Shown here: one piece after another, positions 1 to 64,000 of the stretch | How the letters are laid out: the number at the start of each line of letters is the position of its first letter | Numbering within the stretch: position 1 is the first letter of the stretch | From: Eubacteriales bacterium | GTDB taxonomy: Bacteria; Bacillota; Clostridia; Oscillospirales; QAKW01 | DNA length: 64,000 nucleotides | Assembly: GCA_045541555.1 (NCBI GenBank) | Contig: JAZQJH010000005.1 | Location: forward strand, 752-64,751 | Direction: 5' to 3' | Notes under the pieces: model-generated | Databases searched by the model: none | Seen by the model: only the letters and a program-made list of their open reading frames with translations | Told to the model about the DNA's origin: nothing | Made by a program: the position numbers and the translations under genes

Positions 1-198
1 CTGGCGGTGTTCTCCGGGCACACCCATAAAGCGTACTACGAGCGCCGCGAGGGGACGGAGTTCCATATTCTCGGTTCTCCCACCGCCGATCTGACCGAGT
101 GCGGGACGCCCGACGCCGTTTATTATGAAGTGGACGTTTGCGGCAGAGAGGTCAAGGTTACGGAGCATCTTTTTGAGGTGGGAGAGATCGCAGGATGA
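1..198 (+). CDS. metallophosphoesterase-family protein, C-terminal fragment (5' end outside window)
   Basis: The frame is open from the window edge. A GHTH motif is typical of calcineurin-like phosphoesterases. The stop overlaps the next start (ATGA). Confidence 0.5.
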   Translation: MAVFSGHTHKAYYERREGTEFHILGSPTADLTECGTPDAVYYEVDVCGREVKVTEHLFEVGEIAG

Positions 199-470
199 CA
201 ACCTTTCAGAAGCTGGATCGTTTGACCGCCCTTGCAAGAGGGGATGAAGGCTTGCGCCGTGCCTTGGTGGCGACGGCTGAGACGGCGGAGCCGCTCTGGG
301 AATTCTGCCGCCTGGCGCAGGAGGCCGGAGTGGAGCTTTATCCGGGGGAGCTTTTTGCCATCGGTCAGGAATATTCCGATAATCAATGCAAAAGTACTAA
401 CGGCGGCAATCCCTCTCCCTACGATGCCTTCGATGATGCTTACGAAAATTTTATTTTCTCTATAAAATAA
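195..470 (+). CDS. small Nif11-like domain protein (91 aa)
   Basis: The N-terminal ~55 aa (FQKLDRL..ARGDEGLRRAL..EFCRLAQEAGVEL.PGELFA) follow the Nif11 helical-domain pattern as I recall it. It is translationally coupled to the upstream gene. Confidence 0.4.
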   Translation: MTTFQKLDRLTALARGDEGLRRALVATAETAEPLWEFCRLAQEAGVELYPGELFAIGQEYSDNQCKSTNGGNPSPYDAFDDAYENFIFSIK

Positions 471-489
471 AAATGATATGTAGCAGAGA

Positions 490-655
490 CTTTCAAAAAT
501 GCTTCCGAATTCGTGGGGCCGATCTCATCGGCGTACATGAGTACGGTAGAGAGCGGCCCCGCAGATAGCAGAAAAATTTAATCAAAATCCGCATTTCTAT
601 GCGGATTTTTTCCTTATAAAGAAACAACGAGAAAGAGCAGCATCTCCTTCTCGTC
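490..655 (+). ncRNA. copy C of a repeated structured intergenic element (candidate small RNA / terminator module)
   Basis: Outer stem GGGGCCG (515-521) pairs with CGGCCCC (554-560). Inner hairpin CGTAC-ATGA-GTACG lies at 532-545. Hairpin AAAATCCGC..GCGGATTTTTT lies at 584-611. A second hairpin lies at 628-653. The tail is alignable to the copies at 33811 and 41045. Confidence 0.45.
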
Positions 656-1140
656 ATAATATCACAAAATTGCCACGAACTTTTTGTTTTTTTTATTTTC
701 TGCGATCGGGAGCATTTGTGGAAGTCTCAAATGAAACAACCCTCGGTTTTTCTGCTTTCTCGTCACAGAAAATACCGAGGGTTATTTCATTGAACTTGCA
801 GGTTCCAACATGGTGTACCTCACTCTCTTTGATTTTAGGCTCGTTTCCTCTTTTCGGCTGGGCTGTGACTCATTGTTCCAAAGATTTTTGCCAATCTATA
901 TAAATGGGTTCCGCACTACGGTGCGGCTTTAAAGCGGCAGCCTTGCGAGCCTTTTTATTTATTCCCTTTCTTCGATTATAGAATAACATAAATCTTATGG
1001 CTTTTCAATTGGTATTATCCATAAAATTTAGGATGAAATTTTATTTTAATTGCGAATTGACATTTTGGATATGTTTTTGCTATAATAAATATGTTGGGCG
1101 CCGAAGGGCGCTTTTTTTATTGGCCGGAATAGAATAAACT

Positions 1141-1755
1141 ATGAAGCTGAGTGCGATCTTTGAGAAGTGCTTGAAAGTGCCTTATATTCGGGTGGAGAAC
1201 GAGGCGGATTTTGCGGTTTTACGGGACGGAGACCGGGCGGAAATTTATTTCGAGCCGTCTAAGGGGGCGGTGGATTGGAGCAATAATTTGGATTTCCCCG
1301 TCAAGCCCTATAAAAGAATGGACAATTGCAGCTGGTATGCCCATCGGGGCTTTTTGAAGGTCTGGAAATCGGCGGAGCCGTATCTTGCGGCGACGGTCAC
1401 GGATCGGAATTTAAAGGAAGTCTTGATCGCCGGCTATTCCCATGGTGCGGCGCTGGCGGTACTCTGCCACGAATACTTTTGGTTCCATCGCTCCGATCTG
1501 CGGGAGCGGATGAAGGGATACGGCTTCGGCTGTCCCAGGGTGCTTTGGGGGAGCGTCCCCAAGGGGCGATGGGAGCGGTTTACGGTGGTGCGCAATCTGG
1601 ATGACATTGTCACCCATCTGCCGCCGGCGGTGATGGGCTATACCCATGCCGGGAAATTGCTGGAGATCGGGGAGAAGGGGAGATACTCTGCCGCCGATGC
1701 TCATCGACCGGAAAACATTTTACGTGAATTAAAAAAATATGAGCTACGAAAGTAG
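1141..1755 (+). CDS. class 3 lipase-family (alpha/beta hydrolase) protein
   Basis: 204-aa ORF with the nucleophile elbow GYSHG in LIAGYSHGAALAVL. Promoter TTGACA (1057-1062) and TATAAT (1081-1086) lie upstream. Confidence 0.55.
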   Translation: MKLSAIFEKCLKVPYIRVENEADFAVLRDGDRAEIYFEPSKGAVDWSNNLDFPVKPYKRMDNCSWYAHRGFLKVWKSAEPYLAATVTDRNLKEVLIAGYSHGAALAVLCHEYFWFHRSDLRERMKGYGFGCPRVLWGSVPKGRWERFTVVRNLDDIVTHLPPAVMGYTHAGKLLEIGEKGRYSAADAHRPENILRELKKYELRK

Positions 1756-1775
1756 CTCATATTTTTTGTTGTCTG

Positions 1776-4109
1776 TCAAGAATAAAAGTTTTTAGCGATC
1801 CGGACGGCATCCATGGCATCCTTGCCGTAGTAATCAGCGTGGATGTCTTGGGCATAATCGGGGGTCAGTACCGCGCCGCCCACCATCACCCGGATGGAGG
1901 GGTCTGCTTCGTGGAGCAGGCGAACAGTTTCCGCCATGGCGGGGACGGTGGTGGTCATCAACGCGCTGAGACCTACCAAGGGGCATTGATGCCGCAGGGC
2001 GGCGCTGACCACCTGCTCCGGGTCTACGTCGCGCCCCAAGTCAAAGATCTTAAAGCCGTAACTTTCCAAAAGTACCCGAACGATATTCTTGCCGATATCG
2101 TGGATGTCTCCTTTGACGGTGGCAAGCAGGATGGTTTTGCCGCTTTCGGCGGCCGCCGGCATTTTTGCTTTGACCTTTTCAAAGGCGGCATTGGCCGCAT
2201 CGGCGCTCATCAAAAGCTGGGGAAGGTACGCCTTTTTCTGCTCAAAGGCGGCACCAATCTCATTGAGTGCCGGAATGATCTCTTCATTAATGATCGCCAA
2301 GGGCTCCCTTGATTGCAGAGCCAGATCGGCGGCGAGGGCTGCCTCCTCTTTCATGCCCTTAAGGACGGCATAGCGGAGCGTCACCGCTTCGGTGGCTGCC
2401 GCCGTAACGGGGGCAGAGCGATCCGCATAGGCGATATAGTCCCGGCAGGCGGGATCCATGCCATGGAGGGTACGGAAGGCGTACCAGGCGTCCATCATCC
2501 CTACAGAGAAGGGGTTCATGATGGCACAGTTCAGACCGTTTTCCATGGCGGAGGTAAAGAAGGCGGTGTTGATCTTTTCCCGTGCCGGCAGACCAAAGGA
2601 GATATTGGAGACGCCCAGGCTGGTATAAAAACCGTCCTCTCGCAGAAGGCGGAGGGCTTTCAACGTCACCTTGGCACTCTCCGGATCGGAGGAAACGGTC
2701 AGCGCCAGGGGATCCACGATCAGATCTTTCTTGCCAATGCCGTATTCTGCCGCCCGGGCGGCGATCCGCCGGGCTACTGCCAGCCGCGCTTCGGCGGTGG
2801 CAGGGATGCCGCTTTGATCCATGGTCAGGGCGATGATGCTGCCACCGTATTTTTGCACCAGAGGGAAGACGGCGTCCATGCTGGCGGGCTCGCCGTTTAC
2901 GGAATTGATCAAGGGCTTGCCGTTATAGATCCGCATCGCCTTTTCCAATACCCCGGGGTTGGCGGTATCCAGCTGGAGCGGAAGATCCACCACCGCCTGC
3001 AGAGCGGCGACCGTCTTTTTCATCATCATTTCTTCGTCGATCTCCGGCAGACCCACGTTGACGTCCAGGATCTGCACCCCGGCATCTGCCTGGCGGATGC
3101 CTTCGGTGAGAAGATAGTTCAGATCTTCATTGCGGAGGGCTTCCTTCAGCTTAGGCTTGCCGGTGGGGTTGATCCGCTCACCGATAAGGATGGGTTTTGC
3201 GCCGATCTCTACCGCATGGGTATAGGAGGAAACGACGGTTTTATTTTTTGGGGTGGGGACCGCATAGGGGATGGGGTCTGTCTTTTGCCGCATGGCGCGG
3301 ATATAGTCGGGGGTGGTGCCGCAGCAACCGCCTAAAATACAGCCGCCCTTTTTGGCGATCTCTTCCATAGCAGAGGCGAATTCCTCGGCGCTGACGTTAA
3401 AGACCGTCTTGCCGTCCTGCACCTCCGGCAGTCCCGCATTGGGATTGACGATGATGGGCAGGGAGGTATGCGTCGCAAACTGCTCCACCAGCCGGATCAT
3501 CTGAGCAGGACCCAGCGAGCAGTTCATGCCGACGGCGTCTACGCCCAGTCCCTCTAAAAGAGCGATCATGGCACGGGGATCGGCGCCGGTCATCAGCTTG
3601 CCGCTTCCGTCGTAAACGTTGGTGACGAAGATCGGCAGATCGGTCTGCTCCTTGGCAGCCAGCACCGCCGCCTTGGTTTCGTAGCTATCGTTCATCGTTT
3701 CGATGAGGATGAGGTCGGCACCGTATTTCTGCGCCAGCTTCATATTGGCGGCAAACAGCGCTACCGCCTCCTCAAAGGGAAGATCCCCCAAGGGCTCCAA
3801 CAGACGGCCGGTGGGACCGACGTCGAACGCGATATAGGCATCTTCACGTCCCTCCACCGCCGCTTTGGCACAGTCCATGGCGGCGGCGATCAGTTCTTCG
3901 TAATTTTCATATTTATCCCGATTGATGCCAAAGGTATTGGATTTGATAATATTGGCTCCGGCGTCCAGATAGGCCGCATGGAGGGCGGTGATCTTCTCCG
4001 GATGGGTGAGGTTCCAGCTCTCGGGCGCCTCTCCGGCAGGGAGACCCATGGCTTGCAGTACCGTGCCGGTGCCGCCGTCGAAATAATAGCGTTTCTCAGT
4101 TATTTTCAT
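1776..4109 (-). CDS. metH: cobalamin-dependent methionine synthase (homocysteine S-methyltransferase + pterin-binding + B12-binding domains, no fused activation domain)
   Basis: 777 aa. The N-terminal Hcy-binding region carries GGCCGTTP. A pterin-binding middle region follows. The C-terminal B12 motif is GDIHDIGKNIV (DxHxxG). Confidence 0.9.
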   Translation of the reverse strand: MKITEKRYYFDGGTGTVLQAMGLPAGEAPESWNLTHPEKITALHAAYLDAGANIIKSNTFGINRDKYENYEELIAAAMDCAKAAVEGREDAYIAFDVGPTGRLLEPLGDLPFEEAVALFAANMKLAQKYGADLILIETMNDSYETKAAVLAAKEQTDLPIFVTNVYDGSGKLMTGADPRAMIALLEGLGVDAVGMNCSLGPAQMIRLVEQFATHTSLPIIVNPNAGLPEVQDGKTVFNVSAEEFASAMEEIAKKGGCILGGCCGTTPDYIRAMRQKTDPIPYAVPTPKNKTVVSSYTHAVEIGAKPILIGERINPTGKPKLKEALRNEDLNYLLTEGIRQADAGVQILDVNVGLPEIDEEMMMKKTVAALQAVVDLPLQLDTANPGVLEKAMRIYNGKPLINSVNGEPASMDAVFPLVQKYGGSIIALTMDQSGIPATAEARLAVARRIAARAAEYGIGKKDLIVDPLALTVSSDPESAKVTLKALRLLREDGFYTSLGVSNISFGLPAREKINTAFFTSAMENGLNCAIMNPFSVGMMDAWYAFRTLHGMDPACRDYIAYADRSAPVTAAATEAVTLRYAVLKGMKEEAALAADLALQSREPLAIINEEIIPALNEIGAAFEQKKAYLPQLLMSADAANAAFEKVKAKMPAAAESGKTILLATVKGDIHDIGKNIVRVLLESYGFKIFDLGRDVDPEQVVSAALRHQCPLVGLSALMTTTVPAMAETVRLLHEADPSIRVMVGGAVLTPDYAQDIHADYYGKDAMDAVRIAKNFYS

Positions 4110-4668
4110 CTTTAATCCCCATGATTGCGGTGATGGACTTGGTGGGTACCATCAACCAGTTTTTTGTCAAGGTAATGCCCAGCTGCCGCCCTTGCAGAGT
4201 GTCCAGCAAGGGCTGCTGCAGGGAGAGGGCGAGGTCGCCGTAGCCGGGGCTGTAGCGGCGGGTGCAGGAAAGCCCTTGGGAAAGCTCCTGCTCTGCGATG
4301 TCGCAGGCGGCATCCGCCAGCGCCGAGGCGTAGGCGTCGGTGATAAAGTGTCCGGTGGGATCGGAGGCGGAAAGCCGCATCAAAAGGCGGTCTACCCCAA
4401 GACCCAACGTGACGGCAAAGAGGAAAGCCTCCCGGCATCCCTCCAGCCGTTTGGCAAGGCTCTCGCTTTTAAAGCAACCAAAGCCCAGATCCAGCGTATT
4501 GCCCTCCCGGCAGATGGCGACGCGCTGACAGGAATAGCGGCAGTCGATGGCGCGGCGAAGGGCTTGCTGATATTTTTCCGTCCCCTCGATGGGAATACGG
4601 CTCATCAATCGGGCGCGCAGTTCGATCGGATCGGGACAGAGAGCTTCGGCGTCGATGGTACGGATCAC
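4096..4668 (-). CDS. methionine synthase activation (SAM-binding) domain protein
   Basis: 190 aa, overlapping both metF and metH. The ..RYSPGYGD.. motif is typical of the MetH reactivation domain encoded as a separate polypeptide. Confidence 0.65.
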   Translation of the reverse strand: MIRTIDAEALCPDPIELRARLMSRIPIEGTEKYQQALRRAIDCRYSCQRVAICREGNTLDLGFGCFKSESLAKRLEGCREAFLFAVTLGLGVDRLLMRLSASDPTGHFITDAYASALADAACDIAEQELSQGLSCTRRYSPGYGDLALSLQQPLLDTLQGRQLGITLTKNWLMVPTKSITAIMGIKDENN

Positions 4669-5525
4669 TTGAGGATCTCCGAAAGGTTCTTTTTGATGGC
4701 CTCTGCCACGTCCGGCTTATTCATGGAATAGACGTGGACGGCGTTGATCCCGTTGGCATAAAGGTCAATGATCTGCTCGGTGGCATAGGCGATGCCCGCC
4801 TGCTTCATGGCGGCAGGATCGTCGCCGTAGCGATCTACGATGCGAATGAAGCGCTGGGGCAGTGCCGTCCCGGAGATGGCGCAGATCCGCTTGATCTGCT
4901 TGGGATTGGTCACCGGCATGATGCCGGCTACCACCGGTACGTTGATGCCGGACTGATACATCCGGTACATGAAGTTATAAAGAATGTTATTATCGAAAAA
5001 CATCTGGGTGGTCAAAAACTCACAGCCGTTTTCCACCTTGATCTTGAGCCGATCCAGATCCTCGGTACTGCTTGCACTTTCGGGGTGACCCTCGGGATAG
5101 CAGGCACCGCCGATGCAGAAGCCGCCAAAGTCCCGGATCTCTTTCGTCAGATCGCTGGCGTAGCGGTAGGAAAGGTTTTCGGCGCTCATTCCCTCCGGCA
5201 GGTCGCCTCGGAGTGCCAGGATATTCTCAATGCCCATCGCCCGGAGTGCAGTCAGTTGCTCCCGGATGGTCTCCCGGGAGGCGTGGATACAGCTCAGATG
5301 CACCAAAGGAGTTGTTCCGTTATTTAATAGGCTTTTGGCAATATCAAAGGTAAACTGGGAGGTGCCGCCGCCGGCGCCGTAGGTGACGCTGATATAGCTG
5401 GGGGCGAGGTCGCTGATGGCGTGCGCCGCCGCGTCCACGTCCTGATAGGCTGCGTCGGTTTTGGGCGGAAAGACCTCGAAGGAAAGGCTGGGTCTTTTAC
5501 CGGTGATGATCTCTGATACTTTCAT
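4665..5525 (-). CDS. metF: methylenetetrahydrofolate reductase
   Basis: 286 aa. SFEVFPPKT, VTYGAGG and LALRGD motifs are present. It is the first gene of the metF / activation-domain / metH operon. Confidence 0.9.
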   Translation of the reverse strand: MKVSEIITGKRPSLSFEVFPPKTDAAYQDVDAAAHAISDLAPSYISVTYGAGGGTSQFTFDIAKSLLNNGTTPLVHLSCIHASRETIREQLTALRAMGIENILALRGDLPEGMSAENLSYRYASDLTKEIRDFGGFCIGGACYPEGHPESASSTEDLDRLKIKVENGCEFLTTQMFFDNNILYNFMYRMYQSGINVPVVAGIMPVTNPKQIKRICAISGTALPQRFIRIVDRYGDDPAAMKQAGIAYATEQIIDLYANGINAVHVYSMNKPDVAEAIKKNLSEILK

Positions 5526-5622
5526 AAGTTCACTTCCTGTAAAGATATAGATATATTTATCATATCATAGCGTTTTGCACATTTCAAGGAAAGATTTCTC
5601 ATAGAGTTTAAGGGTGATCTTT

Positions 5623-7146
5623 ATGAATAATCGTAAGTTTTTTCAAAATGCGGTATTACTGACCGGTACGGGATTTTTGCTTCGGGGAGCCGGGCTTTTG
5701 CTTCGGGTCATTCTCGCCAACGTCTTGGGCGAGGAGGGGATGGGGCTTTATTCGCTGACCTTTACGGTCTATAATCTTTTCATTACCCTGGCGCAGTCCG
5801 GCATAGCGGCGGCGGTGACCCGTCTGGTGGCGCAGCATCTGGCTTTATGCCGTCCGGAGCAGGCGAAGGGCGCGCTCCGCGACTGCCTGAAATGGGCGGC
5901 GATTCTGGGGGGTGGCGCTTGCCTGCTCCTCTTTTTCGGGAGCGATTTTTTGGCGCGGATCTGGATCGGGAACGGGGATTGCGCCTTTGCCTTGCGGATG
6001 CTGGCTCTCTCCCTGCCCTTTATGACGATTTCGGGTTGCTATTCCGGCTATTTCGTGGGACGGAGAGAGGTCTGGCCCGGTAGCTTTTCCCAGATCGCGG
6101 AGCAGGCGGTGCGGTTGGGGATCGTCCTTTTGGCGGTCAGCCTTTTCCGGGATCGGGGGTTCTCCGTCTTATTGGGGATGGTCGTTTTGGCCAATACGAT
6201 CTCCGAGGGGGTCTCCTGCCTCTTTTTGGCGGCGGTCAGTCGGCGGCGCCCCATGCCCGGGAAACCGGTGACAAGTGAGCGGGGCAGTATCCGGCGGATC
6301 GCTTTGCCGGTGGCGGCATCCCGGTATCTTTCTACGGCGCTTCATACTACTGAGAATATGCTCATCCCCACCGCCATCGCGCGGTATGCCGGCAGTTATT
6401 CGGTGGGGCTGGCGCAGTTCGGTGCCCTCAAGGGGATGGCCATTCCCTTGCTCTTTTTTCCAGCCTCTTTTTTGACGGCGTTATCCTCTCTCTTGGTGCC
6501 GGAGGTGACCGATACCTCCACCCGGTCGGATTGGCGTTCCACCCGTTCCATCGTGGGGCGGGCGCTGGAGATCACCATCGCCCTTTCGGTGATGATCAGC
6601 GGCGTATTTTTTATCTATGGGGATCTATTGGGAGAATTGCTCTTTCATAGCGATACCGTCAGCATGATGCTTCGGGTACTGGCACCTATTACGCCTTTTA
6701 TGTATATGGACACCATTGCCGACGGTTTGCTCAAGGGACTGGATCGTCAGGGCAAGGCGCTCCGCAACAACACCATCGACTCCATTCTGCGGATCCTATT
6801 GATCACCGTGGCAGTGCCCACCTTTGGCATCTACGGATTTTTGGGGGTGATGGTCTTCAGCAATATCCTGGTGGCGTCCTTGAATATGGCAACCTTGCTT
6901 CGCGCGTGCCGGCTGGGATTTCAATGGAAAGACTGGGTGTTTCGTCCCCTCATTTCCGTGGGGGTTGCCACCGCCGTCTGGGCGCTTCTGCCTTTGCGTG
7001 GGACGGTGCTGAAAATGATAGTTGGCACGGGAATTTGGTGCGGCTTATATCTCTTATTTTATTGGTTGACACTCTCACAAAAAAACTCTATAATTAAATC
7101 AAAGGAAGTGAAAAAGCGTGAAGCATCAACTTTTGGAATATTTTGA
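5623..7146 (+). CDS. MOP-superfamily polysaccharide/lipid II flippase (SpoVB/MurJ-like)
   Basis: About 507 aa and polytopic. The N-terminus NAVLLTGTGFLLRGAGLL..GEEGMGLY resembles SpoVB. I prefer the ATG at 5623 (RBS AAGGGTGA) over the GTG at 5614. Confidence 0.6.
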   Translation: MNNRKFFQNAVLLTGTGFLLRGAGLLLRVILANVLGEEGMGLYSLTFTVYNLFITLAQSGIAAAVTRLVAQHLALCRPEQAKGALRDCLKWAAILGGGACLLLFFGSDFLARIWIGNGDCAFALRMLALSLPFMTISGCYSGYFVGRREVWPGSFSQIAEQAVRLGIVLLAVSLFRDRGFSVLLGMVVLANTISEGVSCLFLAAVSRRRPMPGKPVTSERGSIRRIALPVAASRYLSTALHTTENMLIPTAIARYAGSYSVGLAQFGALKGMAIPLLFFPASFLTALSSLLVPEVTDTSTRSDWRSTRSIVGRALEITIALSVMISGVFFIYGDLLGELLFHSDTVSMMLRVLAPITPFMYMDTIADGLLKGLDRQGKALRNNTIDSILRILLITVAVPTFGIYGFLGVMVFSNILVASLNMATLLRACRLGFQWKDWVFRPLISVGVATAVWALLPLRGTVLKMIVGTGIWCGLYLLFYWLTLSQKNSIIKSKEVKKREASTFGIF

Positions 7147-7681
7147 GCAGGTGCCCATCGTGGCGGCTGCCAAAAGTGAAAAGGAACTGGCGGAATGCCT
7201 GAAAAGCAAAAGCCGGGTTATCTTTTTGCTGTTTGGCGATATTTGCACCATCGAGGCGCTTGTCGAAAGGGTCAAGGCTGCCGACAAGATCGCCATCGTT
7301 CATCTGGATCTGATCGACGGCTTGGCGCCCAAGGACGTGAGTGTGGATTTTATTGCGGAGCAGACGGCGGCGGATGGGATCATCTCCACCAAAAACTCCA
7401 TCATCCGCTATGCACATCAGAAGGGGCTGCTCACCATCCAGCGGTATTTCCTGCTGGATTCCAGGGTGCTGGAGAATATGGAAAAAAACAGTTCTCCGGC
7501 GGATTTTTATGAGGTGCTTCCCGGCGTCATGCCGAAGATCATCCGTCAACTGGCGAAGACGGCAGGAAAGCCCATTATTGCCGGCGGAATGATCCGGGAT
7601 AAGGAAGACGTCATGAATGCTTTATCGGCCGGTGCGGTGGCGATTTCTTCCACCAACCGGGACGTTTGGTTCATTGAGTGA
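7118..7681 (+). CDS. glpP: glycerol-3-phosphate-responsive antiterminator GlpP
   Basis: 187 aa. VHLDLIDGL, ISTK, IQR.FLLDS and LPGVMPKII..AGGMIR..EDV..AL.AGA.A.S.S match my recollection of B. subtilis GlpP. Confidence 0.75.
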   Translation: MKHQLLEYFEQVPIVAAAKSEKELAECLKSKSRVIFLLFGDICTIEALVERVKAADKIAIVHLDLIDGLAPKDVSVDFIAEQTAADGIISTKNSIIRYAHQKGLLTIQRYFLLDSRVLENMEKNSSPADFYEVLPGVMPKIIRQLAKTAGKPIIAGGMIRDKEDVMNALSAGAVAISSTNRDVWFIE

Positions 7682-7691
7682 GGAATACAAT

Positions 7692-9290
7692 ATGAAACTG
7701 AAATTTTTAGGTGCCGCCCATGAGGTGACCGGTTCCTGCACGCTGCTGGAAGCGGCAGGCAAGCGAATTTTAATCGATTGCGGCATGGAGCAGGGTGCGG
7801 ATATTTATGAAAATTGCAGTATGCCCATTTCGGCGGCTGAGGTGGATACCGTCCTTTTGACCCATGCCCATATTGACCATTCCGGCAAGCTGCCAATGCT
7901 GGCGGCGCAGGGGTTTCGGGGTGAGATCTATGCCACCGGTGCCACCGCCAAGCTCTGCGGTATCATGCTGCAGGACTCCGCTCATATTCAGGAGCAGGAG
8001 GCTCTTTGGCGCAATCGTAAGGCGCAGCGCTCCGGCGGTGACGTCTACGTGCCGCTCTATACGGTGCAGGATGCGGTGCAGACCCTTTCTCTTTTCGTGC
8101 CTTGCATTTATCATCAGGAATATCAGATCGCCGAGGGCATCACTGTCCGCTTTCTGGACGCCGGACATCTGATGGGCTCTGCCAGCATTGAAATTACGGT
8201 GGTGGAGAATGGCGAACGGCACGTTCTGCTCTTTTCCGGCGATCTGGGCAACGTCAATCGTCCTTTGATCCGGGATCCGGAAAAGCCCTCCTATGCTGAT
8301 ACCGTCATTATTGAGTCTACTTACGGCAACCGTCTGCACGGTGAACGCAAGGATTACGTCGGGCAGCTGACGGCGGTTTTGCAGGATACCTTTGATCGGG
8401 GAGGAAACGTGGTCATTCCCTCCTTTGCGGTGGGGCGGACGCAGGAATTTCTCTATCTCATTCGAGAGATCAAGGAAAAAGGTCTGGTCAAAGGGCACGA
8501 TGGGTTCCCGGTCTACGTGGATAGCCCCTTGGCAGTGGAAGCCACTAAGATCTATTTTGGGGATCTTACGGAGTATTACGACCAGGAGATGCTGGATCTG
8601 ATCGGCCGGGGCATTAACGTCCTGGACTTCAAGGGCTTGCAGATCTCGGTCACCAGCGAAGAGTCCATGGCAATCAATGAGAATAAGACGCCGAAGGTCA
8701 TTCTCTCCGCCAGCGGAATGTGCGAGGCGGGGCGGATCCGCCATCATCTGAAGCATAACCTCTGGCGTGCCGATAGTACGGTGCTGTTCGTGGGCTACCA
8801 GGCAGAGGGGACGGTGGGACGTCATCTGCAGGACGGCGCCACCGAGGTCAAGCTTTTCGGCGAGACCATCCAGGTCAAGGCCACCATCGCCACCATGGAC
8901 GGCATCAGCGGTCATGCGGATCAAAAGATCATGCTGGATTGGCTGGGTGCTTTGGAGAATCAGCCCCGTGTCTTTGTCAACCACGGCAACGATACCGTCT
9001 GTGATGAGTTCGCCGCCACCATTCGGGAGCGGCTGGGCTTTGAGGCGACGGCACCCTATAACGGTGCGGTCTATGACGTCCGTACCGGGATGCTGCTGGA
9101 GGAAGGAAACCGGGTTCGGCTGGAGAAACGCTCCGCCAAGAAGATCCGGAACGACAGTGTATTCGACCGGCTGCTGGGCGCCGGTAAGCGCCTGATGGCC
9201 GTCATTGAAAGAAGCCGGGGACGGAGCAATAAGGACTTGGCAAAGTTTGCAGATCAAGTCAATCGATTGGCCGATAAATGGGAGGAATAG
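7692..9290 (+). CDS. MBL-fold beta-CASP ribonuclease-like hydrolase
   Basis: The start is MKLKFLGAAHEVTGSC, the HAHIDHSG motif is present, and a beta-CASP / RNA-specificity C-terminus follows. The ATG at 7692 is preferred over the ORF-track start at 7617. Confidence 0.75.
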   Translation: MKLKFLGAAHEVTGSCTLLEAAGKRILIDCGMEQGADIYENCSMPISAAEVDTVLLTHAHIDHSGKLPMLAAQGFRGEIYATGATAKLCGIMLQDSAHIQEQEALWRNRKAQRSGGDVYVPLYTVQDAVQTLSLFVPCIYHQEYQIAEGITVRFLDAGHLMGSASIEITVVENGERHVLLFSGDLGNVNRPLIRDPEKPSYADTVIIESTYGNRLHGERKDYVGQLTAVLQDTFDRGGNVVIPSFAVGRTQEFLYLIREIKEKGLVKGHDGFPVYVDSPLAVEATKIYFGDLTEYYDQEMLDLIGRGINVLDFKGLQISVTSEESMAINENKTPKVILSASGMCEAGRIRHHLKHNLWRADSTVLFVGYQAEGTVGRHLQDGATEVKLFGETIQVKATIATMDGISGHADQKIMLDWLGALENQPRVFVNHGNDTVCDEFAATIRERLGFEATAPYNGAVYDVRTGMLLEEGNRVRLEKRSAKKIRNDSVFDRLLGAGKRLMAVIERSRGRSNKDLAKFADQVNRLADKWEE

Positions 9291-9293
9291 TAA

Positions 9294-10433
9294 ATGAAGA
9301 TCCTATTTGCGGCAGATATGTCGTTTAACTATTTTGACCGTCTGCCTTCTGCGGCAGAGGCGGAGGCGATCATGACCGGAACGGCCGCTCATTTCAAGGC
9401 GGCGGATTTCAGTATTCTCAATCTGGAGAATATCTTCGGTAAGCCGGAGGAGCATATCCCCATCATTAAGGCGGGGCCCAATCTGATCTCCGACGATCGG
9501 TTCTCTGCATTTCTTGACACCTTGAAGCCGACGGTGGTGGGGCTTGCCAATAACCATAGCCGGGATTACGGCGACAACGCGTTGCTTTATACCAAGGAAT
9601 TCCTGGAGAAGAAAGGCTATATTGCTATCGGTGCCGGGAAGAATATCGAGGAGGCCTATCAGCCGGCCGTTCTGGAAAAGGACGGGCTGAAGGTGGCAAT
9701 TATTGCCGTCAACGAAAATGAGTTCGGCATTGCAGACATGGAGCAGGCCGGTACCGCAGGCTACGATCTCACCCGTGTGACCAAGACCATCTTTGCCGCC
9801 AAGGAGCAGGGCGCTCTGCCCATCGTCTATTTCCACGGCGGGAACGAGCACAATCCCTTCCCCTCGCCGGGCAAGGTGGGACTGTACCGTCACTTCATTG
9901 ATCTGGGCGCTAAGGCGGTCATCGCCATGCATACTCATTGCCCCCAGGGCTATGAGTATTATGAGGGCGCGCCCATCGTCTACAGCATGGGTAATTTTTT
10001 CTTCCCATCCAAGAATGAGCGTCCGACCTGGGGCGTAGGTTATATGTCCACCTTGGATATTTCTGAGCAAGAGATCAAGCTGGGCGTCATTCCTTATTCC
10101 TTTGATTTTGATCATCATACCCCCATGGATGAGGAAAAGAAAGCCAAATTCATGGCGTATCTTGAGGAACTGAGCGCGCCCATCGGCGATCCCCAGGAGC
10201 TGCGCAAGTACTTTGACGGCTGGTGCATGGTCATGGGTCTGAAATACGTGGGCTACCTCAGCTTCGGCCTTGAATCGGAGCCCCCTCAGCAGGCACGCTT
10301 GAAGAACAGCTTCTCCTGCGAGGCGCATAACGAGCTGATCGGCAATACCATCAAGATCTATTTTGAGGGTCGGGTGGAGGAGGCCAAGGAAACGGTGCCC
10401 ACCATCGAGCGGTTGCAGAACACAATATTCTAA
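9294..10433 (+). CDS. CapA-family (poly-gamma-glutamate capsule synthesis-like) metallophosphatase
   Basis: 379 aa with LFAADMSF, GLANNHSRDYG and FHGGNEH motifs. Confidence 0.65.
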   Translation: MKILFAADMSFNYFDRLPSAAEAEAIMTGTAAHFKAADFSILNLENIFGKPEEHIPIIKAGPNLISDDRFSAFLDTLKPTVVGLANNHSRDYGDNALLYTKEFLEKKGYIAIGAGKNIEEAYQPAVLEKDGLKVAIIAVNENEFGIADMEQAGTAGYDLTRVTKTIFAAKEQGALPIVYFHGGNEHNPFPSPGKVGLYRHFIDLGAKAVIAMHTHCPQGYEYYEGAPIVYSMGNFFFPSKNERPTWGVGYMSTLDISEQEIKLGVIPYSFDFDHHTPMDEEKKAKFMAYLEELSAPIGDPQELRKYFDGWCMVMGLKYVGYLSFGLESEPPQQARLKNSFSCEAHNELIGNTIKIYFEGRVEEAKETVPTIERLQNTIF

Positions 10434-10510
10434 TCAAAAAAAGGAGCGAAAATTTCGCACCTTTTTTCTTCTTTTTCTACATATAATAGTATGAAAAGGA
10501 GGAATTGAAG

Positions 10511-11110
10511 ATGCCTGAGGTTTATTTATCGCCGTCGCCCCGGCATTTTAATCAGGGCTATGGTACTTACGGAACAGAGGAAGAACGAATGAATTTGATC
10601 GCCGACGTGGTGGAATTGGAGCTGGTACGCAACGGACTGACCACCGCGCGCAACAATCCGGCTTACGACCTACAGACGGTGGTGGCGGATGCCAACGCTC
10701 AAAATTCAGACGTCTACGTGGCTATCCGCTCAGTTTATTGCGATGCGGGGGTGCGGGGGGCCAAGATCTTTTATTTTCGTCCGGGGACAGACAGTCAACG
10801 CTTAGCGGAAGATATTTTTGCGCGGCTCTCGTTGGTGACCCCCGTGGAGGATCGGGGGATCGAAACAGGGCAGAACGTTTACGGGGGCTTGGGCTTTTAC
10901 GAGCTGCGACGCACCCGGATGCCGGCGGTGATCGTGGAGGTGGGGTGCCATGGAGATCCCCAGGAAGCAGATTTTATCGTTCGCAACGTCTATGAGATCG
11001 GGGTAGCCATCGCAACGGGGATTTTAGATTATTTCGGTCTGCCCTATAATCCTGACTCGGTGGAGGAGCAGCAACGGCTGAAGGATGAGTATGATTCCAT
11101 TTTCTTTTGA
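10511..11110 (+). CDS. N-acetylmuramoyl-L-alanine amidase-like protein (Amidase_3-type, possibly degenerate)
   Basis: YLSPSP..N.G...EE.MNLIAD and PAVIVEVGCHGD resemble clostridial MurNAc-LAA proteins. The usual AIHSNA motif reads AIRSVY here. RBS GGAGG lies 8 nt before the ATG at 10511. Confidence 0.45.
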   Translation: MPEVYLSPSPRHFNQGYGTYGTEEERMNLIADVVELELVRNGLTTARNNPAYDLQTVVADANAQNSDVYVAIRSVYCDAGVRGAKIFYFRPGTDSQRLAEDIFARLSLVTPVEDRGIETGQNVYGGLGFYELRRTRMPAVIVEVGCHGDPQEADFIVRNVYEIGVAIATGILDYFGLPYNPDSVEEQQRLKDEYDSIFF

Positions 11111-11318
11111 ATAATATTCAATGCACGTGAATAAAATACAGAGACAAAAGGGTGCATAATGGGAGTGTATATTCATTTTTGTGCATGCTATATAGAATCA
11201 GTGGCGTATATTTGGGAATAATTTTTAAATATTTTTGCATTTTATGCTTGACAACACGAATATTATGCATTATAATACAGACATCACATAAAAAATCCAA
11301 TGAAAAGAGGAACAAACA

Positions 11319-12086
11319 ATGAACATGAAGAAAATTCTGTGTCTGGTTCTGGCTATGCTGATGGTCGTGACCTGCCTGGCAGGCTGCGGCGCGAAGAAGG
11401 ATGATTCCAAGCTGGTTATGGCAACCAATGCTGCATTTCCTCCCTATGAGTATATGGAAGGTGATGAGTTCAAGGGTATCGACATTGAGTTGGCTGAAAA
11501 GCTGGCCGAGAAGCTGGGCAAAGAGCTGGTAATCGAGAACGTAGAGTTCGGCTCCATCGTTACCGGTGTTCAGACCGGCAAGTACGACGTGGGTATCGCC
11601 GGTATGACCGTTACCGACGAGCGTAAGGAAAAGGTAAACTTCTCCGAGTCTTATGCAACCGGTATTCAGGTTGTTATCGTTAAAGAGGATTCTGCAATCA
11701 AGACCTTGGACGATCTGGGTGGTGCTGACGTAATGATCGGCGTTCAGCAGGATACTACCGGTCATATCTACGCTGCTGATACCGTTGAAAACGGCGGTTA
11801 CGGCGAGGATCACGTGAATGCTTACCTGAGCGGTGCAGATGCTGTTAATGCTCTGGTTTCCGATAAGGTTGACGCTGTTATCATTGATAACGAGCCTGCT
11901 AAGAGCTTTGTGGCTGCTAATAAGGGACTGAAGATCCTGGACGCCGAATGGGCTGTTGAGGACTATGCTATCGCGATCAATAAGGAAGATACCAAGCTGC
12001 TGGAAGATATTAATAAAGCAATCGCCGAGATGAAGGCAGACGGTACTTTGAAGTCCATCATCGAGACCTATATCCCTGCTAAATAA
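11319..12086 (+). CDS. amino-acid ABC transporter substrate-binding lipoprotein
   Basis: Lipobox LAGCG and a family-3 SBP pattern (FPPYEY..GIDIELA). Promoter TTGACA / 17 nt / TATAAT lies at about 11249-11277. Confidence 0.85.
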   Translation: MNMKKILCLVLAMLMVVTCLAGCGAKKDDSKLVMATNAAFPPYEYMEGDEFKGIDIELAEKLAEKLGKELVIENVEFGSIVTGVQTGKYDVGIAGMTVTDERKEKVNFSESYATGIQVVIVKEDSAIKTLDDLGGADVMIGVQQDTTGHIYAADTVENGGYGEDHVNAYLSGADAVNALVSDKVDAVIIDNEPAKSFVAANKGLKILDAEWAVEDYAIAINKEDTKLLEDINKAIAEMKADGTLKSIIETYIPAK

Positions 12087-12154
12087 GTGAGAGAAATATT
12101 ACGGGGGGAGCCCTTGCTCCCCCTGTTTTTCTGCATTAGGAAGGAATAAAAACC

Positions 12155-12919
12155 GTGGAATTTTTTGAGACCATTGGAAATTGGTTTAAGGATCTTTGGA
12201 TCGCTTTTGCCAAGGATTTTCATTTCAATTTTATTGCCAGCGACCGCTGGAAATCTATGCTAAAGGGCTTGGGCGCTACCCTGGAGATCACCTTTTTTGC
12301 TCTCTTGATCGGTCTTTTGATCGGTATCATCGTGGCGGCAGTGCGCTCTACTTACGATAAGAATAAGGAGACGATGTCTAAAAAAGGCGGCTTCAGCTGG
12401 GCGGTCATGCGGTTTGTCAATGGAATCTGCAACCTCTACCTGACGGTGGTACGCGGTACGCCGGTGGTGGTGCAGCTGATGATCTTTTATTTCATCATCT
12501 TTGCCTCCTCCCGAAATGGTATTGCCGTGGCGATCATTGCCTTCGGTGTAAACTCCGGTGCCTACGTGGCGGAGATCTTCCGAAGCGGTATCGTTTCGGT
12601 GGATAACGGTCAGTTTGAGGCGGGCAGATCCCTGGGCTTCAGCTATCTGCAGACCATGCTCCATATCATCATCCCTCAGGCGTTTAAAAACGTCCTGCCC
12701 ACCCTCTGCAATGAGTTTATTGTTCTTTTGAAGGAGACCTCTGTTGCCGGTTACGTGGGTGTTATCGACCTGACCAAGGCGGGCGATATTATCCGTGGGC
12801 GGACCTTTTCTGCCTATATGCCCCTGATCGCAGTGGCATTGATCTATCTTTTGATGGTGGTCATTTTGACTGCTTTGGTGCGGAAGCTTGAAAGGAGGTT
12901 GCAGAAAAGTGAGCGATAA
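12155..12919 (+). CDS. amino-acid ABC transporter permease
   Basis: His/Glu/Gln/Arg-type permease pattern ([16 protein letters not shown]). GTG start with RBS AGGAAGGA. Confidence 0.85.
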
Positions 12920-13649
12920 TATTATCCGGGTAAAGGGCTTAAAAAAGCATTATAACGGCGGCGCCATCAAGGCGCTGGACGGCGTGGATATTGATATCAA
13001 GCGCGGCGAGGTCGTGGTGGTTATCGGTCCCTCCGGCAGCGGTAAATCCACCCTGCTCCGCAGCCTGAATCTGCTGGAATCTCCCACTGACGGCGAGATC
13101 TTCGTGGACGGCGTGGATATCAACGGCAAAAAGGTCAATATCAATCTCCATCGGCAGAAGATGGGCATGGTCTTTCAGCATTTTAACCTCTTTCCCCATA
13201 TGACCATCCTGAAGAATATGACCATCGCGCCGATGAAGCTGAAAAAGATACCCAAGGCCGAGGCGGAAGCCAAGGCGCTGGAGCTTTTGAAGAGGGTCGG
13301 GCTCGGTGACCGTGCCGAGGCGTATCCCAGCCAGCTTTCCGGCGGTCAGAAGCAGCGTGTGGCCATCGTCCGTGCGCTTTGCATGGACCCGGAGGTCATG
13401 CTCTTCGATGAGCCCACCTCTGCCTTGGATCCCGAAATGGTCGGAGAGGTACTGGAGGTCATGAAGCAGCTGGCCAATGAGGGGATGACCATGGTGGTGG
13501 TGACCCATGAGATGGGCTTTGCCCGCGAGGTGGGAAGCCGCGTTGTCTTTATGGACGGCGGTACCATCATCGAGGAAGGCACCCCGGCGGAGATCTTTGA
13601 TCAGCCTAAGAGCCCCAGACTGCAGGACTTTTTGGCAAAAGTTCTTTAA
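12909..13649 (+). CDS. amino-acid ABC transporter ATP-binding protein
   Basis: Walker [10 protein letters not shown], signature LSGGQKQR and Walker [13 protein letters not shown] prefer the GTG at 12909 to the upstream ORF-track start. Confidence 0.85.
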
Positions 13650-13707
13650 AAAAGTTTAAAACGGGGGTTGACAATTCAACCCCCGTGTAGTAGAATAGAA
13701 TGGCTGT

Positions 13708-13784
13708 GGAGGCATAGCTCAGCTGGTTAGAGTACTTGCTTGACATGCAAGGGGTCACTGGTTCGATTCCAGTTGTCTCCACCA
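13708..13784 (+). tRNA. tRNA-Val (anticodon GAC), CCA encoded
   Basis: Hand-folded cloverleaf. Acceptor GGAGGCA/TGTCTCC, D arm GCTC..GAGT, anticodon stem CTTGC/GCAAG with loop TTGACAT, T arm ACTGG-TTCGATT-CCAGT, discriminator A, then CCA. Confidence 0.9.
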
Positions 13785-13786
13785 AA
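13766..13786 (+). repeat. attL core (direct repeat, overlaps tRNA-Val 3' end)
   Basis: Identical 21-mer to 23692-23712. Confidence 0.8.
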
Positions 13787-13879
13787 TAGAAAAAACCGCT
13801 TGATTTCAAGCGGTTTTTCTTTTTCTGTACACGATTGGTACACGATTTTTCTTGAAATTCGTGTACGGAATAGAGAAAA

Positions 13880-15007
13880 TCAGGTGATTTTATCCAGGAT
13901 ATTGACCGCCCGATCTTCTTCACGTGGGTATAGGTGGGAGTAGGTATTCCAGGTGATCTCTATTTTAGCGTGACCGAGCCGTCGGGCAACCTCTTGAATG
14001 TTGATCCCTTCATTGGCCAGGAGTGAGGCGTGGCTATGGCGAAAGTCGTGGATCCGGATGATCTTCAGACCGGCTGCCTCTGCATACTGTTTGTTCCGGT
14101 TGCTTACGCTGCTATCACGCAGGGGAGCGGTGCCGCCGCAGATGCGCCAATCGTCTGTGAAGCCCTCTGCGTGCGCTGTGTAGCGTTTTTTGTGCTCGTC
14201 CAAGACTTTTATCAAGGGAGCCGGTAATTTAATATCACGGGCAGACGTGCGGTTTTTGGGCGGTGTTTCACGATCACCGCCTTTTAATTTTTGGTTGATG
14301 GATCGGCGGATCTTGAGGGTATTCCCGTCAATATCAGACCATTTGAGGGCGTGGATCTCTCCCTTGCGCAGTCCGGCATAGAAAGCAATGTTGAAGAATA
14401 CATAGAAATTCCACTCAAAAAAGCCCTCTGTCTCTGCCGCCGTTTTGGCAGCATCCCTGTATTTCAGCCATTCATCGGGGGTGTAATAGTCTATTTCTTT
14501 CTTTTCTGCGTATGCATCACGGAAGCCGCCGAGCTTCTTCAATAAATTGGTGGGAAGATAGTCCATCTTGACGGCATAATCCAGGATCGAGCAGAGCGGC
14601 CGGTAGATATTCCGGCGCATGGAGAGGGCGAGCCCCTTTTCTTCAATCCCCAGTTTCCATCGTTGCAGGATCTGAAGATTGATTTTATTGAGCTTCAGAT
14701 TGCCAAACTCCGGCAGGATATGGTTTTTGATGATATGCTTTTCCTTTTCCAGCGTGGACTCTCTGACGGTGGGTTGCTTTTGACGTATATACTCTTCATA
14801 GAGGGCTTGAAAGGTTCTGCCGGTGGAAGGCACCGGGGCCGCTTTGATCTCCTGGAGCAGTTCACGCTCTTTTTCTTTTGCCTCATTGGCACCGTAGACG
14901 ATCCGGGTGAGTTGCCGGGGTTTTCCGGTGGCGGTGGTGTAGTTGATCCGTACACGGTATTTTTGCTGACCGTCTTTCTTTTCGCCTTCCACTTTGTAGA
15001 TCGGCAT
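13880..15007 (-). CDS. tyrosine site-specific recombinase (phage-type integrase)
   Basis: R..HDFRHSHASLL..LGHAKIEITWNTYSHL catalytic region. ATG at 15007 with GGAGGTGA 8 nt upstream. Confidence 0.9.
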   Translation of the reverse strand: MPIYKVEGEKKDGQQKYRVRINYTTATGKPRQLTRIVYGANEAKEKERELLQEIKAAPVPSTGRTFQALYEEYIRQKQPTVRESTLEKEKHIIKNHILPEFGNLKLNKINLQILQRWKLGIEEKGLALSMRRNIYRPLCSILDYAVKMDYLPTNLLKKLGGFRDAYAEKKEIDYYTPDEWLKYRDAAKTAAETEGFFEWNFYVFFNIAFYAGLRKGEIHALKWSDIDGNTLKIRRSINQKLKGGDRETPPKNRTSARDIKLPAPLIKVLDEHKKRYTAHAEGFTDDWRICGGTAPLRDSSVSNRNKQYAEAAGLKIIRIHDFRHSHASLLANEGINIQEVARRLGHAKIEITWNTYSHLYPREEDRAVNILDKIT

Positions 15008-15027
15008 AAAAATCACCTCCTAAGGTG

Positions 15028-15135
15028 TTGAAAAATCAATGTTGATATAGTATAATATAAATGTGCATGAGCCACGAGTGCGGTGTTTCATGTCCATGAC
15101 AGCCTCCGCCAAGAGCGGAGGCCTCTTTCTTTTTA
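15028..15135 (+). ncRNA. micro transcription unit 1 (promoter + ~75-nt transcript + terminator); possible leaderless 12-aa ORF MCMSHECGVSCP
   Basis: TTGAAA (15028-15033) / 17 nt / TATAAT (15051-15056). Terminator GCCTCCGCC..GGCGGAGGC plus T-run ends at about 15135. Confidence 0.45.
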
Positions 15136-15141
15136 AAAGCC

Positions 15142-15281
15142 TTGCATAAGCGAGGAAGATCTGCTATAATATGGGTGGTTGGTTTAAAGTTTGCAAAAGA
15201 CTCATGCGCAGTTGACGAGCTGCGGAACCAATTCTCCTTAAAATTGCCTCCGTTTCAGTCATAACGGAGGCTTTTTCTTTT
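15142..15281 (+). ncRNA. micro transcription unit 2 (promoter + ~110-nt transcript + terminator)
   Basis: TTGCAT (15142-15147) / 17 nt / TATAAT (15165-15170). Terminator GCCTCCGTT..AACGGAGGC plus T-run lies at 15246-15281. Confidence 0.45.
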
Positions 15282-15298
15282 GTTGGTCTATAAAACAC

Positions 15299-15413
15299 TT
15301 GCAAAAGGCAAGGCGATATGATAAAATATAAATGGTTCCGGGCGTTGTCTGTACCGTACCGGAGCTGCCCTTTATGAACGTCCCTGCACCGCAGCAGGGG
15401 CGTTTTTCTTTTT
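15299..15413 (+). ncRNA. micro transcription unit 3 (promoter + ~85-nt transcript + terminator)
   Basis: TTGCAA (15299-15304) / 17 nt / TAAAAT (15322-15327). Terminator CCCTGC..GCAGGG plus T-run ends at about 15413. Confidence 0.45.
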
Positions 15414-15553
15414 GCCTTAACGTGGATCCTGCTCAGATCGGCAGGAGCTGCGCCTGGATGAGCGGGTAAGGAATGAATTATTTGCCATAATCCTATGGGT
15501 TATTCTCTTTGAAATCAAGGGTTATTCTTTTTAGGTTTTTGTAAATATCTGTA

Positions 15554-16243
15554 TTATGTGAAGTTAAATCCGCTGAAAATCGGAAAAGCAAATACTAAAT
15601 ACACCGTAAATATGGCGGCGAGGAGCCAGCAGAGGAAGATTGGCACACCGACGTTGGCTAACAAGGTAAAAAGCCCGTGGGCAGATATTATTGCTACAAT
15701 GGCGGTGGTGCAAAGGTATGAACCAAGTGCTGCGTCTTTAGCCTTCTTTATCTCTCCCACGTTGGTTAGGTTGTTCAAGGCGGCGAGCCATGCAAGGATT
15801 GGAAACCACACAAGAGATAACAATAAAATGGTGTTGTCGGCTGGGATGATTTTCGGCATGGCAAGAATATAGCCGTAGGTATAAAAGGCGCCGCCGATCA
15901 GAGCGGTGATGCCAAGGACGACGTTGGAATAATTACTGCTCTCTTTATATTTCGGGGGATCTGTATTGTCGTAATTGGGGGCCGCATTGATGGTGATAAC
16001 TCGGCTGCCATGTTCTACTTTTATTTTGGAAATAGGGGAGGCTTTTGGAATATCAAGCCCGTTGAGCTCGCAACGCTCAATTTCTGTTACGATCATTTGT
16101 GTAGCAATATTGAGCAGAGATTGACGATCGGTGAGGAGGTAATTGTCAATAGATACACCCAAATCCGGGATAGTGATTGTATAGTGGCTGTATTCACTTT
16201 CTGGGGTTAGGACAACAGGAAAGGTATAGTTGTTCGTTTTCAT
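15554..16243 (-). CDS. HicB-like N-terminal domain fused to a ~4-TM membrane domain (element cargo)
   Basis: YTFPVVLTPESE..YTITIPDLGVS follows the HicB/UPF0150 pattern. The C-terminal half is hydrophobic. I prefer the ATG at 16243 to the one at 16252, which abuts the RBS. Confidence 0.4.
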   Translation of the reverse strand: MKTNNYTFPVVLTPESEYSHYTITIPDLGVSIDNYLLTDRQSLLNIATQMIVTEIERCELNGLDIPKASPISKIKVEHGSRVITINAAPNYDNTDPPKYKESSNYSNVVLGITALIGGAFYTYGYILAMPKIIPADNTILLLSLVWFPILAWLAALNNLTNVGEIKKAKDAALGSYLCTTAIVAIISAHGLFTLLANVGVPIFLCWLLAAIFTVYLVFAFPIFSGFNFT

Positions 16244-16268
16244 GAATGGCATTCTCCTTTTAGTTTAA

Positions 16269-16778
16269 TCAAGGATTTGTTAGTTTTTCGCTAAATTTCA
16301 ATATATCATCCGCTGAAAATTTTATACAATCGTCGCAAAGATCGTAGTATCCATCTGCTACGGCAGAATCGAGGGATCTGTATTTCTTGCTATTTTCTTT
16401 GTCAGGTTTATGATAACACTCCAGATCGTGGATAGTATGGGTCGTTGTATTTACGATATATCGGTAGTCGTCCTGTGACCAATGGATTATAGCTAAAATA
16501 AGCAGAGTAATTGCAATACCGGTGAGGATGGTTGTGAATACCGGAGAATCGTAGTAAAGCTTTGTAAAGCCTTTCATAGCTAAGATAAAAAGAGCAAGGA
16601 GGGCGGGAAAGCAAAAAACAAGCCCAAGGATCAGGATATAAGGGATAAAGCTAAACCAAATATCAAAAAGAACTATAATGCAAAAAAATGCCAGAATAGC
16701 AATTCCGATAGAGAAAAGAAATAAGATCCAGCCGCCGTCTTTTAGATTCTCTTTGAGGTGTTTAAAGAAATATGACAT
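16269..16778 (-). CDS. membrane protein with C-terminal Cys/His (zinc-ribbon-like) tail (element cargo)
   Basis: 169 aa. About 4 TM segments are followed by HDLECYHKPD...YRSLDSAVADGYYDLCDDC. Confidence 0.4.
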   Translation of the reverse strand: MSYFFKHLKENLKDGGWILFLFSIGIAILAFFCIIVLFDIWFSFIPYILILGLVFCFPALLALFILAMKGFTKLYYDSPVFTTILTGIAITLLILAIIHWSQDDYRYIVNTTTHTIHDLECYHKPDKENSKKYRSLDSAVADGYYDLCDDCIKFSADDILKFSEKLTNP

Positions 16779-16820
16779 AATATTCTCCTTATGATCTCCG
16801 GCTTAGGCGCTGGAGATTTT

Positions 16821-17309
16821 TTAATTGTCGTCTTGTTCATTGTCAATCTGGCTTTCTATATCGGCGATATTGCGCAAAAGGGCTTTTCTTTCTTGATAGG
16901 TGCCGGAAGGCGTGACGGTTTCTTTGGCACCACCAAAGGCAACGATCTTTGCCTGCTCTTGAGCAGGTTCAGTAGGGATCATTCGCAACGTGGGTTCTTC
17001 GATTTTTAGTAAACGATCTACGGCTGGTTGTATATCCGGCTGGTTTCTATAGGCAGTAATTAGTTTTTCTTCATGGCTCGAAAGGGTTAATACTGTGGCT
17101 TTTGTAGGTGCTTCCCAACCCATAAGATAAGCAGGGGTTGTTTTTAGGGCTACTGCGATTGGTTCCAAAAAGTCGATGGGAAGATTTTCAATTTCGCCGT
17201 TTTCATATCGATAAATTGTAGAACGATCTTTTCCTAAACGCTTTCCCAGGTCATTTGCACTCATTTTTAGGGCTTTTCGTCGTTCCTTGATTCTTTGTCC
17301 TATATTCAT
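16821..17309 (-). CDS. XRE-family repressor (CI-like) of the element
   Basis: HTH MNIGQRIKERRKALKMSANDLGKRLG..STIYRYENG. ATG at 17309 with RBS AAAGGAG. It is divergent from the cro-like gene. Confidence 0.8.
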   Translation of the reverse strand: MNIGQRIKERRKALKMSANDLGKRLGKDRSTIYRYENGEIENLPIDFLEPIAVALKTTPAYLMGWEAPTKATVLTLSSHEEKLITAYRNQPDIQPAVDRLLKIEEPTLRMIPTEPAQEQAKIVAFGGAKETVTPSGTYQERKALLRNIADIESQIDNEQDDN

Positions 17310-17345
17310 GAAATCACTCCTTTTATATGTTATTATAAAAGAATT

Positions 17346-17465
17346 GTCGCAAAAATGCAACAACAAAGTTGCTTTTTATAAAAAACAGTCGCAAAATATG
17401 CGAAAATTGATTGACTTTTAAAAAAAGAGGTGATATTATAAAAAAGCAGTCGCAAGTCATGCGAC
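17346..17465. promoter_or_regulatory. divergent promoter region with operator repeats GTCGCA-N5-TGCGAC
   Basis: Sites lie at 17346-17361 (weak), 17388-17404 (1 mismatch) and 17449-17465 (perfect). The plus-strand promoter is TTGACT (17411-17416) / 17 nt / TATTAT. The minus-strand promoter is TTGCAT / 17 nt / TATAAT and overlaps the first site. Confidence 0.6.
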
Positions 17466-17480
17466 ATTGGAGGTGATGAA

Positions 17481-17681
17481 ATGAAGGTCTGCGAATTAAA
17501 GAAAAAAATGGATGAGAGAAGAATCGGGGTTGACGCTTTATCACAAGCATTAGGAATTGACCGCTCTACCATGTATCGAAAACTGGCTGCATTAGAAAAA
17601 ATCACAATCAAAGAAGCTAAAAAAATAGTTAAGATACTCGGCTTTAGCAATGAAGAAGCAATAGCTATTTTTTTTGGTTAA
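17481..17681 (+). CDS. Cro-like small HTH protein
   Basis: 66 aa. HTH in ALSQALGIDRSTMYRKL. RBS GGAGGTGA. Confidence 0.65.
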   Translation: MKVCELKKKMDERRIGVDALSQALGIDRSTMYRKLAALEKITIKEAKKIVKILGFSNEEAIAIFFG

Positions 17682-17682
17682 A

Positions 17683-17703
17683 CAGTCGCATGGTGTGCGA
17701 CTG
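17683..17703. promoter_or_regulatory. fourth operator copy (perfect palindrome CAGTCGCA-TGGTG-TGCGACTG)
   Basis: Same half-sites as the switch region, located just after the cro-like stop. Confidence 0.55.
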
Positions 17704-17727
17704 TTAATTTAAGAAAGGGGCGCCAAT

Positions 17728-17931
17728 ATGGAAAATTGGACAGTACAGGCATTAAGAAAACTAAAAGACAACCACATTAAGCAAAAGGACGCGGCGGAGC
17801 TACTGGGGGTTACCCCGGAGCACGTGAGCCGGATCCTCAATGGGAAAAAGAGAACCCGGTGGGGTGAGTGGCAGATCATGGCCGCCATCGACAAGCTGAC
17901 CGCCGGGAACCGGCAGGAGGTGGCGGGATGA
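17728..17931 (+). CDS. small HTH DNA-binding protein
   Basis: 67 aa with QKDAAELLGVTPEHVSRILNG. Confidence 0.55.
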   Translation: MENWTVQALRKLKDNHIKQKDAAELLGVTPEHVSRILNGKKRTRWGEWQIMAAIDKLTAGNRQEVAG

Positions 17932-18494
17932 AGCTGAAGGATCTATTGAGCGGGTATTGCACCACCGAGGAAGAGATCATTGCCAACGTGCGGCAGGAGG
18001 GCAGTCTTTTTGACCGTGCTTCGGCAGAGGCGTTGATCCAGCAAGCCCGGCAGGAATGGCCGGTGCAGTTTGACGGCGAAGAGGGGGCACCCGAGGAGTT
18101 GACCCCTTTGGAGGCGTGCGTGAGCTGTTATCTCCGAGGAATGTATGTGGCGAAGTCGCAGCTTGATATTTTGGTTGACCGTGTGGCAGAGCTGGAGAAA
18201 AAGAAAGAGGAGTTGCAGGAGCAGATCTGCAAGTCGGATTACACTGCGCAACGTGCTCAGATGATACAGCAATGTTTCCTTGACTTTTTAGACGAGGCGG
18301 TCTTTGTCCGAGGAGAGAAGGACGAAGAAAAGCGGTTGATCTCTGCGGATCATTTCTTTGAAAAGCTGAGCCATCATCAGGAAGAGGTTTATACCGTATT
18401 AGATCTGCTGGCGGACGTGATCACCGATCTGAATGAGCTGCGCTATCTGTTTGCTGGCGGAAATCCGGGACCGGTGAAAGGGGTGGCGAAATGA
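17928..18494 (+). CDS. hypothetical protein (acidic, coiled-coil segment)
   Basis: The ATG at 17928 overlaps the upstream stop (ATGA). I recognise no motif. Confidence 0.45.
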   Translation: MKLKDLLSGYCTTEEEIIANVRQEGSLFDRASAEALIQQARQEWPVQFDGEEGAPEELTPLEACVSCYLRGMYVAKSQLDILVDRVAELEKKKEELQEQICKSDYTAQRAQMIQQCFLDFLDEAVFVRGEKDEEKRLISADHFFEKLSHHQEEVYTVLDLLADVITDLNELRYLFAGGNPGPVKGVAK

Positions 18495-18943
18495 AGCTCC
18501 TAAAATTCTACCTCAAGTATTATCTTTTCCGATCCATCCGGAAGGTGGAAAACATTGAGCGGGTAATCCGGTCTCTGGGGTTTCGAATTTATGAGTATGA
18601 TCCTCTTGAAACGAAGGGGGATATGGTCAAATTTTTGAGTTTGCTGGGCTGTTTGGATTATAGCAAGGATAAAAAAGCTTTTACTTATTGGGCTAATGGT
18701 GCTGTAAATCGTATCGTGTTTACTCAAGAAGGTTTTAATGACGATGATCGGCGCACGTTGCTTTTTCACGAGGCGGCACATATTTGGTATGACCATCTAC
18801 ATATTACCGGATTTACAGATCAGAGCGATATTCAGCAAGAGGTCACGGCAAATCTTTTTGAACGCAGATTACGCATTTTGAAAGGTATTACATATGCTGT
18901 TTTTGCGGTGTTAATATGCGCTGTGTTTGGTTTTTTTGCTTGA
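18491..18943 (+). CDS. HExxH metallopeptidase-like protein with C-terminal TM anchor (ImmA/IrrE- or BlaR1-like), paralog 1
   Basis: LLFHEAAHIWYDHL, with a hydrophobic tail ITYAVFAVLICAVFGFFA. Overlapping start (ATGA). Confidence 0.5.
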   Translation: MKLLKFYLKYYLFRSIRKVENIERVIRSLGFRIYEYDPLETKGDMVKFLSLLGCLDYSKDKKAFTYWANGAVNRIVFTQEGFNDDDRRTLLFHEAAHIWYDHLHITGFTDQSDIQQEVTANLFERRLRILKGITYAVFAVLICAVFGFFA

Positions 18944-18966
18944 ATTACATAGAAAGGGGCACGGTT

Positions 18967-19245
18967 ATGAAAAGACCGGAAATTACAGACATTGCGGCGG
19001 CAATCCGCTGCTATTACGGTGCCGGGTATATCGGCAATAAAGAGATTCAACAGATCTTCGGCAAAATATCGTCGGGGACCGTATCACGGTTGAAAAAGGC
19101 GGTCCGGGAGGAAGAGATACGACAGTCTATCCCCGAGGTAGTGCCGAAAAAGGTTAGCTCCCGGATCGCCTACGAGGTATGGCAGATTGATATTGATTCC
19201 TTGGTGAAGAACTATAAGCAGCTTCAGAAGCTGGGGCTGGTGTAA
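18967..19245 (+). CDS. hypothetical small protein (92 aa)
   Basis: Lies between the two HExxH paralogs, with the ATG at 18967. SGTVSRLKKAV may be an HTH-like segment. Confidence 0.4.
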   Translation: MKRPEITDIAAAIRCYYGAGYIGNKEIQQIFGKISSGTVSRLKKAVREEEIRQSIPEVVPKKVSSRIAYEVWQIDIDSLVKNYKQLQKLGLV

Positions 19246-19246
19246 C

Positions 19247-19702
19247 ATGAAGGTATTGCAATTCTATCTCAAATACTTCCTGTTCCGATCCACCCGGAAG
19301 GTGGAAAACATTGAGCGGGTGATCCGGTCACATGGCTTTAAAATTTATGATTATCGACCGGAGGAAACGACAACAAAGGTTGCTGATTTGATTCGAGCTT
19401 TGGGGGTGGAAGACTTTGCTCAAAGTCAACATGGCTTTGTGGTGGTTAATCCTATTATCAAGGGTGTTTTTATCAAAAAAGGTATGAGTGATGCGGATCG
19501 GATTTGTATTCTTTTTCATGAGGAGGCACATATTTGGTTTAACCATCTTAATACAGAGAATTTCACAAATCAAACGCACGTACAGAAAGAGGCGGCGGCT
19601 CATAATCTGCTTCTTATAGTACGTTTTTTAAAGGCTGTGACGGCTTTTACGGTCGTTGCGGCGTTGGTTATTGCCCTTAGGTTTTGGGGCGTTGTAGCTT
19701 AA
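19247..19702 (+). CDS. HExxH metallopeptidase-like protein with C-terminal TM anchor, paralog 2
   Basis: ILFHEEAHIWFNHL. The N-terminal 40 aa are nearly identical to those of 18491-18943. Confidence 0.5.
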   Translation: MKVLQFYLKYFLFRSTRKVENIERVIRSHGFKIYDYRPEETTTKVADLIRALGVEDFAQSQHGFVVVNPIIKGVFIKKGMSDADRICILFHEEAHIWFNHLNTENFTNQTHVQKEAAAHNLLLIVRFLKAVTAFTVVAALVIALRFWGVVA

Positions 19703-19714
19703 TTTTGATGATAA

Positions 19715-19803
19715 TTTCGCACCGATAGCGTGAGCGCAGAGCTCTAATCATGGAAATATGATCGCACCGATAGCGTGAGGCGATAGCTTCTAAACATGGG
19801 AAA
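19715..19803 (+). repeat. two tandem ~45-bp repeats (core TCGCACCGATAGCGTGAG)
   Basis: The core occurs at 19717-19734 and 19762-19779. Both units end in ..CTAA(T/A)CATGG. Confidence 0.7.
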
Positions 19804-19810
19804 GGAGATC

Positions 19811-20482
19811 ATGATGGAAGGTGTCATGATGGCGGCTGAATCGGCCGCACAAACCGTTGATAACGCAACGGCAGGGGTGGAGGTCGTGGCTTCACCTGAG
19901 GGTGCTGTATCGGAAAATAATGCGGAGGTACAGGGAAGCCCGGAAGGCGGGGAACGTTCACCGGTACAGAGACAGAACCGGGACACCAACGCCTATTTTA
20001 AGGGGCTTCGCCAGAAGGCGGAACAGCAGGCAAAAGAGCAGCAGGATGCGGACGAGCAGGCGGATTTTGAAAGTCGAGTGAGAGAGTCTGATCTATATCG
20101 GGAACTTGAGGCACGGGCAAACCGTGATCGGATGGAAGCCGATATGCTTCGCTCTGATGCAGAGCTGCACCGAGTAGATGAACAGATGCGCGCGGATCTG
20201 GAAGCTATTCAAAAGTTAGATCCCACAGTCCGGTCTTTGGAGGACTTGGGGGATGATTTTGTGGAGTTGGTTCGAGAGCACGATGGCCCTACTGCTTTTC
20301 TGATCATGAAGGGATTGGAGGCATTGAAGCCACCAATTACCGGGGAGATCGGCGGTATGGGAAGTTATGAGCGAGACTTCACCAGCGATGAATTGGATCG
20401 ACTGCAAAAGGGAGATCTGATTAAAAATGACAACCTCTATAAAAAGGCGATGCGCTCTTTGTTAGGGGGGTTAAACGAATAA
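19811..20482 (+). CDS. scaffolding-like acidic coiled-coil protein
   Basis: About 223 aa, rich in E/D/R/Q, with predicted long helices. It sits immediately upstream of the capsid-like gene. RBS AAAGGAG lies before the ATG at 19811. Confidence 0.4.
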   Translation: MMEGVMMAAESAAQTVDNATAGVEVVASPEGAVSENNAEVQGSPEGGERSPVQRQNRDTNAYFKGLRQKAEQQAKEQQDADEQADFESRVRESDLYRELEARANRDRMEADMLRSDAELHRVDEQMRADLEAIQKLDPTVRSLEDLGDDFVELVREHDGPTAFLIMKGLEALKPPITGEIGGMGSYERDFTSDELDRLQKGDLIKNDNLYKKAMRSLLGGLNE

Positions 20483-20507
20483 TTTACAACAAAAGGAGAT
20501 TTTTATT

Positions 20508-21332
20508 ATGGCATATTCTAATTTTAAGCCCGAGATCTGGGCGGCAACGATCGAGAGAACCTTGCGGCAGAAAACTATTTTGACGGATTTCTGCAATACC
20601 AAGGTGGACGGACAACCTACCTACGGTAGTGTAGTCAACATTTTGGGAGCCGGTGTTCCCAGCGTAAGAAAGTATGATCCTGATGCAGGTCTGACCACCA
20701 TTGATAAGCCCGAGGGCAATGTGGTGCGTTTGCTGATCGACCAGGCAAATGAGTTTAACTTCATGGTCGGTGATATTGACAAAGCGCAGACTACTCCGGA
20801 TCTGATGCCTGCTCTGTTGGATGAAGCTGCCGGTGAACTGGCTATGCACCGTGATGTTTATATCGCAGAGCTGGCAAGAAACGCCGCAAATATTTCGGAG
20901 TCTATGGCCATCGCAACGGCAGCAGAGGCGAAAAAAGCGATTGATACCGGATTGCGCCGGTTGCGTGAAAACAACGTGACCCCGGATAAGAACGTCCGCA
21001 TCGAGCTCTCTTACTGGATGTATCAGCTCTTCCGGGATTACCTGGTGGATGCTAAGACGGCCAATGATGCGCTGCTGAAGAACGGCACTATCGGGATGTA
21101 TGATGGCTGTGCCGTTGCATACAGCAATAACATTGCCAAGACGGAGGATGGTACCGATTATCTCTGTATGATTCGTACCGATAAGGCTATTGCTTTGGCG
21201 GCTCAGGTGGAAAAGGTGGAGCCTTACCGCCCGGAGAAATTCTTTGCGGATGCCGTGAAGGGTCTTGACGTATTCGGTGCCAAGATCGCCAGAGAGAACG
21301 AGATCTACGTCGTGAAGTGCCACGAGGCATAA
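20508..21332 (+). CDS. putative major capsid protein (small HK97-fold / P22-coat-like type)
   Basis: 274 aa. The N-terminus MAYSNFKPEIWAA..ER resembles the F(I/K)PEIWS start I recall for ~300-aa firmicute phage capsid proteins. RBS AAAGGAG is strong, and a strong terminator lies at about 21339-21372. Confidence 0.5.
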   Translation: MAYSNFKPEIWAATIERTLRQKTILTDFCNTKVDGQPTYGSVVNILGAGVPSVRKYDPDAGLTTIDKPEGNVVRLLIDQANEFNFMVGDIDKAQTTPDLMPALLDEAAGELAMHRDVYIAELARNAANISESMAIATAAEAKKAIDTGLRRLRENNVTPDKNVRIELSYWMYQLFRDYLVDAKTANDALLKNGTIGMYDGCAVAYSNNIAKTEDGTDYLCMIRTDKAIALAAQVEKVEPYRPEKFFADAVKGLDVFGAKIARENEIYVVKCHEA

Positions 21333-21402
21333 AAACCAATCCCTCCCCATCGAAAACGGTGGGGAGGGTACAAAAAACTAATACATAAAGAAGGGGCTAA
21401 AA

Positions 21403-21660
21403 ATGAAACAGACAATAAACAAACGGCATAAAAAATGTCGATCTTTTGAGCGGGAGCTATTGCGGAAGATTTTCAATATCCTTTGCCGGTGCGGTATGGT
21501 GATCGGCGTGATTGCCTTGATCGGTATATGGGGCGGCGCAGAGTTCGGAGAGCTGCTGATCGGTCGGCGGATCCTCTGGACGGTTATGGATCTTCTTTTG
21601 ATCTGCGCTGCGGCACGTGGCGATTCTATGACAGGGAGGGATCCCGATGGAATTCTTTGA
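21403..21660 (+). CDS. small 2-TM membrane protein
   Basis: 85 aa, with a basic N-terminus followed by two hydrophobic segments. Confidence 0.4.
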   Translation: MKQTINKRHKKCRSFERELLRKIFNILCRCGMVIGVIALIGIWGGAEFGELLIGRRILWTVMDLLLICAAARGDSMTGRDPDGIL

Positions 21661-21871
21661 ACTGCTGGCTGCTATGAAAGCACGTGCGCCGGTGATGACT
21701 CGGATCAAAGAACCGTCTTATGAGGTTTTAATTGTGGGGACGGTTGCAGGGGTCGGTTATCGGTTCGATAAAGACAGCAAGGTGGTCGCACAGGCAGAGA
21801 TCAAGGATCGGAGCAGCAATTCTATTACGGTCGTTGCTTGCGAGAATGTAGAAAAATTGTGGCAGGATTAA
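21647..21871 (+). CDS. hypothetical small protein
   Basis: 74 aa. It overlaps the upstream gene by 14 nt. Confidence 0.35.
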   Translation: MEFFELLAAMKARAPVMTRIKEPSYEVLIVGTVAGVGYRFDKDSKVVAQAEIKDRSSNSITVVACENVEKLWQD

Positions 21872-21932
21872 AGTAAAATCAAATTCCCAAACGCTTGGGA
21901 ATTTGCGGATATAAAGCGAAATTTTAAGAGAA

Positions 21933-22036
21933 AATGCCTCCCTGGAATAACACCCGGGGAGGCATTGGCAACGGAACTGAAAAGGAAAAACGGTTAAGAT
22001 CTGCGGTGCTTGACCGGGGGGAGGCGGTCGCCTCCC
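21933..22036 (+). promoter_or_regulatory. two hairpins sharing GGGAGGC/GCCTCCC arms (candidate replication origin)
   Basis: AATGCCTCCC (21933-21942) pairs with GGGAGGCATT (21957-21966). GGGAGGC-GGTC-GCCTCCC lies at 22019-22036. Both lie directly upstream of the Rep-like gene. Confidence 0.4.
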
Positions 22037-22135
22037 GATGGGCCTTGTATGAAGTATTAACTTAACGCACGTTTTAAAAGGGGCAGCGGTATGGTATTTT
22101 ACAGACAAAATATGACAATAGGCGGAGATTTTGCT

Positions 22136-22897
22136 ATGATTACGGCGGTTCCTGTCTATCAAATGATATCCGGAGTGGCACACAAGCGCCGCAGGCGGTC
22201 GAGATGTAAACCTACAAGGGAGGCGCAAGCGTGGGGGAATAAGAAACGAGCAGAGGAGTATTTCTTTTATCTGGTTCATGAAAACTTTACGCTTGAAGAT
22301 TATCGCCTGGATATTGATTTTAAGGACGAGTGTATGCCAAAGAATGAGCAGGATCTGAAGAAGGTCATGCGGAATTATATTGTGCGCTTGCGCCGTCTTT
22401 ATCAGAAATATGACCTGGAATTAAAGCTGATCTGGATTCCGGAGAGATCCGGCAAGGGACGGATTCATATTCATGGCTTTATCAATGGCGGTGTACCGGT
22501 AGAGGAGATCCGCAAGGCATGGAAAGAACAGGGGCGGGTCAATATGGATCGTTTTCAATATGATCAGCACGGCTTGGAGGGATATGTTCATTACGTCTTT
22601 AAGGATCCGTTGTTAGCTAAGCATTGGTGCGCAACAAAGAATTTGAAAAAGCCGGTGCAGCGTAAATCTGATTACACATTGCGACAAAAGGATGTTTCTG
22701 CGGTTCGCCGTGGAGATCTCCGGGAGCTGGAGCAACGGCTGACGGGCTGGGAAGTGATCGTGGCTCGGGAGGAATGGGAGGAACCCAGCGTTTTAAATTG
22801 GTCTGTAGTGGAATCGGAAGTCCGGGACAACGAGGTGAACGGATATCCGTATCTTTACATAAAGCTATGCCGGAAAAATGCCCGGTTAAGCTATTAG
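22136..22897 (+). CDS. HUH-type rolling-circle replication initiator-like protein
   Basis: The HUH-like motif is GRIHIHGFI. A Tyr-rich motif EGYVHYVFKD lies about 35 aa downstream. The ATG at 22136 has a GGAG RBS, and 22091 is an alternative start. Confidence 0.5.
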   Translation: MITAVPVYQMISGVAHKRRRRSRCKPTREAQAWGNKKRAEEYFFYLVHENFTLEDYRLDIDFKDECMPKNEQDLKKVMRNYIVRLRRLYQKYDLELKLIWIPERSGKGRIHIHGFINGGVPVEEIRKAWKEQGRVNMDRFQYDQHGLEGYVHYVFKDPLLAKHWCATKNLKKPVQRKSDYTLRQKDVSAVRRGDLRELEQRLTGWEVIVAREEWEEPSVLNWSVVESEVRDNEVNGYPYLYIKLCRKNARLSY

Positions 22898-23071
22898 GAA
22901 TTGAATAGTAGCTCCGCATCAGCGGGGCTTATGCTACGTGATTTTGTTAAGATTTGTTAAGATCATTCGTGCGCAGGCGTGCGTGCATATAGCAAGCGCA
23001 CGTGCGCAAATAATATGTTGCTGTTAATGATACCATCTTAACAGCTGGAAAAAGTATGAGGATTTGATGAA

Positions 23072-23353
23072 ATGGCAGAGGTTTTTAGGCAAAATAAGCG
23101 GTTGAAGGTGCCCTATTGGCAGCAGGGATATATCTTTTTTGTATCGAGAAAATATGATAAACTTCCGGCATATCAGCAGGAATGGATCTTGGAACATTGC
23201 CAGGAGGTCGGCAGGGAATATTGGAAGGCGCTTTTTGATTACGTGACTACGGATATCAGCGCAACGGCGGTGTGTATTAAATCTTATATTTCTGAATCTA
23301 CGTTGAATCGGTTGGTGAAACGGTACTATGATGAGTTTCCGAAGGAACTTTGA
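23072..23353 (+). CDS. hypothetical small protein, possible transcription regulator
   Basis: 93 aa. The C-terminal SESTLNRLVKRYY segment is HTH-like. Confidence 0.3.
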   Translation: MAEVFRQNKRLKVPYWQQGYIFFVSRKYDKLPAYQQEWILEHCQEVGREYWKALFDYVTTDISATAVCIKSYISESTLNRLVKRYYDEFPKEL

Positions 23354-23440
23354 GCGGGAGCTGGTCGCCCATCGGCGGCATTCGTGGAGCGGATCAGCGC
23401 CGCAGGGGATAAAAGGAGCGGTGCCTATGATCGTTCTCTG

Positions 23441-23558
23441 TTGACAATGCCTGTATATTGGTGCTATACTATTTGCGAAAGAGATATTGACTGCTGGTGA
23501 CAAGCCTGAGTTATTATGACTCCGCCCACCCTTTCAGCAATGTCTCTTTTTGTTTTTT
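23441..23558 (+). ncRNA. candidate ~80-nt small RNA in the right arm of the element
   Basis: TTGACA (23441-23446) / 18 nt / TATACT (23465-23470). The closing stem pairs GAGATATTGACTG (23481-23493) with CAGCAATGTCTC (23535-23546) and is followed by T5GT7. Confidence 0.35.
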
Positions 23559-23691
23559 TGTACACGATTCGTACACGAATAAATCGAAAAAAAGAAAATG
23601 GTCGGTGTATGACATTGAATAAAAATGCAGATTTCAAGCCACTTTTTGAAGATTTGCGAAAGTGAATAAATGTGAAAAAACAGTACTTTTT

Positions 23692-23712
23692 ATTCCAGTT
23701 GTCTCCACCAAA
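23692..23712 (+). repeat. attR core (direct repeat)
   Basis: Identical 21-mer to 13766-13786. Confidence 0.8.
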
Positions 23713-23756
23713 AAATAAAAGGACTACTTCGGTAGTCCTTTTATTTTTTGGTGGAG
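23703..23756. terminator. 25-bp perfect inverted repeat (bidirectional terminator; presumed native tRNA-Val terminator)
   Basis: CTCCACCAAAAAATAAAAGGACTAC-TTCG-GTAGTCCTTTTATTTTTTGGTGGAG. Confidence 0.7.
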
Positions 23757-23973
23757 TAAGGATTGAACTTTTTTGCATTTTGCAAAAAAGTTCGTTGAGG
23801 TAGCCGCTCGCCGATCGCGAGCGGACTGCCGTGTCTCGAGCAGTGAGAATTTTTCGCATAGTGCCGACCCGCACCACGAAAAATTCCACAGCGCAGAGTT
23901 TCCGGTATAAAGTCTGCGTCTATTTAAAACAACTTTCAAAAAAGTCTCTCAATCTTGCGATTGAGAGACTTTT

Positions 23974-25266
23974 TTATAATACAATTGTTAACCCCAAAAT
24001 CGCCAAGAGAAGCGTGGGGAGGGCTACGGCGGCGCCGTAGCGCGTGAAGCGACCGAAGGAGAGGCGGATGTCGTGGGCGCGCAAAAGCTGCATCCACATG
24101 ATGCCTGCCAGCGCTCCGATGGGGGTGAAGAAGGCACCTAAGTTGGAGCCGATGATGCTGGCATAGAGGGCGGCGGCTTCGCCGCCGGCGGTGATCCGCT
24201 CGAAAAGGACGCTCATGGGAATGTTGTTCATGAGGTTGGCGGCGAGGAAGGAGGAGGTGCCATAGCCCCAGCCGGCCGGAAAGGCGGTGAGTAGCTTGGC
24301 GATCTCCTGGGTGACGCCGTACTTTTCCAGCGCCAGCACCAGAATGAACATGGAAAGGACGAAGGGTGCCATCTCTAAGGGGGCGCGCTTGAGGGTCTCA
24401 CGGATGACCACCAGGCTGCGCTGGCGCGCCAGCAGATAGACGGTGGCGGTGACGAAAAGGCTGAGGAACGCCACCAAGGCGATCAGCCACATAGGCAGGT
24501 CGATATAGGAGGAGAGCACCAAAAAGAGGATGCAGAGGGAGAGGTGCAGGACGCCCAGCCCTACCAACGGACGATCTAAGCGGTGAACCGCCGGCGCGGA
24601 GCGCTGAAGCGGCTCCCGGAGCTTCCTGCGAAAGAGCAGGAGCAGGGCGGCGAGGGAGCCAAGCCCGGAGAGGAGGGTGGGGAGCGCCATGACCTTGATA
24701 TAGCCGAAAAAGGAAAGACCGGCGCCGGTTCCTAAATAGATGTTGGTGGGGTTGCCGATGATAAGCAGCATACTCCAGGTATTGGCGGCGATGAATTCAC
24801 AAAAGAGATAGGGGAGTGGGTCGATCTTCGCGTTGCGGGTGAAATAGCAGATAAAGGGGGTAAAGGTCAGGACGATGATGTCGTTGGAGGTAAAGACCGT
24901 CAGGACGGAGACCGTAACGTAAAGGGTCAGAAAGAGGGAAAGTTGGTTGCCCTTGGCGCGGGAAAGCATCCGCTCCGCTAAGTAGCGGAAGAAGCCGGCG
25001 GCGTCCAGAAAGACGGAGATCAGCGTCATGGAAAAGAAGAGGATCAGAATCTTGATGGGATTCATGGCGGTGGGGGAAGTAAGCCCTCTGAAGATCTCCG
25101 ACCAGCTTAAAGTGCCGGAAAACGCCAAGACCAAAGCTCCCAGTACCGGCGGCAGCCAGTAGATGCTGATCTGCTCCTGACCGATCTTGACGGACGGTTT
25201 TAAAAAGACCAGCCCAATCAATAGCAGACAGGTTAATATACATACTGTTGTGACAAATAACATCAA
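23974..25266 (-). CDS. ArsB/NhaD-superfamily permease
   Basis: 430 aa and polytopic. Its length and pattern are typical of arsenical-pump / citrate-transporter-like proteins. The terminator hairpin lies at 23937-23972. Confidence 0.6.
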   Translation of the reverse strand: MMLFVTTVCILTCLLLIGLVFLKPSVKIGQEQISIYWLPPVLGALVLAFSGTLSWSEIFRGLTSPTAMNPIKILILFFSMTLISVFLDAAGFFRYLAERMLSRAKGNQLSLFLTLYVTVSVLTVFTSNDIIVLTFTPFICYFTRNAKIDPLPYLFCEFIAANTWSMLLIIGNPTNIYLGTGAGLSFFGYIKVMALPTLLSGLGSLAALLLLFRRKLREPLQRSAPAVHRLDRPLVGLGVLHLSLCILFLVLSSYIDLPMWLIALVAFLSLFVTATVYLLARQRSLVVIRETLKRAPLEMAPFVLSMFILVLALEKYGVTQEIAKLLTAFPAGWGYGTSSFLAANLMNNIPMSVLFERITAGGEAAALYASIIGSNLGAFFTPIGALAGIMWMQLLRAHDIRLSFGRFTRYGAAVALPTLLLAILGLTIVL

Positions 25267-25486
25267 ATTCCCCCTTTGCCGGAAGATATTCTATCATATT
25301 CCGCCCAAAGTTGCAATTGTTTTTCGTAAGGTAACAAGGAGTAACATGGAAGTAACAACGTTACATAGAGAAAGAGATAGAGATAGAGTAAGAGTAAGAG
25401 ATAGAAGAAGAGAAGGGTCAGCGTCCCACTCTCATGCAAAAGTCTATGGGGGCGGAAAGATATTCCATTATTATATAACTACAACA

Positions 25487-25762
25487 TTATATAAATGACA
25501 TTTGACCGTAAGTTATATCTTCTCGTAACTGGTTTCATATGTATTCCGCAATGACTTTTTTATTTCTTCCTATCGGATCCACATAGTATCCTTTACACCA
25601 AAAGTGCCTATTTCCGTATTTGTATTTCATATTCGCCTATTTTTCAAATATCATTAAACTACTTTTTCCTTTGAGGTGTCCCATTATCTGTGATACGCTA
25701 TACTTTGGCGGTATTGATACTAACACATGTATGTGGTCTTTGCACAAATCTTTCTGTCTTAT
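25487..25762 (-). pseudogene. IS200/IS605-family TnpA (Y1 transposase) remnant
   Basis: The minus-strand translation is ..KDHIHVLVSIPPKYSVSQIMGHLKGKSSLMIFEK*ANMKYKYGNRHFWCKGYYVDPIGRNKKVIAEYI*NQLREDI.. It has two in-frame stops and the N-terminal part is missing. Confidence 0.8.
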
Positions 25763-25812
25763 AAGTCAATAAAGAGTTGCAGAGTAATCATGGATATGAT
25801 AGAATAAAAAAT

Positions 25813-26298
25813 ATGAAGATTATAAAAAGCAATCGAAAAACTTTATCTTTGTCCATCGACAGAGAGGGTCAGCCGGTGGTGCGTGCGCCTTACGGGTGTT
25901 CCGACGCCTTTATTTTGGAATTCGTGCAAAAGCATCAAGGCTGGATTCAAAAGCATCAGGCCGCCCATCGAAATCATACCGAGGCGGAGATCGCCGCCCT
26001 TCGGGCGCGAGCCAAGGCGTATCTTCCGGGCAGGGTGGCGTACTACGCCCCTTTGATGGGGGTGAAGCCCACCGGCGTCAAGATCACCGCCGCCCGGACG
26101 CGGTACGGCAGCTGCAGTCCTAAAAACAGCCTTTGCTTTTCCCTCTACCTCATGGAGAAGAGTGCGCGCGCCATCGACTACGTGGTGGTGCATGAGCTGG
26201 CGCACATTCTGCGCCGGGATCACAGCAAGCATTTTTACAAAATCATTGAAAAAACGCTCCCCGATTATCGGGAAAGAATAAAGGAATTGAAAGCATGA
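25813..26298 (+). CDS. M48/YgjP-like (DUF45) zinc metallopeptidase
   Basis: The start is MKIIKSNRKTLSLSI and the motif is VVHELAHILRRDHS. Its stop overlaps the start of the downstream ABC gene. Confidence 0.65.
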   Translation: MKIIKSNRKTLSLSIDREGQPVVRAPYGCSDAFILEFVQKHQGWIQKHQAAHRNHTEAEIAALRARAKAYLPGRVAYYAPLMGVKPTGVKITAARTRYGSCSPKNSLCFSLYLMEKSARAIDYVVVHELAHILRRDHSKHFYKIIEKTLPDYRERIKELKA

Positions 26299-28019
26299 TC
26301 AAGAAATTTTTATCCTACTACAAGCCCCATATGAAGCTCTTTTGGGCGGATATGTTCTTCGCCATTCTGAGCGCATCCACCACCCTGGTCATTCCCTTGA
26401 TGGTGCGGAAGATCACCGGGGATTTCGTCCTCCGTCCGGCGGAGGACGCCCTTCGGCTGATTTTGCTCTTTGCCATCGGGATGGTGGCGCTGATCGCCCT
26501 GGAGGCGTATTGCAATTATTTTACCGCCTATTACGGTCATATGATGGGCGCGCGGATGGAATACGGCATGCGCGCCGATCTTTTCCATCATTATCAAAAG
26601 CTTTCCTTTAGTTTTTACGACAATCAAAAAGTGGGTCAGCTGATGAGCCGCATCGGCAACGATCTTTTTGACATTGCGGAGCTTGCCCACCACGGACCGG
26701 AGGATCTCTTTATCTCTGCCATCAAGCTGATCGGTTCGCTGGTCATTATGATGGCGGTGAGCTGGAAGCTGGCGCTGGTGGCGCTTTTGATCCTGCCCCT
26801 CATGATCCTCTACGCCGGCAAGTGCAATAAGCGGATGCGCGCCGCCTTTAAAGAGAACCGGGTGCAGATGGGCAACTTCAATGCCGGGATGGAGGATAAT
26901 CTCTCCGGTATCCGGGTGGTGAAGTCCTTTGCCAACGAGGCGGAGGAGGGCAAGAAATTTAAGATCCTCAACGATAATCTGCTCGCCGCCAAGCGGTGCT
27001 CCTATCAGAATATGGGTATTTTCCATTCGGGACTGGGGGCGTTTACCACCTTTATCACTGTGGCGGTGCTGGTGGTAGGGGCGATCCTCATATCCTATGG
27101 GCAGCTCAACGCCACCGATCTCATTACCTTTGTCCTTTATATCAATAACTTCACTGAGCCGGTGCGCAAGCTCATTAATTTCACCGAGCAGTTCCAGAAC
27201 GGCGCTACCGCTTTCGGTCGGTTCCGGGAGATGATGGACGTGGAGGTGGAGATCCGGGATCTCCCCGGCGCGGTACAGCCGCCCCGGTTCAAGGGAGACG
27301 TGGAGTTCCAGGACGTTTCCTTCCACTATCCGGAGCACGAAAAGACCGTCCTTTCCCGGGTGACCCTCCAGGTGCAGGCCGGAGAATATATCGCCCTGGT
27401 GGGCGAGTCCGGCGCCGGCAAGAGCACCCTTTGCAACCTGATCCCCCGTTTTTACGAGGTGACCGACGGCGCCATCCTCATCGACGGCGAGGATATCCGC
27501 AACTATACCTTAAAAGGCTTGCGAGATCAGATCGGCGTGGTGCAACAGGACGTCTATCTCTTTGCCGGGACGGTGATGGAGAACATCCGCTACGGACGTC
27601 CCGATGCCACCGATGAGGAGATCATCGAGGCCGCCAAAAAGGCTAATGCCCATGAGTTTATCATGGCACTTCCCAACGGATATGAGACGGATATCGGTCA
27701 GCGCGGCGTCAAGCTCTCCGGCGGTCAGAAGCAGCGTCTTTCCATTGCCCGGGTGTTCCTTAAAAATCCGCCCATCCTCATTTTCGATGAGGCTACCTCT
27801 GCTCTCGATAACGAAAGTGAGCGGGTGGTGCAGGAGAGTCTGGAAAAGCTTGCCCAAAACCGTACCACCTTTGTCATTGCCCACCGTCTTTCTACTATCC
27901 GCAATGCGGAGCGGATCCTGGTGCTGACCGAAGAGGGGGTCGCCGAGCAGGGCAGTCACGAAGAGCTTCTCGCCAAAGGCGGCATCTATGCCGAACTTTA
28001 CAATATGCAATTCAATTAA
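26295..28019 (+). CDS. ABC exporter, fused permease/ATPase (MsbA-like)
   Basis: 6-TM N-terminal domain, Walker A GESGAGKST, signature LSGGQKQR and Walker B ILIFDEATSALD. Confidence 0.85.
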   Translation: MIKKFLSYYKPHMKLFWADMFFAILSASTTLVIPLMVRKITGDFVLRPAEDALRLILLFAIGMVALIALEAYCNYFTAYYGHMMGARMEYGMRADLFHHYQKLSFSFYDNQKVGQLMSRIGNDLFDIAELAHHGPEDLFISAIKLIGSLVIMMAVSWKLALVALLILPLMILYAGKCNKRMRAAFKENRVQMGNFNAGMEDNLSGIRVVKSFANEAEEGKKFKILNDNLLAAKRCSYQNMGIFHSGLGAFTTFITVAVLVVGAILISYGQLNATDLITFVLYINNFTEPVRKLINFTEQFQNGATAFGRFREMMDVEVEIRDLPGAVQPPRFKGDVEFQDVSFHYPEHEKTVLSRVTLQVQAGEYIALVGESGAGKSTLCNLIPRFYEVTDGAILIDGEDIRNYTLKGLRDQIGVVQQDVYLFAGTVMENIRYGRPDATDEEIIEAAKKANAHEFIMALPNGYETDIGQRGVKLSGGQKQRLSIARVFLKNPPILIFDEATSALDNESERVVQESLEKLAQNRTTFVIAHRLSTIRNAERILVLTEEGVAEQGSHEELLAKGGIYAELYNMQFN

Positions 28020-28045
28020 AAAAGCAACCCCATCCGGGGTTGCTT

Positions 28046-28378
28046 TTACTTTACTTGGAATAATTTAAAGGGTTTATTCTTCTTTTTGCAATTTTCAAGG
28101 ACGAACCGGGTGCCGCGGGACTGACCGTCCCAAAAGGCCAGCACCAGATCGCTATAGTCGATGATCTCCAAATTACGGAGGAGGGGGGCGCGCCGTCCGT
28201 GGGTCTCATAGTCCGGCAAAAACTCCGTCAGCTTCAGTCCTTTTTCCAATGCGTACCGCCGGGCACAGCGGTCGATGCCGATAGCACCGCCGGAGACGAT
28301 CTCAGTAGTCCCTTCCGGCAGATAGGGGGAAAAATCCCGACAGTTCAAGCCCCGGGATCCGATGATGGCAACCTTCAT
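28046..28378 (-). CDS. SLOG/DprA-like small protein (DUF2493-type)
   Basis: MKVAIIGSRG...IVSGGAIGIDR. ATG at 28378 with RBS AAGGAGGGG. Confidence 0.5.
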   Translation of the reverse strand: MKVAIIGSRGLNCRDFSPYLPEGTTEIVSGGAIGIDRCARRYALEKGLKLTEFLPDYETHGRRAPLLRNLEIIDYSDLVLAFWDGQSRGTRFVLENCKKKNKPFKLFQVK

Positions 28379-28478
28379 ATTTTTCCCCTCCTTGTATAAT
28401 ATCCGCAATATCGGCAAGCGTTGATATTAGCAGACGCTCTATGCGGATATTATAGCACAAATGTTCTAAAATGCAAGT

Positions 28479-29486
28479 CTAAAATAAGAGAAAAAGCTTC
28501 GTCAGCAGAAAGGCCAGTATGCCGCAGGCAGGGAAGGTCAGCAGCCAGGCGAGGAACATGGAGCCTGCGACCTTTTTATCAATACAGCCGTCGTCGCGGG
28601 CGACGGCGGCGCCCATCATGGCGCAGGTCTTTGCGTGGGTGGTGCTGACCGGGAGACCCTGGAGGGTGGAGAGGAACAGGCTTAAAGTTCCTGCTAAATC
28701 GGCGGCAAACCCCTCTTTTTGCTCGATGCGCACCATTTTGGCGCCCACCGTCCGGATGATCCGCCCGCCGCCCAAAAGCGTCCCCAGCCCCATAATAAGG
28801 CTGCAGAGCAACATCATCCAAAGGGGCATGGCGGCAGAGGATGCACCCCAAAAGCTGCCTGCCAAGAGAAGCATGGAGGCGAATTTTGGGGTATCTTGCA
28901 GACCATGGGCAAATGCCATCAGGGCGGCGGAGACCTGCTGACCCAGCCGCCAGACGCCGGGACGGAAGCGAAACTCCTGGAACCAACGGGAGAGGGTCCA
29001 GCCCATGAGAAAGCCGATCCCTACCGACACCACCAGTCCGATGGCGACGCGCATCAGCGCAGGAGAGGAGAGTCCCCCTTCTCCCAGCCCCAGGGCGGCG
29101 CCCATGATGCCTGCCATCAGTCCGTGGCTTTCGCTGGTGGGGATGCCGTAGCGCCAGGCGATCACCGCCCAGAGGATCACCGCGAGCAGTGCCGCCGCCA
29201 GAGCAGAGGCGCCGCGGCGGTCGGGCGAGAAATCGCCCAGATAATAGACGGTCTCCGCCACCTTTTTGCCGAGGATGAGGGCGGCGGAGCCGCCGAAGAT
29301 ATTCATGACCGTCGCCAACAGGACCCCCTGGCGCATGGTCATGGCGCCGGTGGAGACCCCGGACGCAATGGCGTTGGGGGCGTCGGTCCAGCCGTTGACA
29401 AAGAGAACCCCCAAGGTCACTAATACCAATAGCGCGCCCAAGGGGGTAGAAAATGCTCCGCAGAAAAAATCCAACATAAATAACAC
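28479..29486 (-). CDS. inorganic phosphate transporter, PiT family
   Basis: NGWTDAPNAIA and ..TTHA.. motifs, 335 aa, polytopic. Confidence 0.8.
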   Translation of the reverse strand: MLFMLDFFCGAFSTPLGALLVLVTLGVLFVNGWTDAPNAIASGVSTGAMTMRQGVLLATVMNIFGGSAALILGKKVAETVYYLGDFSPDRRGASALAAALLAVILWAVIAWRYGIPTSESHGLMAGIMGAALGLGEGGLSSPALMRVAIGLVVSVGIGFLMGWTLSRWFQEFRFRPGVWRLGQQVSAALMAFAHGLQDTPKFASMLLLAGSFWGASSAAMPLWMMLLCSLIMGLGTLLGGGRIIRTVGAKMVRIEQKEGFAADLAGTLSLFLSTLQGLPVSTTHAKTCAMMGAAVARDDGCIDKKVAGSMFLAWLLTFPACGILAFLLTKLFLLF

Positions 29487-29585
29487 CTCATCAAACTATA
29501 TGATGCGGTTGGACAAATTATGGAAATCTTGCGATTTTTTTCTTATAATATCATTATTTTGAGGTTGGGGTGATAACCGTAATCC

Positions 29586-30374
29586 TCAAGATTTCTTTTG
29601 AATTTTGGATAATGGGACGATCTCGTAGCCCTCGGCGCGGAGTCGGTCAATGAGTGTTCCTAAAATGGCGGCATTGGTCTGGGAGGTGGAGTGCAAGAGC
29701 AGGACGCAGCCGTCGTGCATTCGGCTCATGATCTTTTGGAGGGCGGCCTCCGTATCCGGCTGGTCCTCCTCCACCCAATCGTAATAAGCAAAGCTCCAGA
29801 AGACGGAGGTCAGCCCCAGCTGGCGGTTATAGTCCAGCGCCCGGGCGGAGAATTTACCGCAGGGGAAGCGAAAATAGCCGGAGGGTTGGATGCCGTAGCT
29901 TTGGAGGAGTTCGTCCCAGCCGTCGATCTGCTGGCGGTAGGCGGCAAGGTCGGTCAGCTTGGTCATATCCGCGTGGTTGAGAGTATGGTTGCCGATGGTA
30001 TGTCCCTCCGCCGCCATCCGCTGAACTAAGGCTTCGTTTTGCTTGAGAAAATTGCCGTCCAGGAAAAAGGTGGCGGAGACGTTTTTCTCCTTGAGGGCGT
30101 CTAAAATGGTGGCATGGGTGCCTTTGTCAAAGCCGGCATCAAAGGTGATGGCGACCTGCTTTTTGCCCTCCTCGCCGCAATAGAGCACCGAATAGTCGGT
30201 AAAATCAAACTCCTTGGTCACCTCCGGCTGGCGGTGCTCCTCATTGGGCTGAAAATACCAGTCGTAGGCTTGGGTGGAGGCGGTACTTCCACCGGCGCTC
30301 ATCATAAAAAGCATACTCACCAGCAAGAGTGGCACCGCTAAAAAAACGATCAGATCTTTTCCTTTTACCATCAT
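29586..30374 (-). CDS. pdaA: polysaccharide deacetylase (PdaA-like, spore-cortex delta-lactam type)
   Basis: WYFQPNEEHRQP, ITFDAG.. and GHTIGNHTLNHADM, with a signal anchor. Confidence 0.65.
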   Translation of the reverse strand: MMVKGKDLIVFLAVPLLLVSMLFMMSAGGSTASTQAYDWYFQPNEEHRQPEVTKEFDFTDYSVLYCGEEGKKQVAITFDAGFDKGTHATILDALKEKNVSATFFLDGNFLKQNEALVQRMAAEGHTIGNHTLNHADMTKLTDLAAYRQQIDGWDELLQSYGIQPSGYFRFPCGKFSARALDYNRQLGLTSVFWSFAYYDWVEEDQPDTEAALQKIMSRMHDGCVLLLHSTSQTNAAILGTLIDRLRAEGYEIVPLSKIQKKS

Positions 30375-30513
30375 TTATTTCTCCTTTTACTATATTGTTT
30401 GTATTTGATATAAAAAAATACGGAATTTTGGCAAAAATAGATATGGTAATTTGACGATGGTTTTGATATAATTTAAAATTGTGAAAAATTGTGTAAAAAA
30501 AGAAGGTTTTGGA

Positions 30514-32334
30514 ATGATCAGAGAAGATTTAAGAAATATCGCCATCATCGCCCACGTTGACCACGGTAAGACCACCTTGGTCGATGAGATGCTGAAGCAG
30601 GGCGGTGTTTTCCGGGATAACCAGGCGGTGGCAGACCGCGTCATGGACAGCAACGACCTGGAGCGGGAGCGCGGCATTACCATTTTGGCGAAGAATACCG
30701 CCGCCCATTGGAATGGCACCAAGATCAATATCGTGGACACGCCGGGACACGCCGATTTCAGCGGCGAGGTGGAGCGGATCCTCAAGATGGTAAACGGTGT
30801 TCTTTTGCTGGTGGATGCCTTTGAGGGTGCCATGCCCCAGACCCGTTTCGTCCTGGAAAAGGCGCTGGAGATGGGGCATCAGATCATCGTGGTGGTCAAT
30901 AAGGTGGATCGTCCCGACGCCCGTCCCTTAGAGGTCGTGGACGAAGTATTGGAGCTTTTGATCGAGCTGGGCGCCAGCGACGAGCAGTTGGACAGCCCCA
31001 TCCTCTTCTGCTCCGGCAGAGAGGGTACTGCTTCGCTGACCCCCGACCAAAAGGGCGTAGACCTTGCGCCTCTCTTTGATAAAATTCTGGAGCAGATCCC
31101 GGCTCCCGAGGGTGAAGTGGAGCAGCCGCTGCAGATGCTGGTCTCCTCCATCGACTATAACGACTTTGTGGGTCGGATCGGCATCGGTCGGGTAGAGCGC
31201 GGCGTCATTCATCAGAACGAAGAACTGGCGGTCTGCAACTACCATGAGCCGGGCATCGTCCGTAAGGGGCGCGTCCAGGCGCTTTTTGCCATCGAGGGGC
31301 TGAACCGGGTACCGGTGACCGAGGCTGAGGTGGGAGACATCGTCTGCTTCTCCGGTATTGAGAACGTCACCATCGGTGAGACCCTTTGCGCCGCCGATAC
31401 GCCGGAGCCGCTGCCCTTCGTCAAGATCAGCGAGCCGACCTTGGAAATGAATTTCATGGTCAATAACAGTCCCTTTGCCGGCCGCGAGGGTAAATTCGTC
31501 ACCTCTCGCCACATCCGTGATCGGCTGATGCGCGAGCTTTTGAAGGACGTCTCTCTTCGGGTGGAAGAGGGAGAGACCGCCGATACCTTTAAGGTGGCAG
31601 GCAGAGGTGAAATGCACCTCTCCATCCTTATCGAGACCATGCGCCGGGAGGGCTATGAGTTTGCGGTTTCCATGCCCCACGTTCTTTATAAAGAGATCGA
31701 CGGTGTGAAATGCGAGCCCATCGAGCACGTCTTTATCGACGTGCCGGAGGATTGCGTCGGTGCTGTGGTGGAGCGCCTTGGCTCCCGAAAGGGTGAGATG
31801 CTCTCCATGGAACCCAATGGAAGCCGGATGAAGCTGCAGTATTTAGTTCCTGCCCGGGGTCTGATCGGTTATAAGAGTGACTTTTTGACCGCTACCCGCG
31901 GTGAGGGTATTATGAATACCATTTTCCACGGCTATGAGCCTTATAAGGGCGAGATCCCCGGCCGTTCCACCGGTTCTCTCATTGCCTTTGAGACCGGCGA
32001 GGCGGTGACCTACGGTCTCTTTAACGCCCAGGAGCGCGGCGCGCTCTTTATTGAGCCGTCTACCCCCGTCTATGAGGGCATGATCGTCGGTATGAACCCC
32101 AAGGGGGATGATATTGCAGTCAACGTCTGCAAGCGCAAGCACGTCACCAATATGCGCGCCAGCGGCTCCGATGAGGCTCTGCGCCTCATTCCTCCCAAGA
32201 AGTTGAGCTTGGAGGAGTCCATCGAGTTTATCGCGCCCGATGAGCTGATCGAGGTGACCCCCACCAACATCCGCTTGAGAAAGCAGACCCTCAGCAATAC
32301 TCAGAGAATGAAAGAATTATCTAAATTAAAATAA
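30514..32334 (+). CDS. typA: translational GTPase TypA/BipA
   Basis: [25 protein letters not shown] and NKVDR motifs, about 606 aa. Confidence 0.9.
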
Positions 32335-32380
32335 TGAAAAAAGAGGATCCGTTGATCCTCTTTTTTACAGGAGAATTTTT

Positions 32381-33757
32381 GTGTTTAAAAAATTGATTGG
32401 CGATAGAGCCTTTTATAAAAGACTTTTTGCCCTGATGCTCCCCATTTTGGTGCAGAATGGCATTACCAACTTTGTCAATATGCTGGATAACGTCATGATC
32501 GGTCGGGTGGGGACAGCGGAGATGACCGGCGTGGCGGTGACCAACCAGCTGATCTTCGTCTTTAACCTCTGCATCTTCGGTGCGGTGAGCGGTGCCGGCA
32601 TTTTCGGTGCCCAGTACTACGGTAAGGGCGATCATGAAGGGCTTCGGTATACCTTCCGTTTTAAATTGATGTTCTGCGTGCTTTTGGCGGTGCTGGGAAT
32701 TGGGGCGTTCGTCTTTTTGGGCGAGCCGCTTTTGAACCTTTATATGCAAGGCGACCAGGGGACCACCGATCCTTTGGCGACCTTGGGATTTGCCAAGGAC
32801 TATCTCACCGTCATGCTCTTTGGCTTAATTCCCTTTGCGGTGGTGCAGTGCTACTCCAGTACCCTCCGGGAGACCGGCAATCCCAATCTGCCGATGGTGG
32901 CAGGCTTGGTGGCGGTGCTGGTCAATCTGGTATTGAATGCCCTTTTGATCTTCGGTCTTTGCGGATTTCCTGCTTTGGGCGTCCGGGGTGCCGCGATCGC
33001 GACGGTGATCTCCCGGTTTGCGGAGTTGGCAGTCGTCATGCTGGCTACCCATTTGAATACAAAAAAATACCCCTTTATGAAAGGGGTATTACGCAGCCTG
33101 CACGTGCCTTTGGCGCTGGCAAAGCGGTTCTTTATTAAGGGCTTGCCGCTTCTCTTGAATGAGGCGCTTTGGGCGGCAGGGCTTGCCGTCGTCAACCAAA
33201 GCTATTCAGCCCGGGGCTTGGATGCTATGGGGGCGTTGAATATCTCCCAGACCTTCTGGAACGTCTTTGCCATCGCCTATATGGCGGTGGGGTCTTCCAT
33301 CGGTATCATCCTTGGGCAGATGCTGGGCGCCGGACAACTCAAGGAGGCCAAGCAGGACTGCCGTAAGATGATCGCCTTTTCCGCCTTCGTCTCGCTGGTG
33401 GTGGGAGTGCTTTACGTGGTTTTGGCGGAATTCATTCCGCTGGCCTATAATACCTCCCCGGAGATCCGCCATATGGCCACCCGGATGATGCAGATCTCGG
33501 CCATCGCTATGCCCTTTGATGCGGTGGTGCACGCTTCCTATTTCGCCATGCGATCCGGCGGTAAGATGGCGGTCACCGTCCTCTTTGATAACGGCTTTAT
33601 GTGGGGCGGTAACGTCTTGCTTTCCTTCCTGCTCAGCCGGTTTACCACTATTCCCATTTTGGGACTTTTCACCATTATCCAAAGCATTGCCCTCGTCAAG
33701 GCAGCCCTTGGAATCTATCTGGTGGAAAAAGGAAAATGGATCAAGAATATTACGTAA
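32381..33757 (+). CDS. MATE-family efflux transporter
   Basis: 458 aa with 12 TM segments. The N-terminus ..LMLPILVQNGITNFVNMLDNVMIGRVG fits MATE proteins. The terminator lies at 33759-33792. Confidence 0.8.
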   Translation: MFKKLIGDRAFYKRLFALMLPILVQNGITNFVNMLDNVMIGRVGTAEMTGVAVTNQLIFVFNLCIFGAVSGAGIFGAQYYGKGDHEGLRYTFRFKLMFCVLLAVLGIGAFVFLGEPLLNLYMQGDQGTTDPLATLGFAKDYLTVMLFGLIPFAVVQCYSSTLRETGNPNLPMVAGLVAVLVNLVLNALLIFGLCGFPALGVRGAAIATVISRFAELAVVMLATHLNTKKYPFMKGVLRSLHVPLALAKRFFIKGLPLLLNEALWAAGLAVVNQSYSARGLDAMGALNISQTFWNVFAIAYMAVGSSIGIILGQMLGAGQLKEAKQDCRKMIAFSAFVSLVVGVLYVVLAEFIPLAYNTSPEIRHMATRMMQISAIAMPFDAVVHASYFAMRSGGKMAVTVLFDNGFMWGGNVLLSFLLSRFTTIPILGLFTIIQSIALVKAALGIYLVEKGKWIKNIT

Positions 33758-33810
33758 AAAATGCGGTGTGCATCAGCACACCGCATTTTTTACCGGAGTA
33801 AAGACCGATC

Positions 33811-33970
33811 AAAAAGAGTGCAGATTTTGTCAATGCGACTGAAGGCGTATGTCGATACGCCGATAGGAGCATTGGCGGAAAGGAGAAAAATCAAAATCTG
33901 AAATCCGCTTTTGCGGATTTCTCCTATAAAAACTAAAAAAGGAAAGAGCAGAAACTCTTTCCTTTTTGTT
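33811..33970 (+). ncRNA. copy A of the repeated structured intergenic element
   Basis: Outer stem CAATGC (33831-33836) pairs with GCATTG (33869-33874). Inner hairpin GGCGTAT-GTCG-ATACGCC lies at 33844-33861. Hairpin AAATCCGC..GCGGATTT lies at 33901-33920. Hairpin GGAAAGAG..CTCTTTCC lies at 33941-33962. Confidence 0.5.
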
Positions 33971-34041
33971 TAACTTTTAAAATTGGCAGAAACCAAATGA
34001 TGAAATGTTATTTTCTCCGGTCTGTGCCTTTTTCATCGGTC

Positions 34042-34572
34042 TTAATAGTTGTAGCCCATTTCGAGAGCTTTGATATTCAGCTCCATCAGGTTGGCGCGCT
34101 TGGCGGAGACTACCTTTTTGAGGGCTTCGGTGATGTCGTCGAAGTTGACCAGTCCGGTCTCCTTGATCATCTTGCCCATCATGATCATATTGGCGAGGGT
34201 GGGAATGCCGGCATCCGCCGCCATCTTGGTGGCAGGGATATAGAAGGCATCTACGTCGCTGCGCTCGACCTTACGGCCGATCAAGGTACTATCCACGAAG
34301 ATCTTGCCGCCCTTGACGGTGGCTTCCTCGTATTTATCGAGAGAGGGCAGGTTCATGGCGATCAGCACGTCGGGGGTGGAGACGATGGGAGAGCCTACGG
34401 GATCATCGCTGAGGATGATGCTGCAGTTGGCGGTACCACCGCGCATTTCGGGACCGTAGGAGGGGAGCCAGCTGACTTCCTTTTGCTCCAGAAGACCCTT
34501 ATAAGCGATAAATTTACCGGCAAAGAGAACGCCCTGTCCGCCGAAACCGGCAATGAGAATTTGAGTTGTCAT
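34042..34572 (-). CDS. 2-oxoacid:ferredoxin oxidoreductase, gamma subunit
   Basis: The start is ILIAGFGGQGVLFAGK. 176 aa. Confidence 0.85.
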   Translation of the reverse strand: MTTQILIAGFGGQGVLFAGKFIAYKGLLEQKEVSWLPSYGPEMRGGTANCSIILSDDPVGSPIVSTPDVLIAMNLPSLDKYEEATVKGGKIFVDSTLIGRKVERSDVDAFYIPATKMAADAGIPTLANMIMMGKMIKETGLVNFDDITEALKKVVSAKRANLMELNIKALEMGYNY

Positions 34573-34575
34573 GGC

Positions 34576-35328
34576 TTATTTCTCCTCCTTTGCCCCGGAA
34601 CGGTCTTTATAAACGCCCAAAGGATAGTAAGGGATCATATTCTCGTCGATCCACTCCAAAGCCTTGGAGGGGGTCATACCCCAGTTGGTGGGGCAGGAAG
34701 AAACGACTTCAATAAGAGAGAAGCCTTTCCCCTCGATCTGGTTTTTGAAAGCCTTGAGGATCGCCTTCTTGGCGTTCTTGACGTTCTTCACGTTATTGAC
34801 TGCTACACGCTCGATGTACTCGGGGCCGTCCAGGGTGGAGAGCAGTTCGCTCACCTTGACGGGGTAGCCGGCGGTGGTGACGTCTCTGCCGTAGGGGGAG
34901 GTCTGGGTCACCTGCCCGGGCAGGGAGGTGGGCGCCATCTGACCGCCGGTCATGCCGTAGATGGCATTATTGACAAAGATGATGGTGATGTTTTCATTTC
35001 GGGTAGCGGCGTGAACCGTCTCGGCCATACCGATGGAGGCTAAGTCGCCGTCGCCCTGATAAGTAAAGATGACGTTCTCCGGCATACAACGCTTGAGACC
35101 GGTAGCGACTGCGGGGGCGCGGCCGTGAGCGGCCTCGACCATATCGCAGGCAAAGTAATCATAAGCCATAACGGCGCAACCAACCGGTGCAACACCGACG
35201 GTCTTGCCCACGACGCCCAGTTCATCCAGCGCCTCAGCGACCAAGCGGTGAATGATACCGTGGGTACAGCCGGGGCAATAATGGAGGGGAGCATCGGTCA
35301 ATGCTTTAGGTTTTTCAAATACGACCAT
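34576..35328 (-). CDS. 2-oxoacid:ferredoxin oxidoreductase, beta (TPP-binding) subunit
   Basis: YCPGCTHG and GDGD..IG motifs. 250 aa. Confidence 0.85.
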   Translation of the reverse strand: MVVFEKPKALTDAPLHYCPGCTHGIIHRLVAEALDELGVVGKTVGVAPVGCAVMAYDYFACDMVEAAHGRAPAVATGLKRCMPENVIFTYQGDGDLASIGMAETVHAATRNENITIIFVNNAIYGMTGGQMAPTSLPGQVTQTSPYGRDVTTAGYPVKVSELLSTLDGPEYIERVAVNNVKNVKNAKKAILKAFKNQIEGKGFSLIEVVSSCPTNWGMTPSKALEWIDENMIPYYPLGVYKDRSGAKEEK

Positions 35329-36389
35329 TATTGATTCTCCTTTGCAAGTTTTTCAATGGACTCCAGCACCTCTTCGGGGGTGGGAATCATACCGCCGACA
35401 CGGCAGCACAGCTCCACGGGCTTTTTGCAGCCGGTGGAAAGCTTGACGTCTTCGATCATCTGACCCATGGAAAGCTCCACAGAGAGGAATGCCTTGCATT
35501 GGTCAGCAGCCTTCGCCAGAACGTCCTTGGGGAAGGGCCAGAGGGTGATGGGACGGATCAGACCTACCTTGATGCCTGCCTTGCGGGCGGCGACCACAGC
35601 GTTTTTGGAAACGCGGGCGGCGATACCGAAGGCGACGACGCAGTACTCTGCATCCTCCATCATGAACTCTTCATACAGAACTTCGTTTTCCTCGATGGTC
35701 TTATACCGTTCGAAACGCTCGAAGTTGGTCTCTTCCAGAATTTCGGGCTTTAAGTAGAGAGAGTTGATGATATTATGCTTGCGCTCTTCCTTGGTGCCGC
35801 GCACTGCCCAGGGCTTCTCCACTTCTACGGGAGGAGTGTCCGGCAGTTCTACCGGCTCCATCATCTGACCCATGGTACCGTCGGCCAGCAGCATGGCAGG
35901 GACGCGGTATTTATCGGAAAGATCAAAGGCCTTGATGGTGAGGTCTGCCATTTCCTGAACGGAGGCAGGTGCCAGGACGATCAGGTGATAGTCGCCGTGA
36001 CCGCCGCCCTTGGTAGCCTGGAAATAGTCGGACTGGGAGGGCTGAATGCCACCCAAGCCCGGACCGCCACGCTGGACGTTAACGATCAGCGCCGGCAGAT
36101 CTGCACCGGCGATATAGGAGATACCCTCCTGCTTCAGGGAAACGCCGGGGCTGGAGGAAGAGGTCATAACACGGAAGCCGGCACCGGCAACGCCGTAGAC
36201 CATATTGATGGCTGCCACTTCACTCTCGGCCTGCAGGAAGGTGCCGCCGATCTTGGGCATCCGCTTGGCCATATAGGCCGCGATCTCTGTCTGGGGAGTG
36301 ATGGGATAACCGAAGTAATGGCGGCAGCCTGCCTTGATGGCGGCTTCTGCAATCGCTTCGTTACCTTTCATAAGTACTTTTTCTGCCAT
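35328..36389 (-). CDS. 2-oxoacid:ferredoxin oxidoreductase, alpha subunit
   Basis: MAEKVLMKGNEAIAEAAIKAGCRHYFGYPITPQTEI. ATG at 36389 with RBS GAGGTG. Confidence 0.85.
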   Translation of the reverse strand: MAEKVLMKGNEAIAEAAIKAGCRHYFGYPITPQTEIAAYMAKRMPKIGGTFLQAESEVAAINMVYGVAGAGFRVMTSSSSPGVSLKQEGISYIAGADLPALIVNVQRGGPGLGGIQPSQSDYFQATKGGGHGDYHLIVLAPASVQEMADLTIKAFDLSDKYRVPAMLLADGTMGQMMEPVELPDTPPVEVEKPWAVRGTKEERKHNIINSLYLKPEILEETNFERFERYKTIEENEVLYEEFMMEDAEYCVVAFGIAARVSKNAVVAARKAGIKVGLIRPITLWPFPKDVLAKAADQCKAFLSVELSMGQMIEDVKLSTGCKKPVELCCRVGGMIPTPEEVLESIEKLAKENQ

Positions 36390-36399
36390 TTTGAGCACC

Positions 36400-36606
36400 T
36401 CACTTCTCCACGGTGATCACGCAGTCGGGGCACATGGTGGCGCAGAATGCGCAGCCGATGCAGGCCGCCTGGTCGGTGATCACTGCGGGGGAATGTCCTT
36501 TCGCATTGATTTTGTCCTTGGCGATGGCGAGGATCTTCTTGGGGCAGGCGTCCACGCAGAGGGAGCAGCCTTTGCAAAGATCTTCGTTGAAGGTTACTTT
36601 TGCCAT
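36400..36606 (-). CDS. 2-oxoacid:ferredoxin oxidoreductase, delta (2x[4Fe-4S] ferredoxin) subunit
   Basis: 68 aa with CKGCSLCVDACP and CIGCAFCATMCP. ATG at 36606. Confidence 0.85.
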   Translation of the reverse strand: MAKVTFNEDLCKGCSLCVDACPKKILAIAKDKINAKGHSPAVITDQAACIGCAFCATMCPDCVITVEK

Positions 36607-36619
36607 AAGAATTTCTCCT

Positions 36620-37270
36620 TTAATAGTATTTCTTTTGCAAATCGAGGGGGAAGAAGTCTTCGCCGGTCTCTTTGCAAAGCTCCGCGGTAGCGGAGGTATA
36701 AACCACCGGCAAGCCGGCAAGAGCGGAAAGGGCTTCCGCCTTTTCCATGGTGTCCTTTACCGCTTGGAGGGTGGTATCTTCACCTAAATTGGAATTATTG
36801 ATGATGCCGGTACATTGGATATGCGCCGCCTGCTCGATCTCGCGCATGATGGTGAGCGCATCCTCCGGCGTGGGGGTCAGGGGACGGTAGAAATTGACGA
36901 CGAAATACATTTCATAGTCATTTTCCTCCAAGATCGCCGGTGCATACCGCCCGAGGGCGTAAGCACCTCGATCATCGCCGCCCACGTCCATCACCGCATG
37001 AAAGTCCCGGCGCTGAACCAGGCTATAAAGCTCGGCAGGCAGGGCAGGCAGATCCACGTTAGTATTGGCAAAGGCCGGAGAGATCAAGGGAATCCCTGCC
37101 TCCTCCAATTCCTTGGCGCTGTCCTTGGTGCGGAAATAGGGGTTGACGATGTCCAGGTCGGCAATCTTGACCGGCAGACCCTCTTTTTTCAACTTCAGAG
37201 CGAAGTTGACGGCCAGATTGGTCTTGCCGCTGCCGTAGTGACCGGCAAAAATATGTATTCTTTTAGCCAT
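36620..37270 (-). CDS. P-loop NTPase (MinD/ParA/SIMIBI-like) of unknown role
   Basis: The Walker A-like motif is FAGHYGSGKTNLA. 216 aa. The start overlaps the ilvE stop. Confidence 0.5.
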   Translation of the reverse strand: MAKRIHIFAGHYGSGKTNLAVNFALKLKKEGLPVKIADLDIVNPYFRTKDSAKELEEAGIPLISPAFANTNVDLPALPAELYSLVQRRDFHAVMDVGGDDRGAYALGRYAPAILEENDYEMYFVVNFYRPLTPTPEDALTIMREIEQAAHIQCTGIINNSNLGEDTTLQAVKDTMEKAEALSALAGLPVVYTSATAELCKETGEDFFPLDLQKKYY

Positions 37271-38342
37271 TGCAGACGAATTCGCTCCAGCCGAAGGGAT
37301 CCTCCTGCTTGCCCCACTGAATACCGGTCAGGTTATCGTAGAGCTTCTGGGTCAGAGGACCGATCTCGTTGTTGCAAACGGTGTACTCGGTGCCCTTATA
37401 GAAGAGATGACCGATGGGGGAGACGACGGCAGCGGTGCCGGTGCCCCAGGCTTCTTCCAGAGTGCCGTTCTGGACGGCGTCGAAGAGCTCATCCACGGAG
37501 AACAACCGCTCCTCTACCTCATAGCCCCAGGACTTCAAAAGCTCCACGCAGGACTTCCGGGTGATGCCGGGGAGGACGGAGCCGGTCAGCGCCGGGGTGA
37601 TGATCTTGCCGTTCACCTTGAACATGACGTTCATGGCACCGACTTCTTCGATATACTTACGCTCTACGCCGTCCAGCCAAAGAACCTGGGTATAGCCGTT
37701 GCGCTCGGCACGCTCGCCGGCGCGGAGAGAAGCGGCATAGTTACCGCCGCACTTGGCATAGCCGGTACCGCCGCGGACGGCACGGACATCCTCGGACTCG
37801 ATGGCGATCTTGACGGGGTTCAAGCCTTCGGCATAGTAAGCGCCCACGGGGGAGCAGATGATGGCGAAGGTGGCGTTATGGACGGCGTGGACGCCCAGAT
37901 GGGGGTCGTTACCGAAGAGGAACGGACGGATATAAAGGGAAGTGCCCTCGGAATGGGGAACCCAATCCTTTTCCAATTCCACGATGGTTTTGATGATATC
38001 CAAGCAGGCTTCCTCGTCGATCTCCGGCAGGCAAAGACGCTCTGCGGAGTTGTTCAGCCGCTTGATGTTCTCCATGGGGCGGAAGAGGCGGATGCTGCCG
38101 TCAGCAGCGCGGTAAGCCTTCATGCCCTCGAAGATCTCTGCACCGTAGTGCAGGACGGTAGAGGCCGGATGGATAGGCATCGGGCCAAAGGGGACGATGC
38201 GTGCATCATGCCAGCCCTCCTCCGTATTGTAGTCCATCAGGAACATATGGTCGGTAAAGATGCGGCCAAAGCCCAATTTGGACTCATCGGCAGGACGCTC
38301 CTTGGGAGCGGCAGTCTTGGTGATTTTGATTTCGTACTTCAT
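37263..38342 (-). CDS. ilvE: branched-chain amino acid aminotransferase
   Basis: 359 aa. FGRIFTDHMF, YGAEIFEGMKAY and the fold-type IV pattern are present. Confidence 0.9.
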   Translation of the reverse strand: MKYEIKITKTAAPKERPADESKLGFGRIFTDHMFLMDYNTEEGWHDARIVPFGPMPIHPASTVLHYGAEIFEGMKAYRAADGSIRLFRPMENIKRLNNSAERLCLPEIDEEACLDIIKTIVELEKDWVPHSEGTSLYIRPFLFGNDPHLGVHAVHNATFAIICSPVGAYYAEGLNPVKIAIESEDVRAVRGGTGYAKCGGNYAASLRAGERAERNGYTQVLWLDGVERKYIEEVGAMNVMFKVNGKIITPALTGSVLPGITRKSCVELLKSWGYEVEERLFSVDELFDAVQNGTLEEAWGTGTAAVVSPIGHLFYKGTEYTVCNNEIGPLTQKLYDNLTGIQWGKQEDPFGWSEFVCNG

Positions 38343-38363
38343 ATGTATTCTCCTCTCTGAAAA

Positions 38364-40658
38364 TTACAGCTTATTGCGTTGGATCTTACCGCTGACCGTC
38401 TTGGGAAGGCTATCCCGGAAGACGACCACACGGGGATATTTATAGGGCGCGGTGCGCGCCTTGACGTAATCCTGGATCTCTTTTTTGAGCTCGTCGGTGG
38501 GCTCGGTGCCCTTGACCAGCACGATGCTTGCCTTGACCACCTGGCCGCGAACCTCATCCGGCATGGCGGAGACGCCGCACTCCAGGACGTAGGGAAGCTC
38601 CATGATGACGTTTTCGATCTCGAAGGGTCCGATGCGGTAGCCGGAGGATTTGATGACGTCGTCTACCCGACCCACGTACCAGAAATAACCGTCTTCATCC
38701 CGCCAAGCGGTATCGCCGGTGTGATAATAGCCGTCGTGCCAGCATTCGGCGGTCTTTTCTTCGTCTTTATAGTAACCCTTGAAGAGGCCGCAGGGTGCGC
38801 CCTTGCTGACGTTGATACAGATCTCACCCACGTCACCCACCGGCACGTCCTTGCCGTCGGCATCCAGCAGATGGATGTCATAAAGGGGAACCGGCTTACC
38901 CATAGAGCCCAGCCGCGTCTTGGTACCTGCCAGATTGGCCAGCGCTACGGTAGTCTCGGTCTGACCGAAGCCTTCCATGATCTGCAGACCGGTGGCCTTT
39001 TCAAACTGACGGAATACCTCGGGGTTGAGGGCTTCGCCGGCGGTGGTCATATGCTCGATGGAAGAAAGATCGAATTTGGAAAGATCCTGCTTGATCATCA
39101 GCCGCAGCATGGTGGGCGGCGCGCAGAAGGTGGTGATATTATACTTGGCGAACATCGGCAGAATGTCGTCGGCATCGAAGCGATCGAAGTCGTAGACAAA
39201 GAGGCCGGCTTCGCAAAGCCACTGACCGTAGATCTTACCCCAGGCGGCTTTCGCCCAGCCGGTATCGGAGATGGTCAGGTGCAGACCCTCGGGATTGATG
39301 CAATGCCAATACTTGGCGGTGATCAGGTGACCCAAAGGATATTTATAACTATGCATGGCAATCTTGGGATTGCCGGTGGTGCCGGAGGTGAAGTACATCA
39401 GCATGGGATCGTCGCCGCAGGGAGCGCCCTCGCCTCGATCGTAGCGGCCGGTATAGAGCTCGTACTCTGCATCAAAGGAACGCCAGCCCTCCATGGTGCC
39501 GTTCACCATCAGCTTATGCTCCAGGGTGGGGCAATGGGGCGCGGCTTTATCCACTTCTACCGCCACGTTATCGTCGCAGGTGCAGACCACCATCTTGACG
39601 CCGGCTTTATTGATGCGGTATTCGATATCATGCTCTTTTAACTGGTTGGTGGCAGGGATGGCCACCGCGCCGATCTTATGCAACGCCAGTATACAGAACC
39701 AGAACTGATAGTGCCGCTTCAGCACCAGCATGACCTTATCGCCCTTTTGGATGCCCAAGGATTTAAAGTAGTTGGCAGTCTGGGAGGAGGCGCGCTTCAT
39801 ATCGGAGAAGGTGAAGCGGCGCTCGGTGCCGTCCTTGCTGATATGGAGCATCGCCAGCTTCTCCGGCTGCTCCCGACCCATCCGGTCGATGACGTCAAAG
39901 GCAAAGTTGAAGGAATTCTCATTCTTAAAGGAGATGGCCTTGGGGACGCCGTTCTCATCTTCGTCCACAAAAGCATAGTCCTGCCAGATGCGCTTGCGAT
40001 CTGCCACCTTCTTTTTCGCCGGGGCAATGAAGTCCCGGGTCTTGCCGGCGTGCACCAGCTTGGTGATGGGCTCGCTGGCAGGGTTCAGCACGATGGCGTA
40101 GAAGATACAGTCCTGATCCTCCACGGCGATCATGCCGTGGGGAGTGGAGGAGTCGTAATAAATACTGTCTCCTTCATGGAGGATCTCCACGTGGTCGCCT
40201 ACCTGCACTTTCAAAGCGCCCTTGACCACGATATCACATTCCTGCCCCTCATGGGTGGTCAGCTCGATATCCGCATTCTCGGACTGGGCATTATAGTCCG
40301 ATACCACGTAAAGGGGCTCTGCAATTCTGTTCTTAAAGGAAGATGCCAGATTATAATAGGTCATGCCGTGCGCCTTCTGGATCTCCTGGCCTTCACCCTT
40401 ACGAGTGACGGTATAGCCTGCCAGACGAGGACCGGTACCTTCGATGATCTCGGTGACGTCCACGTTCAGCGCCAAAGCGCAGCGATAGAGGAACGCAAAG
40501 TTCAGATCCTGCTCGCCTGCCTCGCAGCGAAGATATTCCTCTTCGCTGACGCCGGTCTTCAGCGCCATCTCCGCCTGGGTATAGCCAATAATTTCTCGCA
40601 GCGTTTTGATACGCTGCGCCATTTCCTGAATTTTAAATTCAAGTCCGGTTGCTTTCAT
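38364..40658 (-). CDS. fusion protein: XRE HTH + cupin + AMP-forming short/medium-chain acyl-CoA synthetase (behind the Val T-box)
   Basis: The N-terminus reads RIKTLREIIGYTQAEMALKTGVSEEEY (HTH) then HEGQE..GD..H..GDS.YYDS..PH (cupin). The C-terminus carries YFTSGTTGNPK, ISDTGW, YHTGD and GRVDDVIKSSGYRIGPFEIE. Confidence 0.8.
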   Translation of the reverse strand: MKATGLEFKIQEMAQRIKTLREIIGYTQAEMALKTGVSEEEYLRCEAGEQDLNFAFLYRCALALNVDVTEIIEGTGPRLAGYTVTRKGEGQEIQKAHGMTYYNLASSFKNRIAEPLYVVSDYNAQSENADIELTTHEGQECDIVVKGALKVQVGDHVEILHEGDSIYYDSSTPHGMIAVEDQDCIFYAIVLNPASEPITKLVHAGKTRDFIAPAKKKVADRKRIWQDYAFVDEDENGVPKAISFKNENSFNFAFDVIDRMGREQPEKLAMLHISKDGTERRFTFSDMKRASSQTANYFKSLGIQKGDKVMLVLKRHYQFWFCILALHKIGAVAIPATNQLKEHDIEYRINKAGVKMVVCTCDDNVAVEVDKAAPHCPTLEHKLMVNGTMEGWRSFDAEYELYTGRYDRGEGAPCGDDPMLMYFTSGTTGNPKIAMHSYKYPLGHLITAKYWHCINPEGLHLTISDTGWAKAAWGKIYGQWLCEAGLFVYDFDRFDADDILPMFAKYNITTFCAPPTMLRLMIKQDLSKFDLSSIEHMTTAGEALNPEVFRQFEKATGLQIMEGFGQTETTVALANLAGTKTRLGSMGKPVPLYDIHLLDADGKDVPVGDVGEICINVSKGAPCGLFKGYYKDEEKTAECWHDGYYHTGDTAWRDEDGYFWYVGRVDDVIKSSGYRIGPFEIENVIMELPYVLECGVSAMPDEVRGQVVKASIVLVKGTEPTDELKKEIQDYVKARTAPYKYPRVVVFRDSLPKTVSGKIQRNKL

Positions 40659-40689
40659 ACTCGTAAAATTTCCTTTCCCGGCGAGCCTA

Positions 40690-40985
40690 TTTTAAGAAAA
40701 TAAGGGGCTCGCCTCAAAGATATGATTTCTTTGAGACGAGCCTTGAAAATACTTCAATACCCGCGGTACCACTCAAATTGCATCTTGCGATGCCCCTCAG
40801 GCTCCATTAAGCCTTATGCATTAACGCAGCAGTCACGGGGAGGTTCTACTAAGGAATTCCTTTTCTTCCTCCCGGCTCAGAAGCTACAAACATCAGCATC
40901 CTCAGAACGGCTCGCACCGACCGCCGCTTCTCTGACTTCGGAAAATCTCATGCACTCTTCGTCACAGCCTTAAAAGTAGTTTATC
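40690..40985 (-). promoter_or_regulatory. T-box leader, putative Val specifier (GUA, plus-strand 40885-40887)
   Basis: Minus-strand elements: promoter TTGACA / 17 nt / ATAAAC; stem I GCTGTGACGAAG...CTTCTGAGC; AGAGA and GGTGCGAG; T-box AATTTGAGTGGTACCGCGGG; terminator 40701-40744 plus U-run. Confidence 0.75.
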
Positions 40986-41044
40986 ACATCTTGCGAGAAT
41001 TTGTCAATAGTTTATTAATATATTTATATATTATTTAGACTGCC

Positions 41045-41210
41045 GAAAAAGCGTGCAGATTTCGTCAACTCGACCGAAGGCGTATGTGATACGTCGATGG
41101 GAGAGTTGGCGGAAAGCAGAAAATTTCAATCAAATCCGCATTGGCGGATTTTTCCTTATCGAAAAAACAGAGAGAAAGAGTACAAACCCTCCCTCTCTCT
41201 GCGTTTTTAA
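41045..41210 (+). ncRNA. copy B of the repeated structured intergenic element
   Basis: Outer stem CAACTC (41066-41071) pairs with GAGTTG (41103-41108). The inner hairpin lies at 41079-41095. Hairpin AAATCCGC..GCGGATTTTT lies at 41132-41153. A second hairpin lies at 41168-41201. Confidence 0.5.
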
Positions 41211-41272
41211 AATAATTGAAAAACCAGTGTTTTTTGCTTTTCTGCGGTCTGTGCCTTTTTCGGGAGTCGAGG

Positions 41273-43540
41273 TTAGAGCTTATTTCTTTGGATTTTACCG
41301 CTGATGGTCTTGGGCAGTTCGTCCTTGAAGACGATGACCCGGGGATACTTATAGGGGGCGGTATGGGTCTTGACGTAGTTCTGGATCTCCTTTTTGAGTT
41401 CCTCGGTGCCTTCGGTGCCGGGGGTCAGCACGATGCTGGCCTTGACCACCTGACCGCGGATCTCATCGGGAGCGGCGGAAACGCCGCATTCCAGGACGTA
41501 GGGAAGCTCCATGATGACGCTTTCGATCTCAAAGGGTCCGATGCGGTAGCCGGAGGATTTGATGACGTCGTCGATCCGGCTGACGTACCAGAAATAACCG
41601 TCCTCGTCCCGCCATGCGGTATCGCCGGTGTGATACATGCCGTCGTACCAGGCGTTGTCGGTCTTCTCCTGATCGCGGTAATACTGCTTAAAGAGACCGC
41701 AGGGGATGGACTTATCGGTATGGATGACGATTTCGCCGGTCTCGCCATCTGCCACCGGGTTGCCCTCGGGGTCAACGATATCCACGTCGAACTGGGGAGA
41801 TGCCTTGCCCATAGAGCCGATCTTGGGGGCGGTGCCGACCAGGTTGCCGATGGCAAGGGTGGTCTCGGTCTGACCGAAGCCCTCCATGATCTCCAGGCCG
41901 GTGGCATCCCGGAACTGCTTGAATACTTCGGGGTTCAAGGCCTCGCCGGCGGTGGTCATATGATGGATGGAGGAGAGATCGTATTTGGAGAGATCTCCCT
42001 TGATGAGCATTCTCAGCATGGTGGGAGGAGCGCAGAAGGTGGTGATATTGTACTTGGCGAACATGGGGAGGATCTCGTCGGCATCAAAGCGGTCGAAATC
42101 GTAGACGAAGACGGCGCCCTCGCAGAGCCATTGACCGTAGAGCTTACCCCAGAGGGATTTGCCCCAGCCGGTATCGGAGATGGTCAGATGCAAGCCGACC
42201 CGCTCACAACAATGCCAGTACTTAGCGGTAACAAAGTGCCCCAGGCCATAAGTATGCTTATGGGCGGCCATCTTGGGATTGCCGGTGGTGCCGGAGGTGA
42301 AGAACATCAGGGCGATCTCATCACCGCCGCCGCAATCGGCAGTCCGCTCAAATTTGGTGGAGAACCGGGCAAATTCGGTGTTGAAATCATGCCAGCCCTC
42401 TTTCGGCTGACCGACGATGATCTTGGTCTTGAGGCAGTCGCATTTTTCTGCGGCGGCTGCGGCGATATCGGCGGTATCGCCGTCGGAGGTGCAGACGATG
42501 GCGCTGACACCGGCAGCGGTATAACGATATTCAAAGTCGTGCTCCTTGAGCTGGTTGGTGGCCGGGATGGCGATGGCACCCAGCTTATGCAGGGCGATCA
42601 TGGCGAACCAGAACTGATAGTGGCGCTTCAGCACCAGCATGACCCGGTCGCCCTTCTTGATGCCCAGAGAAGCAAAATAGTTTGCGGTCTGGTTGCTGTA
42701 TTTCTTGATATCCTTGAAGGTGAAGCGGCGCTCATTTTTATGAACGTCCAGATGGAGCATCGCCAGCTTATCGGGATACTTATCGGCGATGGCGTCCACG
42801 ATGTCAAAGCCGTAGTTGAAGTGTTCGGTATTGACGAACTCGATCTTTTGCAGACTGCCATGCTCGTCTTCCTGGGTCTTGACGAACTTTTCGCAGATGA
42901 GCTCCTCAGACTTTTTGGCGGTCACGATGCTCTTGCGGACGGTAGACTCCTTGGTCTCCTCGCCGGGCAATACCACTGCCAAAAAGACGCAGTCGGCACC
43001 GTCTACGGCGATCATGCCGTGGGGAGTAGAAGAGTTATAATAGATGCTGTCGCCCTCATGCAGGAGTTCGGTATGTTCGCCGATCTGCACCTTCAGGGAG
43101 CCGCTGAGGATCAGGTCAAATTCCTGACCGCTGTGCTTGGTGAGGTGGATGGGCTTATTCTGCTGAGCGGGATCGTATTCATAGCGTACGTGGTACGGCT
43201 CCGCGATTTTATCCCGGAACATCGGTGCGAGGTTGCGGATGTCAATGCCGTCCTCCTGCGCGGTGGTCTGACCCTGACCCTTCCGGGTGACGGTATAGCT
43301 GGAAAGACGGGCGGAATGACCCTCCAAAAGCTCGGTCAGCTCCACGTCAAAAGCCAATGCACACTTATGTATAAAGGTAAAGGGAATATCCGCTTGAGCG
43401 TTTTCGTAAATCAGATACTGCTCCCGGCTGACTTCTGTTTTGGCAGCCATTTCGCCGACCGACCAGCCCAGAATATCACGCATCTCCTTGATACGGGCGG
43501 CGATCTCAGTCAATCGAAGCATTGCGGTGTTGGTGTTCAT
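41273..43540 (-). CDS. fusion protein: XRE HTH + cupin + AMP-forming acyl-CoA synthetase, paralog (behind the Ile T-box)
   Basis: Same architecture and long identical blocks (DFDRFDAD.ILPMFAKYNITTFCAPPTML). The true start is the ATG at 43540 (MNTNTAML), after the leader terminator. The ORF-track start at 43657 lies inside the T-box. Confidence 0.8.
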   Translation of the reverse strand: MNTNTAMLRLTEIAARIKEMRDILGWSVGEMAAKTEVSREQYLIYENAQADIPFTFIHKCALAFDVELTELLEGHSARLSSYTVTRKGQGQTTAQEDGIDIRNLAPMFRDKIAEPYHVRYEYDPAQQNKPIHLTKHSGQEFDLILSGSLKVQIGEHTELLHEGDSIYYNSSTPHGMIAVDGADCVFLAVVLPGEETKESTVRKSIVTAKKSEELICEKFVKTQEDEHGSLQKIEFVNTEHFNYGFDIVDAIADKYPDKLAMLHLDVHKNERRFTFKDIKKYSNQTANYFASLGIKKGDRVMLVLKRHYQFWFAMIALHKLGAIAIPATNQLKEHDFEYRYTAAGVSAIVCTSDGDTADIAAAAAEKCDCLKTKIIVGQPKEGWHDFNTEFARFSTKFERTADCGGGDEIALMFFTSGTTGNPKMAAHKHTYGLGHFVTAKYWHCCERVGLHLTISDTGWGKSLWGKLYGQWLCEGAVFVYDFDRFDADEILPMFAKYNITTFCAPPTMLRMLIKGDLSKYDLSSIHHMTTAGEALNPEVFKQFRDATGLEIMEGFGQTETTLAIGNLVGTAPKIGSMGKASPQFDVDIVDPEGNPVADGETGEIVIHTDKSIPCGLFKQYYRDQEKTDNAWYDGMYHTGDTAWRDEDGYFWYVSRIDDVIKSSGYRIGPFEIESVIMELPYVLECGVSAAPDEIRGQVVKASIVLTPGTEGTEELKKEIQNYVKTHTAPYKYPRVIVFKDELPKTISGKIQRNKL

Positions 43541-43565
43541 GGTGTTTTCTCCTTTACAAAATTTA

Positions 43566-43837
43566 AAAATAAAAAGACTCGTCTCAAATTTCTTTGAGAC
43601 GAGTCTTGAATAAACAATACCCGCGGTACCACTCAAATTGCATCCAAAGGATGCCACTCAGGCTCTATCAAGCCGTATGCATTCACGCAGCAATCACGAA
43701 GGGCGCCTACCTATCGGACCCTCAGCTCGGAAGTGATGGGAAATTCAGCAGTCCTTTACCGGGATCACACCACCCCCGGCTCTCTTTGAAAATCGTTGCC
43801 GATTCCGTCTTCGTCATCGCTTTTACAATATGAAATT
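43566..43837 (-). promoter_or_regulatory. T-box leader, putative Ile specifier (AUC, plus-strand 43735-43737)
   Basis: Promoter TTGACA (43867-43872, rc) / 17 nt / TAAAAT (43844-43849, rc). Stem I is GCGATGACGAAG...CTTCCGAGC. AGAGAG and GGTGGTG are present. The T-box is AATTTGAGTGGTACCGCGGG. The terminator AAGACTCGTCTC..GAGACGAGTCTT is followed by a U-run. Confidence 0.8.
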
Positions 43838-43888
43838 ATGATTATTTTAGCACCGCTTTTCGGCGTTGTCAATAGTTTTTTGAAAAAA

Positions 43889-46339
43889 TTATTTCAGTCC
43901 CAATTGCTCGATGGAATTTTCTCTCATCTTGTATTTCAGGATCTTACCGGCGGCGTTCATGGGGAAGGAATCGGTGAGGATGAAATAGCGGGGTACCTTA
44001 TGCATCGCCATATGGGCGGCGCCATAAGCGCGCATCTCTTCCTCATCGGAGGTCTGACCCTCATGCAGGATGATCCAGGCGCAGCATTCCTCGCCGTAGC
44101 GCTGGTCGGGAACGCCCACCACCTGCACGTCGCGCACCTTGGGATGGGTGAGATAGAATTCCTCGATCTCCCGGGGGTAGAGGTTTTCACCGCCGCGGAT
44201 GATCATATCCTTCAGCCGTCCGGTAATCTTGTAGTAACCGTCGGGGGTGCGGCAGGCAATATCGCCGCTATGCAGCCAGCCATCGGCGTCGATGGCCTCG
44301 GCAGTCGCCTTGGGCATTTTATAATAGCCCTTCATGATGTTGAAGCCGCGTGCCACGAACTCGCCGTTCTCGCCGTCCGGCAATTCTTCGCCGGTCTCCG
44401 GGTCGATGATCTTACACTCCACGCCGGGGAAGGCGGAACCGACGGTTTCCACCCGGTGATCCAGATCCTCATTGACCTCGCCCATGGTACAGCCGGGGGA
44501 TGCCTCGGTCTGACCATAAACGCTGATGATCTCGCGCATATTCATCTCCACCGAGGCGCGGCGCATCAGATCTGCCGGGCAGTTGGCACCGGCCATGATG
44601 CCGGTACGCATATGGGAGAAATCGGTCTTGCCGAAATCCTCATGGTTAAACATGGCGATGAACATGGTCGGCACGCCGTTAAAGCAGGTGATCTTTTCAT
44701 CGTTGATGCAGGCCAGCGAGGACTTGGGAGAGAAGTAGGGCATGGGGCAGATGGTGCCGCCATGGGTCATCAGGTTGGTCATGGAAAGGACCATGCCGAA
44801 GCAATGGAACATCGGCACCTGGATCATCATACGATCCGCGGTGGAGATATCCATCCGGTCGCCGATGGTCTTGCCGTTATTGATGATATTGCGGTGGGTC
44901 AGCATGACGCCCTTGGGGAAGCCGGTGGTACCGGAGGTGTACTGCATATTGCAGACGTCGTCCGGCTTGACGGCCGCCGCCAGGCGGCGAACCTCCTCCC
45001 GGGGAATGGCATCGCCTTTTTCCACGAACTCATCCCACTCTAAGCAGCCCGCCATCTTAAAGCCGACGGTAATGACGTTGCGCAGGAAGGGCAGATTTTT
45101 GGAATAGAGGGGCTCGCCGGGCCTGGTATTCTTCAGCTCGGGGCAGAGCTCTTCGATAATCCCCTTATAATCGGAATCTCTGCAGTTTTCGATCATGACG
45201 AGGGTATGGGTATCGGACTGGCGGAAGAGGTATTCCGCCTCATGGATCTTATAAGCGGTATTGACTGTTACCAGCACTGCACCGATCTTGACACTGGCCC
45301 AGAAGATGATAAACCATTGGGGGATATTGGTCGCCCAGATGGATACGTGGTGACCGGGCTTGACGCCCATAGCAATGAGGGCGGCTGCCGTGCGGTCCAC
45401 GTCCTCCCGGAACTGGGCATAGGTACGGGTATAATCCAGGGTGGTGTACTTAAAGGCGTACTGGTCGGGGTAGCGCTCCACCATCTCGTCCAATACCTGA
45501 GAGAAGGTCAGGTCGATGACCTCGTACTTCTTCCAGGGGAAGGTGCCGGTCTTATCCCGGTTATAAAAGATCTCCCGGGGCTTTGCGGCGGTGGGGAGTT
45601 TGCCGGAAATATAGCTGATGAAATGGGTCAATACAATATCGGGGTCGGTGATCTCTTCATTCCAGTCCACCGCCAGATAGCCCTCGTAGTTGAGGGAGCG
45701 GAGGGCGTTCATGAAGTCTGCAACCGGCAGAACGCCGTCACCCAAGAGGACGTCCTTGCCCTCTTTGCGGTCACCGATCCGGACGTAGTTGATATAAGCA
45801 CCCAAGTTCTGAATGGTGGTATCGGCATCTTCCTTGGCGGTGAAATAGGTCTCCCGGATATTCCAGCAGACGCCGATGCAGGCAGAGCCGAAGCTGCGGA
45901 TGATCTCGATGATCTTTTGGGTGTCTGCCAGAGCGCCGACGGTCTCGATCAGGATGAGAGCGCCATTTTTCTCTGCTTTTTTAATGGCAGGGGCGAAGAC
46001 CTTTTTCAGCGCATCGGAATCCGGCTCGCCGATCTGCACCACTACGCCCAATGCGGAGGCACGCGCCGCCAGGCTGACGTATTTTTTTAGCAGTTCGGGA
46101 TCGGTGGCGGACGTCACCGGCTCGGGGCAGGTAAGGAAAGAAACGCCGATATGGCGATTGATCAGCTTGCGCTTGGCGGCGGCGTTGACCGCAGAGCGGA
46201 GGATGCTATCCTCATGGGCTTCCTTTTCGGCGATGGGGTCGAAAAGCTCAAAGCCGTCAAAGCCGTATTCAGCCGTCAGATTGCAGAGGTTGATATAACT
46301 CTCTGCCGGTACATTTTTGGTTGAAAAAACTAATTTCAT
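43889..46339 (-). CDS. fusion protein: xylose-isomerase-like TIM barrel + FadD-type AMP-forming acyl-CoA ligase
   Basis: 816 aa. The N-terminal ~260 aa follow the sugar-phosphate isomerase/epimerase-like pattern (..GFDGFELF..). The C-terminus carries MQYTSGTTGFPKGVMLTH, WLHSGD and GRLKDMIIRGGENLYPREIE. Confidence 0.7.
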   Translation of the reverse strand: MKLVFSTKNVPAESYINLCNLTAEYGFDGFELFDPIAEKEAHEDSILRSAVNAAAKRKLINRHIGVSFLTCPEPVTSATDPELLKKYVSLAARASALGVVVQIGEPDSDALKKVFAPAIKKAEKNGALILIETVGALADTQKIIEIIRSFGSACIGVCWNIRETYFTAKEDADTTIQNLGAYINYVRIGDRKEGKDVLLGDGVLPVADFMNALRSLNYEGYLAVDWNEEITDPDIVLTHFISYISGKLPTAAKPREIFYNRDKTGTFPWKKYEVIDLTFSQVLDEMVERYPDQYAFKYTTLDYTRTYAQFREDVDRTAAALIAMGVKPGHHVSIWATNIPQWFIIFWASVKIGAVLVTVNTAYKIHEAEYLFRQSDTHTLVMIENCRDSDYKGIIEELCPELKNTRPGEPLYSKNLPFLRNVITVGFKMAGCLEWDEFVEKGDAIPREEVRRLAAAVKPDDVCNMQYTSGTTGFPKGVMLTHRNIINNGKTIGDRMDISTADRMMIQVPMFHCFGMVLSMTNLMTHGGTICPMPYFSPKSSLACINDEKITCFNGVPTMFIAMFNHEDFGKTDFSHMRTGIMAGANCPADLMRRASVEMNMREIISVYGQTEASPGCTMGEVNEDLDHRVETVGSAFPGVECKIIDPETGEELPDGENGEFVARGFNIMKGYYKMPKATAEAIDADGWLHSGDIACRTPDGYYKITGRLKDMIIRGGENLYPREIEEFYLTHPKVRDVQVVGVPDQRYGEECCAWIILHEGQTSDEEEMRAYGAAHMAMHKVPRYFILTDSFPMNAAGKILKYKMRENSIEQLGLK

Positions 46340-46344
46340 GGTGG

Positions 46345-47712
46345 TTAACCCTCAAATACGATCTTGTTGAGTGCATTGACGTAGGCGCGGATGCAGGCAC
46401 CGATAATATCGGTGGAAACGCCGTTGCCGGAATAAAGCTTGCCGTTTGCACGCAGGCGAATCAGCGCGGAGCCCACCGCCTCGCGGCCTTTGGTGACGGC
46501 TTGAACCTGGAAATCGTCCAGCTCATAATGATGGCCGACGATCTGCTCAATGGCGTGGAAGGCGGCGTCGATGGGGCCGTCGCCGGTGGAAACACCGGTC
46601 AGCTTTTCGCCGTCTTTTTCCAGGGTCAGATTGGCGGTGGCGGTAATGATATTGCCGCTGTTGACGACGTAATTGATGACGTGGAAGGTAGAAGGTACCT
46701 GCATGGCGGCGGAGGCGACGATAGCTTCCATCTCCCGGGCACCGATGGTCTCTTTCTTCTCGATGACGCGCTTGAATTCCTCATAGACCTTGCCCTGATC
46801 CTCATCGGAGAGGTCGTAGCCCAGCTCTTTTACCGCGGCGGCGATCTCAGCCAAGGTGGCGGTATTGCCGAGGGTGGCGGTGCTTTCGGTCTCTGCTACG
46901 GCAGGGGCGGCAGTCCGTTCTTCCTTGCCGCCGGCGATGGAGGCGATGATCTTATGGATCGCCGTATTGTCCAGATTGGTGGCGGCGGAGAGGGTGTCCT
47001 CTTTGGCGCGGAAGATGTCTGCCAGAATATCGGCGCGGAGCGCACCCTTGCAGGCCGCGGTCTTGATGCCGTCGGCACCGGCTTTGACTGCCTCAATGGC
47101 AGAGGAGGCAGCCATGGAAAGGGCATCAGAGGGCTGGACGTAGACCTGAAGACCGCAGGCGGTCTTGATCTCCCGGACGATGGCTGTATAATCCTCGGGG
47201 AAGGAGATGCCGCTATCGTCGCAGACGGTGATGGCGGAAGCGCCGTTTTCCTCAGCGGTCTTGCAGCAGGCGGCGATAAAGCCGTCCTCTGCGCGGGAGG
47301 CATCCCGGGCGACCAGCTCTACCCTGGCGCAAAGAGCGGATGCTTCTTTACAAAGAGCCGCCAATTTTTCCAGCATCTTGGGGGCTTTCAAATGATAGGT
47401 ATATTCCATCTGCACCGTAGAGGTGGGCAGGACGATCTGCAGGATGGGATCCTGCGCGTCCTTGATGCACGCCCAAGCGGCGGCAGGCGCATCGCCCACG
47501 TCGATAGCAACAGACGCATTTTTGACAGCGGAAGCAATGGTTCTGGCGACCACTGCATCCTCTTTTTCGTTCAAAAGCGCGGGAAGCTCAATGGTGTCCA
47601 CCCCGGCTGCGTCCAGCAGCTGGGCAATATTCAGCTTCTCCCGGAAGGAGAGGGCATTTTTTTGCTCGGCATAAGCGCGCAACGTAACGTCGGAAACAAT
47701 GATCTTTTTCAT
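46345..47712 (-). CDS. 2-isopropylmalate-synthase-like protein with degenerate catalytic motifs and an intact LeuA regulatory/dimerisation domain
   Basis: DVTLRAYAEQ replaces DTTLRDGEQ, and VYVQPSDALSMAA replaces H.HND.G.A. The C-terminal GDGPIDAAFHAI..GSALIRL..G.GVSTDII is conserved. The ATG at 47712 follows the leader terminator. Confidence 0.7.
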   Translation of the reverse strand: MKKIIVSDVTLRAYAEQKNALSFREKLNIAQLLDAAGVDTIELPALLNEKEDAVVARTIASAVKNASVAIDVGDAPAAAWACIKDAQDPILQIVLPTSTVQMEYTYHLKAPKMLEKLAALCKEASALCARVELVARDASRAEDGFIAACCKTAEENGASAITVCDDSGISFPEDYTAIVREIKTACGLQVYVQPSDALSMAASSAIEAVKAGADGIKTAACKGALRADILADIFRAKEDTLSAATNLDNTAIHKIIASIAGGKEERTAAPAVAETESTATLGNTATLAEIAAAVKELGYDLSDEDQGKVYEEFKRVIEKKETIGAREMEAIVASAAMQVPSTFHVINYVVNSGNIITATANLTLEKDGEKLTGVSTGDGPIDAAFHAIEQIVGHHYELDDFQVQAVTKGREAVGSALIRLRANGKLYSGNGVSTDIIGACIRAYVNALNKIVFEG

Positions 47713-47730
47713 AACTTCAAATCCTTTCAA

Positions 47731-48012
47731 TAAAAAATCCCGCAAAGAGAAAAAACTCTTTGCGGGATGATCAAACAAATAGAATGACCACGGTACCACC
47801 CGGCCTTGCTTCCTTTTTTAGGGGAAACCACTTTACGGACTCCATCAAGCCCTTGATCTATGACGGGATCTCCCGGGCACTCTTACTAAAGTTCAGAACA
47901 CCAGCTCCGATACGAGACAGGCACCTGCGTCCTCTACCGCCTCGCACCGTCCGGCGGCTCTCTGAAAGAAGCGTTGCAAGCCCTTAATATCATCATCGCA
48001 TTTTTTAAATTT
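47731..48012 (-). promoter_or_regulatory. T-box leader, putative Leu specifier (CUC, plus-strand 47914-47916)
   Basis: Promoter TTGACA (48043-48048, rc) / 17 nt / TAAAAT (48020-48025, rc). Stem I is GCGATGATGATA...TATCGGAGC. AGAGAG and GGTGCGAG are present. The T-box is GGCCGGGTGGTACCGTGG. The terminator CCCGCAAAGAG..CTCTTTGCGGG is followed by a U-run. Confidence 0.8.
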
Positions 48013-48044
48013 GTTAAATATTTTAATGCAACTTTTTGGAAATG

Positions 48045-48833
48045 TCAATACTTTTTTAAAATTTTTTCGGCGTTGCGGTAAGCAATTTTTTCCTTATCCT
48101 CATCCCGGAGGTTCATCTGCAGAAAGTATTCCGCTTCTTCCTTGGGATCCCAAAGGGGGAAGTCGCTTCCGTAGAGCACCCGATCAGCGCCGTAGAGGTC
48201 GATATATTTATAAAAATCCTCTTCGCTCATGAACTGACGGGAGCTGGAAAGATCCACCCAGCAGTTTTCGTTTTTCAGAAGCTCATACGCCATTCCCTGA
48301 ACGCCCCAACCGCCAAAATGGGCACCGATGACCTCCAGCTTCGGAAAGTTTTCCAGCACCTTCAAAAGCCGCCGGGGGTGGGAGTAATCGTAGCGCGGAT
48401 CGCCGGTATGCATGATGATGGGCATTTTGCCCTGGATATAATCATACATGGGGAAAAGCCGCTCGTCGTCGATATTAAAAAGCTGGGTATCGGGATGGAT
48501 CTTGATGCCGAGAAGTCCGCTCTTTTCGATAAACTTCAGTTCTTCCTCCAGATCGTCCATGGCGGCGTGAACGGTGCCAAAGCCATGAAATTCCGGGTGG
48601 AGCGCCACTTCGTCGATAATATTCTGATTGATCTTGCGAACCTGCTTGGGATTGAGTGCTACCGGGAGCACCACGAACTCCGAAATGCCGCCGGCCTTGC
48701 CACGCTCCAGCAAGAATTCTGCCGTGCCGTGGACACCGCCCTGATCCATTTCGTAGAAATCCCGGACTGCCTGGGTTGCCTTATCGGCGATGGCTTCGGG
48801 ATAAATATGGGTATGAAAGTCAATTAATTTCAA
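48045..48833 (-). CDS. amidohydrolase-family (TIM-barrel metal-dependent hydrolase) protein
   Basis: KLIDFHTHIYP is near the N-terminus. I prefer the TTG at 48833 (RBS AAGGTG). The promoter TTGACA / 17 nt / TAAACT would place the transcription start near the ORF-track GTG at 48869. Confidence 0.6.
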   Translation of the reverse strand: MKLIDFHTHIYPEAIADKATQAVRDFYEMDQGGVHGTAEFLLERGKAGGISEFVVLPVALNPKQVRKINQNIIDEVALHPEFHGFGTVHAAMDDLEEELKFIEKSGLLGIKIHPDTQLFNIDDERLFPMYDYIQGKMPIIMHTGDPRYDYSHPRRLLKVLENFPKLEVIGAHFGGWGVQGMAYELLKNENCWVDLSSSRQFMSEEDFYKYIDLYGADRVLYGSDFPLWDPKEEAEYFLQMNLRDEDKEKIAYRNAEKILKKY

Positions 48834-48923
48834 TTTTTTCACCTTCTTTAATGTTAACGAGTTTAGCACGAAAAAAGTGTGATGTCAATAAAAACCGCAG
48901 GGAAAAAATACCCTGCGGAATCA

Positions 48924-49073
48924 TTATTTTTGTTCTTTTTCTTTAATATGTTCTTTCAATACCACGTTGATATACTGCGAAAAGGGACGGTCTGCTTCTT
49001 CAGCAAGCTGCTTGATCTTTTCGATTACCGGTTCATCAAGCGTAATACCAACACTCTTTTTTAATGGTTTCAT
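48924..49073 (-). CDS. small ribbon-helix-helix (CopG-like) protein, 49 aa (not in the ORF track)
   Basis: The minus strand reads GGAGG-N7-ATG, then MKPLKKSVGITLDEPVIEKIKQLAEEADRPFSQYINVVLKEHIKEKEQK. The beta-strand-then-helices pattern fits RHH proteins. Confidence 0.45.
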   Translation of the reverse strand: MKPLKKSVGITLDEPVIEKIKQLAEEADRPFSQYINVVLKEHIKEKEQK

Positions 49074-49178
49074 CATCTGACCTCCCCAAATTGATGATTA
49101 TATTATAGATTAAAATGGGATCAAATATTGACAAATTATACTTTATTATATAAAATTATATGAAATGGAGGTGCGAGA

Positions 49179-49493
49179 ATGGATTGTGGAAAAAAAGAAA
49201 ACTATTACGGAGAATGGGAATTTGAGACAGTAGATGATCTTTTTCGGGATTTGGAAAAGAAAATGGATCGTGTGCCGGAATATCGAAAAGTTTTTATGAA
49301 TCCTCAGCATGAAAAATCAACAGAGTATCATAAAAATGTGGCATTGCTTATTCGTTTTAATTATTTAAGTCCATATTTTTGCAAATTGTTGGAGGAAGTG
49401 GCAGGGCTGACGGAAACGGAAGCAATGGCGGCTTTTATTACGGAAAAGTTCTATTATTATATGAAAAGCAGAATAAAGAAAGAGGACCTTTAA
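49179..49493 (+). CDS. hypothetical protein (104 aa)
   Basis: An ORF with RBS GGAGGTG in an AT-rich islet. A long bidirectional terminator hairpin lies at about 49482-49535. Confidence 0.4.
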   Translation: MDCGKKENYYGEWEFETVDDLFRDLEKKMDRVPEYRKVFMNPQHEKSTEYHKNVALLIRFNYLSPYFCKLLEEVAGLTETEAMAAFITEKFYYYMKSRIKKEDL

Positions 49494-49532
49494 GGGCAGT
49501 CCTTGCGAGGGACTGTCCAAGGTCCTCTTTTT

Positions 49533-51290
49533 TTATTCAAATTGTGCGTTATAGAGTTCTTTATAAAAACCGCCCTTTTGCATTAGTTCTTGATGAGTGC
49601 CGCGCTGGACGATGGCGCCGTCCTTGACTACCAGGATGAGATCAGCGTCCCGGATGGTGGAGAGCCGATGGGCGACCACAAAGCAGGTCTTGCCCTTCAT
49701 CAGCTTCAGCATGGCGCGTTGCACCAGTTTTTCCGTCCGGGTATCCACGTTGGAGGTAGCTTCGTCTAAGATCAGCATCTGGCAGTCCATCAGCATCGCC
49801 CGGGCGATGGTCAGAAGCTGTTTTTGCCCTTTGGAGATATTGGCGGCATCGTCGGTGAGGAGGGTATCGTAGCCCTCCGGCAATCCCATGATAAAGGAAT
49901 GGATACCGGCGGCCTTGGCGGCGGCGATGACCTCCTCTTGGGTGGCATTCGGCCGGCCGTAGGCAATGTTATCGTAGATCGTGCCGTAGAAAAGCCAGGT
50001 CTCCTGCAGTACCATGGAATAGGCCAGCCGCAGGCTGTCACGGGTGATGGACTGGATATCGGTGCCGTCCAGGGAGACGGAGCCTTTTTCGATCTCATAG
50101 AACCGCATCAGCAGATTGATGAGGGTACTCTTTCCGGCGCCGGTGGGACCGACGATGGCGATGGTCTTGCCCGGCTCTGCCACTAAGGAAAAATCATGCA
50201 GGATCTGACGCTCCGGCAGATAGCCGAAATCCACGTTTTTCAAGGTGACCTCGCCCTGAACCTCTGCGACGGGCAGGGCCTTGGGGGCGTCTGCCGGTTC
50301 CGGCAGTTCGTCCATCAGACCGAAAATTCGCTCGGCGGCGGAAAGCGCCGATTGCAGTTCGTTGAAGATATTGGCGATCTCCTGGATGGGGCCGGAAAAC
50401 CGCCGGCTATAGAGGACGAAGCTGGAAATATTACCGATGGAGATGGCGGTTCCGCCGGAGGTGATGTAGAGAAATGCGCCCAGCACGGAGATCAGTGCCA
50501 GGGAAAGGTTATTGACGACGTTCATGGAGGGACCCATGGTGGCGCCGTAGTATTCCGCTTTGTAGTAGGCCTCCACCACCGTCTCGTCCTCGGCATCAAA
50601 GTCCCGGAGGACGTTGGTTTCCTGGTTATAGGACTTCAGCGTCTTTTGCCCGGAGATCTTTTCCTCCACAAAATCGTTGAGTTCGCCCAGCTTACGGCTG
50701 CGACGGCGAAAGAGAGGGCGGGTACGCTTAGTAATAAACCGGGTCATCAGAATGGAGAGTGGGATGGTGATGACGGTGATGATCAGCAGTACGGGGCTGA
50801 TTCGCAACATCATATAAAAGGAACCGACGATGGTGATAAAACCGGTAAAGATATGAACCACATCCGATGCCAGCGATTCGCTGATGTTATCCGCATCGTA
50901 GGAGATGCGGCTGAGGATATCTCCGGGGGGATGGCTGTCGTAAAAGCCCACCGGCAGCTCCGCTAACCGCTCAAAGAGATCCTGCCGGAGACGGAAGGTG
51001 ACGTTTCGGGCGATATGGATCATGACAATCTGCAGGACGTACGACATGGCTGCAGAGATAACGTAAAAGACGGTCATCCAGCCGGCATACCGAAGGACTG
51101 CCGGGAAGTCCACCTTCCCCATGCCGCCTGCAGCGGCGTCGATGGCCTTGCCGGAAAGCTCCGGCGCCAAAAGTGCCAGAATATTGGAGGTGACGGCCAG
51201 AAGGATGGCCAGCATTAAAAACCATTTGAATTTCAAAAGGTACCCGAAGAGCCGCAGCAGTGCGGATCTTTTTCCGTTTCGTTGGCTCAT
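49533..51290 (-). CDS. ABC exporter, fused permease/ATPase (heterodimer partner B)
   Basis: Walker A GPTGAGKST, signature ISKGQKQLL and Walker B LILDEATSNVD. Confidence 0.85.
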   Translation of the reverse strand: MSQRNGKRSALLRLFGYLLKFKWFLMLAILLAVTSNILALLAPELSGKAIDAAAGGMGKVDFPAVLRYAGWMTVFYVISAAMSYVLQIVMIHIARNVTFRLRQDLFERLAELPVGFYDSHPPGDILSRISYDADNISESLASDVVHIFTGFITIVGSFYMMLRISPVLLIITVITIPLSILMTRFITKRTRPLFRRRSRKLGELNDFVEEKISGQKTLKSYNQETNVLRDFDAEDETVVEAYYKAEYYGATMGPSMNVVNNLSLALISVLGAFLYITSGGTAISIGNISSFVLYSRRFSGPIQEIANIFNELQSALSAAERIFGLMDELPEPADAPKALPVAEVQGEVTLKNVDFGYLPERQILHDFSLVAEPGKTIAIVGPTGAGKSTLINLLMRFYEIEKGSVSLDGTDIQSITRDSLRLAYSMVLQETWLFYGTIYDNIAYGRPNATQEEVIAAAKAAGIHSFIMGLPEGYDTLLTDDAANISKGQKQLLTIARAMLMDCQMLILDEATSNVDTRTEKLVQRAMLKLMKGKTCFVVAHRLSTIRDADLILVVKDGAIVQRGTHQELMQKGGFYKELYNAQFE

Positions 51291-52999
51291 GCGATCACCT
51301 CCTCGCCGGTCTGCAAGGTGTAGATCTCTTTATAAAGCGGGCATTCCTTCAAAAGTTCCTCATGGGTACCCAGCCCCATGGGCTTGCCGTCCTCCAATAC
51401 CAGGATCTGATCGCAATGACGCACCGAGCTGACGCGCTGGGCAATGATGATGGAGGTGGTATCGGCGTAGCGCTCCCGGAGGGTCTTGCGCAGTGCCGCG
51501 TCGGTCTTGAAGTCCAGTGCACTGGAGGAGTCGTCCAGGATCAAGTATTCCGGATGACCCGCCAAGGCACGGGCGATGAGCAGACGTTGCTTCTGACCGC
51601 CGGAGAGATTGGATGCCTTGGGCTCGATCAACGCGGTAAGACCGCCCTTTTCCGCCACAAATCCGTCTGCTTGAGCATCCTTTAATGCCTCAAGGAGCTG
51701 GTCGTCGGTCAGCGGTCTGCCGATGCGGATATTTTCGCCGATGGTATCCCGGAAAAGCTGGTCATTTTGAAAGACTACGCCGAAGTTTTTGCGGATCTCG
51801 CAAGGGCTCATACTGCGGAGATCTTTCCCATGCAGCGTGATCTGCCCCTCATCGGGATCGTAAAACCGCATCAGCAGAGCGGCCAGCGTGCTCTTTCCGG
51901 CACCGGTGGGACCTAAGATGCCCAGACTCTCGCCTTTTTTAAGCTGAAAGGAAATCTTGGAGAGATTTTCTCTTTTTTTGTGATAAGAAAAGGTGACGTT
52001 TTCAAAGCAGATGGCGGCGTCCGGATGGCGCTCCTCATGGGCTTCGATCAGCAGGTCGGTGGGCAGATCCAGAATTTCCTGAATGCGCCGCGCCGAGGCA
52101 ATGGAGCGAGAGAACATGGCGATGACCCGGGTGATGGTCATGATGGCATTGAGAATGATTGTGAAATAGGAAAGAAAGGCGGTGATGGTGCCCACGCCGG
52201 TGGCGCCCTGATGGACGCGCCATGCGCCGGCAATGACCACCAAAACCAAGCCTAAATTAAGCAGCAGGTTCATGACGGGGGAGTTGACCGCCATGGTGCG
52301 GTTGGCACGGCTTTCCGCCTTATAAACGCCGCGGTTGACTTGATAAAAACGCTTTTTTTCGTCCTCCGTCTTGGAAAGTGCCTTGATGACCCGTACGCCG
52401 CTGACGTTTTCGCGGACGGTACGCACCAGCTCGTCGTTGCGCTCCTGCAGGGCGGCAAAAAGGGGGACGGTACGTTTGGAAAGCAGGTAGACGCTGATGC
52501 TCATGATGGGGAGCATGGCGGTGAGAATTCCTGCCAGCACCGGATCCAGTGTCCAGGTGATGATAATTCCACCCAGCACCAAGATGGGCGCCCGTACACC
52601 GATGCGCTGCATCATACCGATCATGCGATGGAGATTATAGGTATCGGTGGTCATTCGGGAGATGAGAGAGGGAATGGTGGCGGTGTCTACCTGGCGATTG
52701 GAGAGGGCAAAGATCTTTTGGAAAAGATCGTGGCGGATATCAAAGACTGCATTGCGCGCCACCATGGAGGCAGAGCGGTTGGCGAAGATGTTTCCCAACC
52801 AGGCAAAGGCGGTGCAAAAGAGCATCAGCACGCCCCACCAAATCACGGGGGTCATCGCCTTGGTGGGGATGACGTGATCGATAATATGCGCCAGGATATA
52901 GGGGAGCACCAGATCCATACAGGTGCCGAAGAACTTGATGATAAAGCCGAAGATCATCTGACGAAGATGAGGGCGTATGTATTTGAGGATCAGTTGCAT
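51287..52999 (-). CDS. ABC exporter, fused permease/ATPase (heterodimer partner A)
   Basis: [18 protein letters not shown] and LILDDSSSALD. It overlaps the downstream partner by 4 nt. Confidence 0.85.
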   Translation of the reverse strand: MQLILKYIRPHLRQMIFGFIIKFFGTCMDLVLPYILAHIIDHVIPTKAMTPVIWWGVLMLFCTAFAWLGNIFANRSASMVARNAVFDIRHDLFQKIFALSNRQVDTATIPSLISRMTTDTYNLHRMIGMMQRIGVRAPILVLGGIIITWTLDPVLAGILTAMLPIMSISVYLLSKRTVPLFAALQERNDELVRTVRENVSGVRVIKALSKTEDEKKRFYQVNRGVYKAESRANRTMAVNSPVMNLLLNLGLVLVVIAGAWRVHQGATGVGTITAFLSYFTIILNAIMTITRVIAMFSRSIASARRIQEILDLPTDLLIEAHEERHPDAAICFENVTFSYHKKRENLSKISFQLKKGESLGILGPTGAGKSTLAALLMRFYDPDEGQITLHGKDLRSMSPCEIRKNFGVVFQNDQLFRDTIGENIRIGRPLTDDQLLEALKDAQADGFVAEKGGLTALIEPKASNLSGGQKQRLLIARALAGHPEYLILDDSSSALDFKTDAALRKTLRERYADTTSIIIAQRVSSVRHCDQILVLEDGKPMGLGTHEELLKECPLYKEIYTLQTGEEVIA

Positions 53000-53102
53000 C
53001 CGTAAACCTCGTTCCTTATAGTTTTCTTGCTATTATTATAAAATGCTTTGACCATCCCGTCAATAAAAAAATCCTCCCGGCGAACCGGGAGGATATGAGA
53101 CT

Positions 53103-54857
53103 TTATGCAGTCTTTTTCTTTTGTACCATATAGATGGCGGTAAGAACGGCTAAGAGCAGGAGCAGGGAAACGCCCAGAATGACGAAGACGTTCTGGATAA
53201 AGCCTGCCATCAGATAACCGACCAAGGAAACGGCGGCGACGGTGAGTGCGTAGGGCAGTTGGGTGGCTACGTGGTTGACGTGGTCACTCTTGGCACCGGC
53301 GGAAGCCATGATGGTGGTATCGGAGATGGGGGAGCAATGGTCACCGCAGACCGCACCGGACAGGCAGGCGGCGATGCAGATGACGACCATGGCAGGGATG
53401 GCGGCGCTATCGGTAACGCCGGCCAACTGACCCTCAAAGACACCGGTAACGATGGGAATCAGGATACCGAAGGTGCCCCAAGAGGTACCGGTGGCAAAGG
53501 AAAGACCGCAAGCCACCAGGAAGAGCAGGGCAGGCAGCAGGATCTGCAGTGCCTTGGCACTCTCTACCAGGGCGGCCACGTAGCCGCTGGCATCCAAAAG
53601 CCCGGTCATGGATTTCAGACCCCAGGCGAAGGTCAGGATCAGGATGGCGGGAACCATCTGCTTGAAGCCCTCGGGGATGGCGGCGGTGCACTCTTTGAAG
53701 GAAAGCACGCGGCGGCACATAAAATAGATCATATTCAAGATCAAAGCGGCGATGGAGCCGACGGCCAGACCATAGGCGGCATCGCAGTTGGCAAAGGAAT
53801 TGATAAAGCTTTCGCCGGAGAAGAAGCCGCCGGTATAGATCATACCTGCTACGCAGAGGATGATGAGGATGGCCACCGGGATGATCAGATCCATGACCTT
53901 GCCGCGGGGATTGGATTTTTCATCCTCTTCGCCGGAGAACTGCTCGCCGCCGGAGGTATAAAGATCGCCGTTCAGGGCGTTCTTCTCAAAACGCTTCATG
54001 GGACCGAAATCCATGCCGGTAAAGGCAATGAAAAGCACCATGGCGATGGTCAGCAGGGCATAGAGGTTAAAGGGGATGGTCTGGATAAAGAGCGCCAGTC
54101 CGTTGACTCCCTCCACGGTGCCGGAAACGGCAGCCGCCCAGGAAGAGATGGGGGCAATAATACAGATGGGGGCGGCGGTGGCGTCGATGAGATAGGCCAG
54201 CTTTGCCCGGGAGATGCGTTGCTTATCGGTGATAGGGCGCATGACGCTGCCGACGGTCAGACAGTTGAAATAGTCGTCCACAAAGATGAGGGCGCCCAGA
54301 CCAAAGGTGGCCAGCTGCGCACCGCGGCGGTTTTTGATCTTGGCGGATGCCCATTCGCCGTAGGCGCGGCTGCCGCCGGCGTGGTTCATCATCACCACAA
54401 TGGCGCCCAGCACTACCAGGAAGATCAGAATGCCGACGTTCCATTCATCTGCCAGGTTGGCGATAAAGCCTTCATGAACCACGGCGTTGAACATGGTTTC
54501 AAAGCTGAAACCGGTCTGGCTGATGGCATAAAGCACACCGCCGGAAAGAATACCAAGGAAGAGAGAGGAATAGACCTCCTTGGTGATCAGCGCCAGTACA
54601 ATGGCGATGATCGGGGGGAGCAGTGCCCAGAAGGTGCCTTCAAAGAGAGAGGAATAGGTTTCTTCGGTCTCTTCTGAGCCTGCCCCCTCGATGGGAGCGT
54701 CTTCAGTCACCGTTGCTTCGGTGAGGGTGGGTTCTGCCGGAGCGGCAGAGTCGTCCAGTGCAGCGGCGGAGCAGGCAAAAATCCCCAGCATCCCGATGAC
54801 CAGGATGAGGGCGAAGAAGCGGCTCAGCAGCGTTCTGTTGTTTGAGATAAAATTCAT
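53103..54857 (-). CDS. NhaC-family transporter (candidate lysine transporter)
   Basis: 584 aa and polytopic. ATG at 54857 with RBS AGGAGGG. It sits directly behind a lysine riboswitch. Confidence 0.75.
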   Translation of the reverse strand: MNFISNNRTLLSRFFALILVIGMLGIFACSAAALDDSAAPAEPTLTEATVTEDAPIEGAGSEETEETYSSLFEGTFWALLPPIIAIVLALITKEVYSSLFLGILSGGVLYAISQTGFSFETMFNAVVHEGFIANLADEWNVGILIFLVVLGAIVVMMNHAGGSRAYGEWASAKIKNRRGAQLATFGLGALIFVDDYFNCLTVGSVMRPITDKQRISRAKLAYLIDATAAPICIIAPISSWAAAVSGTVEGVNGLALFIQTIPFNLYALLTIAMVLFIAFTGMDFGPMKRFEKNALNGDLYTSGGEQFSGEEDEKSNPRGKVMDLIIPVAILIILCVAGMIYTGGFFSGESFINSFANCDAAYGLAVGSIAALILNMIYFMCRRVLSFKECTAAIPEGFKQMVPAILILTFAWGLKSMTGLLDASGYVAALVESAKALQILLPALLFLVACGLSFATGTSWGTFGILIPIVTGVFEGQLAGVTDSAAIPAMVVICIAACLSGAVCGDHCSPISDTTIMASAGAKSDHVNHVATQLPYALTVAAVSLVGYLMAGFIQNVFVILGVSLLLLLAVLTAIYMVQKKKTA

Positions 54858-54884
54858 CTTTATCCCTCCTATAAAAAATAATAC

Positions 54885-55122
54885 AAAAAAACAGCCCGTA
54901 AAGAACGTGGAATACATTCTTTACGGGCTATTATCATAGTCTTGTAAAAAAGATGGCACTCCACAAATCCTGTGACAGTCCGGCGCATATTCTGCGGCGA
55001 CCCAGCAACCAAATTCCGGGGGTCTGGAACCTGGAAACTTCGGCGGTAGTGCCTTTCACCGGTGCTCCTTTTAAACCCATTGAGTACCGTTACTGATCAA
55101 TACCGCGCCTCCATCGGCTATT
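54885..55122 (-). promoter_or_regulatory. lysine riboswitch (L-box) with intrinsic terminator
   Basis: Minus-strand motifs in order are GAGGCGC, AGTAA, GGTGAAAGG, CGCCGAAG, GCTGGG, CTGTCA and GTGGAGTGC. The terminator is AGCCCGTAAAGAA..TTCTTTACGGGCT plus T7. The promoter is TTGACA / 18 nt / TACTAT. Confidence 0.8.
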
Positions 55123-55183
55123 CAATTTGCAAAAATAGTAGCATAGGATGAGGGGTATTGTCAAGCAAAAAAATAAAAAAACA

Positions 55184-55816
55184 TCAAATTTCGCTTTGAA
55201 ATGCCACCGCTTTTCCCAGGATGCGGATCTGCTCCAGCTCTGCTCCGCTATAGAGAAGCGGCGGATAATGGGGGTTTTCCGCATTGAGAGAGAGCAGCTG
55301 CTTTTCGGGATCGTAATAAACTCTTTTGAGGGTGGCGGTGTCCTCCACGATGACTGCTGCGATGGTGCCATTTTCAACCGTCTCCTGCCGGCGGATAAAG
55401 ACCAGGTCTCCATCCTTGATTCGGGCACCGATCATACTGTCGCCCTTGGCGCGGAGGCAAAAATCCGCCCGTATGCCGGGGGATAATTGAGCATAATTTC
55501 CATATTCTTCGTTGGCGAAAATAGGCTGACCGCAGGCGATCTCGCCCAATACCGGCACCTGCCGATTTTTAGAGGGAGAATGGTTGAGCGAGAGCCATTC
55601 TTCTTTATTCTTATAAGGGGATTTCCCCAATAAATAATCGGTATCGACTTCAAAAAGCTCCGCCATCGCCGTCACGGTGCCAAAGCCCGGCTCCCGTTCG
55701 CCCCGTTCATACATATTAATACTACTCTTGGAAATACCCAAGAGCTCGGAAAGTCTTTGCTGGGAAAGCTTTTGCTCCTGCCGCAAGGCACGCAAGCGTT
55801 GATAAAATTCTGCCAT
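55184..55816 (-). CDS. LexA/CI-like repressor (XRE HTH + S24 peptidase)
   Basis: The HTH is KLSQQRLSELLGISKSSINMYERG. The S24 motifs are AKGDSM (Ser) and ATLKRV (Lys). Confidence 0.75.
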   Translation of the reverse strand: MAEFYQRLRALRQEQKLSQQRLSELLGISKSSINMYERGEREPGFGTVTAMAELFEVDTDYLLGKSPYKNKEEWLSLNHSPSKNRQVPVLGEIACGQPIFANEEYGNYAQLSPGIRADFCLRAKGDSMIGARIKDGDLVFIRRQETVENGTIAAVIVEDTATLKRVYYDPEKQLLSLNAENPHYPPLLYSGAELEQIRILGKAVAFQSEI

Positions 55817-56227
55817 ATGATCACTCCTTGTATCTATAGTATACTATGAGTGTTCAAAAGTCAAGAGTTTTTGAAAAATATCTTGACAAATGAGCACTAA
55901 TTGTGTATAATGATGCCACAAGACACCTGAATGATGAAGAAAGGATGGTTTCTGCTGTTCTGCAGATTGCTGCTTCCTGCAGAAAAAGGATTTTTAAATC
56001 AGCCGCCGAAGACCCGTTTCCTTCTCCGGTTGCGGGCTGATGGGCAGAAAAATATTTTTTTGATCATAAGACATCTTTCGACTGCTTATGAGAAAATAAT
56101 TTGCTATCATTTGGGTGAATGGGGCGAAAGTAAGGCGACAAGCACGGAAATATCCCGCTTTGAGGCAGATTTGGATTACTCTTGTCACCTTAAGTGTCCC
56201 GGCGCAGAATTGAGGAGGAATTTTTAA

Positions 56228-57007
56228 ATGAAAGAATTGTACGAGAAGATGACGATGGTCTTGCTCCAGGCCGATGAGGAGATGGCCCGTCAAAACCGGG
56301 AGCATTTTTCGGAATTGGGCATGGAGGTGCTGGGGGTATGCGCCAGCGGTCTGGATGCAGTACGGGTGATCACCGATCAGCAGCCGGACGTGGTACTGAT
56401 GGATAGCTTTCTGCCGGGGCGGAGCAGTTATGATATTATTGAGGCGTTGCACGAGGTGGGGTATCGGAAGAATACGGTGCTCGCCGTCCTTTCCCGGGTG
56501 CCCAACGACCGCCTGGCGCAACAGGTGATGGAGGCCGGCGGCGATCTCTTTTTATTAATGCCCTTGGACTATCAATTCGTCCGGGATCGTTTTTCTGCCA
56601 TACTGGATAAGAAAAAGGAAGGGGCGCAAGGGCAGCCGGATGATGGAAAGATCGAATTGGAGCGGTATGTGGCAGACCTGATGCATGAGGTGGGGGTCCC
56701 GGCGCATATCCGGGGGTATGATTATATTCGGGATTCCATTATGCTTTCTTTGGAGGATCGGAATATGCTCAAGGCCATTACCAAAGAGCTTTATCCCACT
56801 GTGGCAAAAAATAATAAAACCACGGCCTCACGGGTCGAGCGTGCCATCCGCCACGCCATCGAGGTGGCTTGGGGTCGTGGAGATATTGATACCTTAAATG
56901 CCATCTTCGGTTTTACGGTCAAAAGCTCCAAGGGTAAACCTACCAACGGAGAATTTATTTCAATGCTGACCGAGCGGATCCGCCTGGATCGAAAAATCGC
57001 AGTATAA
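56228..57007 (+). CDS. spo0A: sporulation master regulator Spo0A
   Basis: The C-terminal signature is TASRVERAIRHAIEVAW..GKPTNGEFI. The receiver domain carries DVVLMD. Confidence 0.85.
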   Translation: MKELYEKMTMVLLQADEEMARQNREHFSELGMEVLGVCASGLDAVRVITDQQPDVVLMDSFLPGRSSYDIIEALHEVGYRKNTVLAVLSRVPNDRLAQQVMEAGGDLFLLMPLDYQFVRDRFSAILDKKKEGAQGQPDDGKIELERYVADLMHEVGVPAHIRGYDYIRDSIMLSLEDRNMLKAITKELYPTVAKNNKTTASRVERAIRHAIEVAWGRGDIDTLNAIFGFTVKSSKGKPTNGEFISMLTERIRLDRKIAV

Positions 57008-57047
57008 AAGAAAAAACGGTTCGGAAACGAACCGTTTTTCTTTTCAG

Positions 57048-58358
57048 TTAGATCTTTGCTTTGTGCTCGCGGATCATATCCTTGGCAACGCCCTGCAGGG
57101 TGGGAGGGGTGATCTCGGTGAAGTTGGTCGTCCGGGCTTCGTAGCCGCCTTCGTTAAAGGCGGAAAGACTGGGCAGATAGCCCTGGGCGCCGTTGCCGTT
57201 ACAGGCGGTCAGAATAAAGAGATCTGGCTCTGCTTCCCGCAGGACGTCGGCGTACTCGGTGAAGGGCTCACCGCCGTAACCAATCACGGCGATCTTACCG
57301 AAGGCTACCATGGATACGGGGATCTTTTGCAAAACATGGAGAGTTTCCATGCGGGAGATCCGGCGGATCTCGCCGGGGATCAGATCCAGATTTTCCGGCA
57401 AGGGCAGATCCTGCTGATAGAGCTCCAGCAGTTTTTTACATTCTTCCACACGCTCGACTCCCTTGGTATTAGAAGGAATGCTGATCATTTTAACGTTGGC
57501 GCTGAGGGTATGGACCTCGGTTTCTTCGGTCTTGTCCCAAAGCTCGGTCACCACATCGGTAATCAGCTGACCCATCTTCCGGCTATGGGCGTATTTGCCG
57601 TCAAAATCGTCATCCGCAAATCGAGGTTTATTGGGATCGAAGTGGTTGGTATCGCCCTGGCATCCGTTGACCAGGATGCAGGAAACGTCGGGGAGCGCTT
57701 CCTCGGTCAGACGGCGTACCCAGCCGGGCCAGTCGGCAGAAAACTTGGTGCCGCCAATGACGTCGGGATGGGTGGCGAAGCCGACCAGAGCAATATCCTT
57801 TGCGCCTTCACGCTCGATCTTGACCAGACGGACGGTATTATCGGCATTTCCCAGGGGATGCAGAATGTCGTTATTGCAGGGCATGGGATTGGTCTGACAG
57901 CTGCCGTCCTTCATGCGGTAACGGCGGATAAAGGAGATGGGCTCTGCCGTCTCTTTCTGCGCCACGGAGATCCTGGCTTCCTTGCGGTCTGCCAATGCCA
58001 TGTTTACCACGTCTACGTATTTTCTCTCCAGCATCTTATTGTAGAACTCGTCGGTCACCGCCAGGAAAGCGTTGCCTGGGGTGGTGGAGGTGTGCTGATG
58101 GATGGCCTGCATCAGAATACGGTCGGCAGGGATGCCGCACTCTTTTTCGATCAGCGCACGGATGGGCGTGACGGCAGGCTCGGTCATATACATAAAGTCC
58201 CCGGTGATAATGACGGCGGTCTCCTCTCCCTCGGTCAGAGCGATGGCATTCAACTGGATGGGATCCAGGACGCCGTCGGAGATCCGGAGGGTATAATAGC
58301 CGGTCAGGGGGGTTCCCAGCTGGGGTGTTACGTCAATTCTTGAAAATCCTACTTGCAT
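57048..58358 (-). CDS. hypothetical hydrolase (neutral-ceramidase-N-terminal-like family)
   Basis: 436 aa. The start VGFSRIDVTPQLGTPLTGY resembles that family as I recall it. This assignment is weak. Confidence 0.3.
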   Translation of the reverse strand: MQVGFSRIDVTPQLGTPLTGYYTLRISDGVLDPIQLNAIALTEGEETAVIITGDFMYMTEPAVTPIRALIEKECGIPADRILMQAIHQHTSTTPGNAFLAVTDEFYNKMLERKYVDVVNMALADRKEARISVAQKETAEPISFIRRYRMKDGSCQTNPMPCNNDILHPLGNADNTVRLVKIEREGAKDIALVGFATHPDVIGGTKFSADWPGWVRRLTEEALPDVSCILVNGCQGDTNHFDPNKPRFADDDFDGKYAHSRKMGQLITDVVTELWDKTEETEVHTLSANVKMISIPSNTKGVERVEECKKLLELYQQDLPLPENLDLIPGEIRRISRMETLHVLQKIPVSMVAFGKIAVIGYGGEPFTEYADVLREAEPDLFILTACNGNGAQGYLPSLSAFNEGGYEARTTNFTEITPPTLQGVAKDMIREHKAKI

Positions 58359-58360
58359 GG

Positions 58361-60145
58361 TTATTCTCCTTTTTCTTCCATTTGTGCGGTATAAAGACTA
58401 TAGTAAAGCCCTTGTTTTTCCAATAATTCTTCGTGAGTGCCCTCTTCCTGGATGCCCTTATCGGCAATATACAGGATCTTATCGCATCCGGCAATGGTGG
58501 AAAGACGGTGAGCGATGATAAAGGAGGTGCGCCCTTTCAAAAGGTTGGCGATGCCTTCCTGCACCAGTTTTTCCGTCTCGGTGTCGATGGAGGAGGTGGC
58601 CTCGTCCAAAATCAAAATTCTCGGATCGGAAAGCACCGTCCGGGCAAAGCAGATCAGCTGACGCTGACCGGAAGAGAGGGTGGAGCCCTTTTCGTTGACC
58701 TCGGTATCGTAGCCGTTTTCGGTGTTCATGATGAAGTCATGGGCGCAGACCGTCTTGGCGGCGGCAATGATCTCCTCATCGGTGGCGTCCAGCTTGCCGT
58801 AGCGGATGTTATCCCGGATGGTGCCGGTGAAGATAAAGCTATCCTGCAGCATGATGCCCATCTGGCTCCGAAGCGAATGGAGGGTGGCGTGGCGGATATC
58901 GTGTCCGTCCAGCTTGATCTTGCCGCCTTGAATATCATAGAAGCGGCAAAGGATATTGACGATGGTACTCTTGCCGGCACCGGTGGGTCCTACCAGGGCA
59001 ATGCTCTGACCGGGCTTGGCATGGAGATTGATATGCTCCAGAATGTTGATGCCCTCTTCATAGGCGAAGGTGACGTCTTCATAGTCCACTCGCCCGGTGA
59101 TCTGCGGCAGATCTTTGGCGTCCGGCTCGTCTTTAATATCGATCTTTTCGTCTAAGGTATCAAAGATCCGCTCCAGATAAGAGCCGGTATTGACCAATTG
59201 ATTATAAATATCGGCGATAGATTGGATGGGACCCCAGAACCGGTTGGCATAGGCCGCCATGGCGATGATGACGCCGGGAGCGTACTGCTCCTCGGTAAAG
59301 AGCATGATCGCCGCGAAATAAAGGAAGCAGACGACGATCCGCATGATGTTGCCGATGAGCAGGGTCATGATGAAATTAATGGACGAGGCTTTATATTGCG
59401 CTTTATTGAGCTTATCCACTAATTCTGCATAGATGCCCCGGTTGACCTTTTCCCGGTTGAAGGCCTGGGTGATCTGCATACCGCTGATGGATTCGCTGAC
59501 GTAGGCGGTGGCGTTGGAATTTTTGGCACTCCAATCCGTCCAGGCCTTACGCTGGCGTTTTTTGATCAGTACCAGGTACAAAACGACAAAGGGAAGTCCG
59601 GCCAGGACGCAGAGGGTCAGTTTGGGACTGAGGCTCAGCATGAAGAAGAGGATCAGCACCACCGTCAGTCCTTGGACGACGATATTGACCAAGCCGCCGG
59701 ACAAAAAGTCCGAAACACTATTGACGTAGTTGACCACCCGCACCAGGATCTTGCCCCGGGGACGGCTGTCAAAGTAGTTGAAGGAAAGCTTTTGAATATG
59801 AGAAAAGATGTCGGCGCGGATCTCGTGGATGATCTGATGGCCGGCCTTGCGGGTGAAGATGGTCTGGACAAAGGTGAAGACCTCCGCCAGTACCAGGGTC
59901 AGGAAATAGAGAAGCGCCACGATGACGACGCCCCGAACGTTTTTATCGGGGATGAGATCGTCGATGATGATCTGGGTATAGGTGGGACCCAAAAGTCCGA
60001 AAACGGTGGTGAGGATGCTGCAGATCAAGGCACCGATCAAGGGCTTGACGTTGCGCTTAATGTAGGGACCGCACCGCAAGAAGTTTTTGATATTAAAAGG
60101 GGTCTCAAGGCTTTCGTCCACCCCGTAAGTATTGCGTTTAGCCAT
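58361..60145 (-). CDS. ABC exporter, fused permease/ATPase
   Basis: GPTGAGKST, LSSGQRQL and LILDEATSSID. The ATG at 60145 overlaps the upstream stop by 8 nt. Confidence 0.85.
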   Translation of the reverse strand: MAKRNTYGVDESLETPFNIKNFLRCGPYIKRNVKPLIGALICSILTTVFGLLGPTYTQIIIDDLIPDKNVRGVVIVALLYFLTLVLAEVFTFVQTIFTRKAGHQIIHEIRADIFSHIQKLSFNYFDSRPRGKILVRVVNYVNSVSDFLSGGLVNIVVQGLTVVLILFFMLSLSPKLTLCVLAGLPFVVLYLVLIKKRQRKAWTDWSAKNSNATAYVSESISGMQITQAFNREKVNRGIYAELVDKLNKAQYKASSINFIMTLLIGNIMRIVVCFLYFAAIMLFTEEQYAPGVIIAMAAYANRFWGPIQSIADIYNQLVNTGSYLERIFDTLDEKIDIKDEPDAKDLPQITGRVDYEDVTFAYEEGINILEHINLHAKPGQSIALVGPTGAGKSTIVNILCRFYDIQGGKIKLDGHDIRHATLHSLRSQMGIMLQDSFIFTGTIRDNIRYGKLDATDEEIIAAAKTVCAHDFIMNTENGYDTEVNEKGSTLSSGQRQLICFARTVLSDPRILILDEATSSIDTETEKLVQEGIANLLKGRTSFIIAHRLSTIAGCDKILYIADKGIQEEGTHEELLEKQGLYYSLYTAQMEEKGE

Positions 60146-61925
60146 GGATCTCCACCTCCTCATCCTGATGGGCGATGCGGTAGATCTCCGCATAATAGCC
60201 ATCCTTTTCCAAGAGCTCTTCATGCTTGCCGCGTTCGGTGATCTTACCCTCCTGGAGGATAATGATCTCGTCGGCGTCCATGACGGAGGTGATGCGCTGA
60301 GCGACGATGACCTTGGCTTTATTGGTGATCTTACGCAGCTCCTGCAGGATGCTGACCTCGGTTTCCATATCCACCGCCGAGGTGGTATCGTCCAGAATGA
60401 TGACCGAGGAGTCCTTTGCCACTGCCCGCGCTAAGGCGATCCGCTGACGCTGACCGCCGGAGAGGCCGATGCCGCGCTCGCCGATGATGGTATCGTAGCC
60501 GTCGGTGAGTTTTTCGATGAAGTCCGCCGCCTGGGCAGTTTCTGCCATCTGGCGTACCACCTCCATCGGCATATCGGGATTGGAATAGGCAATATTACTG
60601 TCGATGGTATCGGAGAAGAGGAAAACGTCCTGGGTGGCAATGGCGATCTCTTTGCGGAGCCGTTGCAGGTCGATGTTGCGAATATCCACGCCGTTGATCA
60701 GGATGGTGCCCTCGGTGGGGTCATAAAGCCGGATCAGGAGCGAGATCAGAATGGTCTTACCGGCACCGGTGGGACCCATAATAGCCAGCGTTTTGCCGGC
60801 GGTTAATTTGAGGTTGATATGATCCAGGATCCGCTGACCGCCCAGATCCAGCGAAACGTTGCGGAATTCAATGGTACGGATGCGGCCGTGCTTGCTTTGG
60901 AGATGGTCGCTGTTTTTGACCTCGGGATCGGTGTTGTAAAGATCGCAGATCTTTTGCGCCGAAACCAGCATCTGCTGGGTGGTATTGATCAGGTTGGTGA
61001 CGGAGCGAACCGGCTCCTGCAGGTTAAAGACAAAGGTATTAAAGACCGTCAGCATACCGATGGTCATTTCCCCGCGGATGACAAAGATCGCCGCCAGGCA
61101 AAGACCGAAAACCGACATCAATCGGCTGACAAGATGGGAAGGGGTAGAGATGGTCAATCGCCGCTTGGCGTTATCCACGGCGATATCCCGGTATTCCGCG
61201 CTGATCTTGTTCATCCGTTCGTTTTCGTAGTCTTCCCGAGCAAAGGCCTTGACCACGCGATAGGCACCTAAGTTTTCATTGACGTAGGTGTTCATTTCGC
61301 TGACCTTATTCCGCGTCCGTTTATGAAGGGAACGGGTATAGCGGAAGACGACAAAGCTCAAGATGGCAATGATCGGCAAAAAGGCGGTGAGGATCAAGGT
61401 CAGGGTGGTGTTGTAATAAAAGAGCATCACCAGGGAAAAAACAAAGAGTGAGATGTTACGCATCCAGTTATAGCAGTCGCTGCTGATCAGGTTTTTGATG
61501 TGAACGACGTCGGAGGTCAGGTTGGCGATCAGCTCGCCGCTGGGGGTATGGGCGTAGAAATCGGCGGAAAGCTCCTGAAGCTTTTCATAGAGCTTGACCC
61601 GGATCCGCCCGGAGGTGACGTTGGAGATATGGAGCAGACCCAGGTGGACAAAGTGGCGCACCACCGTAAAGAATACGGTGATCAAAATGCTGGCTAAGGT
61701 ATAGCGGATCAGCATTTCCGCCTTGCCCATGCCCGGCAGAATGCCTAAAGCGTGCTCCACCCAGGTGATCTCCGTCGAGGTGTCCAGCACGTGGTCCACC
61801 AGGTTCCCGATGATGATGGTCGGAAAGAGGGACAGGATGGTGACCACCACTGTCAAAAAGAGTAAAATAAAAAAGAAGGTCTTTTTTCCGTGCATATTGG
61901 AAAAGATGAATTGGATGGGTTTCAT
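60138..61925 (-). CDS. ABC exporter, fused permease/ATPase
   Basis: GPTGAGKT, LSGGQRQR and IILDDTTSAVD. Confidence 0.85.
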   Translation of the reverse strand: MKPIQFIFSNMHGKKTFFFILLFLTVVVTILSLFPTIIIGNLVDHVLDTSTEITWVEHALGILPGMGKAEMLIRYTLASILITVFFTVVRHFVHLGLLHISNVTSGRIRVKLYEKLQELSADFYAHTPSGELIANLTSDVVHIKNLISSDCYNWMRNISLFVFSLVMLFYYNTTLTLILTAFLPIIAILSFVVFRYTRSLHKRTRNKVSEMNTYVNENLGAYRVVKAFAREDYENERMNKISAEYRDIAVDNAKRRLTISTPSHLVSRLMSVFGLCLAAIFVIRGEMTIGMLTVFNTFVFNLQEPVRSVTNLINTTQQMLVSAQKICDLYNTDPEVKNSDHLQSKHGRIRTIEFRNVSLDLGGQRILDHINLKLTAGKTLAIMGPTGAGKTILISLLIRLYDPTEGTILINGVDIRNIDLQRLRKEIAIATQDVFLFSDTIDSNIAYSNPDMPMEVVRQMAETAQAADFIEKLTDGYDTIIGERGIGLSGGQRQRIALARAVAKDSSVIILDDTTSAVDMETEVSILQELRKITNKAKVIVAQRITSVMDADEIIILQEGKITERGKHEELLEKDGYYAEIYRIAHQDEEVEIHG

Positions 61926-62260
61926 AATTGAAAATGCAGGCGCACGGTGCTTCCCCGGCAGGAAAGCACGGCTCGTTCCTCAGTCCAAGCGGCGCCTCTT
62001 TTTTAAAAGCAGGACTGAGAAAACCCCTTTGCCAATCGCAGAAAATAATATTTCTGCCTTTCATCTTATCACATCGGAAAGACCTCCCCTATGTGTCATT
62101 TTCACCGCTAATTATATTAAAAAATATAGATTTTGCAACCCTTTTTAAGGATTTTTTTGAAAAAAATTTAATAAGAAGGAATTTTAATGGCAGATGCTTT
62201 ACAAAATCTATTTTGTATTATATAATAATTCAGTTAGAAGACGAATGGAGGAGGGAGTTT

Positions 62261-63283
62261 ATGATCTCAGCAAGGGAATATTTTGCAGGTATTTATCATG
62301 AGATACCCAAGGCCATTCTGGTATACGATGAATTGATGCAGGTCGTTTACTGCACGCCGAAAGCCCAGCCGTTTGTATTGCCGGATGCGTTGCGTCGGGC
62401 GGCGGAAGATTGCCGCAAGGAATTGCAAGGCACCGCGCTTTCTCTGCAACTGGACGGGGCGGAAAAGAGCGTTTATCTGACGCCGACGGTGTACGACGGC
62501 AAGACTTATATCGTCGCAGAGCTTGAGGCGGTGCCGGAATATCCCGAACTGCCGGAGCTGATCCGGGTGGTGCGGAATACCCGGGAAAAGCTGGCTGCCT
62601 ACCTCAATGGGCTTTATAGCGTGGCGCAGCGGATCGGGCTTTCCACGCCCAATGGAAAAGAGCTTGGGGAGGACGTGCGCCGGATCATGCGGTTGGCGGA
62701 GCATCTGGATCGCTTGGTGGACGGAGGGCAGCGGATCATCTATCGCGTCCCGATGGATATTGGGCGGTTTGCCGCTGAATATGCAAGAAGTCTGAACGAT
62801 CTGGAGATGGATAAAACTATTTTGACAGCGCCTTATGAGTCGGGCATGATCGCCCGGATCATGCCGGAGGATCTGGAGCTGGTGCTGGCCAATCTGATCA
62901 GTAACGCCTTTCGTTTCGGCGCAAAGCGGGTGACGATCCGTACTGCCCGGATGGAGGATAAAATCCGGCTTACGGTGGCGGATAACGGCCCGGGAATCGC
63001 AGATCCCGAGCGCCTCTTTGAATGGGGCTACCGTACCACCGACTATAAAGGCGTTCAGGGCTTGGGCTTCGGTCTGCCCATGGCGAAGCGTGTCCTGGAA
63101 GAGCAGGATGCAGAACTGCTTTATGAGCGAGTAGAGGGTCAGACCTGCTTCCACATTGACTTTCAGTCCATCGATTTTCCGGAAGGCGGACGGCTGGCTG
63201 AGTGGAAGCCGGAGCCTTTGGAAAACAGTCTTTCTCAGATCCGCGTGGAGATGAGTGATTATATGAAGGAGATGGAGATATGA
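62261..63283 (+). CDS. soluble histidine-kinase-like protein (HATPase_c domain, no TM, H-box not evident)
   Basis: N-box [15 protein letters not shown]1 VADNGPGI and G2 [16 protein letters not shown] at 62261 with RBS GGAGGAGGGAG. Confidence 0.6.
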
Positions 63284-64000
63284 AAGTAATGGTCACAGGC
63301 GGTGCCGGCTATATCGGCTCCCATACGGTGGTAGAGCTTTTGACCGCCGGTCATGAAGTGGTGGTTTTTGATAACTTTTATAATAGTAAGCCCAAGTCTT
63401 TGGAGCGTGTCCGTACCATTACCGGTAAGGATTTCAAATTCTATGAGGCAGATATGCTGGATGCAGAGGCGATGGATCGGATCTTTGGTGCGGAAAAGCC
63501 GGATGCGGTCATCCATTTCGCCGGCTTAAAGGCGGTAGGCGAAAGCTGCGAGAAGCCCTGGCTGTACTACAATAATAATATTGTTGGTACGTTGAATATT
63601 TTGGCTGCCATGAAGAAGCACGGCGTCCATCGCTTGGTCTTTTCCTCTTCGGCTACGGTATACGGCGAGGCCGAGGTCGTCCCCGTTCGGGAGGATTTCC
63701 CCACCGGCGCTACCAATCCTTACGGGCAGACCAAGCTGATGCAGGAGATCATGCTGACCGATATGACCAAGGCGGATCCCTCCATGACGGTCACCCTTTT
63801 GCGGTACTTCAATCCCGTGGGCGCCCATGAGAGCGGTCTGATCGGCGAAGATCCCCAGGGGATCCCCAATAATCTGATGCCCTATATTTCCCAGGTTGCC
63901 ATTGGCAAGCGGGAGTGCCTCTCCGTATTTGGTGACGATTATAATACCCCCGACGGCACCGGCGTCCGGGACTACATCCACGTGGTGGATCTGGCGAAAG
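63280..64000 (+). CDS. galE: UDP-glucose 4-epimerase, N-terminal part (3' end outside window)
   Basis: [28 protein letters not shown] and RYFNPVGAH. The start overlaps the upstream stop. It is absent from the ORF track because no stop falls within the window. Confidence 0.9.

Follow-up and report, generated by a model that had tools for sequence, protein, structure and literature searches.

The window (the whole stretch of DNA that was analysed, 64 kb in length) contains an element that is probably an integrative phage satellite. It would have evolved from temperate podophages of uncultured gut Clostridia, and most likely parasitises them. The element brings its own capsid, scaffold and Rep genes but none for portal, packaging, tail or lysis, and none of the characterised satellite families shows this plan. 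The original prediction spoke of a new satellite type. This holds only in part, because a 2025 preprint had already noted similar 'mini viral genomes' from the gut (10.1101/2025.06.18.659913). These are portal-less, 5-11.6 kb long, and contain capsid, scaffold, RepA and integrase; no hosts or helpers were given.

Boundaries and gene content

The ends of the element are as precise as the original prediction had them (features are on the forward strand unless stated otherwise). The integration target is tRNA-Val(GAC) (13708..13784; ARAGORN; Rfam RF00005, 68 bits), whose 3' end is restored by attL. An exact pair of 21-bp direct repeats follows, with a spacing of 9,926 bp. There are exactly two copies of the 21-mer ATTCCAGTTGTCTCCACCAAA, at 13766-13786 (attL core) and 23692-23712 (attR core), against a chance expectation of 0. 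The tandem motifs proposed as arm-type sites are likewise confined to the ends. A motif search finds GTACACGAWT three times on the left (13827..13866, no strand assigned, two direct copies and one inverted) and as two direct copies on the right (23560..23580). Across the 64 kb, GTACACGA occurs five times, always within the element ends: at 13827, 13838, 13859 (inverted), 23560 and 23571. The interior was said to be AT-richer than its surroundings, and its GC content is indeed 46.0% versus 53.4% and 53.6% in the flanks, the minimum among 217 sliding 9.9-kb windows. There are 16 genes between the repeats, every one with an intact ORF, and neither att site is damaged.

No ORF in the element exceeds 375 aa, which is the length, from its ATG, of the tyrosine integrase (13880..15007, reverse strand, with the ORF extending to 15016; PHROG 1, E=4.6e-68; PF00589). 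Two cargo genes follow on the same strand. The product of 15554..16252 has a HicB-like N-terminal domain (PHROG 497, 2.9e-6) and a hydrophobic C-terminal half; judged by eye, this half has apparent TM segments. The product of 16269..16778 is known as an ORF only, hydrophobic with a Cys-rich C-terminus and, again by eye, apparent TM segments. Profile searches and PADLOC return no family match for the latter, and PADLOC none for the former, nor for any known defence family in the element.

The expected CI/Cro-type switch and two HExxH proteins are also found by profile matches. The CI-like repressor (16821..17309, reverse strand; HTH_3, PF01381, 3.9e-12) lacks the S24 peptidase domain that is present in the CIs of the parent phages. 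The Cro-like HTH protein (17481..17681; PF13443, 5.5e-7) is divergent from cI, with a promoter-like site at 17411-17439, and a second HTH protein of 67 aa lies at 17728..17931 (PF01381, 7.8e-7). Next comes p188 (17928..18494; p208 if an upstream GTG is used), which is element-specific: profile searches give no family match, and it matches only repeated segments of proteins in L003, the sister element described below. The HExxH proteins, a (18491..18943, with a hydrophobic C-terminal segment; PHROG 87, 5.8e-5; PF06114, 0.0055) and b (19247..19702; PHROG 87, 5.3e-6; PF06114, 4.3e-4), are M78/ImmA-like by sub-threshold matches, with PF06114 under its curated (gathering) cut-off. Between them lies p109 (18967..19245, 92 aa). 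Its AF2 model (pLDDT 92) found no fold match.

The small RNAs that had been predicted remain candidates: promoter-to-terminator units are seen, but no Rfam match is. Three such units stand in tandem at 15028..15416, each a promoter, a 70-106-nt hairpin transcript and a terminator, with fold z-scores of -2.9 to -3.75. An analogous array is present in L003, at 2893-4125. A further candidate at 23441..23560 consists of a TTGACA-18-TATACT promoter, an 89-nt hairpin and a U-run (fold z = -4.7). In phage loci L005 and L007, the antisense strand of the ORF for a giant virion protein matches it at 82% identity.

Genes in common with a podophage family

Half of the genes (8 of 16: int, p109, scaffold, capsid, p85, p74, Rep and p93) have homologues in one temperate podophage family of gut Clostridia, from which, by sequence comparison, they derive. 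This family has a Terminase_2 TerS, a Terminase_6N TerL, a P22-type portal, an SU10-type adaptor and a giant virion protein of ~2,700-2,900 aa. Genomes with homologues of the element genes also carry TerS, TerL, portal, fibres, holin, lysin, adaptor and giant protein. None of the phage loci examined has the M78 pair, p188 or the membrane cargo. The integrase is 66-74% identical to those of the podophage family. For p109 the figure is 63-67% (L175/L176), and its homologue in the parent phages is the first early gene past cro.

The two structural genes were predicted correctly. The acidic coiled-coil gene at 19811..20482 has a weak profile match (PHROG 206, 0.0087), but it can be identified as the scaffolding protein because, in seven related phage loci, the gene immediately preceding the capsid gene is 34-52% identical to it. 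The capsid-like ORF (20508..21332; PHROG 267, 1.2e-35) matches the HK97-fold major capsid protein Che8 gp6 (PDB 8E16) over its full length, at E=1.7e-28. It is 72-79% identical to capsids of four phage loci (L004, L006, L009, L010) and 62% to that of L005. Both genes encode full-length products, near-normal members of the phage family. In an NJ tree, drawn with no support values, the satellite capsids (window, P0002 and L003) form a single clade beside the phage clade. Of the 274 capsid positions, only 4 set the satellite clade apart, so the sequence has no signature of capsid-size redirection.

Cis elements are held in common as well. Two tandem copies of a 'motif B' (19713..19808) precede the scaffold gene. 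This is a conserved leader found directly 5' of the parent-phage scaffold genes, in one copy per phage locus, with compensatory changes in two of its stem pairs; it was not found in L003. Palindrome A, AAATTCCCAAACGCTTGGGAATTT (21881..21904, no strand assigned), has an 18-bp core TTCCCAAACGCTTGGGAA that L004, L009, L010 and L014 share without a mismatch, in their case between lysin and scaffold. L003 has a copy with one mismatch, upstream of Rep.

Downstream of the capsid gene are p85 (21403..21660), a small protein with hydrophobic, apparently membrane, segments that is 46-60% identical to genes of L011 and L176, and p74 (21647..21871), which is homologous to a gene of the phage early region and 43% identical to L014 75-296. 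The predicted Rep with HUH and Tyr motifs is present and complete (PHROG 3584, 1.3e-48; PF23343), and across 18 homologues its HUH (GR.H.H) and Y..K motifs are at least 95% conserved. Its start is not at 22136 as proposed but at 22091 (22091..22897), since homologues conserve that N-terminus. The ~110 bp 5' of Rep (21980-22090) are conserved with the phages at the DNA level, with matches beginning at 21975-21980, and may be an origin or promoter. Identity to phage homologues is 55-68%. A link from this Rep to ssDNA viruses was considered and rejected, as Reps of the same family belong to tailed dsDNA phages. Capsid, scaffold, Rep and integrase are all ordinary genes of such a phage family, so rolling-circle replication is a legacy of the parent phage. 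The Rep partner gene p93 (23072..23353), which lies between Rep and TerS in the phages, is 41-54% identical to its homologues in L011, L012 and L014.

The rest of the phage is missing, as originally claimed. Profile search and tblastn found no homologues of portal, terminase, adaptor, fibre, tail or lysin in the element or the whole 64-kb window, which also holds no helper prophage. No pac- or TerS-like recognition sequence common to the element and the phage terS regions was detected.

Gene order and sister elements

In the element, scaffold-capsid lies upstream of p85-p74-Rep-p93. The phage order is Rep-p93, then TerS-TerL-portal and onwards to lysin-scaffold-capsid. Phage loci that show both genes (L058, L160) have Rep ~6 kb before the capsid gene; the portal lies between them, and in L160 TerL too; Rep-TerS-TerL-portal in L011, L012 and L014 implies the same order. 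On these maps, the order of the element is unreachable by any single deletion. A capsid gene ~0.8 kb upstream of Rep is found in the window and L003 only. In a survey of 160 further capsid-relative loci, 93 of the 97 that are at least 8 kb long have a portal, terminase, adaptor or similar partner, and none shows the layout of the element.

L003 spans 11.66 kb between its att repeats, sits at tRNA-Val CAC, and is syntenic with the element gene for gene. Identity to L003 is 83% for the integrase, 38-39% for the CI-like repressor, 45% for the second HTH protein and 82% for p109. A partial member, L178, has p85-p74-Rep-p93, arm sites and att core in common with the element and likewise targets a tRNA-Val. 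Against L003 and L178, identity is 51-52% for p85, ~50% for p74 and 61-63% for p93. The tandem arm motif recurs within L003 at both ends and in L178 at the right end. Known membership is two complete elements and one partial, all with MAGs as hosts. Insertion contexts differ among the three, with both tRNA-Val GAC and CAC sites in use; this spread implies horizontal transfer by some vehicle. Between window and L003, dN/dS is 0.05 for int, 0.07 for capsid, 0.14 for Rep, 0.17 for scaffold and 0.21 for p109, rough values given that dS is saturated (~2). By these ratios the conserved genes appear to be under purifying selection.

Alternative readings and a proposed life cycle

The original prediction allowed for a decayed prophage, and proposed looking for larger intact prophages of which the element would be a deletion remnant. 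Such homologous prophages do exist, yet the element is not a deletion remnant of them, because of its rearranged order, its element-only genes, the same layout in L003 and L178, its intact ORFs and low dN/dS. A defective and possibly domesticated leftover, rearranged, non-transferring and with its genes kept for something else such as superinfection immunity, is unlikely. The homology of half the genes, integrase included, to one prophage family would fit it, as would the lack of any packaging determinant found in the element and the rarity of members, with no member or close relative among IMG/VR viral contigs. However, three members at two kinds of site, with different flanks, preserve the derived order, and a non-transferring fossil has no obvious need of an integrase, capsid, scaffold and Rep held at dN/dS of 0.05-0.2. 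The comparative data favour the satellite.

Slightly less probable again is an integrative rolling-circle element whose capsid and scaffold serve mainly as anti-phage decoys. These would poison or mis-size podophage assembly and so protect the host, making packaging of its own unnecessary. Co-assembly is plausible, since the capsid can hardly be told apart from the phage proteins, and the scaffold is divergent. The membrane cargo on the lysogeny strand and the candidate small RNAs, one antisense to a phage virion gene, also fit. There is a precedent in Ccm of SaPIbov5, which is homologous to capsid proteins and blocks the helper of that element (PMC5052747). Against this, no known defence family is matched, and the differing tRNA-Val sites call for a vehicle. 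In known systems, interference is usually coupled with satellite transfer, so this reading overlaps the satellite model rather than replacing it.

Very improbable is a helper-free element, in which the HUH Rep makes a genome, possibly ssDNA, that is enclosed in the element's own capsid and scaffold. The idea was raised for gut 'twilight-zone' mini genomes, and the gene content (capsid, scaffold, Rep and integrase, nothing else structural) equals that description (10.1101/2025.06.18.659913). But in tailed dsDNA prophages that have portal and terminase, replication is initiated by Reps of the same family, capsids 72-79% identical to that of the element work with a P22-type portal, and the element has no lysis or entry functions. 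No HK97-fold shell is known to package DNA without a portal.

For the phage satellite, the following cycle is proposed. During lysogeny, CI would repress the rightward operon. On induction or helper infection the element would excise, and Rep would turn it into concatemers by rolling-circle or sigma replication. Scaffold and capsid would be made from the leader (motif B) held in common with the helper scaffold gene, and would assemble on the helper portal, alone or mixed with helper subunits. The smaller shell size would probably be set by the divergent scaffold, not by the barely altered capsid protein; the genome, at 9.9-11.7 kb, is ~1/4 to 1/3 of that of the helper (>31 kb). The helper's headful terminase would fill these shells, and its adaptor, tail and lysis proteins would finish and release the particles. 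The M78-like proteins, p109, p93 and the small RNAs are candidates for helper-sensing or helper-manipulating functions.

Boundaries and gene content of the element

A tRNA-Val(GAC) gene lies at 13708-13784, as placed by both ARAGORN and Rfam. The 21-mer ATTCCAGTTGTCTCCACCAAA occurs exactly twice in the 64 kb, at 13766 and 23692, where chance would lead one to expect no copies. The octamer GTACACGA is found five times in the window, each time about 150 bp or less inside one of the two repeats: two direct copies and one inverted copy on the left, two direct copies on the right. The 9,905 bp between the repeats have a GC content of 46.0%, the lowest among 217 windows of equal size, and the 10-kb flanks have 53.4% and 53.6%. 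The original prediction had described precise boundaries at a tRNA-Val gene with a 21-bp direct repeat, tandem motifs just inside both ends, and an AT-richer interior. All of this is borne out. The element (13766-23712) is real and sharply bounded, and it is one of a small family of at least three members.

Elsewhere in the window, a lysine riboswitch (RF00168, 88 bits) sits at 54946-55121 on the minus strand. This is host DNA, unconnected with the element.

Sixteen ORFs cover 81% of the element. The layout is divergent: the minus strand holds integrase, cargo and cI, and every other gene, from cro on, is on the plus strand. The integrase (375 aa) is the longest product and matches PHROG 1 at 4.6e-68, and also PF00589 and PF14659. 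Its strand further encodes a CI-like HTH repressor, without the S24 domain found in the phage repressors, and two cargo proteins of membrane type, of which one has a HicB-like N-terminus. The plus strand encodes, in order, a Cro-like HTH protein, a second HTH protein, p188 (188 aa), a pair of HExxH proteins together with the 92-aa p109, and then scaffold, capsid, p85, p74, Rep and p93.

The 274-aa ORF proposed as an HK97-fold capsid is indeed one. It matches PHROG 267, 'major head protein', at 1.2e-35, and over residues 1-268 it matches PDB 8E16 (Che8 gp6), which has the HK97 fold and a T=9 shell, at E=1.7e-28. In addition, 350 GenBank phage records match over at least 80% of the length, and among the matching records listed the protein is, with few exceptions, annotated as a major capsid or head protein. 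An encapsulin-like signal did not appear, with no Pfam family matching the capsid at E <= 0.1.

The Rep-like protein, for which HUH and tyrosine motifs had been predicted, matches PHROG 3584 at 1.3e-48 and Pfam PF23343 (REP_ORF2-G2P) at 33.3 bits, above the cut-off of 27.8. The motifs GRIHIHGF and YVHYVFK are both present, and their H.H, Y and K positions are at least 95% conserved among 18 homologues, which confirms the assignment.

Both members of the M78/ImmA-like pair have HExxH. Their Pfam scores, 16.9 and 20.5 bits, are under the 22-bit cut-off, and they match PHROG 87 at 5e-6 and 6e-5. The two genes, at 18491-18943 and 19247-19702, are paralogues on either side of p109. The AF2 model of p109 has a pLDDT of 92, and Foldseek searches of PDB and BFVD gave nothing significant for its fold. 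A single-sequence AF2 model of p93 reached a pLDDT of 45 and is not usable.

As predicted, portal, terminase, tail and lysis genes are missing: profile searches and tblastn found no portal, terminase, adaptor, fibre, tail or endolysin gene in the element or in the window as a whole. The profile search also gave no HNH match in the element, and P4-type genes (alpha primase-helicase, Sid/Psu, delta/epsilon) had no Pfam or PHROG match there. A tblastn search with 18 phage-family proteins found no helper prophage in the 64-kb window.

A parent podophage family and two sister elements

The related loci were recovered from MAGs assigned to Eubacteriales and Clostridia. Capsid homologues lie in the phage loci L004, L006, L009 and L010 at 72-79% identity, and in L005 and L007 at 62%, within a conserved podophage late region. 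Its genes run from TerS (Terminase_2), TerL (Terminase_6N) and a P22-type portal through fibres, holin and an SLH-domain lysin to scaffold and capsid; these last two occupy 9198-10816 in L009 and 19811-21332 in the element. The SU10-type adaptor is next, followed by proteins of about 726 aa and about 180 aa and by a giant one of 2,700-2,900 aa. Homologues of Rep at 55-61% occur in the same phage type (L011, L012, L014), where the order is early genes, Phg_2220_C, Rep, a p93 homologue, TerS, TerL and portal.

Locus L175 is the left arm of the L009 prophage. It starts with an integrase 66% identical to that of the element, followed by an S24-type CI and Cro. The early genes come next, led by a p109 homologue (63-65%), and TerS after them. 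Measured on one contig, from this integrase to where the giant gene of L009 ends, the prophage exceeds 31 kb. Phage early regions also hold homologues of p74 and p85. By sequence similarity, eight element genes trace to this one podophage family. The M78-like genes, p188, the second HTH gene and the cargo were found outside the window only in the sister element L003.

The Rep family extends further. At 1354-2112 of L013, an unrelated siphophage with a PF05065 capsid, an S78 protease and TerL_ATPase, there is a Rep at 68%, which means that the Rep module has been exchanged between phage morphotypes. The HUH Rep was also considered as a link to ssDNA viruses, and this was rejected because the same Rep family serves ordinary tailed prophages.

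Two short contigs, L176 (1-6678) and L177, carry an integrase (74%), a repressor without S24, cro and a p109 homologue. Just upstream of the integrase, L176 has a p85-like gene. These contigs may represent a further relative, be it a phage or an element, seen in a permuted or circular arrangement.

In the phages, Rep and p93 stand ahead of the packaging genes, and scaffold and capsid come after the lysis genes. The element runs p109, M78b (one of the HExxH pair), scaffold, capsid, p85, p74, Rep, p93, attR. L003, from another MAG (GCA_053312675.1), keeps this order gene for gene. Its att repeats, of about 36 bp, are 11,660 bp apart at a tRNA-Val(CAC), and tandem GTACACGAT motifs lie inside both of its ends, as they do in the window element. 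Identity between the two elements is 83% for the integrase, 82% for p109 and for the capsid, about 70% for Rep, 63% for p93, 46-50% for M78 and 40% for the scaffold. Values of dN/dS, rough since dS is saturated, are 0.05 for the integrase, 0.07 for the capsid, 0.14 for Rep, 0.17 for the scaffold and 0.21 for p109. As L003 has a single M78-like copy, the pair in the window is the result of a local duplication.

The second sister, L178, is a 2.6-kb metagenome contig (sample ERZ15610165) with p85, p74, Rep (74%) and p93. After p93 come arm motifs, a tRNA-Val-type att core and then flanking DNA unlike the others. In a neighbour-joining tree, the capsids of the window, L003 and P0002 (a further capsid sequence) form one clade beside the phage clade.

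Tandem duplications inside the L003 scaffold gene, in 51-nt units at 9231-9332 and 142-nt units at 9479-9803, make its product longer (278 aa) and mark the scaffold as the fast-evolving partner in the capsid module.

In searches for more members, the capsid alignment, run against IMG/VR and metagenomes, gave 160 further loci with capsid relatives at 35-48%, all phage-type or too short to judge. Among the 97 that are at least 8 kb long, 93 have a portal, terminase, adaptor or related partner, and the remaining four have large phage-type ORFs as neighbours. None of the survey loci has the integrase, p109 or M78 genes. In the two that do have Rep, it is some 6 kb upstream of the capsid with the portal in between (in L160, TerL as well). 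A capsid-protein scan of genome contigs gave two loci, both phages, and the Rep alignment found no member in IMG/VR.

Two small gut records labelled 'Bacteriophage sp.' have a distant Rep homologue. One, L001 (MT836660.1), was rejected as a prophage early-region fragment without a capsid gene. In the other, L002 (MT837226.1), tblastn found no capsid homologue, and there is no terminal repeat.

Conserved sites and candidate RNAs

Comparing the element with all phage loci by blastn at word size 9 gave matches in four places only: a leader called motif B, a palindrome called A, the region before Rep, and a segment resembling a small RNA. A shared packaging site did not emerge from this comparison, as there was no match in the terS region.

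Palindrome A, AAATTCCCAAACGCTTGGGAATTT, is a perfect 24-bp palindrome between p74 and Rep (21881-21904). L003 has it with one mismatch at about 11500, also between p74 and Rep. The 18-bp core is identical in L004 (9119), L009 (9116), L010 (5540) and L014 (12063), where it falls after the lysin and before the scaffold. It is far better conserved than nearby coding DNA; the proteins of these four phages are 60-80% identical to one another. Palindrome A is a candidate terminator or protein-binding site.

Directly downstream of it in the phages is motif B, made up of CGCACCGAWAGCGTG, another stem in which two pairs are compensatory, and CTAATCATGGAGAA, which leads into the ribosome-binding site. 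It occurs once per locus, just before every phage scaffold gene (L004 9150; L005 1029; L006 9158; L009 9148; L010 5572; L014 12094). The window element has two tandem copies before its scaffold gene, at 19713-19808, adjoining the duplicated M78-like gene, and L003 has none. From its position, motif B is read as a scaffold-gene leader that the element would have inherited. Scaffold synthesis in P22 is subject to post-transcriptional autoregulation, and by analogy this suggests a possible autoregulatory role for the leader.

DNA similarity with the phages also starts about 110 bp upstream of Rep, round a GC-rich hairpin at 22013-22040. This region is a candidate origin or promoter.

At 15028-15416 on the plus strand there are three tandem units, candidate small RNAs in each of which a 70-106-nt hairpin transcript lies between a promoter and an intrinsic terminator. 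L003 has about five such units at 2893-4125, an array with eight promoter-like and eight terminator-like sites where 1.8 and 1.7 are expected. The arrays have the integrase gene on one side and cargo or repressor genes on the other; this position is conserved, and the sequence is not obviously so. No Rfam family fits them. Rfam searches, at the gathering threshold and at E <= 1, matched only the tRNA and, at chance level, other RNA families.

A further unit is seen at 23441-23560 on the plus strand, where a candidate sRNA, an 89-nt hairpin with a U-run (MFE -27.3 kcal/mol, z = -4.7), comes after a near-consensus promoter (TTGACA-18-TATACT). Inside the giant virion-protein ORF of L005 and L007 (10576-10666, minus strand), the antisense strand matches this segment at 82% identity, and both phages keep the same antisense promoter. 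The predicted element transcript would thus be complementary to the giant-protein mRNA of L005 and L007. This candidate is not conserved in L003 or L178.

A probable satellite and its place among known designs

The element is probably a helper-derived phage satellite. It has the means for its own maintenance and replication, in the form of an integrase with att and arm sites, a CI/Cro switch and the HUH Rep. Scaffold and capsid excepted, it is without virion genes, and it has no packaging or lysis genes. We infer a life cycle in which the element would excise and then replicate by means of Rep. Shells would form from its capsid and scaffold proteins on the helper's portal and be filled by the headful terminase of the helper, which would also supply the adaptor, tail and lysis proteins that complete and release the particles.

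Given that the L009-type prophage exceeds 31 kb, the element amounts to about a quarter to a third of the helper genome, a ratio compatible with small heads as well as with multimers in full-size ones. Capsid changes specific to the satellite clade were considered as the determinant of shell size and rejected, since they are confined to four of the 274 positions, conservative or C-terminal. Judging by sequence divergence, the scaffold, with only 34-52% identity to its phage counterparts, would be the more plausible source of any change in shell size. Because the element repressor has no S24 domain, induction is probably not by RecA-type self-cleavage. The M78-like genes are located in the rightward operon.

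A more detailed version of the satellite reading combines a whole shell from the element's own capsid and scaffold, a stolen portal, use of the helper's scaffold leader and an RNA antisense to a virion gene; this combination is put forward tentatively, as likelier than the autonomous virus considered below. Other readings fare worse. That the element is a domesticated remnant is unlikely, because scaffold and capsid stand ahead of Rep, unlike in the phages, and L003 retains that layout. A plain deletion remnant, which the original prediction had asked to be checked for, is not what the element is, for the same reasons. The odds are slightly longer for an interference island; a PADLOC search of the cargo for known defence systems gave generic HTH matches only. 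It is very improbable that the element is an autonomous portal-less virus, whose HUH Rep makes a genome, possibly single-stranded, that its own capsid and scaffold then enclose. As a rule, HK97-fold viruses package dsDNA by way of a portal, and such a lineage would be an exception.

The prediction that the element does not fit PICI or P4 layouts stands: it lacks defining features of cf-PICIs, of classical PICI/SaPIs and of P4 alike. P4 is a satellite of some 10-12 kb, integrated at a tRNA gene, with its own immunity and replication protein. It takes portal, terminase, tail and lysis from its helper and has a smaller head, made by reshaping the P2 capsid protein with the external scaffold Sid; it also has an alpha primase-helicase and a P2 cos site. 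The element resembles P4 in size, tRNA integration and its own immunity and replication, and dependence on a helper and a smaller head are predicted for it too. However, it has no P4-type genes.

Like classical PICI/SaPIs, it has an integrase at one end and a divergent regulatory region with a repressor. Unlike them, it lacks pri-rep and TerS and has bona fide capsid and scaffold genes. The SaPIbov5-type cos SaPIs come closer, being small integrase islands with their own HK97-fold homologue of the helper capsid, Ccm (PMC5052747). Ccm acts together with the portal, terminase and tail of the helper, shares about 19% identity with the helper capsid protein, and forms no capsids on its own (PMC5052747). 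The element capsid, on the other hand, is 72-79% identical to the phage capsids and is paired with its own scaffold. SaPIs also use a pri-rep primase/helicase module and a helper cos site, whereas the element has an HUH Rep and no packaging site was found in it. By analogy, it would work most like a Ccm-type SaPI taken further.

The cf-PICIs have their own genes for capsid, protease, portal, head-tail connectors, HNH, TerS and TerL, and take nothing but tails from the helper (10.1101/2022.09.08.507074). The element shares with them a capsid protein acquired from phage and, presumably, the use of other virion parts from a helper, but it has no portal, protease, connectors, HNH, TerS or TerL. 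With only capsid and scaffold genes, it would also need helper portal, terminase, adaptor and lysis, beyond what cf-PICIs require.

The Streptomyces satellites MiniFlayer and MulchRoom are reported to have their own encapsidation proteins and to lack key replication genes (PMC10690885). The element is the reverse, having Rep and integrase and an incomplete head module. The archaeal SRCE satellites of spindle-shaped viruses also join a Rep-based replicon to an incomplete morphogenetic module, sometimes a capsid protein only (10.1101/2025.02.15.638363). They differ in belonging to another virus realm and capsid fold, in being plasmid-derived rather than helper-derived, and in that no integrase or tRNA targeting is described for them (10.1101/2025.02.15.638363).

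In gene content the element matches a group of 523 'twilight-zone' mini viral genomes from human gut metagenomes, 8.9 +/- 0.6 kb in size with a range of 5-11.6 kb (10.1101/2025.06.18.659913). Capsid and scaffold are their sole structural genes, next to RepA, integrase and repressors, and they are without portal, terminase and tail (10.1101/2025.06.18.659913). Gene content and size class agree with the element family (9.9-11.7 kb), in a comparison by description only. The dominant clade in that work has encapsulin-like capsid domains, while the element capsid is of the Che8/PHROG-267 type. The preprint's genomes are circular (DTR) contigs, with no host, att site or helper named, and they are interpreted in terms of encapsulin evolution (10.1101/2025.06.18.659913). 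The element is known as integrated copies, with a tRNA-Val target and parent phages defined.

The earlier suggestion of a new satellite type therefore holds in part: the element is unlike the characterised families, but its gene content had already been described in the preprint (10.1101/2025.06.18.659913). Literature searches yielded no description of capsid-plus-scaffold-only satellites of Firmicutes podophages. The element is not categorically new; its architecture and clear helper lineage are the points of specialist interest. Since the hosts are uncultured gut Clostridia, practical impact hinges on a cultivable pair of host and helper.

Characterised satellites either reshape the helper capsid with small proteins (Sid, CpmAB, Rcm, TcaP, Ccm) or carry a whole head-and-packaging module, as the cf-PICIs do. 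The element family would be an intermediate design, with a full-strength capsid and scaffold only, in which portal, terminase, tail and lysis would come from the helper. It would also illustrate a route of origin, where a satellite is put together from the integrase, early genes, Rep, scaffold and capsid of its helper's lineage and then streamlined to about 1/4-1/3 of the parent genome. The portal-less mini HK97 genomes of the gut may likewise be integrated satellites with identifiable parent phages.

Follow-up and report, generated by a model that had tools for sequence, protein, structure and literature searches.

What would three T-box leaders be doing in front of acyl-CoA ligases, a 2-oxoacid:ferredoxin oxidoreductase and a branched-chain aminotransferase? 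A sequence-only reading of the stretch of DNA analysed here (64,000 nucleotides, hereafter the window) had proposed a candidate salvage route from branched acids to branched-chain amino acids (BCAAs). Each part of that proposal open to checking was borne out: the leaders, the genes, a codon-to-gene rule and the characterised relatives of the Ile and Val ligases support it, while the salvage function itself remains an inference. Overall, we consider it probable that the locus is a salvage system, induced by BCAA starvation, that makes leucine, isoleucine and valine from isovalerate, 2-methylbutyrate and isobutyrate, a function deduced in the absence of enzyme or expression data.

A cmscan search in E-value mode returned exactly three matches to the T-box model RF00230 in the window, each on the minus strand and spanning the whole model (positions 1-219): leader 1, of the Leu unit (47760-48005; 91.2 bits, E 1.7e-19), leader 2, of the Ile unit (43592-43826; 84.5 bits, E 9e-18), and leader 3, of the Val operon (40729-40974; 78.6 bits, E 3e-16). 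The three lie slightly under the Rfam gathering score of 93 and are hence absent from a gathering-mode scan; a specifier parser concurs on each of them, and orthologous Leu leaders in other genomes reach 110-119 bits against the same model. In the cmscan alignments the specifiers are CUC (Leu; 47916-47914, followed by G), AUC (Ile; 43737-43735, followed by A) and GUA (Val; 40887-40885, followed by G), the same triplets that the sequence-only reading had picked out. Each stands immediately 5' of the helix at the base of stem I (GAUA/UAUC in leader 1, GAAG/CUUC in leaders 2 and 3), which shows compensatory changes between leaders, GGAG/CUCC, GGAA/UUCC and GAAA/UUUC being further versions. Also seen were the other elements described earlier, namely the AGAGA bulge, the distal loop with GGUG and the T-box sequence. 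The T-box cores (47789-47801, 43622-43634 and 40762-40774 in leaders 1 to 3, minus strand) are GGGUGGUACCGUG and GAGUGGUACCGCG, both with UGGU, which implies an A73 discriminator.

The three top promoter-like sites in 33500-48500 lie directly 5' of the three leaders, so that every leader has a sigma-70 promoter to itself. P1 (48020..48048, minus strand), with TTGACA-17-TAAAAT, matches 11 of 12 consensus positions and ranks first in the region; P2 (43844..43872, minus strand) has the same elements and spacing with an extended TG, and P3 (40978..41007, minus strand) reads TTGACA-18-TAAACT, again with an extended TG. The 17-nt spacing previously ascribed to all three promoters is thus correct for P1 and P2 but not for P3. 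An equivalent promoter precedes every orthologous leader compared. The three top terminators of the same region are those of the leaders (47737..47768, 43574..43607 and 40706..40742, minus strand), with stems of 13, 15 and 15 bp and the anticipated U-run. When folded alone, the 3' region of each leader forms the terminator (z -3.5 to -5.5), the stem of which overlaps the 3' strand of the antiterminator. Moreover, a strong intrinsic terminator (41167..41202, minus strand; 14 bp stem and UUUUUU) closes the Ile unit, and two predicted terminator hairpins (33900..33967, minus strand) close the Val operon. Since the Ile unit has a strong terminator of its own, we infer three separate transcription units and no functional series: the leaders are "in series", as had been suggested, by position only, as each unit has its own promoter and, in other genomes, the Leu unit is found at another place or on the opposite strand.

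The gated genes are not those of aminoacyl-tRNA synthetases or of ilv/leu biosynthesis, and family-model matches uphold the gene identities previously assigned to them (three AMP-forming ligases, an IPMS-like protein, IlvE, a P-loop NTPase and a delta/alpha/beta/gamma oxidoreductase). What had been overlooked is that all three ligases are N-terminal fusions, with either HTH and cupin domains or a TIM barrel. The Leu unit begins with a LeuA-like protein of 455 aa (46345..47712, minus strand), in which RDGEQ has become RAYAEQ and HxH has become QPS. The catalytic Arg-Asp and His-x-His motifs are missing from all nine LeuA-like proteins compared (the one in the window and eight orthologues), and the regulatory domain is their best-conserved part. 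A 2-isopropylmalate synthase (IPMS) identity was rejected on the loss of these motifs, on a score far under every IPMS cut-off (228 bits vs 532) and on the fixed place of the gene directly upstream of the TIM-barrel ligase gene, so that the earlier description as an IPMS-like pseudoenzyme holds. The second gene encodes ligase A, of 816 aa (43889..46339, minus strand), in which a xylose-isomerase-like TIM barrel of the ketose-3-epimerase type (residues 1 to about 245) is joined to a PRK12583-type AMP-forming acyl-CoA ligase. It is presumed to be an isovalerate-CoA ligase, a substrate for which the Leu T-box and the neighbouring genes are the sole grounds; no characterised homologue backs it, the best PDB matches being generic ANL enzymes.

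Ligase B (755 aa; 41273..43540, minus strand), of the Ile-gated clade, and ligase C (764 aa; 38364..40658, minus strand), of the Val-gated clade, consist of N-terminal XRE-type HTH_3 and Cupin_2 domains fused to an AMP-forming ligase of the MacsMa/MbcS type. Their catalytic domains match MacsMa (3ETC) over the whole domain with E 7e-193. MacsMa and MbcS are the nearest characterised relatives of ligases B and C: MacsMa prefers 2-methylbutyrate, with which it completes the full reaction, and MbcS activates 2-methylbutyrate and isobutyrate, isovalerate poorly and acetate not at all (PMC10026030). Ligases B and C are accordingly presumed, without enzyme data, to be 2-methylbutyrate- and isobutyrate-CoA ligases, respectively. 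The poor handling of isovalerate by such enzymes may also be the reason for the distinct ligase family in the Leu unit (26% identity). One position splits the two clades cleanly: Gly460 of ligase B, in the GWGKxxWGK motif, corresponds to Ala469 of ligase C, with Ala in 18 of 18 Val-clade sequences and Gly in 93% of the Ile-gated ones. It precedes by four residues the position that corresponds to Trp259 in the acyl pocket of MacsMa and is, judged from sequence alone, a candidate specificity residue.

Downstream of ligase C, on the same strand, lies the gene for IlvE (37263..38342), a class IV, type II branched-chain amino acid aminotransferase (NF009897, 480.6 bits vs a cut-off of 307), followed by that for a conserved SIMIBI-class P-loop NTPase of unknown function (216 aa; 36620..37270), which is always found between the last ligase and vorD. 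Some members of this P-loop family are fused to a VorD-like Fer4 domain (P0211). The 2-oxoisovalerate-type ferredoxin oxidoreductase (VOR) comprises the 2x[4Fe-4S] ferredoxin-like delta subunit VorD (36400..36606, starting at ATG 36606 and not at the listed TTG 36720), alpha (35328..36398; NF005507, the NCBIfam model named VorB, 566 bits vs a cut-off of 399), TPP-binding beta (34576..35328) and gamma (34042..34572) subunits, all encoded on the minus strand. A point against the salvage reading is that the locus itself includes neither a low-potential ferredoxin source nor an acid transporter.

A neighbourhood survey, which the sequence-only reading had suggested for related genomes, covered 80 loci from other species genomes and found the codon-to-gene rule again. 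The fusion ligase is present in at least 597 species genomes, and of 64 Firmicute loci, 54 have a T-box core some 100 nt ahead of the ligases. The specifier parser and Rfam cmscan gave the same result for nine of nine leaders (loci L018, L007 and L024), and cmscan resolves L033, L034 and L066. Leu codons precede the LeuA-like/TIM-ligase units in seven cases out of seven, AUC precedes ligase-B-type genes (32 cases), which form one lineage, and GUA precedes ligase-C-type genes (17 cases); in the phylogeny, the Val-gated ligases are a single clade nested inside the Ile-gated ones. We thus observe both the conservation of these units and the co-evolution of specifier and ligase lineage. VOR goes with the last ligase of an array, and two loci without T-boxes, one from a spirochaete (L072) and one from an archaeon (L079), also have it next to the ligase.

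In the mechanism that we propose, three independent transcription units would each lead from a strong promoter into a T-box leader whose default state is termination. An uncharged tRNA for Leu, Ile or Val would pair with its specifier (CUC, AUC or GUA, respectively) and, by its NCCA end, with the UGGU bulge, and this pairing would stabilise the antiterminator and allow read-through, each leader freeing one dedicated AMP-forming ligase. The ligase would convert its acid to the acyl-CoA, splitting ATP into AMP and PPi, the shared four-subunit VOR would form the 2-oxo acid from acyl-CoA, CO2 and reduced ferredoxin, and IlvE would transaminate it to the amino acid. It is inferred which acids the ligases use, that VOR works reductively and that the leaders do respond to tRNA. 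AMP-forming ligases run toward acyl-CoA and T-boxes switch on at amino-acid shortage, which together argue for the anabolic direction. More weakly, we infer that the add-on modules, the function of which is unexplained (the dead LeuA-like protein with its Leu-type regulatory domain, the TIM barrel of ligase A, the HTH-cupin of ligases B and C, and the P-loop NTPase), serve regulation or assembly at the protein level. As only the Val leader has VOR and IlvE behind it, and a terminator ends the Ile unit, starvation for Leu or Ile alone would require basal read-through or copies elsewhere in the genome. This layout had been noted as a puzzle; VOR behind the Ile leader in single-ligase genomes (L021, L023, L048 and L030) softens it without solving it. 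Two further points against the salvage reading are that in 23 of the 37 informative loci VOR does not adjoin the ligase and that branched acyl-CoAs could equally enter lipid synthesis.

The acyl-CoAs could also have another destination, with the ligases mainly providing branched primers for membrane branched-chain fatty acids, like MbcS in S. aureus, so that when BCAAs, the usual primer source, are short, external branched acids would be salvaged for lipids and not for amino acids. MbcS, with a documented role in lipid primer supply (PMC10026030), is the best NCBIfam model for ligases B and C, and many T-box-ligase units are solitary, followed by unrelated genes. However, the ligase directly precedes VOR in the window, and VOR and the P-loop protein lie directly 3' of the ligase array in 14 of 37 informative Firmicute loci, IlvE belongs to the window operon, and lipid priming needs neither enzyme; moreover, the T-box signal would be relieved only by making the amino acid, and the Leu unit includes a protein with a LeuA-type regulatory domain. 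Lipid priming as the main role therefore seems unlikely to us. The two roles are not mutually exclusive.

It is quite improbable that the ligases use other small acids (straight-chain, aromatic or hydroxy), the BCAA T-boxes then marking a broader starvation response without substrate-specific assignment. No close relative of ligase A has been characterised, MacsMa can adenylate acids of C3-C8 in the first half of its reaction, and ligases B and C miss the MbcS equivalog cut-off (453 and 440 bits vs 850); nevertheless, codon and lineage match strictly across dozens of species, the full MacsMa reaction proceeds with 2-methylbutyrate, and VOR-type and IlvE partners share the locus. Finally, a catabolic cluster running from BCAA through 2-oxo acid to acyl-CoA, with the ligases as unrelated passengers, is hardly credible, for although VOR and IlvE are reversible and work oxidatively in amino-acid fermenters, uncharged tRNA is the wrong signal for breaking down a scarce amino acid, genes for harvesting ATP (ptb/buk or an ADP-forming synthetase) are lacking, AMP-forming ligases spend ATP in making acyl-CoA, and no genes are gated more consistently across loci than the ligases.

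Neither full-text literature searches nor a T-box survey yielded a prior description of a locus like the salvage system favoured here; the 2008 open-access survey of T-box regulons has no CoA ligase or ferredoxin oxidoreductase among the regulated genes, and we found no gene assignments for the older, physiological work on branched acids. With three tRNA-sensing switches, each with its own acid-activating enzyme, beside enzymes inferred to turn branched acids into Leu, Ile and Val, the locus offers a gene-level, directly testable basis for 60-year-old rumen and gut physiology.

Compared with known systems, the leaders have the full standard anatomy of RF00230 leaders such as those of B. subtilis tyrS, ileS and ilv-leu, with K-turn, specifier loop with codon and purine, AG bulge, distal loop, stems II/III, the 14-nt T-box with UGGN bulge and the mutually exclusive antiterminator and terminator of the transcription-attenuation type. 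They share BCAA specifiers with known ileS, leuS, valS and ilv-leu leaders, but they gate acyl-CoA ligases, VOR and IlvE and not aminoacyl-tRNA synthetases, de novo biosynthesis genes or transporters. In LeuA, feedback by Leu acts via the C-terminal regulatory domain; the LeuA-like protein keeps the HMGL-like barrel and LeuA_dimer layout (Pfam E 2e-30) and the well-conserved regulatory domain, but not the active-site motifs or an IPMS score above cut-off. MacsMa (the M. acetivorans medium-chain acyl-CoA synthetase) and MbcS both favour alpha-branched short acids, and ligases B and C keep the acyl-pocket segment with the Trp259 equivalent; unlike them, ligases B and C are under T-box control and have an additional N-terminal HTH-cupin module of some 245 residues, those of the Val clade have Ala instead of Gly beside the pocket, and the role proposed is amino-acid synthesis and not lipid priming. 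The window enzyme has the four-subunit composition of VOR, with its alpha subunit above the VorB cut-off. That rumen bacteria and methanogens carboxylate branched acids reductively was reportedly established by Allison, Bryant and Robinson in labelling studies of the 1960s-80s, and the reaction sequence proposed for the locus is the same; here, however, a single regulated locus unites the genes, each amino acid has its own ligase, and a conserved P-loop NTPase precedes VorD.

Three T-box leaders, all on the minus strand, were recovered by a permissive scan of 40500-48200 with the Rfam model RF00230, which returned exactly three matches: leader 1 at 47760-48005 (91.2 bits, E 1.7e-19), leader 2 at 43592-43826 (84.5 bits, E 9e-18) and leader 3 at 40729-40974 (78.6 bits, E 3e-16). 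Each match is full-length (model positions 1-219), though every score lies below the curated gathering score of 93 bits, a marginal shortfall that is due to insertions; when the whole window was scanned at Rfam's gathering threshold, no T-box was listed, and only a lysine riboswitch and one tRNA. The sequence-only reading, which had proposed the Rfam search, had the leaders reading Leu, Ile and Val codons, and the covariance-model alignments agree, placing CUC-G, AUC-A and GUA-G (specifier triplet plus purine) 5' of the basal stem-I helix of leaders 1, 2 and 3, respectively. In the same alignments a K-turn, an AGAGA bulge and a GGUG distal loop are seen in all three leaders, so that the stem I expected of a T-box (K-turn, codon plus purine, AG bulge and distal loop) was recognized both by cmscan and by an independent structure-aware parser.

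The T-box cores of these leaders, GGGUGGUACCGUG and GAGUGGUACCGCG, both present a UGGU bulge, which implies an A73 discriminator in the partner tRNA. The same reading had called for this match to be verified in tRNA-Leu, tRNA-Ile and tRNA-Val, and it could be met only in part: the single tRNA of the window, tRNA-Val(GAC) (13708-13784, plus strand), does carry A73. Against the GUA specifier, tRNA-Val(GAC) would have a wobble-position mismatch, so the cognate effector of leader 3 should be a tRNA-Val(UAC) encoded elsewhere. In the window leaders, an antiterminator with a UGGN bulge is mutually exclusive with a downstream intrinsic terminator, as a T-box requires; the 3' segment of each leader, when folded alone, forms the terminator (z -3.5 to -5.5), and part of the terminator stem is made of nucleotides that the antiterminator uses for its 3' strand. 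Based on this fold and overlap, the leaders look like canonical, default-off transcriptional T-boxes, tRNA-dependent read-through being inferred without antitermination or expression data. Moreover, the three top sigma-70-like promoters of the 33.5-48.5 kb region are located directly upstream of the three leaders, and its three top intrinsic terminators are the leader terminators, with 13-15 bp stems and U-runs. A 13-nt string spanning the -35 element, AAACTATTGACAA, is common to the promoters of leaders 2 and 3 (43860-43875 and 40998-41012, minus strand); as nothing but TTGACA is kept in orthologous promoters, it is probably a remnant of ligase duplication and not an operator.

Behind leader 1, the Leu unit codes for two proteins, one LeuA-like (455 aa) and one a ligase (ligase A, 816 aa); in the latter an N-terminal xylose-isomerase-like TIM barrel is fused to a PRK12583-type catalytic domain. 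The Ile unit has a single 755-aa product (ligase B), in which an XRE-type HTH and a cupin are joined to an AMP-forming ligase, and is monocistronic on account of a strong terminator at 41167-41202. The Val unit comprises, in this order, a 764-aa ligase (ligase C, a paralogue of ligase B with 61% identity), IlvE, a 216-aa P-loop protein, VorD (true start ATG 36606), the alpha, beta and gamma subunits of a 2-oxoacid:ferredoxin oxidoreductase (VOR), and two terminators. IlvE exceeds the equivalog cut-offs of NF009897 (480.6 versus 307) and TIGR01123 (398.5 versus 250), and VOR alpha passes the cut-off of the VorB model NF005507 (566 bits versus 399); the other three subunits (beta, gamma and delta) have the correct domains and score below their equivalog cut-offs. 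The set expected of a four-subunit VOR (delta Fe-S subunit, alpha over the VorB cut-off, TPP-binding beta and gamma) is thereby complete. The genes flanking the locus (amidohydrolase, ABC exporters, MatE and BipA) are unrelated, and no further genes for branched-chain amino acids (BCAAs) were found in the window, which derives from an uncultured Clostridia MAG. Elsewhere in it, a lysine riboswitch (RF00168, 88 bits; 54946-55121, minus strand) lies directly upstream of a gene (53103-54917, minus strand) whose 604-aa product sits in the membrane and belongs to the Na+/H+ antiporter family (NhaC-like), probably an ordinary-looking Lys-regulated transporter, and a LexA-like protein (HTH_3 and Peptidase_S24; 55184-55816, minus strand), encoded just upstream of the riboswitch, is unrelated to the T-box locus.

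The leaders had also been described as standing in series, but read-through coupling as a design principle does not hold: all three units have promoters of their own, a separate terminator closes the Ile unit, and from genome to genome the Leu unit is found at differing positions and on differing strands. In the window genome's locus, VOR and IlvE are found behind the Val leader only; for starvation of Leu or Ile alone, basal read-through or second VOR/IlvE copies elsewhere in the genome would be the simplest answers.

Overall, the most likely mechanism, and one that we consider probable, is the salvage of BCAAs from branched acids. Uncharged tRNA-Leu, tRNA-Ile or tRNA-Val would antiterminate its own leader, and the released ligase would commit isovalerate, 2-methylbutyrate or isobutyrate, respectively, as acyl-CoA, which VOR would reductively carboxylate to a 2-oxo acid for transamination to the amino acid by IlvE. 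The main rival, an MbcS-like supply of lipid primers, is compatible with salvage and both roles can coexist, but it leaves the linkage of the ligases to VOR and IlvE unexplained, and we give it little credence. A catabolic reading of the cluster is unlikely, given that AMP-forming ligases run toward acyl-CoA and that T-boxes switch on at amino-acid shortage, which together set an anabolic direction.

Among solved structures, ligases B and C come nearest to 3ETC (MacsMa; E 7e-193), an enzyme whose preferred and sole fully productive substrate is 2-methylbutyrate (PMC10455477), and their best NCBIfam model is MbcS (NF047394), with 452.7 bits for ligase B and 440.1 for ligase C versus an equivalog cut-off of 850 bits; judged by these scores, both belong to the same family but are not MbcS equivalogs. 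MbcS itself activates 2-methylbutyrate and isobutyrate, acts only poorly on isovalerate and leaves acetate unused (PMC10026030). The use of non-branched substrates by the window ligases is unlikely. By analogy, and without kinetics, the preferences of MacsMa and MbcS fit well with a division in which one family serves Ile and Val and an unrelated ligase (26% identity) serves Leu. No close characterized relative of ligase A was found, and its assignment as the isovalerate ligase is inferred from context alone. Ligases B and C retain the ANL core motifs and the conserved acyl-pocket Trp: in the alignment to 3ETC, with MacsMa numbering calibrated on the Gly459-Tyr460-Lys461 positions of PMC10455477, the equivalents of MacsMa Trp259 are W464 in ligase B and W473 in ligase C. 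Four residues before this Trp, Ala469 is present in 18 of 18 Val-clade enzymes, versus Gly in 93% of Ile-gated ones, with no cross-over between clades. A smaller pocket for the smaller acid in the Val clade is plausible, the pocket effect being inferred in the absence of assay data.

To relate specifiers to ligase lineages across genomes, the structure-aware parser was used because MAFFT mis-registered the stem-I helices; a stem-I covariance model from the three window leaders had been dropped after the helices of the Val leader were put in the wrong register. The parser pattern (UGA-N-H1 ... codon-R-H1'-N-GAG, with an AG bulge and a GGUG loop required between) gives the same three window specifiers as cmscan. 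Across loci, a Leu codon (CUC or CUG) is found upstream of the LeuA-like/TIM-ligase unit in 7/7 cases; ligase-B-type genes are preceded by AUC (32) or GUA (1), and ligase-C-type genes by GUA (17) or AUC (6), the latter six being distant ligases for which best-hit typing is unreliable. Rfam cmscan matched the parser for all nine leaders of three further loci (L018, L007 and L024), and resolved parser failures in three others (L033, AUC and GUC; L034 and L066, AUC). With RF00230, scores rise to 110-119 bits for orthologous Leu leaders and to 93.4 bits for one Val leader, and compensatory changes occur in the basal stem-I helix among leaders, orthologues included. The Ile (AUC) T-box at L066 9380-9758 has an insertion of approximately 121 nt between stem I and stem III, and the T-box before an Ile-clade ligase at L044 1647-1799 matches the model from stem II onward only (46.9 bits), with stem I and specifier seemingly missing, and may be a degenerate or truncated leader. 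In a neighbour-joining tree of 83 ligases, non-Firmicute ligases without a T-box are basal and all Val-gated ligases form one clade nested inside the Ile-gated ones, from which nesting we infer that specifier and enzyme lineage co-evolve, as substrate specialization predicts.

Databases contain more than 8000 relatives of the HTH-cupin-ligase fusion, every one with a generic name, and the fusion is encoded in at least 597 species-representative genomes, mostly of rumen and gut Oscillospiraceae, Acutalibacteraceae, Christensenellaceae and Ruminococcus, together with some Bacteroidales, Victivallales, one spirochaete and one Methanomethylophilaceae archaeon. The neighbourhood survey suggested by the sequence-only reading was carried out by mapping the window's ten proteins and the T-box core motif onto 80 fetched loci, and a recurrent layout emerged: T-box-ligase, then T-box-ligase-P-loop-VorDABG (the delta, alpha, beta and gamma subunits), in some cases followed by IlvE, the T-box-LeuA-like-TIM-ligase unit being separate, either elsewhere or on the opposite strand. 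A T-box core is present approximately 100 nt upstream of the ligase in 54/64 Firmicute loci and in 0/15 non-Firmicute loci. VOR follows the ligase array in 14 of the 37 loci with enough downstream sequence to be counted, and lies behind the Ile leader in four single-ligase genomes (L021, L023, L048 and L030); stand-alone T-box-ligase units are followed by genes with no relation to BCAA metabolism. One Candidatus Pelethousia MAG (L033 769-9200, minus strand) has P-loop-VorDABG-IlvE-LeuA-like-TIM-ligase as a single operon with no detectable T-box before it, and the flanking HTH-cupin ligases carry Ile and Val (GUC) T-boxes. In two organisms without T-boxes, the HTH-cupin ligase family adjoins P-loop-VorDABG (the archaeon, L079 5945-13400) or VorDABG (Spirochaetia, L072 3321-8725), which indicates that the ligase-VOR module is older and broader than its T-box control.

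The accessory modules may be protein-level sensor or assembly parts, an interpretation held with low confidence. The LeuA-like protein aligns to solved IPMS structures with RD changed to RA and HxH to QxS; the RDGEQ-type Arg-Asp and His-x-His motifs are absent in 9/9 proteins (window and eight orthologues), and its best IPMS-model score (228 bits versus an equivalog cut-off of 532) does not qualify it as a 2-isopropylmalate synthase. Its best-conserved part is the LeuA_dimer regulatory domain (54-70% identity versus 35-53% for the barrel), and its gene is directly upstream of the TIM-ligase in 8/8 cases. The TIM barrel of ligase A, modelled confidently (pLDDT 89), resembles ketose 3-epimerases, YcjR and UlaE (TM 0.7-0.77, 13-18% identity), and this barrel type is almost exclusively found in this ligase fusion. 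The HTH-cupin module aligns full-length to the V. cholerae regulator 1Y9Q; given a recognition helix that is acid-rich family-wide (S/T-E-E-E-Y..E) and no conserved operator seen beyond -35/-10 elements in at least 60 promoter regions, it is predicted to be probably not DNA-binding, binding data being unavailable. On the same grounds, BirA-like enzyme/repressors are unlikely, though not excluded. Relatives of the P-loop protein number at least 8000, every one labelled hypothetical. The protein contains a Walker A motif; a role as a NifH-like, ATP-driven electron donor to reductive carboxylation was rejected, as it has no conserved cysteines and its fold is generic SIMIBI, nearest to SRP GTPases and HypB (TM approximately 0.6). 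In some family members, among them a 281-aa database protein (P0211) and at L004 ~12496-13340, in another genome, the P-loop NTPase is fused to a VorD-like 2x[4Fe-4S] ferredoxin domain, a Rosetta-stone fusion that implies a physical link between the P-loop protein and VOR. A joint reading, which we put forward only tentatively and rather doubt, is that each ligase has a repurposed protein-level amino-acid sensor giving end-product feedback on the ATP-costly committed step. In the Leu case, a catalytically dead LeuA with its Leu-type regulatory domain kept would dock onto ligase A at its TIM barrel; in the Ile and Val cases, the sensor would be the XRE-cupin module that ligases B and C carry, itself blind to DNA; and the SIMIBI P-loop NTPase would serve the carboxylating VOR as a dedicated assembly factor or as its partner.

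Isoacids (branched-chain volatile fatty acids) are needed by, or useful to, rumen cellulolytic bacteria and many gut anaerobes, and are fed to dairy cattle. Labelling work by Allison, Bryant and Robinson in the 1960s-80s, classical physiology by now, reportedly showed that branched acids undergo reductive carboxylation to BCAAs. For this isoacid route, no gene assignments were found in the literature searched, notably none for its acid-activating enzymes and their specificities. The full texts searched contain no description of T-box-gated CoA ligases, T-box-gated VOR or these fusions, which are also absent from the open T-box regulon survey of Wels et al. (2008) and from a recent MbcS preprint; prior mention is not excluded. 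Nor was T-box control over a salvage route found described in the literature searched. T-box specifiers act here as natural labels that match Ile with one ligase lineage, Val with a derived one and Leu with a separate ligase family, an assignment conserved over the 80 loci examined, with a ligase-VOR linkage that reaches a spirochaete and a methanogen-related archaeon. Old physiology is thereby turned into gene-level, substrate-specific and directly testable predictions of how rumen and gut anaerobes use isoacids, the locus genes can serve as markers to read isoacid use from metagenomes, and four conserved, unexplained modules are exposed (pseudo-LeuA, TIM-ligase fusion, HTH-cupin-ligase fusion and VOR-linked P-loop NTPase). 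T-boxes, VOR, IlvE and MacS/MbcS-type ligases are each already known. If the sensor reading were true, the two-tier control of the ligase step by RNA switch and feedback would mirror the way in which the de novo pathways are controlled at IPMS, AHAS and threonine deaminase.

Follow-up and report, generated by a model that had tools for sequence, protein, structure and literature searches.

Tandem T-box-controlled HTH-cupin-acyl-CoA ligase fusions in a clostridial gene cluster and their proposed role in valine and isoleucine salvage

Gene pair and conserved cluster

The window analysed here, a stretch of 64,000 nucleotides from an Eubacteriales bacterium, carries two tandem paralogs on the (-) strand. 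Paralog A (38364..40658) is an intact ORF of 764 aa, and paralog B (41273..43540) encodes 755 aa, its start being placed at an ATG preceded by AAAGGAG (the mechanical ORF extends to a GTG at 43657). In both proteins Pfam searches located HTH_3 or HTH_19 (aa 15-75), Cupin_2 (aa 120-190), AMP-binding (aa 250-630) and AMP-binding_C (aa 671-758), with each match above its curated cut-off, an HTH-like and cupin module being fused to a Macs/MbcS-type acyl-CoA ligase. The two proteins are 61% identical over their full length. Tandem fusions of an XRE-type HTH, a cupin and a ligase had been proposed in the initial annotation and proved to be real: the N-terminal regions matched the HTH_3 and Cupin_2 profiles above the Pfam cut-offs, and no frameshift or internal stop that would split ORF A or ORF B was found.

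Paralog A was divided into four segments, all on the (-) strand. An acidic HTH-like helical domain (aa 1-75, 40434..40658; HTH_3 29.8 bits, dN/dS 0.09), with five helices in the AF2 model, is followed by a cupin barrel with invariant His136, Glu140 and His174 (aa 88-195, 40074..40397; Cupin_2 48.4 bits, dN/dS 0.07), a flexible interdomain tether of low pLDDT (aa 196-245, 39924..40073; identity 0.25-0.40, dN/dS 0.17-0.20) and the Macs/MbcS-type acyl-CoA ligase (aa 246-764, 38364..39923, stop codon included; AMP-binding and AMP-binding_C, PDB 3etc matched at E 2e-193).

The genes behind paralog A lie on the same strand. The branched-chain amino acid aminotransferase IlvE (37263..38342) scored 480.6 bits with NF009897, against a cut-off of 307, and is kept in the cluster. 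Between the ligase and the vor genes lies a P-loop NTPase (36620..37270), for which weak CbiA/ParA-NUBPL-like Pfam matches were obtained and no NCBIfam family matched; its gene is present in nearly all loci that reach far enough. It is followed by a conserved 4Fe-4S ferredoxin subunit of the oxidoreductase (36400..36606; 68 aa from MAKVTF, Fer4 families) and by the 2-oxoisovalerate:ferredoxin oxidoreductase itself (34042..36398), consisting of VorB (35328-36398; NF005507, 566 bits with a cut-off of 399) and the beta (34576-35328) and gamma (34042-34572) subunits, whose NCBIfam families were also matched. A terminator found by scanning at 33936-33967 ends operon A. About 50 loci share the order B, A, (IlvE), P-loop protein, ferredoxin, VorB, beta, gamma, (IlvE).

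At least 592 matches to the fusion were obtained in species-representative genomes, annotated solely as 'AMP-binding protein', the hosts of the relatives being gut and rumen Clostridia-type MAGs. The phyletic profile showed the B-then-A tandem again, with its leader specifiers kept, in dozens of species-level genomes; the pair is old and not a local event.

T-box leaders and specifiers

T-box leaders sense uncharged tRNA through codon-anticodon pairing. On the (-) strand, unit B has a promoter at 43844..43872 (TTGACA, 17 nt spacer, TAAAAT, TG extension; 11/12 consensus matches), whose position is kept in the orthologs, followed by T-box leader B at 43592..43826 (RF00230 E 4e-18), with a terminator at 43607-43574 found by the terminator scan. 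An intrinsic-terminator-like hairpin lies 3' of gene B (41167..41202, (-) strand; 14-bp stem, then a T run). It is missing from many orthologous loci, and promoter A there begins 10-30 nt past the B stop codon. In the window the promoter of unit A lies at 40978..41007 (TTGACA, 18 nt spacer, TAAACT, TG extension; 10/12 consensus matches), leader A at 40729..40974 (E 1e-16) and the leader A terminator, from the same scan, at 40742-40706, again on the (-) strand. A third leader, C, overlooked in the initial annotation, was found at 47760..48005 (-) (E 1e-18). The scores of leaders A, B and C (78.6, 84.5 and 91.2 bits, respectively) are all just below the Rfam gathering score of 93 bits, and the leaders were detected in E-value mode; all three matched RF00230 model positions 1-219, the full length.

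Leaders A and B both carry a K-turn, an AGAGA bulge, a GGUG distal loop, the T-box sequence UGGUACCGCG and a terminator, and both contain UGGUACCGCGG, the T-box sequence with the UGGN bulge. The terminator stems are of 15 bp and are followed by T runs, and the antiterminator pairing is visible in the cmscan alignment. Specifiers were read as the codon and one further base directly 5' of the basal helix closing the K-turn, in the Stem I internal loop. Leader A reads GUA (Val) at 40887-40885, followed by G at 40884, and leader B reads AUC (Ile) at 43737-43735, followed by A at 43734, in agreement with the GUA and AUC readings of the initial annotation; the shared leader blocks quoted there were also present in the window. 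The specifier of leader C is CUC (Leu), at 47916-47914.

Across 80 related genomes the specifier was Val (GUA or GUC) in 71/71 readable A-type leaders and Ile (AUC) in all 47 readable B-type leaders. From one species to the next the specifier identity stays constant and the flanking loop sequence changes; C rather than a purine follows AUC in 12-13 B-type leaders. The likeness of leaders A and B (0.72) was above that of A and C (0.57), of B and C (0.63) and of shuffles (0.57 +/- 0.02). Duplication of a T-box with a change of specifier is a recognised mode of evolution in comparative T-box studies. The earlier proposal that the gene was duplicated together with its leader and the specifier then retargeted is supported by the leader likeness and the conserved specifiers. 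In outgroup operons in which module and ligase are split, AUC was found in 5/5 readable leaders, which suggests an ancestral Ile specifier and a derived Val. The pair would go back to an old duplication in tandem of the gene with its leader, after which one specifier changed, probably from Ile to Val.

The K-turn, specifier loop, AG bulge, distal loop, UGGU T-box and competing terminator and antiterminator are shared with branched-chain amino acid T-box leaders of RF00230. The targets differ, being acyl-CoA ligases and a ferredoxin oxidoreductase route instead of tRNA synthetases, ilv/leu genes or transporters. In the searchable literature no report of T-box control of such ligases together with such a route was found.

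Separately, leader C heads a LeuA-like gene (46345-47712) and a TIM-barrel-ligase fusion (43889-46339), and LeuA-like genes were preceded by T-boxes in 21 related loci.

The N-terminal module

The AF2 model of the module (pLDDT 86.8) comprised a helical N-terminal domain and a jelly-roll cupin. Its top Foldseek match was HppE (1zz9_C, E 2.1e-14), with a TM-score of only 0.48 because the domain orientation differs, and its best structural neighbours were the enzymes HppE, Psf4, MPnS and HEPD. By sequence the best match was the putative regulator 1y9q, HppE being an equal-best profile match over the full length. His136, Glu140 and His174 were invariant in 119/119 fusions and aligned with the HppE iron ligands (GHAGNEF...PH), giving a putative 2-His-1-Glu metal site predicted from the alignment; Asp164, Arg16 and Arg21 were also invariant. 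The module is under strong purifying selection, with dN/dS of 0.09-0.12 in the HTH-like domain and 0.06-0.07 in the cupin (ligase, 0.05), and contains seven of the eight positions that discriminate A from B.

In other genera the module is a separate gene directly upstream of the ligase. Of seven standalone relatives sampled, six precede a same-strand ligase of about 550 aa at a distance of 1-124 nt, in several pairs only 1-4 nt upstream of the ligase start, and 5/6 split pairs have an Ile T-box.

From the order of its domains the module had been read in the initial annotation as a small-molecule-sensing transcription factor, and the fusion hence as a moonlighting or autoregulatory DNA binder. 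This reading was not supported. HppE, HEPD and MPnS are enzymes that share the architecture and are the best or equal-best matches of the module in both profile and fold comparisons; HTH_3 plus Cupin_2 is insufficient to name a protein a transcription factor. The net charge of the HTH-like domain, used together with the contact positions as a sequence proxy for DNA binding, was -5.6 in A (mean over A-types), -6.4 in B and -7.1 in standalone modules, compared with +6 for 434 Cro, +2 for 1y9q and 0 for an in-window HTH_3 repressor-type protein; the HppE alpha-domain, at -5, is similarly acidic. The Cro contacts Lys27-Gln28-Gln29-Ser30 align with Ser-Glu-Glu-Glu in A; in B-types these positions differ from protein to protein (Glu, Leu or Val). 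The window has AT-rich palindromes immediately before its -35 boxes (41016-41033 and 43871-43893), but no conserved palindrome or operator was seen by eye in about 110 orthologous promoters. The module resembles a DNA-binding regulator but is probably not one.

A working XRE-cupin sensor is nevertheless conceivable, through which the ligase would repress its own or other promoters upon binding a ligand or its acyl-adenylate, as BirA does with biotinyl-AMP. DNA binding may still hold, since HTH_3 and HTH_19 were scored above the Pfam cut-offs and the match to 1y9q, the structural template for true XRE-cupin repressors (PMC7901475), is as good as that to HppE; the purifying selection on the HTH region and the palindromes beside the -35 boxes point the same way. 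The XRE-cupin factors PuuR, PauR, PsdR and ErfA match the module (about 185 aa) in size, in both Pfam domains and in the order of these, but they act as local repressors, free-standing and dimeric on their palindromes (PMC7901475), whereas the module here is fused to an enzyme or encoded right upstream of one, its helical domain is acidic, its 'recognition helix' begins with glutamates and no conserved operator was seen in the promoters inspected. The many A promoters that begin 10-30 nt past the B stop codon also count against a repressor, T-boxes already supply regulation, and a 1:1 fusion, or a gene 1-4 nt from the ligase start, fits the pattern of an enzyme subunit. BirA, a biotin ligase and repressor, is likewise an adenylate-forming enzyme with an N-terminal HTH, but it reads DNA with a basic winged helix, of which the module gives no sign. 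Overall, an enzyme-repressor is considered unlikely.

The His/Glu/His pattern is shared by the true regulator PuuR, and the triad therefore cannot separate a sensor from an enzyme. As HppE shows, a helical domain with a cupin can be an enzyme and not a regulator (PMC9088020). The module could then be a second catalyst, an HppE-like mononuclear metalloenzyme acting on the substrate or product of the ligase in an isomerase, epimerase or hydrolase-type step, and the fusion a two-enzyme protein. The invariant His136, Glu140, His174, Asp164, Arg16 and Arg21, the alignment of the triad with the HppE iron ligands, the enzymes among the closest structures and the coupling of module and ligase genes in split genomes are consistent with this. 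Identity to HppE is about 20%, however, and phosphonate biosynthesis genes were absent from the window and from those related loci that were examined. The route proposed below leads from acid through acyl-CoA and 2-oxoacid to amino acid without a missing step, and paralog A needs no epimerase, isobutyrate being achiral. The gut and rumen Clostridia-type hosts are presumably strict anaerobes, in which oxidant-dependent chemistry of the HppE type would be unlikely. A second catalytic activity is rated just as doubtful as the enzyme-repressor.

Control of the ligase by the cupin is the reading favoured here, and the module probably works as a partner of the ligase that binds a ligand or a metal. 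The HppE-like helical domain and the cupin with its His/Glu/His site would cooperate with the ligase, tethered in cis in these fusions and, in other genera, supplied as a separate subunit translated alongside it. The most plausible role of the module would be to bind a small ligand specific to each paralog, such as an end product or substrate, and to tune ligase activity or assembly. A full-length model (pLDDT 67 overall, 26-38 in the tether at aa 192-222) gave no confident docking of the module on the ligase. IlvN, which gives acetolactate synthase its end-product feedback, offers an analogy as a small ligand-binding subunit encoded beside its catalytic partner, but IlvN/IlvH and the C-terminal domain of LeuA use regulatory folds other than the cupin. 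We tentatively propose, as a possibility somewhat short of even, that the module is an unrecognised regulatory partner of adenylate-forming ligases, a ligand-sensing subunit through which each ligase would be controlled by its own end product or substrate. The fusions draw attention to an accessory module of acyl-CoA ligases that has gone unstudied. If the regulatory reading is true, control would act at two levels, the T-box reporting demand via uncharged tRNA and the cupin a small molecule, and the fold annotated as 'XRE family transcriptional regulator' in thousands of genomes would hold a large branch that does not bind DNA.

Ligase substrates and the proposed salvage route

The ligase module matched PDB 3etc (MacsMa) over its whole length, with Pfam scores of 227 bits (AMP-binding) and 74 bits (AMP-binding_C), and the core ANL motifs FTSGTTGNPK, YHTGD and a C-terminal SGKI were seen in the alignments. 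MbcS was the best NCBIfam match of both paralogs (440.1 bits for A, 452.7 for B), but both missed its equivalog cut-off of 850 and are related to MbcS without being equivalogs. The MacsMa pocket residue Trp259 is kept in both (the W of KAAWGK in A and of KSLWGK in B). The sole ligase position that discriminates the lineages (Ala469 in A) is Ala in 67/67 A-type and Gly in 52/52 B-type proteins; it corresponds to MacsMa Gly254, five residues before the pocket Trp, and the B pocket motif DTGWGK has Gly like MacsMa. The rule fails in the split outgroup, where one ligase with an Ile T-box has Met and another Ala. MacsMa favours 2-methylbutyrate (PMC10455477), and MbcS activates 2-methylbutyrate and isobutyrate and uses isovalerate poorly (PMC10026030). 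The papers on these enzymes describe neither an N-terminal HTH-cupin module nor a T-box for either (PMC10455477, PMC10026030). Ligase A is predicted to be an isobutyrate-CoA ligase and ligase B a 2-methylbutyrate-CoA ligase.

Homology, the arrangement of the genes and the sense in which T-boxes act together suggest the route that follows. By analogy with the T-box family, the GUA specifier of leader A would pair with uncharged tRNA-Val and the AUC specifier of leader B with uncharged tRNA-Ile, and the UGGU of the T-box bulge with the tRNA 3' end, favouring the antiterminator over the leader terminator; transcription would then proceed only when the cognate amino acid is scarce, the antiterminator being stabilised by uncharged tRNA. 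Unit A would yield ligase A, IlvE, the P-loop protein and the ferredoxin-dependent 2-oxoisovalerate oxidoreductase. Ligase A would convert isobutyrate to isobutyryl-CoA, the oxidoreductase would carboxylate this reductively to 2-oxoisovalerate and IlvE would transaminate the product to valine. Ligase B, from unit B, would convert 2-methylbutyrate to 2-methylbutyryl-CoA, from which the same two downstream enzymes would give isoleucine. Induction of T-boxes under amino acid shortage and the pushing of acyl-CoA formation by AMP-forming ligases are established for the two families, and together they indicate the biosynthetic direction.

T-box-gated salvage of isobutyrate to valine and of 2-methylbutyrate to isoleucine, with a regulatory N-terminal partner module, is the best explanation of the locus and, in our judgement, a fairly probable one. 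In the window a terminator follows gene B and the vor and ilvE genes sit behind the Val-specific leader, and the proposal does not explain how the downstream enzymes would rise under Ile shortage alone. It is long established that bacteria of the rumen and gut use branched short-chain fatty acids as precursors of branched-chain amino acids. In these Clostridia the genes that carry out the activation step are poorly characterised. The cluster supplies named candidates for every step, and its T-box specifiers, like labels written into the locus, predict the amino acid that each ligase serves. It is very improbable that the ligases instead feed branched-chain fatty acid synthesis as suppliers of lipid primers, with Val and Ile involved only indirectly: the nearest family with a name, MbcS, does serve membrane lipid synthesis through primer supply (PMC10026030), but here amino-acid-specific T-boxes gate the ligase genes, separate sensing of Val and Ile would not be needed for primers, and in about 50 genomes IlvE and the 2-oxoisovalerate oxidoreductase are transcribed together with paralog A.

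Fusion genes, leaders and gene neighbourhood

Both paralogs were recovered on the minus strand as uninterrupted open reading frames, A at 38364–40658 (764 aa) and B at 41273–43540 (755 aa, starting at an ATG behind an AAAGGAG ribosome-binding site), and were 61% identical end to end. Each matched HTH_3 or HTH_19, Cupin_2, AMP-binding and AMP-binding_C in Pfam above the cut-offs, and with no frameshift or stop found, the intact HTH–cupin–ligase fusions proposed in the initial annotation were upheld. Rfam at the gathering threshold reported no T-box in the window; the leader T-boxes were detectable in E-value mode only, as full-length matches at 43592–43826 for leader B (minus strand, 84.5 bits, E = 4e-18) and 40729–40974 for leader A (minus strand, 78.6 bits, E = 1e-16). 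Scans returned strong sigma-70-type promoters with a TG extension for both (11/12 consensus matches for B, 10/12 for A), and leader terminators with 15-bp stems. Taking the codon immediately 5' to the basal helix of Stem I as the specifier gave GUA-G in leader A and AUC-A in leader B. Similarity between the two leaders was 0.72, compared with 0.57 and 0.63 to the third T-box of the window and 0.57 ± 0.02 for shuffled controls. Paralogous T-box leaders with GUA and AUC specifiers, as had been claimed, were thus confirmed, and the earlier observation holds at the coordinates of these genes and leaders. The sole tRNA gene of the window (13708–13784, plus strand) was tRNA-Val(GAC), which reads GUC and GUU; tRNA-Val(UAC), the partner of the GUA specifier, would be encoded outside the window.

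Unit A was an operon ending at a terminator at 33936–33967, with the gene order ligase A, IlvE (480 bits, cut-off 307), P-loop NTPase, small ferredoxin, and VorB (566 bits, cut-off 399), beta and gamma of a 2-oxoacid:ferredoxin oxidoreductase. Gene B was closed by its own terminator, and in the window the oxidoreductase and IlvE sit behind the Val-specific leader. The P-loop NTPase (216 aa, 36620–37270, minus strand) gave weak CbiA/ParA-NUBPL-like Pfam matches and no NCBIfam family; almost every related locus kept it at this place, with the ligase on one side and the ferredoxin/Vor genes on the other, and it may serve the oxidoreductase as an Fe-S maturation or assembly factor.

A third T-box, with a CUC (Leu) specifier, was found upstream of unit B at 47760–48005 (minus strand, 91.2 bits), with a strong promoter at 48048–48020 (minus strand), so that three T-box units stand in tandem in the order Leu, Ile, Val. 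The Leu T-box controls a LeuA-like gene (46345–47712, minus strand; HMGL-like and LeuA_dimer matches, short of the LeuA cut-offs) and an 816-aa protein in which a xylose-isomerase-like TIM barrel is fused to a FadD-like acyl-CoA ligase (43889–46339, minus strand). The latter is a second ligase fusion, unrelated to A and B; many related loci have it next to the cluster, on the upstream or the downstream side, and as a guess it may be the counterpart for Leu, activating isovalerate for example. Elsewhere in the window, a lysine riboswitch (54946–55121, minus strand; 88.4 bits, above the gathering score) preceded a 604-aa Na+/H+ antiporter family protein (53103–54917, minus strand), presumably a lysine transporter.

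Orthologous loci and origin of the pair

Species-representative genomes were scanned with the N-terminal module (the HTH-like and cupin part), giving at least 592 confirmed matches; 80 loci were retrieved among the matches listed, which together with the window comprised 130 fusion genes. Every one of the 80 belonged to a Clostridia-type MAG of an uncultured gut or rumen bacterium (labels Acutalibacteraceae, Oscillospiraceae, Ruminococcus, Faecousia and similar), the closest to the window being L001, a Eubacteriales MAG with 95–96% identity; a look-up for entries identical in sequence to protein A returned none. In most loci with enough flank, the A-like gene had a B-like gene ~2.6 kb upstream of it, and the order B, A, (IlvE), P-loop, ferredoxin, VorB, beta, gamma, (IlvE) was seen in about 50.

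Specifier calls were settled by eye, by a K-turn context rule and by a parser-independent read. A-type genes with a T-box had a GUA or GUC (Val) specifier in 71/71 cases, and AUC (Ile) was read in all 47 readable B-type leaders; the same partition emerged when all T-box motifs of the loci were scanned independently, and the loop bases beside the specifier varied. Since the partition was perfect across species, duplication and retargeting must be old and maintained and not a local accident, which supports and extends the earlier proposal that the gene was duplicated together with its riboregulator and then retargeted. Concerted evolution of the two leaders was considered and set aside as a weak effect (A–B identity 0.758 within a genome, 0.715 across genomes), the same-genome B leader ranking first in 11 of 37 cases.

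The few leaderless fusion genes were either directly behind a preceding gene or in a different context. At L031, L038, L049 and L063, A followed directly behind B, or B directly behind the TIM-barrel ligase, without its own T-box, so that one upstream leader would need to control several ligases. At about 1340–1790 of L071 (Faecousia), no T-box was found upstream of the fusion gene, and an element containing GTCATTGCGAGGAGCGCAGCGACGCGGC was repeated there instead. At about 4200–4745 of L001, ~220 nt of extra sequence separated the leader B terminator from the start codon of gene B. The T-box position after the specifier is usually a purine; the base after AUC was C in 12–13 B-type leaders (L004, L019, L033, L034, L037, L044, L048, L052, L059, L062, L066, L077).

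The module also occurred as a standalone gene, located 1–124 nt upstream of a ~550-aa ligase on the same strand in 6/7 sampled contexts (including Hydrogenoanaerobacterium, Ligaoa and Zongyangia). Carriers of the split form include the cultured species Hydrogenoanaerobacterium saccharovorans, Ligaoa zhengdingensis and Zongyangia hominis. The gap was 1–4 nt in several split pairs, and in L081 and L083 the closing stretch of the cupin gene contained a GAGGAGG. Five of the six split pairs had an AUC-specifier T-box ahead of them, so Ile T-box, module and ligase form a partnership that extends beyond the fusion. The split proteins were equally distant from A and B (module about 50%, ligase about 57% identical to both) and the A and B ligases were closer to each other (71%), which places the duplication after divergence from the split lineages; Ile is likely to be the ancestral specifier. 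One standalone relative, P0356 (L088, 4001–4573), had no adjoining ligase and lay between HAD hydrolase and short-chain dehydrogenase/GFO_IDH genes, so the module is not exclusively tied to ligases.

Predicted ligase specificity and pathway

The C-terminal 519 residues of A matched PDB 3etc (E = 2e-193), which is MacsMa of Methanosarcina acetivorans, an acyl-CoA synthetase preferring 2-methylbutyrate (PMC10455477). The best NCBIfam family was MbcS, with a score below the equivalog cut-off; the acids activated by MbcS are 2-methylbutyrate and isobutyrate, with isovalerate a poor substrate (PMC10026030). Trp259 of the alternate MacsMa pocket was conserved in A and B. Lineage-discriminating positions were defined as at least 90% conserved within each type and different between types (67 A-type and 52 B-type full-length proteins). 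Of the eight such positions, a single one fell within the ligase. Located five residues ahead of the pocket Trp, it was Ala469 in every A-type protein and Gly in every B-type protein, as in MacsMa (Gly254). Ala is the bulkier of the two, and its presence in the enzyme assigned to the smaller acid agrees with the predicted substrates. As a general isobutyrate/2-methylbutyrate code this position was rejected, being perfect in the fused clade and failing in two split outgroup ligases with Ile T-boxes (Met in one, Ala in one), and it is best treated as a clade-specific marker only.

A T-box switches its genes on in response to uncharged cognate tRNA, and ligases of the AMP-forming kind push the reaction towards the acyl-CoA. 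Together with co-transcription with a 2-oxoisovalerate:ferredoxin oxidoreductase and IlvE, these properties argue for the biosynthetic direction, in which an acid would be converted to its acyl-CoA, then by reductive carboxylation to the 2-oxoacid, and finally to the amino acid. Such a route has long been described physiologically for rumen bacteria, and it has been mentioned for leucine (PMC7356843). The predicted function is T-box-gated salvage, of isobutyrate to Val and of 2-methylbutyrate to Ile, and the RNA switches and pathway are assigned with high confidence. In the open-access literature searched, no prior description was found of a T-box with an acyl-CoA synthetase, of a cupin-HTH-ligase fusion or of the oxidoreductase route; every component is of a known class, and neither the combination nor the ligase-associated module has been described there.

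Nature of the N-terminal module

The module is functional, as judged from dN/dS values (HTH-like part 0.09–0.12, cupin 0.06–0.07) near that of the ligase (0.05); the tether (aa 196–245) was relaxed (0.17–0.20) and predicted to be disordered. The initial annotation had suggested a DNA-binding regulator as one reading of the module, and this reading was not supported. The mean net charge of the helical domain was −5.6 in A-types, −6.4 in B-types and −7.1 in standalone relatives, compared with +6 for 434 Cro, +2 for 1y9q (a putative XRE-cupin regulator structure) and 0 for an HTH_3/S24 repressor-type protein of the window. At the positions corresponding to Lys27-Gln28-Gln29-Ser30, which contact DNA in Cro, A had Ser-Glu-Glu-Glu and the B-types varied. 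An alignment by −35 box of about 110 orthologous promoters, inspected by eye, showed no conserved palindrome, and inverted repeats in the window promoters, not conserved in this set, were not taken as evidence for an operator; in the orthologous loci many A promoters start 10–30 nt past the stop of B. True XRE-cupin regulators, in contrast, act as free-standing local repressors and recognise palindromes in dimeric form (PMC7901475).

The family profile matched the phosphonate non-heme iron enzyme HppE over its full length (2.6e-10) about equally to 1y9q (7e-11), and the family-invariant His136, Glu140 and His174 aligned with the HppE iron ligands. The standalone relatives (~190 aa) share this triad and the acidic S-x-E-E-Y...E-x-G helix. 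A fold search with an AlphaFold model of the module (pLDDT 86.8) ranked HppE first (E = 2e-14, TM 0.48), followed by 1y9q (TM 0.38) and then Psf4, MPnS and HEPD. HppE is a homotetrameric Fe(II) enzyme composed of an all-helical domain and a cupin (PMC9088020), so this architecture alone is no proof of a regulator. The full-length AlphaFold model (pLDDT 67, pTM 0.56) was too poor to reveal docking of module and ligase. Seven of the eight lineage-discriminating positions lay in the module (R59K, I72L, I93T, A96E, M99I, Y101I, L116Y), as would be expected if it recognises something paralog-specific. The module is proposed, with moderate to low confidence as to its function, to be an HppE-like, probably non-DNA-binding partner of the ligase that binds a ligand or metal. 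In P0157, a 758-aa protein that belongs to the fusion family but is divergent, the phosphate-binding motif was degenerate (LQSYSYGMAK vs FTSGTTGNPK), and this protein may be a catalytically dead ligase that retains the module.
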